DNA of 64,000 nt from Octopus vulgaris (taxonomy: Eukaryota). The notes below the pieces were generated by a model. The model was not told the origin of the DNA. It did not search any database and saw nothing but the letters and a program-made list of their open reading frames with translations. The position numbers and the translations under genes were made by a program. The stretch spans positions 113,832,001 to 113,896,000 of the forward strand of contig OX597823.1 of assembly GCA_951406725.2 (NCBI GenBank), given 5' to 3'. This document shows positions 1-64,000 of this stretch, in pieces (the stretch's first letter is position 1; every line of letters begins with the position of its first letter).

Positions 1-199
1 CGTATTGAGAAGAGCATTGTCGATGTGAGAACTGTTGCTGCTCATGTATTTTAATTTAACTTTAAAAAAAAAAAAAAATGAACGAACTACTGAGTTTGGT
101 TTAATGGCCTACCAATGTATACTATGAGTTTCTTCGCCCTAGGAGTCGGGAAGACACTCGGCAAGAAATGGAAGCAAATTTGAAAGAAGAAGAAAAAAA

Positions 200-271
<72 letters not shown>
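1..271 (+). mobile_element. 3' end of Dong/R4-type non-LTR retrotransposon with (TAA)n tail
   Basis: Frame from nt 2 reads VLRRALSM*, typical of a Dong/R4 C-terminus. The 3' UTR (ttaatggcctaccaatgt...aagacactcggcaagaaatggaa) matches the reverse complement of 31220-31415. (TAA)n tail at 201-271. Confidence 0.8.
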
Positions 272-274
<3 letters not shown>

Positions 275-356
275 CTATGATGGAATTTATAGATATCTAA
301 TACATTACTACGTACGCTTATACACGAATTTAAAAGATGTATATATATATATATAT

Positions 357-996
357 ATATAATTAATTAATAAGGGTGAGAGAATTATATACTAATCTAA
401 TAGTATACCTATTCAACACCAAGTGAGCCACATAGTGACCACTCTCTTATATTTATTTTTGTATAAAATATTATAATATGTTATAAAATATTATAATAAT
501 CCAGGTTTCTCGGGGCACTGCGCCACTTGGTGTTGAATAGGTATACTATTAAATTAGTATCTATTTCTCTCACCCTTATTAATTAATTATAATTATGCTG
601 CATTTATTTCTAAATGTAGTATCTGTTTCCGTGAAAGTTTGGCGCGCTGTTGGTAGGGGCATTTGAATTATAACGTCGGATGTAATCAATTGAACCACAC
701 GTGTATTTATCGTTATGGTAAAATCTGGCGTGTGATTGAGTGGATTTCATCCAGATAGTTTTGGCTGAGGAGCTACAAGTGAGTTATTGTGAGTAAAATT
801 ACATTTAATTCATTAATAGCGAAACAATTGTCCCAAAATAATCTGTATTTTTGTTATTTTTTATTTGCCCTGTTCGTGTGAGCTAACAATCGTACTGACT
901 TTCATGGGAAACATGTATTTTTGTGGTTGAAACCTATTGGATCTATTACTAGTGCTAGAGTGAGCAACATAGTGACCACTCTCTTATATTTATTTA
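357..996 (+). mobile_element. Penelope-like pseudo-LTR remnant with inverted and direct repeats, embedded in (AT)n
   Basis: ~68-bp inverted repeat (357-425 vs ~523-590). Direct repeat catagtgaccactctcttatatttattt at ~430 and ~968. Internal hammerhead motif; (AT)n on both flanks. Confidence 0.65.
759..838 (+). ncRNA. Minimal type I hammerhead ribozyme, canonical core
   Basis: ttttgg-CTGAGGA-gcta-(41 nt)-tagc-GAAAC-aatt-GTC-ccaaaa: 6-bp helix I, 4-bp helix II, palindromic ACAATTGT helix III, GUC triplet. Confidence 0.85.
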
Positions 997-1174
997 TATA
1001 TATATATATATATTAGAAAAAATGAGGTGATCAGATCGGATGGTTCATATTTGTAGATATTTATTTATATATTACATTTTTTTCATATATATCATATCAT
1101 TCAGATCATATCATTCGGATTACACATCGCTTTTCGAATTAGACGCAACACCTATTATATATTTATATATATAT

Positions 1175-1342
1175 TTTTTTCTCTTTTTTCTCTCCTTGTT
1201 TTTTTCTGTTTCCCTTTCTGTTGACGAGCGTAGGCTCGAAACGTAAAATACTTCTTCAATTCCTGAGCGTTATACTAATACATCTGTTTGTTTTGTACAC
1301 CACCTGTCTTCGTCTTTTGTTTTTTCGTGAATTCTCCCTATA
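1175..1342 (+). mobile_element. PLE-type pseudo-LTR fragment (same family as 50528-50700)
   Basis: High similarity to 50528-50700; flanked by (AT)n; carries a hammerhead-like motif. Confidence 0.7.
1214..1249 (+). ncRNA. Minimal hammerhead-like motif, A6U core variant
   Basis: ttt-CTGTTGA-c-gagc-gtag-gctc-GAAAC-GTA-aaa; palindromic ACGT helix III; short 3-bp helix I. Confidence 0.6.
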
Positions 1343-4300
1343 TACATATATATATATTTACATACTACATTATTCTTCCTCGCACCCTTAATTTACTGGT
1401 TTATTTTCTTTACTTACATACTGCCTGTAACGGTCTTAACTTTTACCTGTCATTCGAATATAATCGACCAATTGTAGAGAAGGACAGACTTTGGTCAATT
1501 TCATTGCAGACAACAGATGTTGGCCTCTGCAATATTTCAGTAAGTACACCATTATAAGAATCCGACGGTTTTGTTTTTGGATAAATATTAACTAGCCCTA
1601 TTTACGATATCATAAGTACTATTCTTTTTCTACACATATTGGTAATTCTTGTCTTATTTTAGTACTAACTTCATTTCAATACTATTCAAACACCCTGGGT
1701 CCCCTTTGTATAGAAATGACCGGTAAATATTTCCCTAGAACACTACTGGTTCACTCATTTGCCTATCGACTTCAAAACTCCACGCTGCCCGATACTATGG
1801 TTTTAATATATTGAGCCTCTTGGTTCCTTCTTCAGGCCCAGTTCTTTCCAATTCGCTCTTTCTTTTGTTTATTTTCTTTGTGAATTTGTATTCACTCTGC
1901 TGAAGCTCCATATACTAGATCGAATGTGCTATGAAAATGACGAATATTATTTTCGGAATTTCTTTCGCAAGCACCGACTAACATTGGAAGCGGAAACGGC
2001 GGAATGGAATGTTATGTAATGTCAGGTCATGTTTTGTATTAAGAAATAACCAACCGATGTGGCTCAATTTGTTTGTTTGTTGATTAAAAGTTTTCTTCTA
2101 TTTTGTGATTATATATATATATATATATATACATACTATATAGATAGATAAATAGATAGATACATACATAGATACATATCGTATATTAGCAAATGCAATG
2201 ACCAATCACATCGGACGCGCTATCTTTAATAAGAAGAGCAATATTCTAAACGTATTAGACATTTATTATTCATGAGAAGTAAGGGGGGAAATCAGCGGGA
2301 TGTAAGAAAGAGGAATAGCTACTGAAAAACTGGGTTTAAAGGAAAAGCATATATTTGTGGTATCAAATCATAAGCTGAAAGATTCACTATCATGTAGCAC
2401 AATCCTTTGCCTTCCTTCGTTTTGCCATTAAAGATGTATTGCTTCATTTTATTAGGCCATCAACATGGGTGACAAAGGCTTTGAGGTATTGATTGAAAGC
2501 TCTCTATTCGAAGACCGGATGAGTATGTTTCTTCCGGCCAACGTTACTTATGCGTTCATATGCTAAGAAACTACCGATGTGGCAGATTTCCATTGGTGCA
2601 GTAGATATGATTTTCCGTTCGCCACATGAAGGTGTCCGCCCTCTGTGGTTCTGAGAACTTCGTGTTAGACATACGCTCATAAGAGAAAGAGAGAGAGAGA
2701 GAGAAAGAAAGAAGAATATGAGGTGCAAAATGATCACAAATTATCAAGAAATAACGCTGGTGCGGTTTTAGTGACATACACATACATACACACATATACA
2801 TATAGTTACTTTAAAAAGGTTAAGCTTTTAGTCAATGTTCTTAAAAATATCATGTACAACAATTTCACTTATACCTTTCGAAGTTATTGATTTTATGTTG
2901 AGCGTCAACAGTACCTACCAATGATTTGATTGAAATATTTTCCCATATATGCAATCGTTGTTGCCGCGAGTAATAACAGAGTAAATTTTATGACAAATAT
3001 AATTTAAGTAGCAAAATGTCAGCTGTAAAGCATACGAACCATATACACAGCAGACAGTCGACCCTGAGAGACACTTCAGGAAAGACAGTAACACATGAAA
3101 TTAGTCATATCATACATAAAAATAAATTTCAAATAAATCTAGCTTCCATCTACCTGAATCTTAACTTTAACAATTCTTAGAATTTCAATAATGAAAAGAA
3201 TTCAAATAAACGTAGCATGAAGACAAATTTAAGTTAGCACACATTCTTACTACGAATTCACTTTACCTTTCCTGTAGAAACTGAGAAATGGCTAACATTT
3301 TACTTACTTTCTCATAGCCATGTGGTGCACAAAGAAAAAAATCGAATACAGCAGCCATAAATAAGCATTTCCTTAACCTATCTTTCTAACAATTTTCATC
3401 ACTGGTTAAAATCTCAAATTTCTTAATATGTGTCACCTGCTCCACGTAGTAAATTTTATTCTATAAAATATAACTATATTTATTTGTAATGAGAAAAACG
3501 CAGGCTACAATGGTTTTAGTTGGACTTGTCATTGCGAGTAAACAAAAAACACAATCTCGGCCTTTCCCATTTTCACTCGACGGAGTATCTGAGATGTGAG
3601 AGCTAGGACGGAAAGAGATGCATCTTCAAACCATCTTCAACTTAAACGATGTAACCTCGTGGAGAAGAGTTTCAATGTTAGTGACTTTTCTCCTCTAAAT
3701 TATACGCCTATACATACAGGCGCATGACACAAAAACAGATACATACATGCGCATGACACAAAAACAGATACATACACACTCATTGATACACACATTTTTA
3801 TTCAAGCGAAAGCAAAAGTAATGGATATGATTTTCTTTTTGTTTCTTGTTCTTTTCCTTCATTTAACTGATTTTATATAGCAGAAAAAGAAAACAAAACG
3901 AGCCAAGAACATAGAAGTGCTACACTATATCTTTTTTGGCTGGTGAATGTGTAAAATATAGTTCCAAAACACAAATATGTTATTTTGAATATAAATATAA
4001 ATGTCTGTATATATGTATGTTCATCCATTCTACTAATGAATATCGTGTAGGTGATGGGTGAAATAAGAACGTTTTTCAAGTATTTGGATCAAGTATTGAT
4101 TCTCGGCTTATTTCAATAAATTATCTCAAGACAGCAACAAGTAAAGGTTTAGCAAACATTGTGTAGAAATTGAAATGATCATGTAGTTATTGCTGTTCTC
4201 TTAATTAGAAACTATTCGAAGTTCTTAAATGTAAAACAAATATCTGTAATTCTGACACTAATATCTTCTCAAGGAAAATCTTTTTATTGTTTATTCATTT

Positions 4301-6570
4301 AATCTAATTATAAAACAAATATGACAAGGTAAATACAAGCCAACAAAGACAAACGTTTTACCTCTATGTATTTCTGATATAAAATCTTGTCTCGTGTTAT
4401 TATTAATAGAAAATGAATGACGTGAAAATAAACTATCAAATAAATAATCGCAGTTTCTGTTTAAATGTCCAATCATGTTATGTGTCATGGTGGAAATCTT
4501 GGTTTAGGATTTACAAATGGGTTGAGATAATGTAAAATAACTATTTAATTTCCGGTTTCAATTTTGAACCTAACTGAGTATGTGAAGTTGCAGTGAGTTC
4601 CATGAGGTATGATGTGATACATTATCACTTAAATTGAATTCTGGATAATGAAACCTGATGTGTATGCAGATTGCTGTGACAAATATTGCTTCCTTCTGTT
4701 GGTTAAATAGTTTGAAGGATAGAAAATGAAATAAATCCCCCGTATTTGCCTTGATGTCTAAATAAATGTTAACTCTTATCACAACTAAATGAAGGGTGAT
4801 TAATAACATCTTAATTACTAGATTAACATGCACGGAGTACAGTAACTTTGAATTATTTATAACTTGTTCAAAGAACATGTTTTACATTCTGCATTAGCTT
4901 CAAGAAATTAACCGAATGCAATAAATTCTCTACAAAATGTATCTCATAAAAACAGTTTTATACGCCATTATTTATTACTATATAGACAACCAGTCAAAAG
5001 AGCGTGTGTTGTATTTGTTGCGACGGCGGTTTAGACTGGGGTCAGACTTGACTGAGCTAGACTAATATCAACTGTTTTCTTTATTTGGCACTCAAGCAAC
5101 TAAAACAGAGGGGTCAGTACAAGGACAGACACTACACTACAGTGGGGACAATAAGCATAAAACGAATGATTATGAATATTATACAATGATGAAAGATGAA
5201 TGGCTGCATGGGCCCCACTCCTCATAAAGTACCATTTGAACGTTTGTACGCACAGTCTTGTCATTCTATCTGTTGAACTTTTTTTCGTAATTATCGTTTG
5301 TTTTTCCTTTTACTTCAAGCACTTTTTCCTTTGACTAATATCAACTGCATTCCAAATGTGACCATCCAGCTTGCTCAACATTTCTGAGCTATTTATGGCA
5401 AAACGAATGTATACGGTGAAGCACGGTCACTCGTTTGAAACAGAAGAGGATTAAGACATGGGACATTGGGTAGTACTACGCACGATTCTACTCAACATTC
5501 TCAGGAGCCTTTATAACAGACAGAGCTATTCGGTTTAGAATTATGATGAGAAAAAACTTGCATTTTTCTGTATCATACAAGAGTATTTGCATTCTCTTGT
5601 GAGTATGTTCATTTATTCGATGAGATAGATTGAAGAATTGTGAAATTAGATATGGTCTGAAAAGATCGAAGCCCTTTAAGCTAAATATGATGGGCACTCA
5701 GATTGCTAAAAGTTCTTCATTTTCAACTACATCGAGGCTTGGATCGATACGAGCAGTGTGAGTTTCATCAAATAGTGTATAGAAGAGATACCAGCCTAGT
5801 ACGTTACATGAGACACGAATTATGAAGGATCTTGCCAGATTGACTATATATGTTCTTAAGTAACTGGCTTAATCCGAAATCAAGCTTGACTTAACTACCT
5901 AGTCCATGAATACCTGTAAGGAACTCTTCCCCAATGCAAGCATTTGGACCAGGCTTCTCCTGCCACTCTAGGAGATAGAGCCGTCGAAATATCATGGATG
6001 CTGTTATTCATTCGTGCTTCGAGACATAAGAGAAAATGTCCAGCGGCAAAATCTATGAAGAAATATTGCATTGTAGAAGCATAAATAATATCGATAAACA
6101 TAAGGTAAAACACGAAATTCTGAAGAAGAATTGTAGTTATATTTGATTCAATAGACTGCACTGTAACGTATTGTACTAGGTGTCAACCGGGATATATTGA
6201 CTTCTCACAAGACAGCACAGAAAACATTTCAGATCATAGTATTAGGAGAACAAGCTAAAAAGAATACATAGAATGGAATCTATAAATCCTAACCCACCAT
6301 TAGCTTTCCTTTTTATAAATGACACCTATTAAAATAGGAATCCCAAACGCTGGAGCGTTGCTGTATTAGAATTGAATGTAGTAAATTCTTCAGCTTCTAT
6401 GAACTAAATCAATGGGGCTAATTCGTTTCCTTGTCAGCTTGCTGTATATATTATATGTAAATATGTGAGTATGCAATATATATATATATATATATACGCA
6501 CACATGTATATATGTATGCTACCATGTAAAAGATGTATATTTGGTGGTAGTGGTGGCAGGGTAAATAAGT

Positions 6571-6631
<61 letters not shown>

Positions 6632-8704
6632 GTATATGTATATGTACGTATATAAAAGACATCAAAATTCACTGTACACCAAAGATTGAGGACTGACTTC
6701 CTTTGAATTGCAGATTACACCTGATAAATATAAATATCACATATGTCATATCTAAAGCCATTCTCGATAGTATTCAGACATTAGCACATACATACATACA
6801 TACATACATACTTGCACAGGCAGACACACATATGCAAAAACAAATATGCTTATGTTTGTATTTCTGCATAATTATTTATATTTTGAATGATATTTATATG
6901 CATAATGTATTCATATATACATGCACACACGCACACATATATACATATATATAATCGCATTTGTGAACATTTGTGGCTTTGTATATATATATATGGGTTT
7001 ATATATATAATATATAATATATATAGATATATTTCTGAAAAGATACCTATGTGTATATCTAATGAATGCGTTCCGATGCTGACATCTAGAGATTTGTCTG
7101 GATGCTATTGTACGTACATGTGTGTGCTCTCTCTCGCGCGCGTGTGTGAGTGTTTATGTTTGTGTACTCATGTATAATTCAGTGTTTGTGTGTAATTTCT
7201 AAACGTCAATCAATTTTTTTTTACTATCTTCCCCACAGAATTTCCTACTGTGGTTCACGTCACTCACGAAGATTTATGATCTCCATCACCTGTCATGGGT
7301 CTCATGAAACTCAATATCAAAATATTTATACTTATAACCCTATTTACTTCTTTCACTTCTTTCACTCGGGTTTACACTTTCAGATACGATTTTTTCTTAT
7401 GTCGCATAATTCTTTCACAAATTCCCACTCCTTTTCCTAAATCTTGAAAGCGAAAGAAAACGCCATGAAATTATTGTGGTTCTACTGTATATAAATTAGA
7501 ATGCCGCCTGCCATATCAGATGGAACGCTGTTACTATTAATCTCCCTTGACAAACCTTGATAACCCTTCATATCTCTCCATGTCCCTACCGTTCGACTGA
7601 CATATAACTCCCTTCCCTGAAGAAAACGTTAGTTTCCCACACATCAAGTCCTACGTTAATGAACCTGTCACTGCAGAAAACCAAGCCTCAAATTAAACGT
7701 TTGACATTATATGTCAATTATTTAGCATGACAGAGAGATGTACAATTTTCCATATTATTCCCTAATATCTAGTGATTTGCCTTCTCAATTTTATCGTACT
7801 TCTTCAATCTGTTGCCATTGTTGATAGCATTTAACGTATTACTTTTTTTTTAGACTTTTATCTCCATGGGGGTAACAAGGTCGCATCTCATCAGTGGATA
7901 TAAAAAGAAATATGCAGGGAGGATTATGTAGATACTAGACCAGGTAGAAATAGCAGCTGAATTCCTTTCATATCTCACTCTCTTACAAAAGACTTGGCAC
8001 ATTTAATAAGTAACTTTGTTCATACTAGGCCAGATAAAGGACGAAGAGGTCGTAGCTGAATTCATTTTGATCATTGTCTCCTCAATTACAAAAGTTTTGA
8101 AAAAAAATTGGGATAAAAAGATTTTTTAAGTTGTATAATTTATGTCTAATAAACTATTCTTTCAAAACGAAATATTTATTATTATTTCTATCTACGAGTA
8201 TATTTCTAGCAGTTGCAATTGCTCTACTTATTGGTTGTATATTCACATTATACCAGAAATATATTCTAGTGAAAGTCGTTAGTTGATGTCCAGTCTGCTA
8301 CTGAACATACCAACTCAGAGTTACGTCATAACTCTGAACAGGAATAAATATCGAACAATTTAAAAAATTTTAATCTATATTGAGCCATTTTATTATAAAA
8401 AAGATTAATATTTCGTAAAATCATTTTTATTTATGACAAGTTATATTCAAAATTTAGACATATCAAAGACAATGTCCATAGATTAATAATATTTTCGTTT
8501 ATATATACACTGGGTTTTTAAAATTTGTTCATTATATTTCACGGGTTGAATGAGATGTGATAGTAATGATAGTGGAAGTTCATTCACTTATAGAGCTCAA
8601 GATGGAGCCCTGGCAGCTAAAAATTTCAGGTAAATTACTACTTGGTTCACTATTGCCGTATGTTACCGTTTGGGGAAAAACGAATTTATCGAAAAATAAT
8701 TCCT

Positions 8705-8850
8705 TCTGCTATAGGCACAAGGCCTGATATTTGGTTGGAGTGGGTAGGTGAATTATCAATTCAGTGCTCCAATGGTACTATTTCATCGAACCTGGAAGGA
8801 TGAAAAGCAAAGTCGGTGTCGGGTGAATTTGAACTCAAAACATAATGATG
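8705..8850 (-). mobile_element. tRNA-derived SINE family A, degraded
   Basis: Contains ggcacaaggcctga...tcgaacctggaaggatgaaaagcaaagtcg...aatttgaactc, matching the family A copies at 9246-10860. Confidence 0.75.
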
Positions 8851-9245
8851 GACCCTTGAGCTACAATTAAAAACCGATTGCATCTTCATGGTTGACAAGA
8901 ATCTGAATGCATTTTAAAATATGATATTGATAATCACGTGCAGAATAAAGTTGCATCAAAAAATAATCTTTATATTTTGTAATAGCATATCTTGCCACTT
9001 AAAATCTTTGTAGTAAGGCCAAATGATATACGCAATTACTGCTATGAATAAAAATAGGTAGGTCAAAATTAAAATAGCTATAAACTGAATAAAGCAACAT
9101 TATAAGGAGAATTGTTAATCGAGGCAAACGGAAACCTCAATATGGTTCCAACCTCTTCTAGAAATTGCAGTTCACCTTCTTCCAACCTAACGCAAGTATT
9201 TCAGGATAATGCAAATTAGCTAATCCAGTTCGTGGTACACAATTT

Positions 9246-9478
9246 TAATTTTAACTAGCCACAAGGGGCTAAACACAGAAAGGACAAACATGGACATACA
9301 AACAGATCAAGTCGATTACATCGACCTCAGTGCGTAACTGGTACTTAATTTATCGACCCCGAATGGATGAAAGCCAAAGTCGATCTCGGTGGAATTTGAA
9401 CTCAGATTGTAGCGGCAGACGAAAAACGGCTACGTATTTCACCCGGCGTGCTAACGGTTCTGCCAGCTCGTCGCCTTC
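9246..9478 (-). mobile_element. tRNA-derived SINE family A, full length, with 18-bp TSD
   Basis: Minus strand starts GGCGACGAGCTGGCAGAACCGTTAGC (A-box-like) with B-box-like GAGTTCAAATTCC. Flanking direct repeat gttcgtggtacacaattt at 9228-9245 and 9479-9496. Confidence 0.9.
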
Positions 9479-9981
9479 GTTCGTGGTACACAATTTGGAT
9501 ACAGAATATGGAATGTTCATGCTATCGTTTCAGTAAGCATAATGAAAAGTATAAAAATAAATCATCATTGATATCAACCAGTGTAGTATTTGGTTACATT
9601 TATATGAATAGAAATATCATATCAATCACCCATAAACTCTATTGGCTATAGAGGGATATGCGGGACGTAATGAGTTTCATGAGATTAGCGTGTAAATCAG
9701 GGGCATACCCAGAGTATGTAGACATCAACCTTAGTTAGAGACATAGTGTGAGAGATACAAACATCTTTAGCGATTTGAATCTTTGTCACAGTCGTGATTT
9801 GTTATGGTTACTCTCTGCACAACAACAACGGTCAACAGGAGATTGATATATGTCGAAATGAAGATACTATTTTTAATAAGGAAAATTTAGAAATATAAAT
9901 ATCATCAATTACAGTAAAAATACTAGTGATTTCTGGTGATTAATGGGGCTTAGTCTCGTAAAACCATTCAATCATAAATAT

Positions 9982-10395
9982 TCTTTTCTACTCTAGGAAA
10001 AAGGGTAGAAACTTTGCGGGAATGGCAAGTCGATTAGTTCGATCCCAGCACGCAACTGGTATTTAATTTATCGACCTCGGAAGGATCAAAGGGAAACTCG
10101 ACCTCAGCGGAATTTGAACACAGCACCCGGCGTGCTAACATTTCTGCCACCTCGACGCCTTTATTCAATCATAAATATCCGTTTCTACTCTAGGAACAAG
10201 GCCCTAAATTTTGGGAGAAGCGGTGTCAGTCGATTAGATCGATCCCAGTACAGAACTGGTATTTAATTTATCGACCTAGATAGGATGAAAGGCAAAGTGG
10301 ACGTCGGCGGAATTTGAACTCAGAACGTAAAGATAGACGAAATGCCGTTCAGCATTTCGCCTGGCGTGCTAACCTTTCTGCCAGCTCGCTGCCTT
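9982..10395 (-). mobile_element. Two tandem family A SINEs (9982-10162, 10179-10395)
   Basis: Two SINE bodies bounded and separated by attcaatcataaatat at 9966, 10163 and 10396. Confidence 0.9.
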
Positions 10396-10493
10396 ATTCA
10401 ATCATAAATATTGAAAGAAAAATATGTTATTTTGCTACACAACAAATAGCATTTAAAACAGAGTATACATCCCATCCTACATGTGTCAATACT

Positions 10494-10860
10494 ATTCTTT
10501 TCTACTCTAGGCACAAGGTCCGAAATTTTCGGTGGGAGAGGTCCAGTAGATTATATCGACCCCAATACGCAACTAGTACTTAATTTATCGACCCAAAAAG
10601 GATGAAAGACAAAGTCGACCTCGGCGAAATTTGAACTCAGAACGTTAAGATAGACGAAATACCTATTTCTTTACTACCCACAAGGGGCTAAACACAGAGT
10701 ACAAACAAGGACAGACAAACTGATTAAGTCGATTATATCGACCCAGTGCGTAACTGGTACTTATTTAATCGACTCCCGAAAGGATGAAGGGCAAAGTCGA
10801 CCTTGGCGGAATTTGAACTCAGAACGTAAAGACAGACGAAATACTGCTAAGCATTTCGCA
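10494..10860 (-). mobile_element. Two adjacent or nested family A SINEs
   Basis: Two cores (tcgacc..aaaggatgaa..caaagtcgacc..ggcg.aatttgaactcagaacgt) at ~10590 and ~10770. The second has the ccacaaggggctaaacacaga tail variant also seen at ~9260 and ~38330. Confidence 0.85.
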
Positions 10861-12102
10861 GTATACATAAAAATCTTTAGTTAGAAGTTAATTGGAAGTT
10901 GCTCAAGAGAATTCGTTTGAAGTAGCAATTGGTTTGACTATTAGTGTGTTCTGTAAACACGTCATGCAGTAACATCACAAGTTGAATAATATTTGATATC
11001 ATGATAGGACATTTTCAAAAGCCTTTAAGACTTAGCTATCTTTACTTACAACTTTCCCCTCGCAACTCTCCGACTTGCCGTTTACTTTCTCCATTCCTGT
11101 ATGAGGTTAGACAATATGCTTGAGATAGTGAAAAAATAACCCTTAAAAGACACTCTTTTTCTTCTATAAACCAAACGCAACATTATCCTAAATACCCACT
11201 GTCCTAAGAAAAGATAGCATGGTCAAACTTAGAACTAATTTGAGGATAGGTAACCTACTACATAGGAATATAGCATAGGTTTATACAAGAAAATAAACCA
11301 TTATTAAAGAAAAATAAAAAGAAACCGATATTTTCTGAACATATAAGTTATTGGCGCGATAAAAGTATACCTGAATTGAAATTCTATATCAGTGCATGTA
11401 ATCAGTTGAGCATCCAGCACCAGAAACAGATCTCGAAAATTAGATTCGATTCACAGATAATTTAGGGCATCACTACGCCACACACAGCTCCACAAATCAA
11501 TTTGTGCAAACGCAACAATGTACATTGAAATTACTATAAACTTGGCAAATATGTGAATGCTTGCATATCATTTTAATCTGTTTCGTTTTTTCAAATAAAA
11601 ATTCAAATTGAATATTCGCACGTATGATATAGATCCATTTAGCATTTCTTTCATTTAGAGAAAGTATCAGTATAATTTCTTTGTCAGAGAAGTAAAGTAT
11701 TAAAATGAAAAATAATGCAAAAATAAAGAATCAAAGCAAATCCAAATGGCGTTGCGTTTCTATATTGAAATATATTTCCTTGTAGAAGAAGTGATATATT
11801 TTCTTCATAATTATATTGGATAATTTCCTAGGAAATAACGTAGAGATATTTTAACAGTGATATATTTCCTTCGTTTATTTTTCTAGTCATTCAAATTTTT
11901 CAATATGATTAATAAATAATTGTGTAAAAAGACTGAAAGACATACACATAGGGTGACATAGCAATTCTGTCCAATATATGCATTATCACATATGCACACA
12001 TGTATTTGCATATATGTATGAGCGTGCGAGTTTGTGTGTTTGTGCTCTGCGTGTCTGCGTGAGTCTTTGTCTTTGTATGCATGTCTGCATCTGTATCAAT
12101 CC

Positions 12103-12103
<1 letters not shown>

Positions 12104-12166
<63 letters not shown>

Positions 12167-12275
12167 CTCTATCTATATATATATATATATATACATAGTT
12201 GTCTGTCTGTCTGTCTCTCTCTATCTGACTATCTCTCTCTCTCTATATATATATATATGTGTGTGTGTGTGTATA
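12104..12275. repeat. Compound (ATCT)n/(AT)n/(GT)n microsatellite
   Basis: Direct reading of the sequence. Confidence 0.95.
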
Positions 12276-13242
12276 CTTATGTATACGTATATGTATACTA
12301 ATATGCATGCATATAAGTATGTGTGTCTGTATGTGTGTACGCTTCTATGAATGCATAATTCTCACAACTATGAACAAAACCATTATGCATATCAACATAT
12401 ATATAAATATTTTGAAACTTGTTTTTGTGCTCATGGGAGAAACAGAGAAAGATAGAGTCACAGAAATTAATATAAATACATACAGAGAGAAAGGAATCGA
12501 GAGGGAAAACCAGAAATTGAGGATGTAGATAGAAAGTCAGTAACAAAGAGAAAGAGCGAAACGGACATAAAAGCAAATGTAAAAGGATCTTTGTATAGGA
12601 ATAAATGTTTGTTTATATTTGGATAAATATCGAAAGAAACATCTAGAATTTACAATTGCTTAGAATTAATGATCATTGAATGGTAATACGCGTAGTAATG
12701 TTTCAAATGTAAACAAGAGTGTGTGGTTAAACACTTTATTTCCGAACCATGTGATTCTGAATTCGTTGTGCCTAACGATAGCTTGTGTGAATGTGGGTGG
12801 CTAATCTAGCAAAATTGCGGTTTCTATTCCAAGATCAAGCAGCCTGTTTCTTCTTGAGAAAATCACTTCTTTTCGCGTTACTCGGCTCTTCTCAACTGAA
12901 AACCTGTGCTACTATGAGGTAGGCATTAATTATTGTATGGAATGGCCCCTTGAAATGCCATCCCATATCAGGCTTGTCTCAAGGTGGGCATTCTATTCTC
13001 GGATCTTAAATATGAGAACCGAGATAAGCTCCTCTCTAATAAGCTTCTAAATTGGTGCCAAAAGCTAAAACCCGAGATATCATCTTAGACAAGTGTTTTT
13101 TTAACAACGCTTCGAGTCGGCTCAGCAAAAATTGCAGAATTTTGTACATCTAAAACTATCAAAACGTGACAAAAGATACAGATATACATGTTGCAACACG
13201 ATATGTTATACAGCTCTATAATTAAGAGATGAGGAAGTATTT

Positions 13243-13705
<463 letters not shown>

Positions 13706-14849
13706 GTAGAATATGTTATGGTGATCCCCTCTGATTGTTTGGGAAATTTGGGTTACTTGATATAAGTATATGTGCACTAACAAATCATTATAACTACATA
13801 TTTCTACCCATATATTCTGAAGAGTCTCTATATTTTATTTTCATCATCAAAAATAAATAAACATAAGGTGATGGTCACTAGAGAATTTAATGGGGGAGAA
13901 TACTAGTTTTATTAGTCTTCTGAAGCTTTAAAGCTCAATTGTAATTTACCTGATGTGATAAATTAACTGTGAATATTACTAATTTTAACTGTGAATATTA
14001 TAAATTTTGCCATAAACTAGCATATCAGGACCTAGTTATGTAATTATCACATGTATCAGAGAAGACATACTATAGAATAGAAATTTAGTGCAGACTTCTT
14101 TTCATCAGATATCATTTTATATTAACCATGCAACACGGAGTGCTAACCAGAAGGTAATCACTGATGTGACAGAAGAATAGTTAACTTTAAAAAAAATAAG
14201 AAAAACAAATGGATTCTCGATCAAAACTTTACTGCAATAAAATTTAATGCTGGAAATAAAAAAATACAAATTCACAAATGACAGCTATTATTAACAAGAG
14301 TGAAGAGAAACATTGGATTTCAATGTTGTTTAAATTTCTTGAATGTTGACTAAGAAAGAAGAAAATATAGTCATTACACGCCATGTTTAATTTATCACTC
14401 AGATATAAAGATACCTTCAGAAGAATTTGTCCAAGTGGATAATAAAGGTAGAAATTCCGTTTAAATATATTGCCTACTTTACAAGTTTGAGCTATGAAAA
14501 ATCAACACGGCATTTAATGAATCTGCACTTGTTAATTAATCGTTAGATTTTATACTAGTTTAATGAAATGAGCATATAAAGTCGGACACAGATATAGACA
14601 TCAGAATTAAGTTACATGTTAAACCGTATTTATACAACAAATGAGGTAAGCCAATATCTTTATATTTGAAATATGTTACAATGGAATATAATCCATGTAA
14701 GTTTAATTCTATTTACAATATATTCAGCTCGGTAATCTGGGTCCAGTTTGCGTCAACACGCTAAAAGTACATATCCAAAGTGACTCAACACCAAAAAGGA
14801 CAAAAGTAGGAACTGGAAGAAAAAGAATATAACAATAATAATAATAATT

Positions 14850-15015
14850 TCAACTTTTTGGTAGGAGGTCAATAATTTCGGAGGAGAGCGTAAGTCGGTT
14901 TTGATTTCATTGGCCCCAGTGCTCAACTGGTACTCTTTTTATTGCCTCCGAAAAATGAAAGATTAAGTCGAACTCGGCGGAATTTGAAACTAGAGCATGA
15001 AGACGGGCAAAATGC
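14850..15015 (-). mobile_element. Family A SINE, degraded
   Basis: ccccagtgctcaactggtact...aagtcgaactcggcggaatttgaa core. Confidence 0.75.
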
Positions 15016-15046
15016 AATAATAATAATAATAATAATAATAATGATA

Positions 15047-15669
15047 ATCCCCATGAATATGAGAAAAGTAGATAGGAGCATGATAAATAAAGTAACGCAA
15101 AAGATAAACACTGTCATACCATACTGCCAACATAACACAAACACGAAATCCTCTCCGAGCTATTGCTCTACTTGTTAAGGAGGAAGTACAACGAAAGAGA
15201 ACGAAAAAATGGTGGAGCAAAAAAGCATGATGGAACCGACGCATTGAGAGGGGCATCATGCGGGCAAAGCAAGATCTGGAAAAACCCGAAGAAAGCAACC
15301 TGCAGAGAATTGCGGTAACCATCAGGAGAGATCATGAGTAACCCAACGTTAGTGCGTATAGATATTTAGGGATTTTGGAGCTGAATGACATTCTACAAAG
15401 AGGAATGAAAGACAAGGTCAGCGAAGTTTATCAAAAAAGTTTGAAGATGGTGTTGAAATCCAACCTGAAGGCAAAAATTTTGATTACAGCAATGAATATC
15501 TGGGCAGATACGGTGGTCGGATATAGTGCGTCCATCCTCAACTGGACTAATGAGGAAATATAAACACTGGATAGAAGGACGAGAAAGCTGATGACGCTGC
15601 ATGGGGTGCTACACCTTAAAGCAAATGTAAACAGACACTATATCAAAAGAGAATGGAGGCTGAGGACTA
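15047..15669 (+). pseudogene. Internally deleted Dong/R4-type ORF remnant
   Basis: Starts directly after (TAA)n. N-terminal WNRRIERGI motif, then a jump to the RT thumb: YRYLGILE...MKDKVSEVY...AMNIWA...YSASILNWT...LDRRTRKLMTLHGVLH. Contains in-frame stops. Confidence 0.8.
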
Positions 15670-15735
15670 ATTTTACTGGTGAGTGTGTTAAATTATAAGG
15701 CACAAAAAAAAATTGCTCCCCCCAGACACAAAAGT
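15669..15735 (+). mobile_element. Short fragment of the PLE pseudo-LTR family found at 29848-30032
   Basis: attttactggtgagtgtgttaaattataaggcaca...ctccccccagacacaaaa matches the reverse complement of ~29895-29960. Confidence 0.65.
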
Positions 15736-15750
15736 ATATATATATATATA

Positions 15751-17370
15751 TAGTTGCGGCCAAAATGTTCAGAAGGGCAATTTTTTCGTCAGAAAAGTAG
15801 ATATAATTTTTTATCAAAGTTGTTTTATATTCTATAATTTTCACAGACAATAAATACAATATTAATTGTTACTTTCTGAGATTTTGGGGGTAATTTAAGA
15901 GGATAATACAAAAGTTATGGATGATTTAGTGATTTACTGCAAAACCAAAGGCGGCCAAAATGATCAGAACGGTTGCTTTTACTCCGTATTTTAGTATATT
16001 TAACCGGCGAACTCTAATATTTTGAATTTGTTTACGTGACGGTTCGTTTACTAAACATTAGTAAGAATATTTGCAGTGTACTTTGTTAATATAATGCCAC
16101 TTACTCCGTTGCCAATTCGTCAGCAGATTATTAAGCTTCGAAGGAAGGATAATTTAAGTATTGGATCTGTTGCAAAGATTGTTAACAAGTCAAAAAGTGT
16201 TGTACACGGTATTCTTAAGGTCTACGATGATTGTGGTTCGTGTGAAGCAAGAAGGTTTACAGGTTGGCCAAGAAAAACGACCAAGAGAGAAGATCGTGAT
16301 ATGGTAAAGTTGGCTAAAAAGGACAGTTTTTAAAACTGCTGCTGCTGTTTCTCGGAAAATGAGCATTGTATTGAAGAAAACTTTATCTCGAAAAACTGTC
16401 TCGTCGTTTAGTTGAACATGACCTACAAGCAAGAGCACCTGCAGTGAAGCCACTGATCAGCTCCAAGAATAAAAAGTGTCGTGTTACCTTTGCAACCGAA
16501 CATGTGTTGTGGTCTCAAGAAAAATGGCGAACGGTGCATTTCAGTGATGAATCTAAGTTTATGCTATTTGGCTTAGATGGGAAAAGGTACGTTCGTAGAA
16601 AAGTAGGTGAAAAATTGTTGCCTAAATGCCTTAAGACTAGTGTTAAATTCGGTGGAGGAAGTGTCATGGTTTGGGGAATGATATCTGGAGATAGTGTGGG
16701 CCCTTTGGTGCGATTACATGGAAAGGTAAATGCAGGAGTTTATAAACAACTTGTAAAAGATCATGCCTTGCCTGTGCTGTGAAATTCAACTAAGCGACCA
16801 CCCATATTCATGCAGGACAATGCCCCATGTCACAAGGCTAAGGTTGTCATGAACTTCCTCAAGGCTGAAAAGATTATTGTTATGGATTTGCCAGCTCAAA
16901 GCCCAGATCTCAATCCTATTGAAAATGCGTGGAATATTCTAAGAGAACGTTCGAAAGCCAGAAATCCTAAAACAACTGAGCAATTATGGAATGCCCTTCA
17001 GGAAGAATGGAATAAGATCACCCAGCAAGAAATTGAAAAGGTAATTTCCTCATGCAGTCGAAGATGTCAGAGTGTGATTGAAGCTAAAGGGCTTCACACT
17101 AAATATTAAATAATTCCAGTATTCTCTGTCATTTTTTATTGTTTTGTTATTTTCTTCAACCATTCTGATCATTTTGGCCGCCATGGGTTTTGCAGTAAAT
17201 CACTAAATCATCCATAACTTTTGTATTATCCTCTTAAATTACACCAAAATCTCAGAAAGTAACAATTAATATTGTATTTATTGTCTGTGAATATAAAACA
17301 ACTTTGATAAAAACTTATACCTACTTTTCTGACGAAAACATTGCCGTTCTGAACATTTTGGCCGCAACTG
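15751..17370 (+). mobile_element. Tc1 (DD34E) DNA transposon with ~220-bp IR/DR terminal inverted repeats
   Basis: TIRs (c>t)agttgcggccaaaatgttcagaa... / ...ttctgaacattttggccgcaactg flanked by TA. Inner direct repeat gcggccaaaatgatcagaa at ~15951, inverted at ~17165-17182. Confidence 0.97.
16094..17109 (+). pseudogene. Tc1 transposase, disrupted
   Basis: HTH N-terminus MPLTPLPIRQQII..., then FSDESKF, KFGGGSVMVWG and QDNAPCH...SPDLNPIE (34 residues between D and E). Frameshifts near 16330 and ~16410; TGA at 16780. Confidence 0.95.
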
Positions 17371-17524
17371 TATATGTAAAATCATAATTTAGGATAGCTA
17401 AGATATACTTCCACGCTGGAAATAGCAGTCAAAACTTGACTCTAAAACCACATTAAATGTTCATTCAGTACCAGGAGAGAAGACAAAGAGACAAAATAAA
17501 CTAGCAAAATAAAATAACTGAATA

Positions 17525-17583
17525 ATTCCAGATCCCGGATTTCTGGCTCTGCATAAGAAATGCTTTGCCTTCATCAGTGGAAT
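17525..17583 (-). ncRNA. Minimal type I hammerhead ribozyme in an AT-flanked PLE-like fragment
   Basis: Minus strand: attcca-CTGATGA-a-ggc-aaa-gcat-ttctt-atgc-aga-gcc-a-GAAA-tccggg-ATC-tggaat; 6-bp helix I. Adjacent inverted repeat at 17585-17639. Confidence 0.75.
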
Positions 17584-17746
17584 ATACTCAGATAGCACAT
17601 AAATACAAATATATATATATTTATGTGCTATCCGAGGTATCTCTTAGACACCCTAAATTATAATTTTAAATAATTATTACTTTTGAAAGGTATTTATTCC
17701 CATGTTGGCCACCTGCTTAGATGGGTATTTAAATATCGACCTTATC

Positions 17747-17806
<60 letters not shown>

Positions 17807-17840
17807 AGAGAGAGAGAGATAGCTAGCTAGCTAGATAGAT

Positions 17841-17886
<46 letters not shown>

Positions 17887-17960
17887 TAAATAGATAGATA
17901 ATATATATATATGCATTTATGCATATATATGTACATGTACATACTTACATCTATACGTTC

Positions 17961-18022
<62 letters not shown>

Positions 18023-18899
18023 ATATATATATATAGAGAGAGAGAGAAAGTGACAGAGAGAGATGATTATTTGTGTGTGACTCTGTGGGTTGTGTGTGAG
18101 TGTGTGTGTTTAAGTATGGTAGAACCCGAATATGATGAATTGTTTTCAATTCATTGCAATCTCCTCTTTCTTTCCATTACAATATTCCCAGTTATGTTTT
18201 CTTGACAAATGTTATTATGTAAGGAATAAAACTAGTATCATATCCATTGGCTGGGAGTGTTTCCTTTTTATATATATAGCACTAAGCCCCTGAATGTAAA
18301 TATGCTCTCCTAAAGTTAGATTGAAATTTGAATGTACAAACTTATTCTTTATCATTCACAATATATCATTCGTCATGATGACTAATAACATGTTTATCAG
18401 CTATATCTGGTTACATTAGAAGGATTTATATTAATCTAAAGTCCTCTATTTACAGTGAAATTGTTTCCCACGCCTACCGAAAACTATCTTCGTTATTGAT
18501 TAATAATTTACATTTCTTTCTCCATTTACGCTGTATTTCTTGTTGAACATTCATTAATCCGTACATATTTTTAGCTAAACTTCTTAATCATCAGAACGTT
18601 TCTAGTTAAATCTTCAGTAGTCAATAATCATTCAAAATGTTTGCGACACCACACTTGTCTCTCCGCCAGTTTGAGTGCCTGCTTCATCTAATTTGTTTAC
18701 AGTTAAGCATCAACACACACAAACACAAACACACATATGTATATACATGTGTGCGTGTGCGCGTTTGTGTATGTATGTGTGTGTACGTATGTAAGTATGT
18801 ATATATATTTCCAGTTAAAGTAGGTACTGCAAATTTTGGGTGAATACTTGATAAGTGTAAGCACCTGTATACGCCAGCTAGTGGCAGAGGTGAGAGGGT

Positions 18900-19180
18900 A
18901 TATATCAAATAAAATCAAAAACAGAACAGAAAGGATGTCACGGTACACGTGTTTCAAGCTTTATAATCGACCTGTTCTTACATCAGTGTATAATAGATAT
19001 AAATAATAGACTTTTCATAGTGTGATGTAACTCTTTGGAATAACAATGCATGCGGCTGAAGAGAGCTTTAAACCATGTTTTATATCAATTATACTCTGAT
19101 GTAAGAACAGGTCGTTTATAAAGCTTGAAACACGTCACCGCGACAGACTTTGTGTTCTGTTTTTGATTTTATTTTATATA
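18900..19180 (+). mobile_element. PLE pseudo-LTR with inverted partial copy
   Basis: ~18900-19003 is the reverse complement of ~19078-19180. A second family member lies at ~20090-20235. Confidence 0.75.
19051..19142 (+). ncRNA. Hammerhead ribozyme with long helix II loop
   Basis: tgcgg-CTGAAGA-gagcttta-(48 nt)-taaagctt-GAAAC-acGTC-a-ccgc. The inverted arm preserves GAAACACGTGTA-ccgtga (palindrome ACACGTGT). Confidence 0.7.
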
Positions 19181-20100
19181 TTTCCAGTTAAAGATAGATG
19201 CAGCAAATGCGTTAAAGCTAATTTCGAGTTTTCTCACACGGAGACACCTTACTTTCTCAGTTTCAATTTCCTCCACCATAGACGAATAGATTAATTGATT
19301 CTTTCAAATACTACCTGGGGAACAATGCAAAAGGTTTCCGTTTGCTGATAGTTTTAATTTTAAGCCGAAGCATTTGTTTTTGTCCCTTACTGGAAATAAT
19401 ATTCGCTAGAAATAGAGGAAGTATATTAAATGTTATGTTTTGCTGCTGATAACAAAATTATAACGTAACACTCGCAGTTGTGTCTCGTTCTTGACAGGAA
19501 AAGATAGAAATATTTGTTAGAGACAACAACCGTTGTTTTCCTCTCTCGCCACGTATTTATTTCAAGTCATCGTGGTAATGTTGTGTAACTTCAATATGTT
19601 AGCAGTAATTAGCGTCTAGTCACGTATTTAGTCACGCTATTGTGATTCACTGCAGGCACTTATTGTTTACTATATACGGAAAATACAGTTTCAGATTGAT
19701 TTAAATATGTTTCTTTCTATTCAATCAATTTTTAGAAAGTCTGAAGCTTCCATATTCTTGTATGATTTTTAATAAATATTTCATGTACGCTTTCACGTTC
19801 TATATATGTTTTATATATTATCTTGATAGAATAACAAAGGCCTATAAGCCACAAGAAATCGATTAATTGTTGTTGTTAGAAAATAAAACAATATGCTACA
19901 AACGTGACATATATCTGATATTTAGACAATGCATACAATGTAGATGTTATATATATTCAAACGGACATATCGTGGACTATCACATCAGAGTGTGTGATAC
20001 CAGAGTAACGGAAGGTATATCGCTTTTTTTTAATTATTATTTTGAGATAAAATATAGGCTTTTTATCACACCTTATATATATATATTGGACTAACAATGT

Positions 20101-20195
20101 TTGCGGCTGAAGAGAGCTTTAAACCATCTATTATATCAATAATACACTGATGTAATAACGGATAATTTATAGAGCTTGAAATACAGGTCCCGCGA
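20101..20195 (+). ncRNA. Hammerhead ribozyme, second copy of the long-loop family
   Basis: ttgcgg-CTGAAGA-gagcttt-(~50 nt)-agagctt-GAAA-tacag-GTC-ccgcga; 6-bp helix I. Confidence 0.7.
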
Positions 20196-20239
20196 TATCC
20201 TTTGTGTTCTGTTTTTAATTTATATTTTATATATATATA

Positions 20240-20376
20240 CCGGAGTAAGCACATAAATGTGAAACACGGTGGAAGAAAACAGTACTCCAATACCAGAGGT
20301 AGAATAATATGGTCTATTTAAAAGCAGCAGAAATATCACAAGAACTATTACTCAGAGTTTCACGTTCCCGTTCCTC

Positions 20377-20380
<4 letters not shown>
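20240..20380 (-). mobile_element. PLE-type pseudo-LTR fragment between (AT)n tracts
   Basis: 140-bp unique segment bounded by (AT)n, with a hammerhead-like motif at one end. Confidence 0.55.
20345..20380 (-). ncRNA. Hammerhead-like motif, U4C variant, helix I truncated
   Basis: Minus strand: gt-CCGAGGA-acg-ggaa-cgt-GAAAC-tctga-GTA-atag; near-palindromic ACTC-T-GAGT helix III. Confidence 0.55.
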
Positions 20381-20436
<56 letters not shown>

Positions 20437-21464
20437 CGTGCGTGTAGATATGTATAAATGTATATATTTAAAAAGATAGATATACACATAAATCCAGCTT
20501 TGATGTTTAATGTACCTAAGCCTTAAGATCCTTGATTTCCATACATTAACACTTAACAGTTGCTAACGTTCACTTTTAAAGCAGTAGAATTGATGTTCAA
20601 CAATATACATTTTGTAGGATGCATTATCTACTGCATTAAGGGAAGATTGTCGAAGAGAATGATTATCTAGCCTGATGTGCGAAAGTGCACGAAGGTAGAA
20701 TTTAAGTAACAAAATGTCAACTTTGAATAAGCAAAAACACTTTTAAAAGCGGTTTTGTGAATCATGGACACACATTTGGGAATATCACAAACATATCCAG
20801 TTGTGTATGACACTTTCAGGAATTCTGTATTAATCAATTTGACATCAAATGCACAGAAATCAAACATAGCACGTCCTATATTAATTGATCAATGTATTGG
20901 CGAGTATAAATGGAAGTTATATATCCTATAATAACGAAAAATGTATATAATATATTCAAAATGTCGAAAATAATATCAAAATCATATATCATGATATATG
21001 CATATATGTATATATTTATAGAGATAGATATAAATGCATACATATACATATGCATATATATATGTGTGTGAGAAAGAGTGTTGCGTGTGTGCAATAAAAG
21101 AGGCAAGCAAAATACAGACATGAATTAACAATCAAAATTGGACAACGACAAGCAAATTCACACGTGATTGCTAATACAGAAATCTAAAGGTCAAAAACAT
21201 TTCTGGCGAAAATTCTACAAATATTTGAGTAGTATATGAGCAGCCACCTGGACGCGAAATCACTTAAATTCTTGGAAATGAAGTAATTAAACCTGTAAAC
21301 AATGAATGCCAATGGAGCAAGTTTATTCTTCCAAAAACACTACGAAAGAAACCGGTAAGAGAATATAGAAATGTCTATTATAAAAAGGAAAATACTCGAA
21401 CATAGCTGTATGTTTAACGAAGCATGTGTAAAAGGAAAACGCGTCCTCTCTCTCTTTATATATA

Positions 21465-21820
21465 TACGAAGTGGTATCAAACGATTGCCGGATTAGTCGT
21501 GTAGCGCTCCAACAGATGACAGCGCACAGTTGCGTGCACAATGACAGTTAGCAGTGATATTCATGAAGCAGTGTGCCGAGTTAGATCTCTGAGTTTGCCT
21601 CGCAATTTGTGAAATTTGTATTTTTGTGGATTTATGTATGCTGTAATCTGAAATTTTATTATGGGCAGGAACAAAGAGAAAACGAGTAATCTTGCGTTGC
21701 ACTTCGAAAGTCTGCTACAGAGACATTGAACTTGCTTTGGAAAGCTTACGACGATGAGGCAATGGGTCGTACGCAATATTTTGAGTGGCACTTCAAAAGC
21801 AGGAGAATGTCCCTAGAAGG
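21465..21820 (+). mobile_element. 5' part of a mariner element (left end and transposase N-terminus)
   Basis: TA-cgaagtggtatcaaa terminus. Translation KSATETLNLLWKAYDDEAMGRTQYFEWH-FKSRRMSLE resembles the mariner HTH region. Confidence 0.8.
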
Positions 21821-22573
21821 ACTGAGAATATGTGAAGAACACAGTAGGCTGCCTGCATGGAATAAACAAGCAGACGATGTACAGAAATCTGTTGCCAATG
21901 TCACGGTTACGACTGTCTTGCAGTCGTAACCGTGGCGATAGAATCATTCGTAGTAGGGAATCACGTTTTTGGTGTGTTTTGGTAAACTGGGATAGTGAAG
22001 TTGAGATATTCAACAGAGACAGAAAGGTCTAGAAAAATTAATAACAGTATGATAGATTATACCTCTACATGGATGAAACGAGGTGGTGAAGATGAGCTAC
22101 TACATGGTAACTGGATACATCCAGCACAGAGCTAGTGGAATTGGTGTCCTGACAGAACAAACAAAAACCTGAGTTGTTGGATCACAAATATTAATTAGAC
22201 GCACATATTAACAAACAAATGAATCCATACAAACACAGCTATATGCATTTATGTATTAATGTTTTTGCACACACACATACATACACATATACACATACAT
22301 ATACCTTTGTGTATGTATATAATGTACGTCTATGTGCATGAGTATGTATGTGTGCTTGTGTCTGTTTGTTTCTGTGTATGCGAATCAATGCAAGTTCACG
22401 TGCGGGAGTCCAGGCGGTTGTATTTCGTTCAGTATTAGATGAATAAATACATTTTCATTGTCGATATATTTATGTTTCTATTGTAAATTATATTGGCATA
22501 ACGATTGCATTTGTGTTTGTTTATACACACACATATACATACATATATACACAAACACACATATGTGCGTATG

Positions 22574-22604
<31 letters not shown>

Positions 22605-22613
22605 GTATGTATT

Positions 22614-22668
<55 letters not shown>

Positions 22669-23193
22669 AGCATACTATATATACAAGCATAAACCTAACG
22701 AGCCTATTTAAATAGGCAAACGTTGGTTCTGTCATTGCAAAAGAAATACACTCAAATTGTAGATACTCCGAGAAAGAAGAAAAAAAGGACGCACACCAAA
22801 CATTATAACGTCGCCAAAATTAGGTATTCATTATCATAAACATCATTTATTTCTGACTTTTCGATGAATGTAAGAAAATTACCTGCTTCCAGAAATGCCG
22901 TAAGATACATAAAATTTCAATCGACTTAAATATAGATGCGAATTGCAGGAACTGATGCCGTTCCTTGTTTTCGGTTTACTTGGAGAATCTTCAAAATAGC
23001 AAACGTTTCATTTCCATTTTATTATATTGGATTCATTAAATTCCTATTATCAATAGTTTCTTTCTACGTATAAGCATACATTTGTCCTTAATTGCATATT
23101 TATAAGTATGTATCTAAGTGTGGTTCTCTGTAGGCAAGGACGTTTGTATGTACATATGTATTCATACATTATATGTATACACATATGTGTGTG

Positions 23194-23272
<79 letters not shown>

Positions 23273-23414
23273 AAGCACATATAAATACATACACACATGC
23301 ATATATATACATATATATATACATATATATAAATATGCATATAAATATTCATATCCCCATTTATACACATATACAATAATGTTAATATGTATACATACAT
23401 ATATATGTGTATGT

Positions 23415-23460
<46 letters not shown>

Positions 23461-23461
23461 A

Positions 23462-23506
<45 letters not shown>

Positions 23507-24121
23507 CAAGTAAAATGTTAATTCTATTATATATGTATAGATGAACGATGGCTCCGTGTATATAGACAATGAATGCCACTGATTTCGGACTCGGAAGTTT
23601 GATGACTGCATATACTCTTCTGTCGATTTCCATCCAGGTTTCTTGTAACCACTAGTATTACCTGCACGTATATCCTTTTGTTGTCAACATGATTTGCCAT
23701 CCTTACATCCGAACCCGTCCTACTAAACTTCATGGCACGTTTACAAACGTTTCTGTATCGCACCTGCTTTCCGCTATTCTATAAAATCTTACGAAATATC
23801 GTCAAAACGGACAACCCCGAGGAATCGCTGCTTTATGTGAATGAGTGGCATGAAGAATCCGTCCAGTTTTGTTGAACATATCTACCAGATTTCGGTCGAG
23901 AGACAATGCATGCATCAATTGTTATAGCAGAGATGCCTTCAATATGTGTCTGTTTTGCTGTGAATCTAGGATAGAGTTTCTGGGGACCGTCAATCTTTAA
24001 TAGGGAATCTACGAATGACTTTCAGAATTGTAGAACCGATATTGATTCACGCACACGATATGGCTCATTCCCTGTTTTCTTCAGAAGGCTTACTCATGGT
24101 AACCATTTTTCTATCTGTTGG

Positions 24122-24176
<55 letters not shown>

Positions 24177-24267
24177 TGTTGTTGTTGTTGCTGGTATTCT
24201 TTTGTCTCGGGAGACAATGGAGTTGCGCATATATTAATACAGACTGGATTTTGCATTTCATGTCCTC

Positions 24268-24582
24268 TCCAGTTTTCTCTCCAGCTTTGTGCAGGCCTGG
24301 GCTAGATGTAAGATAAATCTTGGGTAGTCCAATAGTGAGGATTCCTCTCTCGACCTTGCTGACGTAGTCCAAGGGAGTGCAGACCATTACGTTTGGCACC
24401 AGCTTGGTTGCAAGAGCCGCTGGAAGTCGAGTGGAACACTAAACCACCTACGGGGCTCCGATCCGGATTTCTCTGAAGGTTGTCTCCTTTCCGTAATCCT
24501 GGACAGAGGCCCATAGCAGGGACTGTCTGCCGGACCCAGCTGAGCACGGGACACGTGTCAAGCAGGGTCTTCACTCTCTGAA
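24268..24582 (-). mobile_element. RTE-clade LINE 5' UTR fragment
   Basis: Minus strand has agaaatccggatcggagcccc...gctggtgccaaacgtaatggt...cttggactacgtcagcaaggtcgagagagg, motifs I recognise from RTE 5' UTRs; locally GC-rich. Confidence 0.6.
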
Positions 24583-24622
24583 GTAATGAAGAAGATCGCT
24601 ACCATATATATAAATATATATA

Positions 24623-24677
<55 letters not shown>

Positions 24678-24694
24678 AAGAAAGAGAGAAAGAG

Positions 24695-26570
24695 AGACTA
24701 GACTTGTATTGCTTTGTTTTCACAGTGGCTTCTGTTTCATTTGGTTTTTATTTCAGACTCTCTTAATTCTTATACACATTTCTCTGTTTCTTCTGGTACT
24801 AAGTGCTTTCATGCCTACAGACGAGTTCAAGCATCTGGTTTGTTGTTTGGAGGATTCCTTATTCATGGTAGAATTATCGTTCTCTCTGCTATATATCTTC
24901 AATTGTTTTCCTTTAAAGAATATGGCGTTAGCACATTCATCAAAGTCAAATTCGATTTCAGTATTATCAATAAATAGTTTTACTATAAGAAGCTATTCCG
25001 TCAGTTGATCGCCTTTCACCAAAACATTTAAGATCATTTATATAAAGGTAATTGATTGATCTGTCATATATTCTGCACCTATATTTTATATGAATGTAAC
25101 AAGCATTCGTAGTACATTTCTGAATTCAGTAAAAGAGCTGTCTTCCAGAGCTTCATACTATTCGATAGAAAATCACCAGTAACCGGATAGATTTTAAATT
25201 CCAAGTATTTCTTGGTTCAGTTACCTTGAAGGCTATCAAACATGTTCTTTAAAACCAATGTAAGGAATGGAAATGGAAACGTTTTGTTCCATCTATTTAT
25301 TGGTGCATGAGTGGCTGTGTCATAAGTAGCTTGCTTACCAACCACATGGATCCAGGTTCATTCCCACTGCGTGGCACCTTGAGCAAGTGTCTTCTACTAT
25401 AGCCTCGGGCCTACCAATGTCTTGTGAGTGGATTTGGTAGATGGAAACTGAAAGAAGCCCGTGGTATATATGTATATATATATGTATATGTATATGTGTG
25501 TATATCTTTCTGTGTCTGTGTTTGTCCCCCCAGCATCGCTTGACAGCTGATGGTGGTGTGTTTACGTTCCCATAACTTAGCGGTTTGGCAAAAGAGAACT
25601 ATAGAATAAGTACTAGGTTTACAAAGTATAAGTACTGGGGGCGATTTGCTCAACTAAAGGTGGTGCCCCGGCATGGCCGCAGTCAACTGACTGAAACAAG
25701 TAAAAGAGTAAAATAGTAAAAGTGTCATCCACATTATTTATATTGATTACGAGCTGGTCTTTACTACATTCATACAAATCACGTTTACAGCCTGCTTGTT
25801 CGTTGGGTAGGACCGCGTTAACCATCCTAATGAAGGATTTTAATATTGTAACTATGGTTGGAAAAAATTATATTCTTCGATGTTTAGAGGTTTATTTCAT
25901 CACTTCTAAGGATTTAGAGAGTTACTTCATTTACCAGACATGACAAAATTTTACCGGTGTAATTTATAATATTTTTGTACAGGTAGCTCAATATGTGGTA
26001 GGATTCAGGTTGTGGCTTCTGTTAGAAGTTAGTAATTCTATTTTTAACAGGTGATCCCCTTTTGCTAGATATTATCAGAGTAGTACTGAGATCTTCAACA
26101 CAAATATCTTTCCATATTTGCACTTTAATAATATCTCTGATGTGTAGATCGCTACTTGATAGGTTTCTTAGAGATTAAATCAGAATGATTTCAAGAAAAT
26201 TGGTAGTTCCTCTTAAATAGACGTGGTTGCCATAGTTATCTTAGATTTGGCAATTTTTCTATAGATTATAGAATTGTTCGTAAGAAACAGTTCGCTTCGT
26301 AGAAGTTTGATCTTTTCTCGAGCCGCGTTATGCGTGTTTCTTTGGCTTGCATCAGTTGTGTGAATTTTTGATTACGTCGTCGATTTCGCTGATACGTTTC
26401 ATGCTAATTCCTTAGCTTTTGGAAAGAACAATATTTTCCTTTCGTTTTCTTGAATATTTAACAACCAGATCTACGTACTCTCGTTAATTCTAATTTACAA
26501 GCTTCTGCTCAAGAGCTGCGCCCATATTATGATAAGAGAAATCCGGTATTTTCCTCACTATGTATTTTCT
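24695..26570 (-). pseudogene. Old, heavily decayed Dong/R4-type reverse transcriptase remnant interrupted by a SINE
   Basis: Collinear degenerate motifs on the minus strand: LPNEQAGCKR...SKDQLVIN (~25760-25810), MFDSL (~25235), FLSNSMKLWKT (~25150), INYLYINDLKCF (~25035, equivalent to YMDDLK), IVKLFIDNTEIEFDFDECA...KGK (~24910-24985). Confidence 0.75.
25302..25720 (+). mobile_element. tRNA-derived SINE family B (CORE-like), full length
   Basis: ggtgcatgagtggctgtgt...ccaggttcattcccactgcgtggcaccttgagcaagtgtcttctactatagcc, internal microsatellite, (AGTAAA)-like tail. Confidence 0.9.
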
Positions 26571-26996
26571 ATATACTTGAAACATCCTAGATGAAGCGTT
26601 TCGGTGTCGGCGAAATGCTTAACAGCATTTTACTCTGGCGCTTTACGTTCTATGTTCTAATTCCGCAGATAACGTTTCAGGTTCATTATAATAAAGTAAC
26701 AGTCATGTACTGGGGTCGATGCTATCGAGCGAAACATACTCCTTAAAACTGCTGTCGTCCGTCTGGAAAAATGAAAGAACTGTTATTACATGTTTCACAA
26801 AGCTGTCTTTCCATATTAACAATTTTTCATTATTTAATATATTTTGATTTATATGATATACGTTATAACAATTACAGACACAAATACATACATACACACT
26901 TACATATATACACACATACACTCACACACACACACACATATATATATATACATATATATACATATATGTATATATATATATATATATGTATCTATT

Positions 26997-27032
<36 letters not shown>

Positions 27033-27145
27033 TACATATTTACATACATATTCGAATACCTTTCTGCACACATGTATAGAATTTACACATGCCTGTGAGC
27101 GTGCACATATGTGACGCTACATGTAAGTGTAAATAAATACATAGC

Positions 27146-27176
<31 letters not shown>

Positions 27177-27734
27177 TGACATTTATATATGTGTGTGTAT
27201 GTATATATGGCCGCGTATATAAGTGTAATTGCATGTAAGTATAAATAAATATATAGCTATATTTTCATTTCTTACGTGTCAGATATATTATTCTGCTTTC
27301 ATTTTCCCAATTATCACACACACAAACACACAAACGCATGCACACACACATACTCACACACACAAACACATATACACACAGTCACAAGCAGACACACTTG
27401 CACACAAACACAAAGCGGATGGCACAAAGAGATGCTTGCACATGTAGATACACACTTATATGTGTGTTAACAAATACGAGCATACTTTCATCAAAAATTT
27501 GTGTGTGTGTGTATATAAGCATACATGTGTATATATACATACACACATATATACACACACATATATACATATATGTACATAAGCATATATATGTATGTAT
27601 ATATACATATATATGTATTTATATGTGTGTGTGCGTATAAAGACATATATATATATATTATATATGTATATATATATATATGTGTGTGTAAATATATAAT
27701 ATATATATATATAAATGTATGTGTATGTATATAT

Positions 27735-27779
<45 letters not shown>

Positions 27780-27801
27780 AATGTATATATATATACACAT
27801 T

Positions 27802-27838
<37 letters not shown>

Positions 27839-28436
27839 AACGGGGGAGAATGAGAGAGAGCGAGAAATAGAAAGTTGTACGTTGTGTATAGTTATAACCA
27901 TTTGTACGTAAAAGATTTACTTTATTAAAAAAAAGAACATAAAAACAACGCATGTACAAGCATTAGTTTACGTTGAAGAACTTGTAAATAAGTGCCATTA
28001 GGTGTGTGTATGTGTGTGTGTCTGTTTTTGCGTGTGTGTATTTGTCTATGACTGTGTGCATGCGCATCTCTATGGTTTCTGCATGTGTCTACACTTTGCA
28101 TAATAGTGGTGATGTTTTTCTAATTATATGCATAAAATATACTTCTAAATAAATAAATATGTACTTTTAGAAATTTGCAATCCTCCATGTTTGTACGAAG
28201 ACGATTTCACATTACATACATATACGTAGTACACACATATATTTTCATATCTGGGCAAGTGGAAGCGTTTGTGCAAGTATCTGCGCGCGTAGCTACGCTG
28301 ATATAAACGGATATTGGTGGAATAACACACATGTGATCCATTTTCATAGAGACGTATGCTTGACGCACAATCAAGATGGTATATACAAATATATATGGAT
28401 GCATACATACCTTATATATATATATATATATATATA

Positions 28437-29726
28437 CAGGGTGGGGAAGCAAAATTCACAATATTTTGAGGCAGGGATTGAAAGACAGTGTATGACCAAT
28501 TAGTTTATTGAAAGTCATGAGAATTTATTTGCCACAAGAAAATTTACATAATAGGAAATTTTTTTTATTCTATGTGTCCTCCTTCTTTCTCAATAACTGC
28601 CTTCACACGCTTCCTGAAACTTGTACAAGTGTTCCTCAAATATTCGGGAGACAAAGTCTCCCATTCTTCTTTAATAGTATCTTTAAGAGAGTCGACATTA
28701 CTGTGTGATGTTCTATTGCTAGCATGTTCTAGAACGCCTCAAATAGCATAATCCAGAGGGTTTAGATCTGGGTTAGAAGGTGGCCATAAACATAATTCCA
28801 AGAAATTGCTAAAGTTGGATTTGCAGAAATCTTGTATTTTTCTAGCTGTGTGGGCTGGAGCACCATCCTATGTCCATACATAATTACCATCTGGGTAGTT
28901 TGCTTTAAGCTATCGCAATACTTAGTATCTCAGAGTCTTCTAGTAAGTATTAACATTGGTCTTTTCATCAGCTTTATAGAATTGTATATGCACTTTCTTT
29001 CTATCAGAAGCCACAACACCAAAAGCCATAACTTGAGCAGAATGTTTTGTTTTGAATGTCCTCTTAACCTCAGCTGTTGATTTTGCGATAATTCTGTCAT
29101 TTCTGCGGTTCAGAACAGTATCGACACTGAAGATCTTTTCCTCTGAAAAGATTGTTACAATGGAGGACTTTTTATTGATCCATAAAATATTTTTCTTGCA
29201 CCTTCCCAATCTGTTTTCCTTCATAGCTGTTGTCAACAAGTGTTTTAGTGTTCTTGTGTAAGATTTTAACCTGAAAGCATATTTTACTGCATTTCTAATG
29301 GTCTTGTTGTCTACCTCAGTTTCAATTGCGAATTTTCTCATGGATATGGTTGGATCCTTTAGGATTTGGGTTTTGAGAGCTTTAATAAAAGCTTTGGTAC
29401 GTTTTTTGTTGATTCCTCCACTTCCATACTTCCTCATAATAGTTTTGCTCATAATCATTCTATTCTTTATATTACAAATAGTTTTATGGACACTCCAACT
29501 ATTTTTGAAATCTCCTTTGGTGTGACGAGTGCATTCAGCAAATCACACCCTCTTTAACTTTTGCTTTCCTGATTACTCATATTGGCAAAAGTTTCTGAAA
29601 AGGTAAGGATAACAGTGTTGGGTATGATCACGACATCAATATATGCTAGGTTTCAAAACAATTGACTTAGTGCCTGCCGAGAAAAAACAACTTAACATTT
29701 ATTGTAAATTTTGCTTCCCCACCCTG
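28437..29726 (-). mobile_element. maT-type (DD37D) Tc1/mariner transposon, full length, decayed
   Basis: 27-bp TIRs cagggtggggaagcaaaatt(c/t)acaata with TA flanks. Transposase from ~29580: IFSEEKIFSVD..NRRNDR, TKHSAQVMAFGVVASD, DGAPAHTA...WPPSNPDLNPLDY (37 residues between the two D after frameshift repair). Contains stops and frameshifts. Confidence 0.95.
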
Positions 29727-29847
29727 TATATATATATATATACATATATGCGTGTGTGTGTGTGTGTGTGTGTGTGTGCGTTTGTGTGTCTGTGTGCCTG
29801 TGTGTATGCATATGTCTGTGTATTATATATATATATGTATATATATA

Positions 29848-30031
29848 TATTTCGTTTGCAAGATTCTTTATATGAGTTTATGTGTTGAAGCATATTTTGT
29901 CCTGTCTGGGGAGAGTCAGTTTCTGTGCCTTATAATGTAATACACTCCCCGGTAAAATTTCCACTTTTTCTTATTTATAATTTCCTAAAATTTTCGTTGC
30001 GTCTTGCAACCCTTTCAATAGTCTTGACTAT

Positions 30032-30032
<1 letters not shown>
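29848..30032 (-). mobile_element. PLE pseudo-LTR and tail fragment in (AT)n
   Basis: Tail gcaagattcttt...atgtgttgaagcatattt resembles the PLE tail at 50820-50864; contains a hammerhead motif. Confidence 0.7.
29985..30021 (-). ncRNA. Minimal hammerhead-like motif, U3-A8 variant
   Basis: Minus strand: cta-TTGAAAG-g-gttgc-aagac-gcaac-GAAA-a-TTT-tag; palindromic AATT helix III. Confidence 0.6.
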
Positions 30033-30091
<59 letters not shown>

Positions 30092-30308
30092 TATATTCGT
30101 CAACAATGGAACATCACAAAGTAATGCATCAGTTTCCAAAGGTATTTCATTAAATAGCTCTCCAAAGTGACAAGGCTAAACTATTTATTAAACCGCTCTT
30201 TAAGGTGCTTATTTTTTCTTGAAGCATATTTGGATACGAAGAAACAGAAGTACCTAAAATGTTGATGGATAAATCCGATGAATACGATGATAACCACGTC
30301 TTTAATAA

Positions 30309-30692
30309 GCTTTTCGATTATAGGCACAAGGCCTGCAATTTTTTGATTGGCGTAAGTCGATTAAATCGACCCCAGTGCTTAACTGGTATTTATTTTATCG
30401 ACCACGAAAGAATGAAAGGTGAAGTCGACCACGGTGGAGTTTGAACTCAGAACGTAAGAATGGGCGAAATGCCGCTAAGCATTTTGTTCCGATGTGCTAA
30501 CGATTCAGCCAGCAAACAGCTTCAGCCATGTCTTTAATAATGGTTCCAAACTTTTGGCACAAGTCCAGCAGATTCGGAAAAGGGGGATAAACCGATACCA
30601 TCGACCACTGGTGTTCAGTGGCACTTATTTTAGTCACCCCTGAAGGATGAAATGCAAAATCGGCTTCAGCAGAATTTGAACTCAGAACTTGA
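30309..30692 (-). mobile_element. Two family A SINEs; the first has a 15-bp TSD-like repeat
   Basis: Cores at ~30400 and ~30640; cca(c/t)gtctttaataa at ~30294 and ~30526. Confidence 0.85.
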
Positions 30693-30947
30693 AACCTATG
30701 TATTTAATATTAAGATGAATATGTACCATAGTAATAATACCAGTTTCAAATTTAGGCACAAGCCCAGCAATTATGGTGTAACAGTCGTGCCGGTTGCATG
30801 TATTCTATGCGATTATGAAAACCAATCTTTTCTGTCCACTCGTTGAACCTCTTCCACATCGATCCTAAGACTCCAGTGAATAGTACGCTCTTACCTTTTC
30901 TGCAACACCAAAATCTACTACCCTCTCTCTCTTTCTCTCTCTCCCTC

Positions 30948-30985
<38 letters not shown>

Positions 30986-31149
30986 TGTATATCTATATTA
31001 TTATTATTATTCTATGTTTGACTTTTGCTTTATGTCTGTACAAGTTGGCTCCAAGTCTCACCCAGAGACCTCAAGAGGCAACAGGTTGGAAGTTCGTATT
31101 GTTGTTATGCCTAGTGTGCCATATATTTGGTTTTGTATTTAGTGTTGTA

Positions 31150-31155
31150 TTTATT

Positions 31156-31218
<63 letters not shown>

Positions 31219-32021
31219 TTCATTGTTTCTTTCAATCTGTTTCCATTTCTTGCCGAGTGTCTTTTTGTCATCTTGGTCTGAGAAACATACTGTACACATT
31301 GGTAGGCCATTAAAATAAACACACCAGATTGTTCATTTACAGAGAGAAAAATAAAAAAGAAAATAAAGGGGAAAAGGAAAGAAAATTCACAGCGACAATG
31401 CTCTTCTCAATACGTTTGACATACCAGTTAAGATGATATTTTGTACTTCCTGCAAGGATCGTTCTTATAAAATTTTCAATTCCTTTTTTGATCATTCCAA
31501 GTGCTCTTACAATCACTGTCATTATAACTGTCTTGAGATGCCGCATCTTCTCGATTTCTGAGCTTATCAGATTCTTATGCGGAGATATTATGGTCACAGA
31601 ATATGCTCATGTCAATCAAAATACAGAATTTATTGTTTTGGTCTTTCACAACAATATCTGGTTCATTTGCTTTGTTGGTCCAATCTGTGTACATACTGCG
31701 AAGTCCCAAAAGATAGTTACCTTTTCTCCCTCAGTTACAGCCTAGTGGTGGTGCTTGTACAATTTGTCGACAGTTTTGTCGACAGGAGCTATCACCTAAC
31801 AACTACAGATTAGGTGGTTCACTATTTCTATCCCATCGTTGCAGTATCAGTGCTTTCGGTCTAAACCATTTTTCATTACACTTGCTGGTAAATAAGCTCT
31901 GATCTTGGGCAGCCAAGATAAAAACCTTCTCTCTCTGCTTTTAGCCCTGAGCTCAGTAGCCACTGACGGGTATGCTTCTGATCTACACCAGCTTGTTTGC
32001 TATTGGCTACATATCTGCCAT
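31150..32021 (-). mobile_element. 5'-truncated Dong/R4 element A (same family as 1-271)
   Basis: Minus strand: GRY...VDQKHTRQWLLSSGLKA..EGFILAAQDQSL, WDF, LIDMSI; matching 3' UTR; (TAA)n tail at 31150-31217. Confidence 0.85.
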
Positions 32022-32700
32022 TTATTATTATTACTCTGAAAGTCTCTCGGATACTTCTTAATTACTGGTTGTTCTTTACTTGTAAACAGACAATACCAAA
32101 TCACCAAAGGTTTCAAGTAGTGCCTTCTCCTGTAACTCAAAGTGACAATACTTTCCTTAGAATGCAAGCTGTATTCAAAAATGCTGTCTTCTGGATCACT
32201 TTGTGCCTGACAGCAGCACCAGCGCCAATATTCTTAAAATGTTTTGCAAAGCTCTTGAAAACTGCTCCTAATGCTCCAAATACCGCTGGTATCACCACTA
32301 TTTTCCTCATGCCCCATAACTTTCCTGTCTCGTCCTGCAGTGGCCGGTATTTCTCACTATTTTCTGTTTCCTTGCATTTCACCCTCGAATCGCCTGGTAT
32401 TGCAACATCTATTATCCTTGCTTCTTCGTCATCTTTATGCATGATCACGGTATCTAACCGTCTCGCCTCTATGACTTGGTCACACTCTATGTTAAAAAAT
32501 CAGAGTGTTTTGTAATGTTCATTTTCCATTACTCCCTCTGGCTTGTGTTCATACCACTGTTCGACTCTCTCGAGGTTTACTTTACCGCAAAACAGCCAAT
32601 ATACATATATGGTAACATTGTCGCATCTCCATTTGTATTCGTGTTTGGACATATCTAGCCACATAGTCGTGTCTCCTTTTGTATTCGCGTTCTTATCTTA
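32022..32700 (-). mobile_element. 5'-truncated Dong/R4 element B (restriction-like endonuclease domain)
   Basis: EYKRRHDYVAR, then ORF 32137-32448 IIDVAIPGDSRV...EKYRPL...LWGMR...VFGALG...QKTAFLNTACILRKVL. Short TAA tail at 32022-32032; TAA/CAA tract at the 5' flank. Confidence 0.9.
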
Positions 32701-33033
32701 ATTATTATTGTTGTTGTTGTTGTTATCATTGCTGTTGTTTTTGTACTTTAATGTGACTCCGACACTGACGGAGTAACAGTAATCTACAAGATATGGAATT
32801 TTATCGGCGCGGGAATGATAAGTAAATCTAATTTAGGCAAGGTTTGAACTCAAAACACGAAAAGAACCAGAATAATTACTCCAAGACATTCTGCCACTTA
32901 AAAGATTGTAATCACTTCCTATATGTTACACCAGGCAGAAATCCAACGAAACTGCAAATGTAAATAAGATTGGTTCTATTAACAATTAAGATAAATTAAT
33001 AAAATAATTTTATTCTTTAATCCAACTAATCGC

Positions 33034-33185
33034 CTTTAGTCGAACAAATCGACCCCAGGATTTATTCTTTAGAAACCTCGTACTTCTGTCAATCTCTTCT
33101 ACCGAACCGCTAAGTTACAGGGACATAAACACACCATCACCAACATCGGTCCACACAAATACGCTCGCGCGCACACACACACACA

Positions 33186-33232
<47 letters not shown>

Positions 33233-33400
33233 TACGGGCTTCTCTCACTTTCTGTCTAACAAATCCACTCATAAGGATTTAGTCGGCGCGTGGCTATAAT
33301 AGAAGACTCTTGCTCAAGGTGGGGTGCAATGCAGTGGAACTGAAGCCGTAACCATGTAGTCTGGAAGCAAGCTACTTACCACATAACCACTTCTGCGCTT
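33034..33400 (-). mobile_element. Family B SINE
   Basis: Reverse-complement match to 25302-25720 (gcgcagaagtggttatgtggtaagtagcttgcttcc...). Confidence 0.85.
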
Positions 33401-33627
33401 ATTTGCTAAATAATACATTTTTTTTTACGGAAATAGCGAGTATCAAAAAAATAATGAAGTAGAGACTGTGAACAATAAACCTTATAAAATTTGAGAGGAA
33501 AGCCAAATTCATAACAATATTCTCGGAGTTACTAAAAAGGAAGCAAGGGAAACGAGGTGCGTAATAAACAAGATTTGGAGTTGATTATTCAAAGAGACAA
33601 ATCAACGTGTGACTGTGTGGGTAAATA

Positions 33628-33852
33628 TTGAGTTGACCGGAAAGTTTCTGCCGATTTTTAAAGGAAAGAAACAGGTCAATAAATACTTGCCATTACCTTT
33701 TTTATCACCCAAATATGAACCATTTTGATGCACAATGCGTCTCCATCTTTCCTTTAACTTGAAAATACCCCCTTCACAGAATTGAGGTGCTTGGGAGTGT
33801 AAGTCGAAAGGTAAGCTACTATAAATCGGCACGGACTTACCGGACAGCCCAA
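33628..33852 (-). mobile_element. Internally deleted mariner (MITE-like)
   Basis: TIRs TA-ttgagttgaccggaaagtttctgccgattt / aaatcggcacggacttaccggacagcccaa-TA. Retains the transposase C-terminus FCEGGIFKLKERWRRIVHQNGSY. Confidence 0.88.
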
Positions 33853-34585
33853 TACAAATACATATAAACAGTATATACGTGTTCATTTTAGAGAGAGAGG
33901 CAGAGTGAGAGAGAGAGAAAGAGAGAGATAAGGAAGGTGTGATAGAGGAAGAAGAAATAAATGATAGTAAAAGATAATTTCAGAAAGAATGGAAATAAAA
34001 TATATTAAATGAGACGAATATAAACATACATGCGTAAATTTGAAACGATCCAAGTAAAAACAAAAAAAAAAAGCGGTGTTAGTACTTATCAAAAGACAGC
34101 TGAAACAGAAGATATCAAATCAAAAACGGTTTTGCCATCTTATGTCTATTTATGAACATTTTGATCTGGTAGAAATTCTTCTACTGCATGATTTTGAAAC
34201 GATGAGATTAATCATACTGATCACACACACATACACACACATATCTTACTACATAAAATTAAACTACAAATTTTTGTTTTAGTTTATGAATAGCGAAAAT
34301 TAAAGAAATTATTTTCAATACTTTTAAGAGTACTAATATTGCAATTTTCAATAAGCAGGATATTAATTTGTATGATGAGCCAACTAGATTATAATTTAAA
34401 GAATCTCATGCAACAATAATTTCCAAGCAATAATTTCGGGTTTTAGGCAACTTGGGTTTAAAATATATTGCTATTGGGCTTTAATTTTCAGTATATTGAT
34501 ATATTTTAAAGAATATACAAATGTGTCTCTCTCTCTACATATATCTTTTTATCTGCCAATCACTCTCTCTTTCTCTCTCCCCCTT

Positions 34586-34633
<48 letters not shown>

Positions 34634-35094
34634 GATTATTATTATTATGTTAATTATTACTAAAAACAAAGAAAGAAAAATGGAGATAAGATTAATAAAA
34701 GTTTATTAATACATCGACGAGAACAGACCTACATTTGTTTCAGTTCATTACTTGCAGCATAGTATGCAACAAATTTAATGTAATTTAAGTAAATCAATTT
34801 AGTTAATTACTAATGAATTAATAAACTTTTATTAATTTCCATTTTCTCACTTGGCTTTTAAATAACATCAATAATATATATGTCTGTGCTTATAGTGGTA
34901 GGTATTCAACGAGTATAATCATGAATATTTTTAGCCCTCCGAGGTTTATATCCTCAACTATACTCTGATATACATATATACATGTGTGTGTTGTGCGTGT
35001 GTGGTGTGTGTGTTGTGTGTGTGGTGTCTTTGTGTGTGTACATGTGTGTCTTTGTGTGTGTGTATGTATATGTGTATTTAAATATATATATATT

Positions 35095-35134
<40 letters not shown>

Positions 35135-35142
<8 letters not shown>

Positions 35143-35322
35143 TCGCCCCCATCGCTTGGCAACCGATTCTGGTGTTTGTACTTCCCGGTAACTTCGTGGT
35201 TCGGCTAAAGAGCCCGATAGAATAGGTACTAGCCTTCAGTTCTGGGGGCGATTAATTCAACTAAATGTGATGCTCCAGAATGGCCGCAGTCAAATGAGTG
35301 AAACAAGTAAAAGCATAAAAGG
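35135..35322 (+). mobile_element. Family B SINE, 3' half
   Basis: Matches 25515-25710. Confidence 0.8.
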
Positions 35323-35452
35323 ATGCATATATTCATATTGATGCACACATATATATGTAAACATATATATGCATACATGCACACAGTATGAAAATATATA
35401 TACCTACGCGTATATATTTATGTATACGTATATCTGTCTGTCTGTATGTATG

Positions 35453-35509
<57 letters not shown>

Positions 35510-36386
35510 CTAAACACATATATGTGTATATATTAAGTGTATGAATATATACAAATTTGCGTACGTATATGTGCATGTATATGCATATACGTACCTGCAT
35601 ACATACACATACCAAAACACATACAGTTATATTTATGAACATACATACATGTAAGTATGCATATATGTATATATATATGTATATGTAAATGTCATTATAT
35701 TGTACGTCTATTACCTTGTAGAAGTTACACTGAAAGAGAACTAAGAAAGTCGGTTAATTCTGTATTATTCAAAGTGGATATTTGTCATTTGCATAAAAGA
35801 GAAACTTGAAACAAAATACTTATGTGTTGTAGTCAGGTCATTTGAAACATCATTTCAAAGTTGTTATAGCTACAAATTATATAATGCTAGTTACGAATTA
35901 CATTATTTAATCAAAGCATAATTATATTTCATTTGAAGAGGGAATGGTATTATGTATTATTCACACAACACACTTCGTGTCACTGGAATTACGTTTTAGA
36001 TAATATTTTATACACATTCCAGTCTCAGAATGCAGCAAATGTGATTTTCAAATATCAATCATTATATTTCCAATAAAGTCATTGTTTTATTTTGGGAGGG
36101 TGGGAATTATATTTATACGCCATTAATTGTATACACGTTAGGTTTATTGCGTATGCAGGTAAGTATGCATGCATATATGTACATATGTGTATGTGTGTGT
36201 GTATTTGTGTATATGATTACGTACAGACACATGCTCACAGAACAAACACACACACACAATTATATATGAATGTATACACATTTCCGTGTTCCTATCTTGA
36301 TGCCTCGATGCATTCCTTTCTGTATATGAATGTTTGCATACATATACATACATTTATATACATACATACATACACACATACACACT

Positions 36387-36435
<49 letters not shown>

Positions 36436-36620
36436 ATGTATACATATATATATTATATATATATGCCTGTGTATGTGCGTGTCTTCTTTTGTGTAAACAT
36501 ATATGTATATTTACATGTAGATATGTTTATATATATATATATATTTATATGTCTATATATGTACATACATATATATATATATATATATATTTATACATGC
36601 ATATATGTCTATATATATAC

Positions 36621-36727
<107 letters not shown>

Positions 36728-37507
36728 AACATTTACGTGCATATGTATGTATGCGATATGTGTATATGCGGGCAATAGTGTCCATATTTCTAATAATCTA
36801 TATAGATCATGCAATGCTATGTGTAGATTCTCTATGATAAATGATCTCCCGAAAGTATTTCCTTGTTGTATGTGGTAGTGCAATAATATTTTCAAACCAT
36901 TCCTATTGTTCTTAACTCGCATTTCCTCACTCTACATCATACTAATTATATTTCCCTTCAAATTTCCTCTTGTTTACTTCTGTAGCTTTCACATTTAAAC
37001 AATAGATCCTTTTGTTTCTGCTATGGAATTACAGTTCCTTCTGAAGATACTAATTGAAAACTGTAATATATCCGGTATTCAACAATTGGAATCGAATGAG
37101 GCAGGCAGGTGGCGCGGTGCCGGTGTTGGCGCCGAGATACAATTTGGAACCAACGATGAATGTAGCGTTTCTGAAACAATGGCTGTATTATATCTCAGCT
37201 TCATAATTTACTTTATCTCACCACAGACATCATCTTTCGCCGTGGGACTTATTGCAATTTGATTTATGTTTCTCTAAATCTTTTTCTTTCTCTCTTCCCT
37301 CATTTATCTACCTACCTATCTATTTATATGTCTATGCATCTACCTATGTATCTCCCGGTCTACATGCACATACAAACACACATACATATGTATACACACA
37401 CGCACAGGCATAAGCAAACACATATATCCATAGACATGTATATGCATACGTAGTTGTATATGGATATACAAATATGCTTGTATATATAAATATGTGTGTA
37501 TGTATAT

Positions 37508-37578
<71 letters not shown>

Positions 37579-37690
37579 TATATATATCTATATCTATATA
37601 TATGTATGTATAAGTGCATATTTATGAATATACGTGTGTGTGTGCATGTGTGTTAGGTGTATGTGTGCAGGATTGTACTTTAGCTCGATT

Positions 37691-37751
<61 letters not shown>

Positions 37752-38324
37752 TCTTTACTTTTCCAGAAAAGAACGAAACCTTTCGGTGTAACATCGGTAC
37801 ATAACTGTTTGTCTCAAAAAAATACAAAAAAAACTATTCAATATTTTCATGTAGTTTCAGTGCAAATATTTCAGTGAAATGTTTCATGGGGTGTAATTAA
37901 TCTTCGCAATTTCGCTTTTTGCCTCACTGTGTGAGAGGCGTTTAATCAAACATTTCAATATTTGTAGCAAAATCAGTTACTATCCGCTCCACAAGTTTTT
38001 TACGTACTCCAACCTATGCTAGTGACAGTGATAGATTTTGTTCTTCATTCAGGTACATTTCCCATGGCCTCACTTGATATGATTTGTTGGGGGATTGGCT
38101 GCTCTTTCTATTCTCTATGTATTAGATTAGGACATCGAGTAAAGCTCCCTGTTTTTATACAGTTGATTGATTATGTGGTATGAATTCTTTGCGGACATAC
38201 ACGCACATGCACACATGTATATACACACATGTATATACACACATGTATATACACACATGTATATACACACATTCATACCTGCAAACGCACACACACGCAT
38301 TCATTTATATATGTATTTATTTAT

Positions 38325-38532
38325 TTACTACTCACATGGGGCGAAACACAGAGGGGACAAACAAGGACAGACAAACGGATTAAGTCGATTAATTGGTACT
38401 TAATTTATCGACTCCGTAAGGATGAAAGGCAAAGTCAACCTCGGCTGAAATTGAACTTAGAACGTAATTGCAGACGAAATACGACAACGCATTTCGCCCG
38501 GTGTGCTAACGTTTCTGTCAGCTCGCCGCCTT
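38325..38532 (-). mobile_element. Family A SINE
   Basis: Full core ending cagctcgccgcc on the plus strand (the SINE 5' end), followed by a short duplication of that end. Confidence 0.9.
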
Positions 38533-40804
38533 AAATTCTGTCAGCTCGCCGACTTGAATGAATGTGATTCTACATATTTGATGAAGGGGTTGAAATGAGA
38601 AGTGAAGTCTTCACAGTATTGCTTACTGCTGCCTTCCGAGATCAATAAATAAAGCCAGTCAAATGCTGTGATCGATTTAATAAAATGTTTTCTATCGTAG
38701 TAATGTCACCTTGTTCTTATGTTAAAGATTATTGTTGATGAAGATTTGTAGACGATTAGAGAGTTGGAAAATTTCTTTGTGGTATGAGATTCCTACTTTA
38801 CGTTCGAATCTCACATCTTAGCGTGTTGAAATCAGCATTTCATCCTACGGGATAGGAAAATTAAGTTACCAATCACGTACTGGAGTCGATGACGTCATCA
38901 AACCCCTCTCCGACATCTATTAGTATTCAACAGAATAAATATTTACGTGAGCCATATACGGTTATTTGAAGTAGGGGCTAAAATTCATAGAACTCCACAT
39001 GACCCCTCATTGCTTTGTCAATATATTAAGGATATCAAATATTACAAAATATTATAAACAACCGAAACACTGATGGTACAAATGACGTCAACAACTTCCT
39101 CATTTTTTCTATATCACTTTTATGCCTAAAATCCTAATTTTTCACCATTACAAATAAGCCCACCCACACGCACACCCACGAACCACCTAAACGTGAGGCC
39201 CTTCTGGGAATAACTAGAACAGTTAAAGCAGTAAAGAACTCGTTTACAAATTCCAGCACTTAAAAATCAAGAAAGAATACGTTATATAGTGTAAATACAC
39301 CACAAAACATGATGCGGTTTCAGCTGGAATGAATTTGATTAGTGGTTAGGTCAATTGATATTTCACGAAACAGCCATTACCACAATTAATCTCTTTAACC
39401 AATACGGAAAAATGTACCTCAGAATGGTCGCTTGAAGGGCTCGAAATAACTGCCAATTTTCTCTCTGATTCTATCATACTATATTCAAAAGCAAGGATAC
39501 ATAAGATAACAATATCCTATATACACCAAATTTTAATATTTATAAAACAAAATAAAGGAAATAGGTTGGTCGTGAATTAAACGCCAATAATTGAAGGTTT
39601 GCTCTCAAATCTAGTACAACAACCACGACACCGATAATGATTCCTTCATTCCAGACTAAACTAGCGCTGTGGTTTCTTTCTCTTACTCGACATACATACT
39701 TTCATTTGCCATCGGAGTGCAACCATGCTTAACTAACATTTTCTACTCGATCACTGCCTACCTAATATTTAGTTAAAATTATTATTTCTTTTATTTATAT
39801 ATATCATTTCTAATTTGCAGTTTTGTCATAATTCTATGCAAGTTTTCACATCCATCCACAAACACGGTTACATTCATACACATAAAAAAACACATATGCA
39901 GGAATACAGGAACATACATATACATGACGGGATAACGCATACTTAAATATGTCGATCAACACGATGCTTGATCTGAAAATAGTTGTTCAAAGCACTTTGC
40001 AGTGGAATCGATTACGGAGCCAATTGATTGCAAAGTCCTCTTCTTGATCACATCATTTTGCCTACATAACTGTATGAGTGAAGTTGAAAATTCAGTGAAA
40101 CTACAATATAAAATTCTAACTGTCAAACCAGATATATTTTACAATAAGTTGCTGCTAATTATAGAGTACTTCCAGATGTAAATTAAAAAGAAAAATTTCA
40201 AAGGAATATCAATAGAAAATATTCTTTTCTAAAATTGAAACATATAATAATAATTCTGGACGATAATGTCTTAGAAAATAATACTAAATGTACTATTTTA
40301 ATGTAAAACAAAGAATATAATAGCAGAGTAACTTAATGTACATTCAGAATGTTCTGGGACAAAAAAATAAGTTGCCCATTAGAGAATATTTATTTCTAAA
40401 AGTATATTTAATCTGTTCCGTCATTTCACCTTACAATATAAAAGTTAAAATATAGTAATTATATGTCTACGCATTTTCGCTCTACAGTTATGCCCATGTG
40501 TGAATATGATACTCTATGCGTATGTGCAATGTGTGCATCTGTGTCTCTTTTCCTCTTTATATATCTGTCAATCAATCTGAGTGTGTGTGTATATATATAT
40601 ATTTTTTTTTTTCTTTCCTCCATCTTATTCTCTATTTGCATCACATCGAAACTAAGTATGACTTAACTTTTCCTCTCACACCGTCTCCTATGAAGGGATA
40701 TTATTTATTATTAATTAATATCCTAGAAACAGCAGTAAGACCTTCTATCTATAAATGCTCTATTATATATACAGCCTTGGTCTTTTTTACCACATTACGC
40801 AACA

Positions 40805-40910
<106 letters not shown>

Positions 40911-40932
40911 TATATATACATATATATATATA

Positions 40933-40978
<46 letters not shown>

Positions 40979-40983
<5 letters not shown>

Positions 40984-42148
40984 TTATCGCCATACTAATA
41001 TGGCATTCTCATAAAAATAAGAAAAAAGCTGTCCGATTATTAGCTCCATGAGGCCATCGCCTTAAGTTAGCTATTTGATACACAAACTGTATCCATATAA
41101 CCTTCGAAGAAGGGAGGTCAGTCGCTCCACACTACTTGACCGGCAGCTACAGACGCGTTTCGGGGTATTGCCCCTTTTCAATGCAGCGTAGCCAGCCAGT
41201 AGGTGTCGCTTCCGACAATCTCTGTTCGATGGTTTTATTTACCTAGTTTCGGTGGAATACATCCACTTGTTTTCAATAATAGAAATATTAAAATAACTAA
41301 GTCTCTCTAAAAGAGAACAGCGGCAGCGTTCCCGGAAAATAATAGTTATCGCCATACTAATATGGCATTCTTATAAAAATAAGAAAAAAGCTGTCCGCTT
41401 ATTAGCTCCATGAGGCCATCGCCTTAAGTTAGCTATTTGATACACAAACTGTATCCATATAACCTTCGAACAAAGGAGGTCAGTCGCTCCACACTACTTG
41501 ACCGGCAGCGACAGACGCGTTTCGGGGTATTGCCCCTTTTCAATGCAGCGTAGCCAGCCAGTAGGTGTCGCTTCCGACAATCTCTGTTCGATGGTTTTAT
41601 TTACCTAGTTTCGGTGGAATACATCCACTTGTTTTCAATAATAGAAATATTAAAATAACTAAGTCTCTCTAAAAGAGAACAGCAGCAGCGTTCCCGGAAA
41701 ATAATAGTTATCGCCATACTAATATGGCATTCTTATAAAAATAAGAAAAAAGCTTAGAGATACTTAGTTATTTTAATATTTCTATTATTGAAAACAAGTG
41801 GATGTATTCCACCGAAACTAGTAAATAAAACCATCGAACAGAGATTGTCGGAAGCGACACCTACTGGCTGGCTACGCTGCATTGAAAAGGAGCAATACCC
41901 CGAAACGCGTCTGTAGCTGCCGGTCAAGTAGTGTGGAGCGACTGACCTCCCTTGTTCGAAGGTTATATGGATACAGTTTGTGTATCAAATAGCTAACTTA
42001 AGGCGATGGCCTCATGGAGCTAATAAGCGGACAGCTTTTTTCTTATTTTTATGAGAATGCCATATTAGTATGGCGATAACTATTATTTTCCGGGAACGCT
42101 GCCGCTGTTCTCTTTTAGAGAGACTTAGTTATTTTAGTATTTCTATTA
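40979..42148. mobile_element. Young 362-bp tandem repeat (about 2.1 copies) plus an inverted ~1.1 copy; retrozyme/PLE pseudo-LTR array
   Basis: tagttatcgccatact recurs at 40981, 41343 and 41705 (period 362). 41754-42148 is the reverse complement of the unit. Few substitutions between copies; long (AT)n on both flanks. Confidence 0.92.
41146..41187 (-). ncRNA. Minimal type I hammerhead ribozyme with U3-A8 core (further copies at 41508-41549 minus and 41876-41917 plus)
   Basis: gctgca-TTGAAAA-gggg-caata-cccc-GAAAC-gc-GTC-tgtagc: 6-bp helix I, 4-bp helix II, palindrome ACGCGT, GUC triplet. Confidence 0.88.
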
Positions 42149-43083
42149 TATATATATACATATATATATATAAACATATATATATATATATATATTGCCT
42201 GTTGTTTGGTTATTATCTCTACTTTTAAGAGCAACAACAAATGCAAATTTACTCAACACCACTCAATCTTAAGTTCACTTTAAATATTTCCTGGTCCCAT
42301 CACTGTGTAACGCAATGATAGATACCAATGCAGTAATTCCAGTGCGTGCACCTGTATGTAGATGCGTGTGTTGACGTGTGCATGTATATATGTTCGAACA
42401 GATGCAAGTATGTAATCTTTAAAAGTATATAATTCACAGTGCCATGAGAAAAGGTGCTTATTATGTGTTTAGAAGAATTTAAAAATTATTAGACATTAAT
42501 AAATTATAAACGGAACGATATACTGGATATTGGCAGTAAAAGAGAATAAAATCTAGAGTCGTCACTTTTGGAATTCCAGTGAAAATATGGTCCGACAAAA
42601 ATTAACAGCTGATAATAAACAATATTTCCCATCACTTTACTTTCAGATTACTGATTTATCAGTTAACATTTTAACGAATCTAAACAGAAATAAAGCAGTT
42701 CCCCAAATCAATGACGATATTATTATATATCTAAAATTACGGATCAAATACGTTTTATCTGGTGACGTGTAGAATATAGGAAGTATTAGGTAAGCGATAA
42801 ATTACGTGTCCTTTTGGACAGAGAAACGAAATATAGCTGCGTCGAAGGTTGGAGGGACTGATGAGTTAAACAAATGTATGGATTTATACTGGAAAGTGTG
42901 TGATAAATCTGTGCAATGAGCATGCCACATCAAATTGTATCACTTCAATATGGGCATTGTGACACCCAGTTGTGGCTCCCAGAATGTATAAGAAGAGGTA
43001 AAGAAAACTGCTTGTATAAGTTGGTACTCATCTGCGTTAAAAAATTATATATATATATATATATATATACATATATGTATATA

Positions 43084-43388
43084 TCACGTGAACACGTGAC
43101 CGACCGTACCATCAGATGCTGTTACACACCGCTGGTCACAATGCGTTCGCATTGTTTTAGCCTTCGAACGACGACACCCCGCTGGTTAAGCGAGCAGGCC
43201 AACAGAAGAAAGAGTGAAAGAGTGGTGAAAGAGTACAGCAGGGATCACCACCAACCCCCTACCGGAGCATCGTGGAGCTATTAAGGTGTTTTCGCTAAAT
43301 AAACACTCACAACGCCCGGTCTGAGAAACGAAACCGCGATCCTACAACCACGAGTCCGCTGACCTAACCACTGGGCCATTTCCCCACA
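43084..43388 (-). mobile_element. tRNA-derived SINE family C
   Basis: Minus-strand head ggggaaaTGGCCCAGTGGttaggtcagcggactcgtggttgtaggatcgcggtttcg: A-box and tRNA-like layout. Confidence 0.8.
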
Positions 43389-43479
43389 ACATATGTATAT
43401 ATACATATAATTATATGTACATATGTGTCTGTGTTCTTTAATTCTTTTATTTGTATCATTCATTTGATGGACCACCGTC

Positions 43480-43649
43480 TTTTAGCTGAACAAGTAAACG
43501 TAGGACTTATTCTTTGTAAGCTTGGTACTTATTCTGTCGGGCTCTTTTGTCGAACCGCTATTTACGATGACATAAACAAACCACCATCAAACGATGGTGA
43601 AGAAACAGATACAGATACAAACATACACACAAATGAATATATACACATT

Positions 43650-43684
<35 letters not shown>

Positions 43685-43822
43685 CGACGGATTTCTTTCA
43701 ATTTCCGTCTACCGAATCAACTCACAAGGATTTGGTGGGGCCGAGACTATATTAGAATACAGTTGTACAAGATGCTACGCACTGAGACTGAACCCAGAAC
43801 CACATGGTTGAGAAGTAAGCTC
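43480..43822 (-). mobile_element. Family B SINE, degraded
   Basis: Reverse-complement similarity to 25302-25720. Confidence 0.8.
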
Positions 43823-44043
43823 CATACAGCGTAGTGTATAACTCTGATGTCGCTGGTGCTAAAACACTTTAGAGCTATGGACAGGCGCGATAAATCACCG
43901 TCAATCTCATTTGGGAGTGATGGACATCAATGTTTCACCTTTTTTTGTGGATTATCAACACCACCTACCCGCCTTACTTAAAGGCGAGTCAACTAGCCAG
44001 TCCAACAAATATATGGCAACTATATTATATATATATATTTATA

Positions 44044-44119
<76 letters not shown>

Positions 44120-44222
44120 ATATAATAATAAATATTAGGGAATAAATCCAAATTTACAGGGAAAAATGTATTGATTAAGTCTTTCCTTGTTTGTTTTGCA
44201 AAGTAGTGGTTTTGTCTCGAAT

Positions 44223-44314
<92 letters not shown>

Positions 44315-44411
44315 CATACATATAATATATATACATATACACACACATATATATATATACATATAATATATATATATATATATTTATGTGTATGTGTGTG
44401 TATGTATTACA

Positions 44412-44678
44412 TTCTTTAGCCGACGCGCTAAGTTATGGGGACATACACCGGCGGTCAAATGGTTGTCCGAGAAAAAACACAGACACAATGACACACACTT
44501 AGATATATACATATACGTATATACGACAGGATTCTTTCAGTTTCCATCTACCAAATCCACGCACTAGGCTGTAGTCGGCTTGAAGCTATAGTAGAACGCA
44601 CTTGCCAAAGTTGCGACGCCGTGGGACTGAGTCTGGAACCAGGAGTTTGGAAGCAAGATTATTAGTACAGAGCCACTT
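44412..44678 (-). mobile_element. Family B SINE, degraded
   Basis: ttctttcagtttccatctaccaaatccac...gtgggactgag. Confidence 0.8.
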
Positions 44679-45224
44679 ATATATGTATGTATATATGCCT
44701 GTATGTATGTATATATATATATATATGTACGTATATATATATGTAATATATGTATGTATACATATATGTAATATATGTATGTATATATGTATGTATCTAA
44801 GTATTTGCTAAGAGATGATGATGGAAAGAAGGGGAAAGTGTAGATAGTTGATCACTGAGACCAGGGAGATCGAACAGGCTGATTTTCTTAAATAAGGGAA
44901 TGTTTATAACAGGAGGAAAATATATGGACAAGAATCGAAAGCAAAAAATTTCTCTTCTGTGAAGGAATATCTAAGTGGATTGCATAATATGTGGAGTGTG
45001 AATGTGATCGGACAGGGGCCTTATAATATTAATTACAGGAAGGACAGAGATAAACTCAATCGTGTAGGCTTCGTGGCACGACTTTAGCCATATCAAATCA
45101 TCAAATGTTTTTGTAACAATGGTTGGGGTACGATGCAAGACGTTTGAGGAACTGAACTTGGCTGGTATTTGTGAACATACTAATGCCAATATAGTGACCA
45201 TTACAATTATGGTTAGGATACATT

Positions 45225-45395
45225 TGGCGAACTGACAGCATAGTTAGCATGCCAAACAAAATGCGTATCGGCATTTCTTCGGTCCTTACGCTGTGCGTTT
45301 GAATTCCGCCGGGGTCAGTTTGCCTTTCATCCTTTTGGGGGTCGATAAATTAAGTATCAGTAGCACCGAGGTCGGGGTAATCGACTAACCCCTTA
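45225..45395 (+). mobile_element. Family A SINE
   Basis: ggcgaactgacagcatagttagcatgcc...gaattccgccggggtc...gcctttcatcc...gggtcgataaattaagta. Confidence 0.85.
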
Positions 45396-45469
45396 GGTTT
45401 ATGATGTTTATGATGTTCGATTGTGTCGTAGAAAAGTTGTCCCTAACCCCGAATAGTGATGCCAAATTT

Positions 45470-46005
45470 TGTGATACAGCCCTTTGTATGCTGTAGTTGA
45501 GATGCAGTAATTATTATCTTGAAGCTGTACTGCTGTTCGTGCAACACTGTGCACGGAATGCAACCATTGTTGTGGGAGAGACATGATGCAACCCTTGCTA
45601 TGTTGAGATGTGGTACCGTTATTACTATCTTGAATATGTGATGTAGTTGCTAAGTGGTGTATTCTATGCAGAGGTTGCTCATTTGCTGCTTGGATGCAGT
45701 CGATGCTATATTGATGTTTGGTCCTGTTATACTTATGATCGAAGATTTTATCTTAAAAATGTAATCCGGTTATTGCTATGGTGCATATGTAGTGCAATCA
45801 TTACTATGTTATGTATATGCTGCAACTATTGCTTTGTTGCGCATGTGATGCAGCTGTTGCTATGCTGAAAATGTTATGTTGTTCTAACTATGCTGATAAT
45901 GTGGGGCAGCCTTTGGTAAGGTAAAGATTTATTGGAATTGTTGCTGTGGTGAAGATGTAACGCAGTCAGTGCTATGTTGTGAAGGTGAAGTGTAACATTT
46001 GGCTC
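45470..46005. repeat. Degenerate 28-bp minisatellite
   Basis: Consecutive 28-mers from ~45761 with approximate consensus GTGATGCAGYNATTGCTATGNTGAAGAT. Confidence 0.75.
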
Positions 46006-47429
46006 ACTACATTCTGAATTTGAAACCTAATATTCTTTATCATATATTTTATCCACTTATAAAATGCATATATCTCTCTCGCTTAGACCAAATAGTGCCC
46101 TACACAATATTGTGCATTTTCTTAAAATTATAAATCAGTTTTGAACTAGGGAAAACTACGTACTAAACAAATAACAAACCGTGGTGGAAATCTCGATGTC
46201 CATAGTATGCAAATATTATATAGATAGCTTAATGTAATGAATATGATTATGTTGACCAGAAAGTGAAACTAGCTCCTGGACTGCAATCACCAGCAGCTTA
46301 CTACCTCTTGCGGGTTAGTGCCAACTACGGATATTTCAAATAATGTACTGCTTCCATAAATATCTATTGCTTTCGAACTGCATAGCGAATTAATCTACTT
46401 CTCACTGTAATAGATATTGGTTGTTAAGTAATATTTAAATTTGGACCCAATTTAAACAGAAAATTGCTTTTGATTAACGGAATATTCGGTCAAAAATAGT
46501 AATGTTACTTTTGGAATGCCTCCAGTTCAGATCAACTTGGGATTCCGAAATTCCTTCCAATGCTAAATAGATATCTGGCTTTAGTCCATAGAACCATCTC
46601 CAAGAAAATATTTCGGAGGAAGAAGGTAAATAATAGAAAAACACATCATTACTGGTAACTGACTTCACTAAATCTTGAAAATACACGGAAAAATTCAGCA
46701 AATATGTGGCTATATTTTCTAGCAATTAACTCCACATAATCTGTTGTATACGGATGAAGGTGTCTTGACCGCTTCCGTTTGCAACTCTCTTACCTAGCTG
46801 GAACTCATTCCATATCTCTCGTATCTCTCATGACGATAATCACTCAGCCCGGAGGAGAAAATATTAAATGTCTGTGAAACCGGATAGAAGAATGATTACA
46901 TTCATATATATATATATATATATATAAGTGTTTGTATATATATGTATATATATTTATTTAGTTATATATGCAGGTATATATTATGTATATATGTGTATGT
47001 GTTTCTATGCATGTATGCATGTCTGTGTATATGTTAGTGTGTGTGTAAGAGAGAGTGAACGTATAGCCAGTTAGTTTGTTTACTTGATATAGATGGATAA
47101 TAACAATGATTGATTGTTATATTTTGGACCGAAAATATATCATAAATATCTTCGATTTTATTCTCTCCATTACTTTGTGAAACTTAGTTTCCAAACACTC
47201 GTTCTTTCGCTTTCATCCTATCTTACCGTTCACACCTTTTTGCTTACCAATCTCACTTCAATATGGTGTGCGATTGTGTGTGTGTGTGTCTATGAGTATT
47301 AATGTGTGTGCATTTCTGAGTTTGTAAAGCTGAGGAAAATAACATGTACCACCACCATATAGATAAAAAGAACATATTTCCGTTATCGTGTAGTGTGTAT
47401 GCACGCTTACTTATGCATATATATGGGTG

Positions 47430-47533
<104 letters not shown>

Positions 47534-47538
47534 TCTGC

Positions 47539-47595
<57 letters not shown>

Positions 47596-47614
47596 CATAC
47601 ATATATATATATAC

Positions 47615-47666
<52 letters not shown>

Positions 47667-48357
47667 TTTATTTATATATGTATATACATATATGCATGTC
47701 TCTACGCATGTATGTATCGGTATATTAATATGTATGCACATACATACATACATATACCTGTAAGAACAAATGTCTATTTGTGCGTGCCTTCGCATATAAT
47801 TGCTTTTGTTGTATCGGTGCCATGTCTATCAGAAAAGTTCGCCAGTGACAAGCCTAGAACTAGGTAAAAGACGGCGGATAATTTTGAAGTCAGTTTAATG
47901 ATAAATAATTTGATGAAATTGCCTTCCAATTATTAATGATTCGTTAATTATACAAAGAGACGTTTCATTGAAATAAACGGAGAAAAAAGTATGAAATAGA
48001 TTTAAAATTAGTACGGGAGATCTCACTCCCATGAACTATTTTATTCCGATGTTATCGTTTATTTAAAGAATATGATATGATATTTGTATGTAAAGCAAAT
48101 TATAGATCAATAACCAAAATATTGCGGCTATTAATCTAAATATACATATGGCCTGCTCTGCGATTATCTGGAAGACCAATGAAAGATTGCTGCTTGCGTG
48201 CTGTCTTTTTTTTTTACTATTTTGTTTTGTTTTCATCTTCATACGTTCATAAATTCTTTACTTGACTTTTAATGCACTTCCTTCGGAGGAATTTTAAATT
48301 AGACATTATTTTAACTGCCAACAGTAAATTTGCTGCAATGCCGAAAGCAGCATTTAG

Positions 48358-48388
48358 TTGATGATGATTAAGACGATGATGATGGTGT

Positions 48389-48419
<31 letters not shown>

Positions 48420-49010
48420 GGTGACGAGGACGATGACGACAACAAACAAGAAGAAGACGAAGGAAAAGAAGAAGAAGAAGAAGAAGAAGAAGGAAAAGAA
48501 GAAAAAGAAGAGGAAAAGGAGAAGAAGAAGAAGGAGGAGGAGGAGGAGGAAAAGAAGAAAAAGGAGAGGAAAAGGAGAATAAGAAGGAGGAGGAGGAGGA
48601 GGAGGAAAAGTAAAAGAAGAAAGAAAAGAAGAAAAGAAGAAAAGAAGAGGAAGAGAAGGGGGAAGAGGAGGAAAAGAAGAAAAAAGAAGAAGAAAGGGAA
48701 AGAAGAAAAAGAAGAGGAAGAAGAAGGAAAGGAAAAGAAGGGGAGGAAGAAGAAGGAAAAGAAGAATTTTAATGTTAATGATGATGAGAAGATAAATTTA
48801 CAGCTTTTATTCAAGACAAGAATTCCATTATGATAACTATAACTAACAATATCACCATCAACAGTTGATAATAGTAATGATGATCATGATGATAATGACG
48901 ACGATGTCGATGATGATGACAGAGACGATGACGAAGATAGAAAAGAAATAGGAGGTGGATGACAATCAGAGGAACATAGAGAGGAGAAAAGCAGGCACAG
49001 AAAATAGAGC

Positions 49011-49071
<61 letters not shown>

Positions 49072-49235
49072 ATAGTAGTAGTAGTAGAGGTAGTAGTAGT
49101 AGTAGCAGCAGCAGCAGTAGAGTGTATTAGTAGTAGTAGTGGCGGCAACAGCAGCAGCAGCAGTAGTAGTAGTAGTTGTAGTATTAGTAGTAGTAGTAGC
49201 GGCATCATCAACATCATCAGCAGCAGCAGCAGCTT

Positions 49236-49272
<37 letters not shown>
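48358..49272. repeat. Compound trinucleotide/polypurine tract (GAT, GGT, GAA, GAG, TAG, CAG)
   Basis: Direct reading of the sequence. Confidence 0.95.
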
Positions 49273-49273
<1 letters not shown>

Positions 49274-50527
49274 CAAAGAACAGGAGGGTGGGAAGGAAGT
49301 GGAATGGAGGAGAAATGGATGTGGACTGCAGGAGGAGGGGAGGCGGAATGGTGGAGGGAGAGCAGGAAGGGAGGCATGGAGAGGGTGTGGAGATACAGAT
49401 GGAAGAGGTGCAGGAGGGGAATGCGGAGGTGGAGTAAGACAGGTACGTGGTTCGCGTTGGGGAGGCGTTGGTGCTCTGAATTTCCTTCCTACCAACCAAT
49501 AAACTTTCTAACGCTTTGATACCTTGAACAGCAAACAATGCCGCCGAGTAACAATTTGTTGTTAAATGAAGTTCCTTCTTCATTAAAACTTTGGAAAATT
49601 CACAATAATCCTGATAAGTTTGCAGCCGAAATAGACAAATAAATGCGGTGTCTATAGGTCAATAATCTGCGAATGAAGTCACACTAACTAAATGAACTTT
49701 TAACAATCAGATGTCCCCTGTAAAATAATTATTTGGCACATCAGGCACTTTTGAACCGACAGGAAACTACATTCAGGAAGATTTCTATTCGGTACAGTAT
49801 TAAATCATTAGATTTTTCGGGTTATTAAATCAGCCACTCTAGAATGGTGACTCATACTAGTTCTGTAAAATGCGAATATCCAGAGTAGGCTTACCTGTTA
49901 TTCATAAAGGCAGTGTAGCCAAATTTAGATTCTCTTTGATCAAACGTGTTCAATTTATTACTATGTCGTACAGAGAGTAGGTAAGGTCTCATCAAGGAAT
50001 CCATGATGAAAGCTCTTTTCGATTCAGTGTTGTAAAACAAATTCCGAATGATTTGGCTGCTGTTTCATGCAACAAACTTGCTAAGAATGTTACATATTAA
50101 TATAATATATTAACATAATATATTAAATCTAAAAAGCTGACAAGTGTGGGGGGGAGTCACGAGAAATTTTAATACAGCTCGAGGCTCCAACCGAAACAGG
50201 AGACCCGAAAAGATAAGGTTGAGAAACGCTGTTAAAGATTATGCCTAACCGAAAACGATCAAAGCCACATCATCCAAACAGACCGTGTAAAACCGGGATT
50301 AGGATAATATATTTATGAGAATTTATCAAGTAGTTAGCGTGAAAAACCTCATAAGAGCAAAAAATCCATCAATTTTTCTCTTAAATATATTGATTTCTAT
50401 TGAGGGCATTACTATACATAAATGTGTGGCATTTACGTAAAGTAATTTGATTTAGTATTTCTAAATTAAATTTTTCCCTGTAAGTTTGGAAAAATATTCC
50501 CTCATATTTATATATATATATATATAC

Positions 50528-50700
50528 ATTTCTCTCTTTGTTTCTCTCCTTGTTTTTTTTTCAGTGTATATTTCTGTCGAAGAGCGTAGGCTCGAAACGT
50601 AAAAGACTTTTTCTATTCCTGAGCGCTGTACTAATACATTTGTTTGCTTGAACTCCACCTGCCTTCGTCTTTTGTTTATTTTCGTAAACTTTCCCTTTAT
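50528..50700 (+). mobile_element. PLE-type pseudo-LTR fragment (family of 1175-1342) with hammerhead-like motif at 50571-50605
   Basis: ttt-CTGTCGA-a-gagc-gtag-gctc-GAAAC-GTA-aaa; (AT)n flanks. Confidence 0.7.
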
Positions 50701-50742
50701 ATATATATATATATTTACATACATATATACATATTTACATAC

Positions 50743-50802
<60 letters not shown>

Positions 50803-51525
50803 GTTTAAATATTTGTTGTGCAAGATTTTTTTTTATGTGAAGTCGTGTGTTGAAACAGATATTGTTATATTTCGGAATGGTCATATTGCCAGTTTAGCCA
50901 ATAAAAACACACGCACTATATATTTGGTGTTATTTTGCTTCAGTGATATTTATTTTTTACATTAATCTTAATCTTATTTCGGCCAAAGTTCTTTCGTCAC
51001 ACTCCTGTGACCGCATCAGTGGTCCTTTGTTTTCTTCTCACTTACTTGTGTCTCTCCTTACTAACCGTCAGCCATTTTATATTTCTATTGTATGTCTTCA
51101 TTTGCGCATGTTTATATCTCTATGTGCGTCTATGTTTATTTAGTGTGTGTGTGGGGGGGATGCCTGTAATATTTGTATCTTCTGTTTATATACATTCTTG
51201 TAATTTGTATTTTGTTTTTGTTGTTGTTGCTTTTGTTCTAATTTTGTTCATGTGTTTACATCCACCCATTATTATCATTACATATGCTTGTATGTATGTA
51301 TAACAACAATATTAGTAATAATAATAATAAATCTAATGGAAAAAAAAAAAAAAAAAAAAGGAATATACATATACATATATATATATACATACACATACAT
51401 ATACATATATATATATATACATATACACACACATATATACACATATACATATACATATATATAGATATTCATTTCTATTTCTTTAATTACCTGTGTATTT
51501 ATTATGTTTGCAGGATCCACTATTG

Positions 51526-52541
51526 TCATATGTTGTGGTGTGCGCTATTGCTCCATTCTAGTTTTCTATTCAGGCTAGGTTTATTTTCTATTATATGTGT
51601 AGCTTCTGTAATTTGTCTAATTGTTGCATCTGTTCTATGTGTGGACAATATCTTAATCTCTATGTTATTGATTGATCCCCCGTGTTCTTGTTCGGCGTGT
51701 TGGTACAGAATCGATGAGCTTTTACCTTCCTTGAGTTGTCTCCAATGTTCATTCACCCGCTCACCAATGCTTCTTGCAGTTTCCCCTACGTATGTTACTG
51801 TCTTGTTACTGCATCGTCCCTCTATACATCTTATACTATAGACCACATTTCTGGCTTTACAGTTCGTTTGTGGGCTAAATCTACATACAGTGCAATAGTT
51901 ATCCGTACAGAGAGTTCTACTAAAAGGATAGCTTCTACCAATTATAGATCTGATAGGGTTGCCTGGCTTTTCAACAACCTTAATTCTTAGTTTAAGTTTA
52001 TCTAGGGTCCTTCTAAAGCGGTACGCTAGTTCACCTCCAGGGGTGGTGTCAACGAACATGACACTCTGGTATTTATGGCTATCATACCAAGAGTTGGCCT
52101 TCCCTATTTTCTTTTTGTCCTTTCTATAGTGTTCCATGACTTGTTCCTATAGAGTGGGCAAATCCCATTCCTATCATTACATAATATATTATCAAATTTC
52201 TTCATGGCTCCTTTGTATACTCTGATCCTTTCTTTATGGCTGTAACCTGAGAACTGCATGCGGTGAATGAAGTACTGTATGTGTCTTTTTAATTCTGTAG
52301 GCTCGCACATGCGTGACACATTTCTCATTATTCTGACGAGGTCTGCCATCAAAATATTGAATTTGGCATTGCCCGCAATGGCTGAGTTCCGGTGGATCAG
52401 GTATTTTGAGGCCATAGGTTTTGCATAGTATGAATGAAGGATTTGGGTTTTATTTTTCACAATTTCTAGCCAGAGTTCAGTGTCTAGTACTGGTAGTCTA
52501 TGGTTGGGGTGTTTAGTGGGGTAGTCTATTGTGACCTTAAT
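51526..52541 (-). pseudogene. PLE RT thumb, Cys-rich linker and GIY-YIG endonuclease; one frameshift
   Basis: DYPTKHPNHRLPVLD...YYAKPMAS...SGYS...PLYR, frameshift near 52110-52120, then C-x4-C-x2-C-x7-C and NVVYSIRC...YVGETARSIGERVNEH...RQITEA...KPSLN. Confidence 0.93.
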
Positions 52542-52660
52542 ACTAAATAAACATAGACGCACATAGAGATATAAACATGCGCAAATGAAGACATACAATA
52601 GAAATATAAAATGGCTGACGGTTAGTAAGGAGAGACACAAGTAAGTGAGAAGAAAACAAA

Positions 52661-52705
52661 GGACCACTGATGCGGTCACAGGAGTGTGACGAAAGAACTT
52701 TGGCC
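52661..52705 (+). ncRNA. Hammerhead-like motif in the PLE pseudo-LTR (sense copy at 50981-51025, minus)
   Basis: ggacca-CTGATGC-g-gtcac-aggagt-gtgac-GAAA-gaa-CTT-tggcc; A9C deviation in both copies. Confidence 0.6.
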
Positions 52706-54216
52706 GAAATAAGATTAAGATTAATGTAAAAAATAAATATCACTGAAGCAAAATAACACCAAATATATAGTGCGTGTGTTTTTATTGGCTAAACTGGCAA
52801 TATGACCATTCCGAAATATAACAATATATATATATATATATATGCATGTATATATGGATATTATATTATTCTATGTTATACATAGTCTGTGTGACACTGT
52901 TGTTACTGAGGTATGCTATCTTTGACTCTACCTTGGTGTCTCATTATATTACCTCGATTCTATTAGATCTCGAAAATAATTGTATATATATGCTTATAGG
53001 TATATGTGTATAAGTACAAAATATGTGTGTCTTCGTGTGTTTGTGTGTGTGTGCGTGCGTGTATGCGTGAGCCTGCGTAGGATTAGGCCAGAAGAATTCT
53101 TTGAAAATTTGAACAACGAAAGCGTTTACGAATAACATTTTCGTGCCATTGTTTTTTAAATAAATTCTTAAATAGTAAATAGGTTAAATAGTAAGTAAAA
53201 ATCATTCATTACACATTTCTACTGTGTTGGGTATTTTTGGCAAAACTTTTTCCTGACCATTCCGCTTTCGTCTTTCTGACAAAGAGCCATACTCACAACG
53301 CCACAACCACTCTTTCTTCCATCTTAAACGTGGTGTCAAACTAATGCATTCACTGTGAGCACCCTTTACACTTCCTTTTGCTTTTTACATATAAATTTGA
53401 TTTGCCAATGTGTGAGTGTGTGTGTGTGTGTCTGTATGTGTGTGTTCGAAATAATTCTTTCTAGTTTTCGCACAATCCCAGTAATTTTGAGCAGTGCAGA
53501 AATCAGTTACATTGACCCACGTGCTCAGCTAGTTATTTTCAAACCCACAAAATGATTAAAAGAAAGTCAACCTCTCTGGCATTTGAAACGAAAACCTACG
53601 GAGAACCCACACTCTTATATATTCGTAATAATGATAAAGTCATTCAGAAGAAATGTTGAAGGAATAGTTTCATAGTTTATTTGGATACAGGTGGATGAAG
53701 TACTTTATTTCCCAAGGAAATCCAATTAAACCGAAAGAGAAATAAATTAAATGAAGTTAAATAAAATAAATATTTACGTAATTATATTTAACAAATTATC
53801 TACCACTTGAGAATGCTTGTGTCTCTAGTAAGGGGAACAAGTCCAGTTTTATCTAATATTCAGATAATTAGGTTCATATAAGGACTGTAATTGTGGCACA
53901 AATTGAATAGCGTGTGGGAGCCTCGTGATATTTAAGTAGGAATTATAATAGTAAGTTTATATGCTTGTCCTGTTTCTGTTATTGTGTTCTCTCCAATGTC
54001 TTTGTGAAGGGGCCATGTGATTAGAGAGGTTTGGCGCCACGTTTCAGTCATTCTACTCACGTGATGAGTGAGTACGTAAACAACGTTCTGAGCCGAGATT
54101 AGTCAATAAAACTAAGAGCGTTTCATCTCCGTGTATCATGGCCTTTATAAAATTGTACTCGCAAAGGTGGCTAGAAAGCAAATCTGTAATATCGTACACG
54201 CTCAAATAATGTCCCC

Positions 54217-54276
54217 ATCATCTTCATCATCGTCATCGTCATAATAATAATAATCATCATCATCATCATAATGACT

Positions 54277-54321
<45 letters not shown>

Positions 54322-54322
54322 G

Positions 54323-54369
<47 letters not shown>

Positions 54370-54456
54370 GTCATCATTATCATCATCGTCTTCATCGTCG
54401 TCGTCGTCATCATCATCATCATCATCATCATCATCTTCATCAACAACAACAACAGC
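54217..54456. repeat. (ATC)n/(GTC)n microsatellite
   Basis: Direct reading of the sequence. Confidence 0.95.
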
Positions 54457-54537
54457 AATCAACCTTTTTTGGCGATACGATGATCATTGATGTACACTAT
54501 CGACATTTCTTCTGTTTGTCATCAACAATATTCCACT

Positions 54538-54594
<57 letters not shown>

Positions 54595-55442
54595 GATCGA
54601 TAACTTGTCTTATATTTATGTATCAACCAGCGCTCGCCTCAGGTCTTTATCGGATAAGAAGTTATTTTATAAAGACGATTTTTTTATGGCATTGACGTAA
54701 ACACCAGCATCCAGTGAAACACAAATATTGATAAAAGCAACAAATATATAAAACTACGAACAGCAAGAGGAATATTGCCAGACTAACGGAAAAAAACGTT
54801 AAACTTATCTAGCTGCAGGAAGGCGACGAAACATTAACGAGTGATCACATTGCATCAGATTTCATTCGATTAATGAGATATTTTCTTAAGAAGACACCTT
54901 CGTTAATACTGTTATACGATATTTCATTTGCTGTAGCTGTTTATTGTTGTGAGTTTCTTGTTATTTTTCTGGTTGTTTATCATTGTTTGCTTTTGATGGA
55001 TTATATGCTCTATAATCCATTGATTGCATTTGTAATTTTTATCTTATTTGTTCCTTTTGCAGCTCGCTGTGAATTTTGATGTTGTTCTTGTTGACGATGA
55101 TGATGATGATGATAATGATTATTTTCTTTATATATCGTTTGTTTTTTACTGTTCATGTTTCGTGGCGACATATGCTTTTTTAAATGTTGTTTTTTTTCTT
55201 TTTTCCCGCCGTTTATTTTTCCGTTTCTTTCCGTTGTGTATCGACGTGTCTCGTGTTGTTTACGATACCCTCTTCTTCTCTTTCCATTTTTTTTTTCTTC
55301 GGTGATATATTTCTAGTTATCTGCCGCATTGTTTTAGATGCCATTCTTGGTGTTGTTGTTGTTGTTGTTGTTTTCCACGCTGGAAATGCTCTCGTCATCA
55401 GATCTTTAGTCTTTACACATACGCGCCGCTCACAAAATCACT

Positions 55443-55493
<51 letters not shown>

Positions 55494-55599
55494 GTATATT
55501 TCTTCCTCGCGTTTTTTTTTTGTTTTAGCTGAAATTGATGACTGGGTGACAAAGCGATAATGACGACTGCGAAGACCGTAATAATAACGATGGGGACAA

Positions 55600-55659
55600 T
55601 ACTGATGTTAATGATGATGATGATGATGATGATGATAACAGTTATGATGATAATAACAG

Positions 55660-55699
<40 letters not shown>

Positions 55700-55706
55700 G
55701 ATTATA

Positions 55707-55739
<33 letters not shown>

Positions 55740-55758
55740 GTGATGATGGTGATGATAG

Positions 55759-55789
<31 letters not shown>

Positions 55790-56020
55790 AATGAAGATTA
55801 TGATGAGGATGAGGATGATGATGAAGATTATGATGATGTTGATGATGATGATGATGATGATGACGACGACGATGACGACGACGACGATGACGACGACGAC
55901 GATGAAGATGGTGTGGAAGAGGAGGGAGCGGTCGAGAAAACGAAGAGGACGTGGAAGACGAGGAAACCACGACGGCAACGACGGCGAGGATATCGATGAT
56001 GATGATGATGATGATGATAA
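55600..56020. repeat. (ATG)n/(ACG)n microsatellite
   Basis: Direct reading of the sequence. Confidence 0.95.
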
Positions 56021-56928
56021 TTAATAGAAGGCATTGGATCAAGGAATATTCGACGAAATTTGCGATGCTATTCACACTGATAATGATAATGTTGGTCGTG
56101 CTAAAATTGATGACACTCGGTATAATGATTTTAACGATGACTACAATGTTGATAATGTCGATGAGAAGGTGGAAGATGAAGAAGGAGAGATGGCATCAGA
56201 TTACAATCTTTTGTTATTACCGCTCTCTTGTTAATAACATTAAAATCAGAAACCCTATTCATTGAATTACACGTGTCATAAATGGTTTTAATATATTCTT
56301 ATCTCTTTCTTTTGCATTTTCATGTACATATTCTAAAACTCATATAAACAATAACAGCATAAAAGAACAACAATGACAATAACAAAAAAGGGTATCAGAT
56401 TTATTCGTTCTGTATCTTGTATTATCCATTCCACCTGAAGCTATGAATAATAAACTGTGAAGAAACATATCAAAGACACTCTACGAGTGATTGAGTCTTA
56501 AATTAAATGCAAAGTTAAAGACACAATAATTGAATCTGTTGTTGGATTATAGTAGAACACTTCTCAAATAATATATGGATCAGACTGAAAGTTGCTCTGT
56601 GTAAAAGTGGTTAGAGCTTCCATATTAACTAGTTCTACGTAACGAAAATCGGCCAGAGAGAAAGAGAGAGAGAGAGAGAGGGGGGGGAATTTGCGCATGT
56701 GTGTGTGTGTGTATGTTTAGTTTGTCGCCGTCAGCGAATAAGAAATGGGAAATGAGGTAAACTCAGTCACAGAATCAGAATCTCCTTTTGTTATTAGATA
56801 AACGGGAAAACATTTATCTCTGCACTTTTTTTTTTTCAGGTATTCGTTACATTACATTTATATACGGCAGTGTGTTTGTCTGTTGCGTACGTGTTCGTGT
56901 ATGCGTATACATAGATATATACATGCAC

Positions 56929-56984
<56 letters not shown>

Positions 56985-56987
56985 CAC

Positions 56988-57040
<53 letters not shown>

Positions 57041-57211
57041 CATATATAGAAATTCGGGGTGAGTACTTGATAATTATAAGCACCTGTGTATACCGTTTGG
57101 TGGTGTAGGTGGTGGAGTAAATTGTTTTTATTTTTATTTTTATTTTTATTTTTATTTTTATTTTTATTTTTATTTTTATTTCTATATACATATATATATA
57201 TATATATTTAT

Positions 57212-57300
<89 letters not shown>

Positions 57301-57444
57301 TGTATAGATATATAGAAATATTCACAATCTCTGTAACATAGACACATCTATGTAGGCTCTTACCCTTATAATTTAGAATAAATTCTAAACGGCCAACTGC
57401 TTTATGTATGTATGTATGTAAATATGTATGTATGTATGTAAGTC

Positions 57445-57930
57445 AAGTCACTTTCGAGTACTACTGGTAACATGTAACCCAGTACAACCTGTTGCATGGT
57501 CCGGCTGTTGGCGACTAAACCGGCAACCCCACCAAGCTTGCTTGGTGAGGAGGATGTTTATTGGACCCCCTGCGGGATGAAAAACAAAACCCCTCAAAGG
57601 GCGGAGGAATTCTTGAGAGTCAACGGCCATCCAATAAATGTGGTTTTTTTTTTTTAGGCTTAAGGCTCTATCATGCGCGGGCACATAGAAATAATCGGAC
57701 TGAATACCCGATCGCGCGGTTAAACCATTGGGAGTGAAGGACTCCTAGCCTTTGTTGGGGCATCTTTCTAGGAGAAGGTAATTCAGGTAACTGGGATAAT
57801 TCCTACATAAAACCTGCGGCTCAGTGGTTACCGATGATGTTGACTTGTTCTTCTTTTCGGATTATGGCTGCTGTTGCTTAGTGAGTGGGATTGACTCAGT
57901 GCACAGCCTTTCCTCACTTTAAAAAAATAT
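57445..57930 (+). mobile_element. Probable RTE-like LINE 5' UTR fragment following (TATG)n
   Basis: GC-richer, hairpin-rich segment with ggggcatctttctaggagaaggtaa...aaaacc, resembling RTE 5' UTRs. No ORF follows. Confidence 0.45.
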
Positions 57931-58254
57931 CTGGGTAGCAGTCTGCATTTTATTGCAGCCTCGGTATGATATAACTGGAAAGATGCATATTAAGACTCAT
58001 ATTAATGCCCAGATCACGAACTAATTTTAATTTAGGGATTGCTATCCCTCCTGTGCCAGTGTGCCTTGTCTGCATTTCATTCAACTTCATGTGCTGGTAG
58101 CAAAGGTCTTAGCCAGCATTAGATTGCAGGCTGTTGCAGCCCACCCGTATATTGCGTCCATTTCCCGGCCATCTCCCGTTGCCTGTGCGCAGTATCTCCA
58201 GGATTCCGTTTCCTCTAAGAGATTTTTGTGTGTGTGTATATACATACATACATT

Positions 58255-58290
<36 letters not shown>

Positions 58291-58326
58291 TATATATATA
58301 TATATGTATATAAGTATGTGCATTTG

Positions 58327-58370
<44 letters not shown>

Positions 58371-58796
58371 TGCGTGGAAACGTAAACGAGTGACGTGTGT
58401 GCATGGGTCTGTTTGTGACAGCGTGTATATGTATTATGCATGCTTTTACATTTATGCATGTGCACAAATATGTTTATGTGACTGAATGTAGCCACACCGA
58501 GACAAAGCTGCTTTATGAAAATACTCACTTTTGAATGGATACTTTCCACGTTATGTTTATATGCAAAACGATCGACGCCATAAACTCTGTTTTCAATAAA
58601 TTGTATACGATCCGGGGTTATGGCTGCACACATTTGCATATAATCTAATTTGCATGATATATTCAAAACACATAACCAAGCCATCAGTCGAACAAGACAC
58701 AAAGTGAATTCAACTTTATATACAAATAACACATAATGAGTTTGAAAGAAAACCTATTCCCTGCATATACACATATATTCGTACACATACAGAGTG

Positions 58797-58879
<83 letters not shown>

Positions 58880-58939
58880 TTGTGTCTGTATGTATGTATA
58901 AATAATGTACTTACACACAATGCATGTGAGCGTGTGTGT

Positions 58940-58978
<39 letters not shown>

Positions 58979-61900
58979 ATATGTATGTATATATATATAT
59001 ATATATATGTATATGATTGTATGTATGCATGCACACATATTAATACCATAATATTGACAATAATTCAATAAAAAGCAAGTGTTCTAAGACGAGTACACGG
59101 GACTATAGATCAAAATAATATGAGTTACGTTAAATTTGAATAAATTTAGCATTGTCGCTAAGGTGACTTAGCATATTACGAGAAAGACTTTAATAGTATG
59201 GATAAAATAAATTCAGTTTCTAAGCACTTCTAAGCTTAACATTAATGTCTCTCGATTGAATATGTTGCGTATGGTAATTCTTAATGCAATGTTACACTAC
59301 AATTTTCTTTTCTTCCTTCTAGTAAGCATCTGTTGGGCATTTGCATTGAAATAAAGCTGCATAATTTTATAACTTTCGACTAGAGTTTCCCCATAATCAT
59401 TCAACTGGTTTACGAACGCATAATTTTATCCTGGCACTAGAAATATTATCACGCAATCCAAGACGTTTATGGCATTGTTCCAAGACCATAAAGAAAGAAA
59501 ACTAACTTTGCTATTTCCATCAATCAATCCATCCACCCAACCATTCGTTAATCCATTCAGTAATCTCTTTATTGTATCTTCTGAAAGTGTAGCTAGAAAT
59601 CAACTGTGTCGAATACTTTAATCTGATAGATCCATCTGTGGGCTATTCACACTACAGAGAGATCTTAAAATGCCAGTTTAATTTTTACTTCTGACATAAC
59701 TTTAGATCAGCACAATGTTTATATTGATATATGCAACACTAATCGCATATACATTGGACTCGGTACCACATACGACAATATTATTATGCGAGTGAACATG
59801 CATATTCTATATTGAAAATAGTAGCAATTCTTCTTAAAGTTGGAGCACACATAAAGTCAGCGAACAGCCTTCCAATACTTCTGTTCTTTAGACGAGAAAC
59901 TTGGGCGCCATGATGTTCTCTATATGCCGCAAGCATTTGTAAAATAAAGTCGTCAGGTAAATCAGTTGCTATCTGCGGGCGGCGATCTTTAGCTGTGTGC
60001 TGCGAGATTGTAACATTTCAAGGAGTTTTGTATGAGATTCTAATTATCTCTGTTTACTGTTTTCAACTCTGTTTATACTAACATGCACTGAGTCCTGAGT
60101 CACATCTGAAATAAGCACTTTGATATGATACGAACAGGTGACTATGCGGGCCAGTCATTTTGGTATGATTTGCTAACCGAAGTATACTATACTCACACAC
60201 GCTGTATAGCCATTGAGATATAAACAGGAAAAGATATTCAGGAATGCTTTGTTCTTGTTTCCTTTTAATTTGTGCAAAATAAATAAAGAGGCAATCGATG
60301 ACTAATATAATGGGCAGATTTAATTAGGGTGAAATGAAAACAAAAATATATTTCGAGTGATTTTCAGGGCTACTTTTGATGAAAGACGAGATGATATGAA
60401 TAAAGTTAAGGAAAAGAGAAAAATCTCGGTCGTGTGGTGATATTTTGCTGCCAAACACTTTTCATCTGATGAAGCTAACAATTCAGGAACTATAGCTTAA
60501 AAACTTCAAATTTATAGAAGGCTTAAAAGGTGGAAAGATTGGGTCTTTGTCCATTTCTAAAGAACGTTAATGAAGTAATTAATTCTGTATTGTCCTGGAC
60601 GAGTAATTTTCTGTAAAATTAATTTTAGATATTAGCTAAAAGACTTGATTCGATACCAGAAGGCAGATCGCCAGAATATCCGTTAGTAAATAATATGTAC
60701 GTAGTAAATTGAGTTGAAATTACTATTAACACAGATGGTTAATAAACAATTTCAAAGTATGTAATTTTATGTAAGGAAACACACACAAATGGTGGACACT
60801 ACAATCTCATCTTCAAGTAAAATACAGTTCAAAATATATTTAGGGTTAAATGAAAACGAAAAGAATATTTCGTGGCGATTTAGAGGACTTCTTTTGATGA
60901 GAGACGAGAGTTGGTTCTGTTAGAGATTAACTCTATAATATAATATAATATTAATCCATAATCTATCCTCCAGAAATGTCTCTTGCCTGTGCATCAGGAT
61001 AGACGCAGAATATATGCTGTTTCATCATCAGTATTCTAATCCCATTTCGTATGTACTTTGTATTTCAAAGAGAACAGGAAATAGGGGCCGTAATATAACG
61101 ATACCGCGTTATTTATAAGAAATCTCCTACAAGTTATATTGGCATACTGTACCCACGTCTCGTTTATTACCAATTGAAGTCTACAAGAAATGAATTAAGA
61201 GTGTAAGTTTTAAACGAACCACTATAACGAAAACCTAAATCTTGAGTCGTTAGCGTAACTCAATATGGAGCTGTGTATTGACAAAATCCGTCCATTTCAT
61301 GATGAATGTCAAATTAAACAGCATCAAGGAAATAAGCTAAGTGTAATCAATAATATCATATAAAAGAAATCTCCCTTTAATTGAATGAGAGAACAGTGTA
61401 AGATGGATGTTTTCTGCTGTACACATGTATTATGAATCACAGATGAAATAGCGATATATCATCCAATACACACTAATCAGATGTAGATTAAAAGTTTTAA
61501 CACATAATCCATCCTCCAGTGCTTTTCTTAACAACCAACTTATTTTTCATCCAGTTAAAATATTTTCTCATATTTTAAGCAGAGATTCCTACATTGATAC
61601 TGAGGGATTATTTTATGTTTTCCATTGCCCCTTCATTAGACGGAAAGTATTTATTTATATTCCATTGAATTTACTGGAATTAGCGCGTTACAGATAATAG
61701 AATAATTTCGATGATAAATAAGCAGGCAGCCATACAATCCGTAGTCGATTAAGTACTTAATAATCAAACATTAGGGCCGAGTAACTATAAAGAGGTATAT
61801 GAGGGGGATCATCTAATCTTCATTGGAAGGAGATGCATTGAATAATTAAATAATGTGGTTTTGATGATGGTAGAATGTCGAAAGCATCGATTGTTTGTGG

Positions 61901-62344
61901 TGCCACTGATACTGATGGTAGGAAATGAAAACGTTATCTTCCGATCAAAGAACTGCCTGAAAAGTTTGCAACAAAATGAATTCCGATGAAGAAAGACTTA
62001 GAGCAGCTTCTGTCCAGTACCTTTGATTACATCAAAGATAATAGGAAATACATTAGAATCGAACTAAAAAATATATTTGCAACTGGTGTGCTGCATCAAA
62101 TACATTTAAAACTTAAAATATATAAGGAGAATGATGCCAGAGTCTGGTTTTTTGGAAGACAAATTAAATAATCTGAACATAATGTCTTAGTAGATCTCCA
62201 CAGTAGTACGTAGACATGTGTATGTCAGCTACATAAGATGAGAAAGCGATATATAAGTCTCGACACAGATTGTACATAAGCTAAATATGCAATGTTTCTT
62301 TGTGTGTGAGATTAACCATGACCTATACATGTAAGAATCCCTTC

Positions 62345-62720
62345 TCCCGATGCTACAGATGATGTCTGAGGAAACGGTATAAACTGATGCAGCTCGAAAC
62401 TAGTTTTATCACAATTATTGCAGTCAGAATGCAGTAAATCGGAGCAGATATTACAAGGCTCAAGATTTGGTGCGCTAACAACTCCACCAATTCATAGCTC
62501 TGAAATTCTAAATTTTCTGTGTTGTGTATTGAAAATATTTGCATGTGCGAAGGATATATGTGATCAAGTATAAACATAAATATATACATGAGACCGCATC
62601 CGCATAGCTGAAACGAATAAAAGAATGAAATGATGGCGGTATTTTCCCAACATCAACCCCAGATATTGTTTCAGTCAGCTGGCATCAATACGTGTAGTCA
62701 GCTCTCCTGTATCTATGGGC
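62345..62720 (-). pseudogene. Possible ancient hAT (ZMYM1/DUF4371-like) transposase remnant
   Basis: QSYELVELLAHQIL...APIYCIL...SLYRFL loosely matches QNELIxLLAxxI...AxxFSIxxD...SLxxRF. Confidence 0.35.
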
Positions 62721-64000
62721 TTGTGCTTTTGATACTCAAAAACTTACAGTAGTATCTTGTACCAAGCCACTCTCATTAATTAACCATTCAATTAGTGGTA
62801 ATAATTTCTCTTTAGTTGCTGCAGACACTCTCTGCATTCACTGTTTCATTACCACAGTTTTATACATTAAGCATTACTTCATATGGGTTTACTGCTAAAA
62901 TAAATTAGGATTATGTAGAATTAGTTAAAAGCGGCCTAGGTGCAGTACTTAGGTTTGGACATTAACGATGAACAAAAAACGAAATTCAAGTAAAAGGAAA
63001 GACAGAGAAGTTATGCTGCAGCAAAATATGTTGGCAAAGCTAAAAAGGCAGCCACAGAAACGAGTAGCTGATATTATCAACTTTTCTTAAGGAGTATACG
63101 TGATTGAACATGTTCTATGAAATTATAGGAATATACAAAAATGTTTAAACAGTTTTGATAGAACTTATGGGATGAAAAATTTAATATACTTATGGGTTTA
63201 TGTGTGTGTGTGTGTGCAACTCCTCCGATGAGCGAGCTATTGTTTTTTTTATGTCTTTGAGGGTACGGTTAAGTACCTCTGGAGCCCCATGATATGACAG
63301 TGCACTCATACAAAACAATGAAGTAAGTTTGTTGGAGAACTGTTGCCGCTGCTGTGTTTTCGAAAATGTTGCACATTTGACATTCTTTCATTGCGATGTG
63401 TGGAGGGAGCTTGAATATGGAATGAACAGTTCTTCACCCACTGAGGAAGGCAGCTGCGATACCAGAAGATGCAGCACTGGAAGATTAGATTTTTATTTCC
63501 TCCCATTTAGGTTGCAGGTGCAAATGACAAAAATATTTGGTTTTCCATATGTCCTGACATATGTCATTGCATCTTGTGTCCATTCGAGCATATATAGAGG
63601 ACCACCTGTGAATGATGATGCAAGGATTATAAGTTGCCCCATGTTTTGAATATCACCATCTGTTTTTCAGAGCATCTTTGAAATCAGCATAATTTTTAGT
63701 CCTCAACATGTTTTGGATGGCACGAATGCAGAGGAGACACTGCTGAAATAGATCACGATCACGATATATGTGTAACGAATTTGATTGTTCTAGTCTTCAC
63801 TTTAGTTACTAAGAATGGAAGTCATTTGACGACACCTATTTGTTTGTAATTGGTGCTCCTATTGCAGGTTCAATCTGGGGAATATTGAAATGAAACCCAT
63901 CTTGTCCATTCCACAAACAAAGAGGATCCTTTGGAGCATCCTAAGAGCGATGAGTTTCTGAAAAACGTTTAAGTTTGTTATCTCGAGCACGAATGACAAT

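Follow-up and report, generated by a model that had tools for sequence, protein, structure and literature searches.

Ten repeat families of Octopus vulgaris DNA with hammerhead-shaped RNA motifs close to their 3' ends, including two coding Penelope-like elements

Introduction

Hammerhead motifs from the pseudo-LTRs (pLTRs) of metazoan Penelope-like elements (PLEs) (Cervera and de la Pena 2014, PMC4209133) resemble those analyzed here in their short palindromic helix III, the extra base after A9, the G10.1-C11.1 pair and the U3-A8 variant of the core. In both cases, many families are found per genome, mostly as single dispersed copies of truncated PLEs, and opposite-strand pairs lie 100-700 bp apart. 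Counts obtained with a different descriptor were ~2,000+1,300 for Schistosoma, 4,000 for the coelacanth and 9,000 for Xenopus (PMC4209133), compared with at least 35,431 for nine families in the octopus. EN+ PLEs with a cysteine-rich linker of the Neptune/Nematis type (Craig et al. 2021, PMC8557442) and the Anolis Poseidon element PAc (Frangieh et al. 2024, PMC11167929) share with two of the octopus families, B and I, a single ORF comprising a reverse transcriptase (RT) together with a GIY-YIG domain at the C-terminus, as well as partial tandems, an inverted truncated copy, an optional tail (two RT starts) and a microsatellite bias. The function of PLE hammerheads was called unclear in PMC8557442, and the hammerhead of PAc was dispensable for insertion in vitro (PMC11167929). 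The octopus elements differ in the spacing of the two ends (~30-135 nt) and in B and I having core changes that lack compensation and occur in almost every copy; a likeness to Neptune is suggested by the linker.

Animal non-LTR retrozymes (PMC7229834; Li, Clavereau and Pollet 2026, 10.64898/2026.07.22.740005) are tandem, low-GC and non-coding with one type I hammerhead per unit, as are the octopus families A (535 nt), H (362 nt) and D (~500 nt). Mobilization by PLEs has been proposed for them as well, whereas in the octopus elements its footprint, comprising two ends, inverted arms and a TA target, was observed directly. In the axolotl, whose genome is ten times larger than that of the octopus, retrozymes reach up to 120,000 copies. 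Finally, the SINE-like Sm-alpha elements of schistosomes (reviewed in PMC6765202) join a Pol III-type head to a hammerhead, as octopus family C appears to do; family C differs in that it was never tandem (30 loci), has PLE-type ends and retains the head, of which 18 complete examples were seen, at a 5' end that is fixed. Here, a stretch of 64,000 nt of O. vulgaris DNA (the window) was compared with these systems.

Results

Verification and census of the motifs

A first-pass annotation of the window had listed 15 hammerhead sites in about nine families. A type I hammerhead-like motif was present at all 15 coordinates, which were sorted into nine families: A (759), B (1214/50571), C (13299/13606), D (17525), E (19051/20101), F (20345), G (29985), H (41146/41508/41876) and I (50981/52661). 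The list was incomplete, as a partial minus-strand copy of E near 18959 and a worn motif of a tenth family at 40687-40737 had been missed. Altogether, the window contained 17 copies from ten repeat families with hammerhead-shaped RNA motifs (Table 1).

Table 1. Hammerhead-bearing repeat copies in the window (positions are those of the window).
Positions	Strand	Feature
362..992	+	Retrozyme insertion of family A, roughly one permuted 535-nt unit with a short inverted arm (362-425); flanked on both sides by (TA)n
758..839	+	Hammerhead of family A; core canonical (CUGAGGA); ACAAUUGU as helix III; cut predicted after 832
1175..1340	+	Coding-PLE 3' end (family B); hammerhead box 1218 with A6U; worn helix I
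13246..13359	-	Family C inverted arm, worn hammerhead (box 13339)
13397..13704	+	Family C; tRNA-like head represented by its 3' half, with a B-box-like word from 13416; (AAT)n within the element
13606-13651	+	Family C canonical hammerhead, predicted cut after 13646
17400..17750	-	Family D retrozyme fragment (unit ~500 nt); canonical core 17577; first helix II position A.A; predicted cut after 17531
18831..19002	-	Family E inverted arm with hammerhead 3' half (near 18959); newly found
19035..19181	+	Family E copy, canonical box 19056, long helix II, worn helix III
20086..20234	+	Family E copy, box 20107, worn helix III; adjoins family F tail to tail
20245..20380	-	3' end of family F; core with U4C (box 20378); helix II of three pairs, GNRA loop; (TA)n cuts off helix I on its 5' strand
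29850..30030	-	3' end of family G; core of U3-A8 type (box 30018) plus private A9G; three-pair helix I
40683..40741	+	Tenth family, worn hammerhead; newly found
40979..41754	-	Family H retrozyme, 2.1 tandem 362-nt units; U3-A8 hammerheads, boxes 41181 and 41543
41755..42149	+	Family H inverted arm; box 41882, one helix II mismatch; stops at second fixed end of the family
50530..50697	+	Family B 3' end, A6U hammerhead, box 50574; (TA)n tract common to family I insertion
50802..52541	-	PLE of family I, truncated at the 5' side: C-terminal ORF, broken, with GIY-YIG domain (ends 51526), 3' UTR, A9C hammerhead box 51019
52542..52827	+	Family I inverted pLTR arm, 286 nt, 100% complementary; A9C hammerhead box 52667; stops at other fixed end

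A hammerhead descriptor was passed by seven of the 15 sites (759, 13606, 17525, 29985, 41146, 50981 and 52661), while the remaining eight are worn or truncated copies with relatives in the same families that pass. At scores of at least 12, the window gave 7 matches, whereas 40 local dinucleotide shuffles gave 0.58 on average and never more than 5; at scores of at least 20, 4 matches were found, and none in any of the 40 shuffles. Since the descriptor had been composed after inspection of the sites and tuned on the window, an unselected sample of 599,900 nt provided the fair test. It yielded 36 matches at scores of at least 16 (shuffled mean 1.4, maximum 4; 12 shuffles) and 25 at scores of at least 20 (0.17 in shuffles). 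Two pairs that are not required by the descriptor, C15.2-G16.2 and G10.1-C11.1, were present in 23 and 21, respectively, of the representatives of the 31 hammerhead families found in the octopus DNA sampled, as opposed to 12 and 17 of 223 shuffled matches, and all four letters occurred at N7 among these representatives. The likelihood that the motifs are chance matches within AT-rich, microsatellite-rich DNA is practically nil: although shuffling did yield a few low-score matches (mean 6.25 at scores of at least 10 in 600 kb) and the descriptor had been tuned, this reading is already refuted by the sample shuffles, the hallmark pairs and the exact counts given below, and the fixed place of the motifs in repeat families and PLE terminal repeats also speaks against it. 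The listed motifs were confirmed as genuine; they belong to high-copy families of a known kind, minimal type I hammerheads.

Helix III was palindromic in 14 of the 31 families, an enrichment over shuffled matches (16 of 223) that supports the palindromic helices noted earlier. The palindrome of E, ACACGTGT, is intact only in the inverted copy that had been overlooked. Helices I and II are paired, with only three pairs in helix I of G, and helix III is imperfect in I. Single motifs were not unusually stable as folds (z -3.8 to +0.5). In one family of six related sequences outside the window, five pairs were altered on both sides, and the covariation score was equalled by 1 of 500 shuffles, but as many double changes arose in 43 of 500. 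The cross-family MAFFT alignment was too poor to support a covariance model. The best 150 of 335 Rfam rows for the window were microsatellite look-alikes, nearly all of them miRNA models, and included no hammerhead family; the direct-repeat list of a repeat finder was likewise dominated by microsatellites in the window.

Exact motif counts were 708 (A), 14,955 (B), 7,848 (C), 203 (D), 371 (E), 1,602 (F), 5,295 (G), 1,244 (H) and 3,205 (I), amounting to 35,431 for the nine families, with 0 in the reversed controls. The genome thus holds at least 35,000 such motifs, and likely 200,000-300,000, a rough figure because the sample over-counted H (5 exact matches, 0.27 expected). A sample-based estimate of ~32,000 H copies was discarded once exact counts had been made. 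Motif density in the window was only ~2x the genome average, so that the window is not special.

Coding Penelope-like families

Two of the nine families, B and I, are the 3' ends of coding PLEs. Both have a single ORF with an RT, a cysteine-rich linker and, at the C-terminus, a GIY-YIG domain. Pfam matches were weak and below cut-off (GIY-YIG, E 9e-4; RVT_1, E 1e-3 and 3e-4), and 187 homologues were obtained at E<=1e-10. For family I, frames of 1,310-1,312 codons were present in 9 of the 10 stretches fetched, flanked by hammerheads at a spacing of ~4.59 kb, and direct pLTRs with a hammerhead on each side of the ORF were found at seven loci (L373, L374, L376, L377, L378, L381 and L382). Many copies are 100% identical, and the family is young. 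For family B, a GIY-YIG frame precedes the hammerhead by 278-811 nt in 26 of 30 loci, with U6 and an intact G5 in 25 of these 26, and a complete unit with two A6U motifs, one on either side of the ORF, lies in L438. The earlier description of the hosts as non-coding repeats is wrong for B, whose copies here are what is left, after truncation, of a coding PLE that is very abundant. Two further catalogued families (L034 and, by eye, L291) and a worn motif (L322, by eye) are located behind GIY-YIG remnants.

Insertion ends and targets

Every family has one or two fixed 3' ends ~55-310 nt beyond the motif and variable 5' ends, and copies continue unbroken across the predicted cut site. Two fixed ends were found in A, C, D, E, H and I, and the number of loci with an inverted arm ranged from 1 to 21 among ~30 per family, a pattern described for PLEs in PMC11167929 and PMC8557442. 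In family I, the two ends were used in 13 and 17 of 30 loci and an inverted arm was present in 11 of 30. This footprint is weak in B, because the family has a single fixed end and an inverted arm in 1 of 30 loci. Insertion into AT microsatellites, as claimed previously, holds for seven of the nine families, which end mostly at (TA)n (72-96%, background 5.8%), but not for C (1/30) and G (10/26), which show no TA preference. The (AAT)n at 13441 and the (TA)n within D units are element parts and not targets. In A and H, (TA)n is found at the junction, though the tandem unit itself is without a TA run.

Non-coding families

Families A, D and H have the structure expected of tandem non-coding retrozymes with one hammerhead per unit. 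Their own 3' part is repeated upstream in 22 of 30 (A), 29 of 30 (H) and 10 of 29 (D) loci; a full tandem of D is found in L179, and 12 units of A lie in a row in L337, where no long open frame was seen. Dimeric folding, which the first-pass annotation had associated with the palindromic helices, is predicted to be favored in two of the nine families: the double hammerhead was the best two-strand fold predicted by the energy model for A and H only, came within 1 kcal/mol of the best fold for F and was clearly not the best for B, C, D, E, G and I. Contigs of presumed-RNA runs span H and most of one I unit; they show neither ends nor strand and are not counted as evidence, and the head-to-tail joint of H also occurs in a contig of a DNA run.

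Among 31 B-box matches of family C, all 18 complete heads had the fixed 5' end. The A/B boxes and arms of the tRNA-like head were recognized by eye, while ARAGORN (0 of 12 loci) and Rfam returned no matches. Family C could correspond to one of the tRNA-derived retroposons from octopus in Ohshima and Okada 1994. It stops at two fixed internal ends (17 and 13 of 30 loci), followed by unrelated flank; tandems (0/30) and a LINE-type 3' tail (poly-A or simple repeat) were not found in the 30 loci. The missing tail, the two internal ends, the inverted arms that stop at the other fixed end and the (TA)n at the A and H junctions make it improbable that LINE enzymes or DNA-level amplification, rather than PLEs, moved the non-coding families, even though the head of C is SINE-like, A forms long tandem arrays and O. 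vulgaris has abundant LINEs with recent activity (PMC13282606). For E, F and G, no coding parent was found in the DNA examined (F and G being followed within the sampled loci), and an upstream walk of at least 1.3 kb from E revealed neither an ORF nor closure into a circle.

Core variants

The canonical CUGANGA/GAAA core was present in 81 of 81 (A), 30 of 41 (C), 32 of 36 (D) and 33 of 37 (E) matches, with overlapping loci. The compensated U3-A8 variant occurred in 92 (G) and 100 (H) of the first 100 matches each (of 5,295 and 1,244). Families B, F and I lack the full set of conserved core bases: A6U was found in 14,446 of 14,955 exact motifs of B, U4C in 89 of the first 100 matches of F (of 1,602) and A9C in 96 of the first 100 of I (of 3,205), with A9 retained in 3 of these 100. 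These three families are best described as hammerhead-derived and not canonical. The core variants, U3-A8 included, are family-wide rather than products of decay; the A9G at 29985, however, is private decay. The view that the cores are unusually variable stands insofar as they differ by family, but many families, high variability and U3-A8 had been published before (PMC4209133). For A6U and A9C fixed in coding families, no counterpart was found in the parts of that study that were covered.

A6U and A9C are predicted to cripple self-cutting in two recently spreading coding families, and this spread hints that cutting is not needed for their jumping. It is possible, though we rate it at somewhat below even, that the variants of B, I and F are slowed working ribozymes, aided by the PLE protein or a metal ion, whose slowness is kept because enough template stays uncut. 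Selection of the fold is suggested by the A6U copies of B examined, in which N7 is free (20 C, 8 T, 6 A, 4 G) while position 6 is nearly fixed and the helices stay paired; moreover, natural A6C and U4C variants retain low activity (PMC3088659, PMC7151607), and the Anolis PLE hammerhead cleaves only with its protein (PMC11167929). Against this, insertion in vitro was unimpaired by catalytic mutants (PMC11167929), helix III of I is an imperfect palindrome, the I dimer, modelled with only three pairs in helix I, came out ~9 kcal/mol less favorable than two monomers, and sister subfamilies with canonical A6 exist, though they are rare. We regard it as rather unlikely that the variants are dead relics carried along by a successful master copy, so that their spread would say nothing about function. 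Family I is young enough for any change to have been fixed by a single master lineage, and A9 persists in a few copies, yet the many subfamilies of B differ at N7 while sharing U6 and intact helices, which is unexpected for a neutral relic. A rule placing intact cores in retrozymes and not in PLEs was dropped: F, a family with U4C, is itself unclassified, a further short tandem family (L333) includes one copy with U4C, and the PLE-linked family at L034 has a compensated core.

Discussion

The hammerhead motifs lie near the 3' ends of ten families, two of them coding PLEs, and were probably copied by Penelope-type enzymes from RNA that was uncut or re-joined at the hammerhead. A GIY-YIG endonuclease would nick (TA)n or other AT-rich DNA, and the RT would begin within the RNA at one of two sites, usually followed by an early stop or fold-back; most copies would for this reason retain only the hammerhead-bearing tail. 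Such tail-only copies, together with at least 31 families, would account for the motif density. The tandem retrozymes A, D and H and the tRNA-headed C may travel as passengers on this route, with A and H predicted to be cut as double hammerheads between adjacent units. In the coding families B (A6U) and I (A9C), which nevertheless spread, cutting is likely slow or absent. The earlier interpretation of the window is thus partly supported: a large population of autonomous and non-autonomous PLE and retrozyme families exists in this genome, 31 of which were found.

A broader proposal is put forward tentatively, as one that has the balance of probability against it: the octopus would carry the densest known hammerhead load (~one per 10 kb), B and I, the coding Penelope families here with the most recent success, would have spread to thousands and tens of thousands of copies with crippled cores but a preserved fold, the PLE hammerhead would serve mainly a structural or protein-binding role, and self-cleavage would be needed only by the circle-making tandem passengers. 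A6U and A9C in young coding PLEs provide a natural experiment on whether cutting is required of PLE hammerheads, since the octopus pairs these elements with canonical sister subfamilies and intact-core passengers.

In a recent O. vulgaris repeat annotation (PMC13282606), 30 Penelope families are given as recently active and 893 SINE families as unclassified, and a term search of its main text gave no mention of ribozymes; some of these families may be PLE passengers. A motif every ~10 kb may also mean that introns and UTRs contain many latent RNA cut sites.

Motif controls and enrichment

A chance origin of the motifs is excluded. The first-pass annotation had placed hammerhead folds at 15 sites, here assigned to nine repeat families (A–I), in the window, which lies within a 118.2-Mb contig of the 2.80-Gb assembly, ~4.3 Mb short of the contig end. 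All 15 sites showed the expected order of helix I, core box, helix II, GAAA, short helix III, H17 and helix I. The search descriptor accepted a U3-A8 pair, tolerated one core change and let an additional base follow A9. Seven of the 15 sites passed it, compared with 0.58 matches per shuffle at equal score, and a score of ≥20 was attained by four window sites and by none of 40 shuffles. Because the descriptor had been tuned on the window, it was retested on 60 stretches of 10 kb picked by round coordinates. These yielded 36 matches at a score of ≥16, as against 1.4 in shuffled sequence, and 25 against 0.17 at a score of ≥20. Counted by hand, the 36 comprised 14 canonical motifs, 13 with U3-A8 and 9 with another core change.

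Features outside the demands of the descriptor were enriched in 31 family representatives relative to 223 shuffled matches. The C15.2-G16.2 pair was present in 23 representatives and 12 shuffled matches, G10.1-C11.1 in 21 and 17, and the palindromic helix III described earlier recurred as perfect palindromes of ≥6 nt in 14 and 16, respectively. In one six-member family with five pairs changed on both sides, the covariation score was reached by 1 of 500 shuffles, but the pair count by 43 of 500. Overall, the initial observation was confirmed and its interpretation supported in part.

Copy number

Exact-pattern motifs were counted over the whole genome (Table), with the reversed pattern as a control for each. 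The nine families summed to 35,431 motifs and all reversed controls to 0; this sum is a lower bound, since worn copies miss exact patterns. Scaling by the exact-copy share in unselected DNA, a noisy procedure with denominators of 1–16 exact copies, gave ~40,000 copies of B, 47,000 of C, 21,000 of F, 15,000 of G, 13,000 of I and 1,700 of H. The 600-kb sample contained 64 copies by homology to all families (bootstrap 45–85) and 8 further copies by descriptor alone, a total of ~120 per Mb. Family H was over-represented in it (5 exact matches, 0.27 expected), perhaps by chance, with the excess located in sample stretches L286, L288 and L305; without its 7 H copies, the density was ~108 per Mb. From the sample density, with the over-count of H allowed for, the genome is estimated to hold 2–3 x 10^5 motifs; those passing the descriptor are estimated at ~1.3–1.6 x 10^5. 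The window carries 17 motifs in 64 kb, ~2x the genome average. Among the matches listed, exact B and C motifs were also denser towards the start of another contig (C1).

Table. Hammerhead families and other repeats of the window. Arms, loci with upstream inverted arms of ~30; (TA)n, copies with (TA)n directly past the end (background 5.8%), leaving out copies with a running array or no end found (0–5 per family).
Feature	Position	Strand	Exact motifs in genome	Arms	(TA)n	Remarks
Family A	759		708	7	14/17	
Family B	1214, 50571		14,446 + 509	1	27/30	
Family C	13299, 13606		7,848	19	1/30	
Family D	17525		203	8	18/25	
Family E	19051, 20101		371	9	27/30	
Family F	20345		1,602	15	23/26	
Family G	29985		5,295	21	10/26	
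Family H	41146, 41508, 41876		1,244	20	25/26	
Family I	50981, 52661		3,205	11	28/30	
E and F	20086-20380					stacked in one (TA)n tract
B and I	50530-50860					stacked in one (TA)n tract
Tc1/mariner-type DNA transposon	15753-17368					inverted repeats 15753-15975 and 17157-17368, 91%
Tc1/mariner-type transposase frame	16375-17109					interrupted by a stop
Older second Tc1-like transposase remnant	28940-29542	-				Pfam HTH_Tnp_Tc3_2, E 0.002, below cut-off
Abundant short repeat family	9244-10860, 14888-15015, 30304-30688, 38316-38533, 45226-45392					clustered, partly tandem
Retrotransposon-like frame pieces	1-188, 31227-31414, 32137-32499					

Elements carrying the motifs

Three kinds of element were distinguished among six of the nine families: coding Penelope-like elements (PLEs; B, I), tandem retrozymes (A, D, H) and the tRNA-like-headed family C. 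Family I frames encode RT and GIY-YIG in 1,310–1,312 codons; hammerheads ~4.59 kb apart flank them on both sides, and all 150 scored RT matches were 95–100% identical. A protein annotated as Octopus vulgaris shares 98% identity with the family I frame, in keeping with this species or a close relative as host. In genome stretch L374 (2275-6213, minus strand), the frame begins within the pseudo-LTR (pLTR), ~135 nt beyond the hammerhead box; a long insert rich in Asn and Ser precedes its RT. In a randomly chosen stretch, a family B motif was found 689 nt past a GIY-YIG frame. This frame had 17,470 candidate matches, the best 150 of which were 94–100% identical; the motif stood behind it in 26 of 30 loci, and a complete unit, in which two B motifs enclose a 1,119-codon frame, lies in stretch L438. 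Tandem units measured 535 nt in A, 362 nt in H and ~500 nt in D. Another tandem family has a 353-nt unit (L336:5245-5899), and its relative in L333 differs in two compensated helix II pairs and carries U4C. Family C consists of a tRNA-like head, internal (AAT)n, a hammerhead and ends of PLE type; each of the 18 complete heads starts at one common word, with a fold-back before it in 13 and unrelated flank in 5. At L322:8379 and downstream (minus strand), the 3' UTR of another PLE contains, before a worn U3-A8 hammerhead, CCAAT-like words and several copies of the CRE-like word TGACGT; the cluster is possibly a pLTR promoter.

Insertion ends and targets

Per family, the 30 best loci were taken, a set biased towards window-like copies. 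In all nine families 3' ends were fixed and 5' ends ragged, with two alternative 3' ends in A, C, D, E, H and I. The arms of the window insertions of A, D, E, H and I end at the two different fixed ends, the same tail signature as that traced to two internal RT starts in PMC11167929. The proposed targeting of AT microsatellites held for seven families, which end mostly at (TA)n, but not for C and G, where such runs follow the end in a minority of copies (Table). Tandem units of A and H lack a TA run at the end junction, so the run belongs to the target and not to the element. Exact B motifs numbered 14 in loci of other families (0.76 Mb in total), where ~4 were expected.

Catalytic cores and possible role of cutting

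Core tallies for F, G, H and I were read by eye from match listings, and the claimed variability was evident between families. Among the first 100 matches listed for each, U3-A8 occurred in 92 (G) and 100 (H), U4C in 89 (F) and C9 in 96 (I); C9 was also present in 92/92 descriptor matches among the family I loci compared. U4 in F (10/100) is about as frequent as the loss of CpG at position 7 (11/100 of the matches listed), and the F master therefore had C4. In family B, U6 (A6U) was found in 14,446 of 14,955 exact motifs, and canonical sister subfamilies were present but rare. In the hammerhead core, A9 and the general base G12 form a sheared pair; C9 of family I may block this base by pairing with it.

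Earlier publications already cover minimal hammerheads in PLEs, the diversity of families, the U3-A8 pair, retrozymes and the bias towards microsatellites. Literature searches, mostly of titles and listings and with supplements outside their scope, returned no report of octopus hammerheads or of A6U or A9C variants. From many genomes, Lunse et al. 2017 reportedly described ~150,000 variants linked to PLEs, and octopus hammerheads or the A6U and A9C cores may be among these.

Dimeric folding was predicted to be favoured for some families only. For A (-45.6 kcal/mol) and H (-34.7 kcal/mol), the modelled double hammerhead equalled the best fold of two strands; it lay within 1 kcal/mol of the best for F and was worse for the other six. 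In these models, A and H keep dimers predicted to be competent for cutting.

Copies start downstream of the site where cutting is predicted and run through it without a break. The insertion template would be uncut or re-joined RNA, in agreement with PMC11167929, in which unprocessed RNA is the main substrate in vitro; with such a template, a spreading family could carry a core lesion. Tandem passengers would profit from cutting and circle formation, a step outlined in PMC7229834. Intact cores in these passengers are a tendency, not a rule, because variant-core non-coding families exist too. Changes at A6 reduce hammerhead activity, according to PMC3088659. In family B, N7 varies freely beside the fixed U6, which suggests that the fold is still under selection. 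Slow, protein-assisted cutting by the variant-core motifs is plausible but somewhat disfavoured, and a non-catalytic role or relic state, the two taken jointly, is slightly favoured.

Other repeats in the window

The abundant short repeat family has a period of 200 at 9966-10323 and 0 hammerhead matches in the window. Positions 15669-15703 match 29925-29959 in inverted orientation, and the retrotransposon-like frame directly left of the window (stretch L032) comprises 275 codons.
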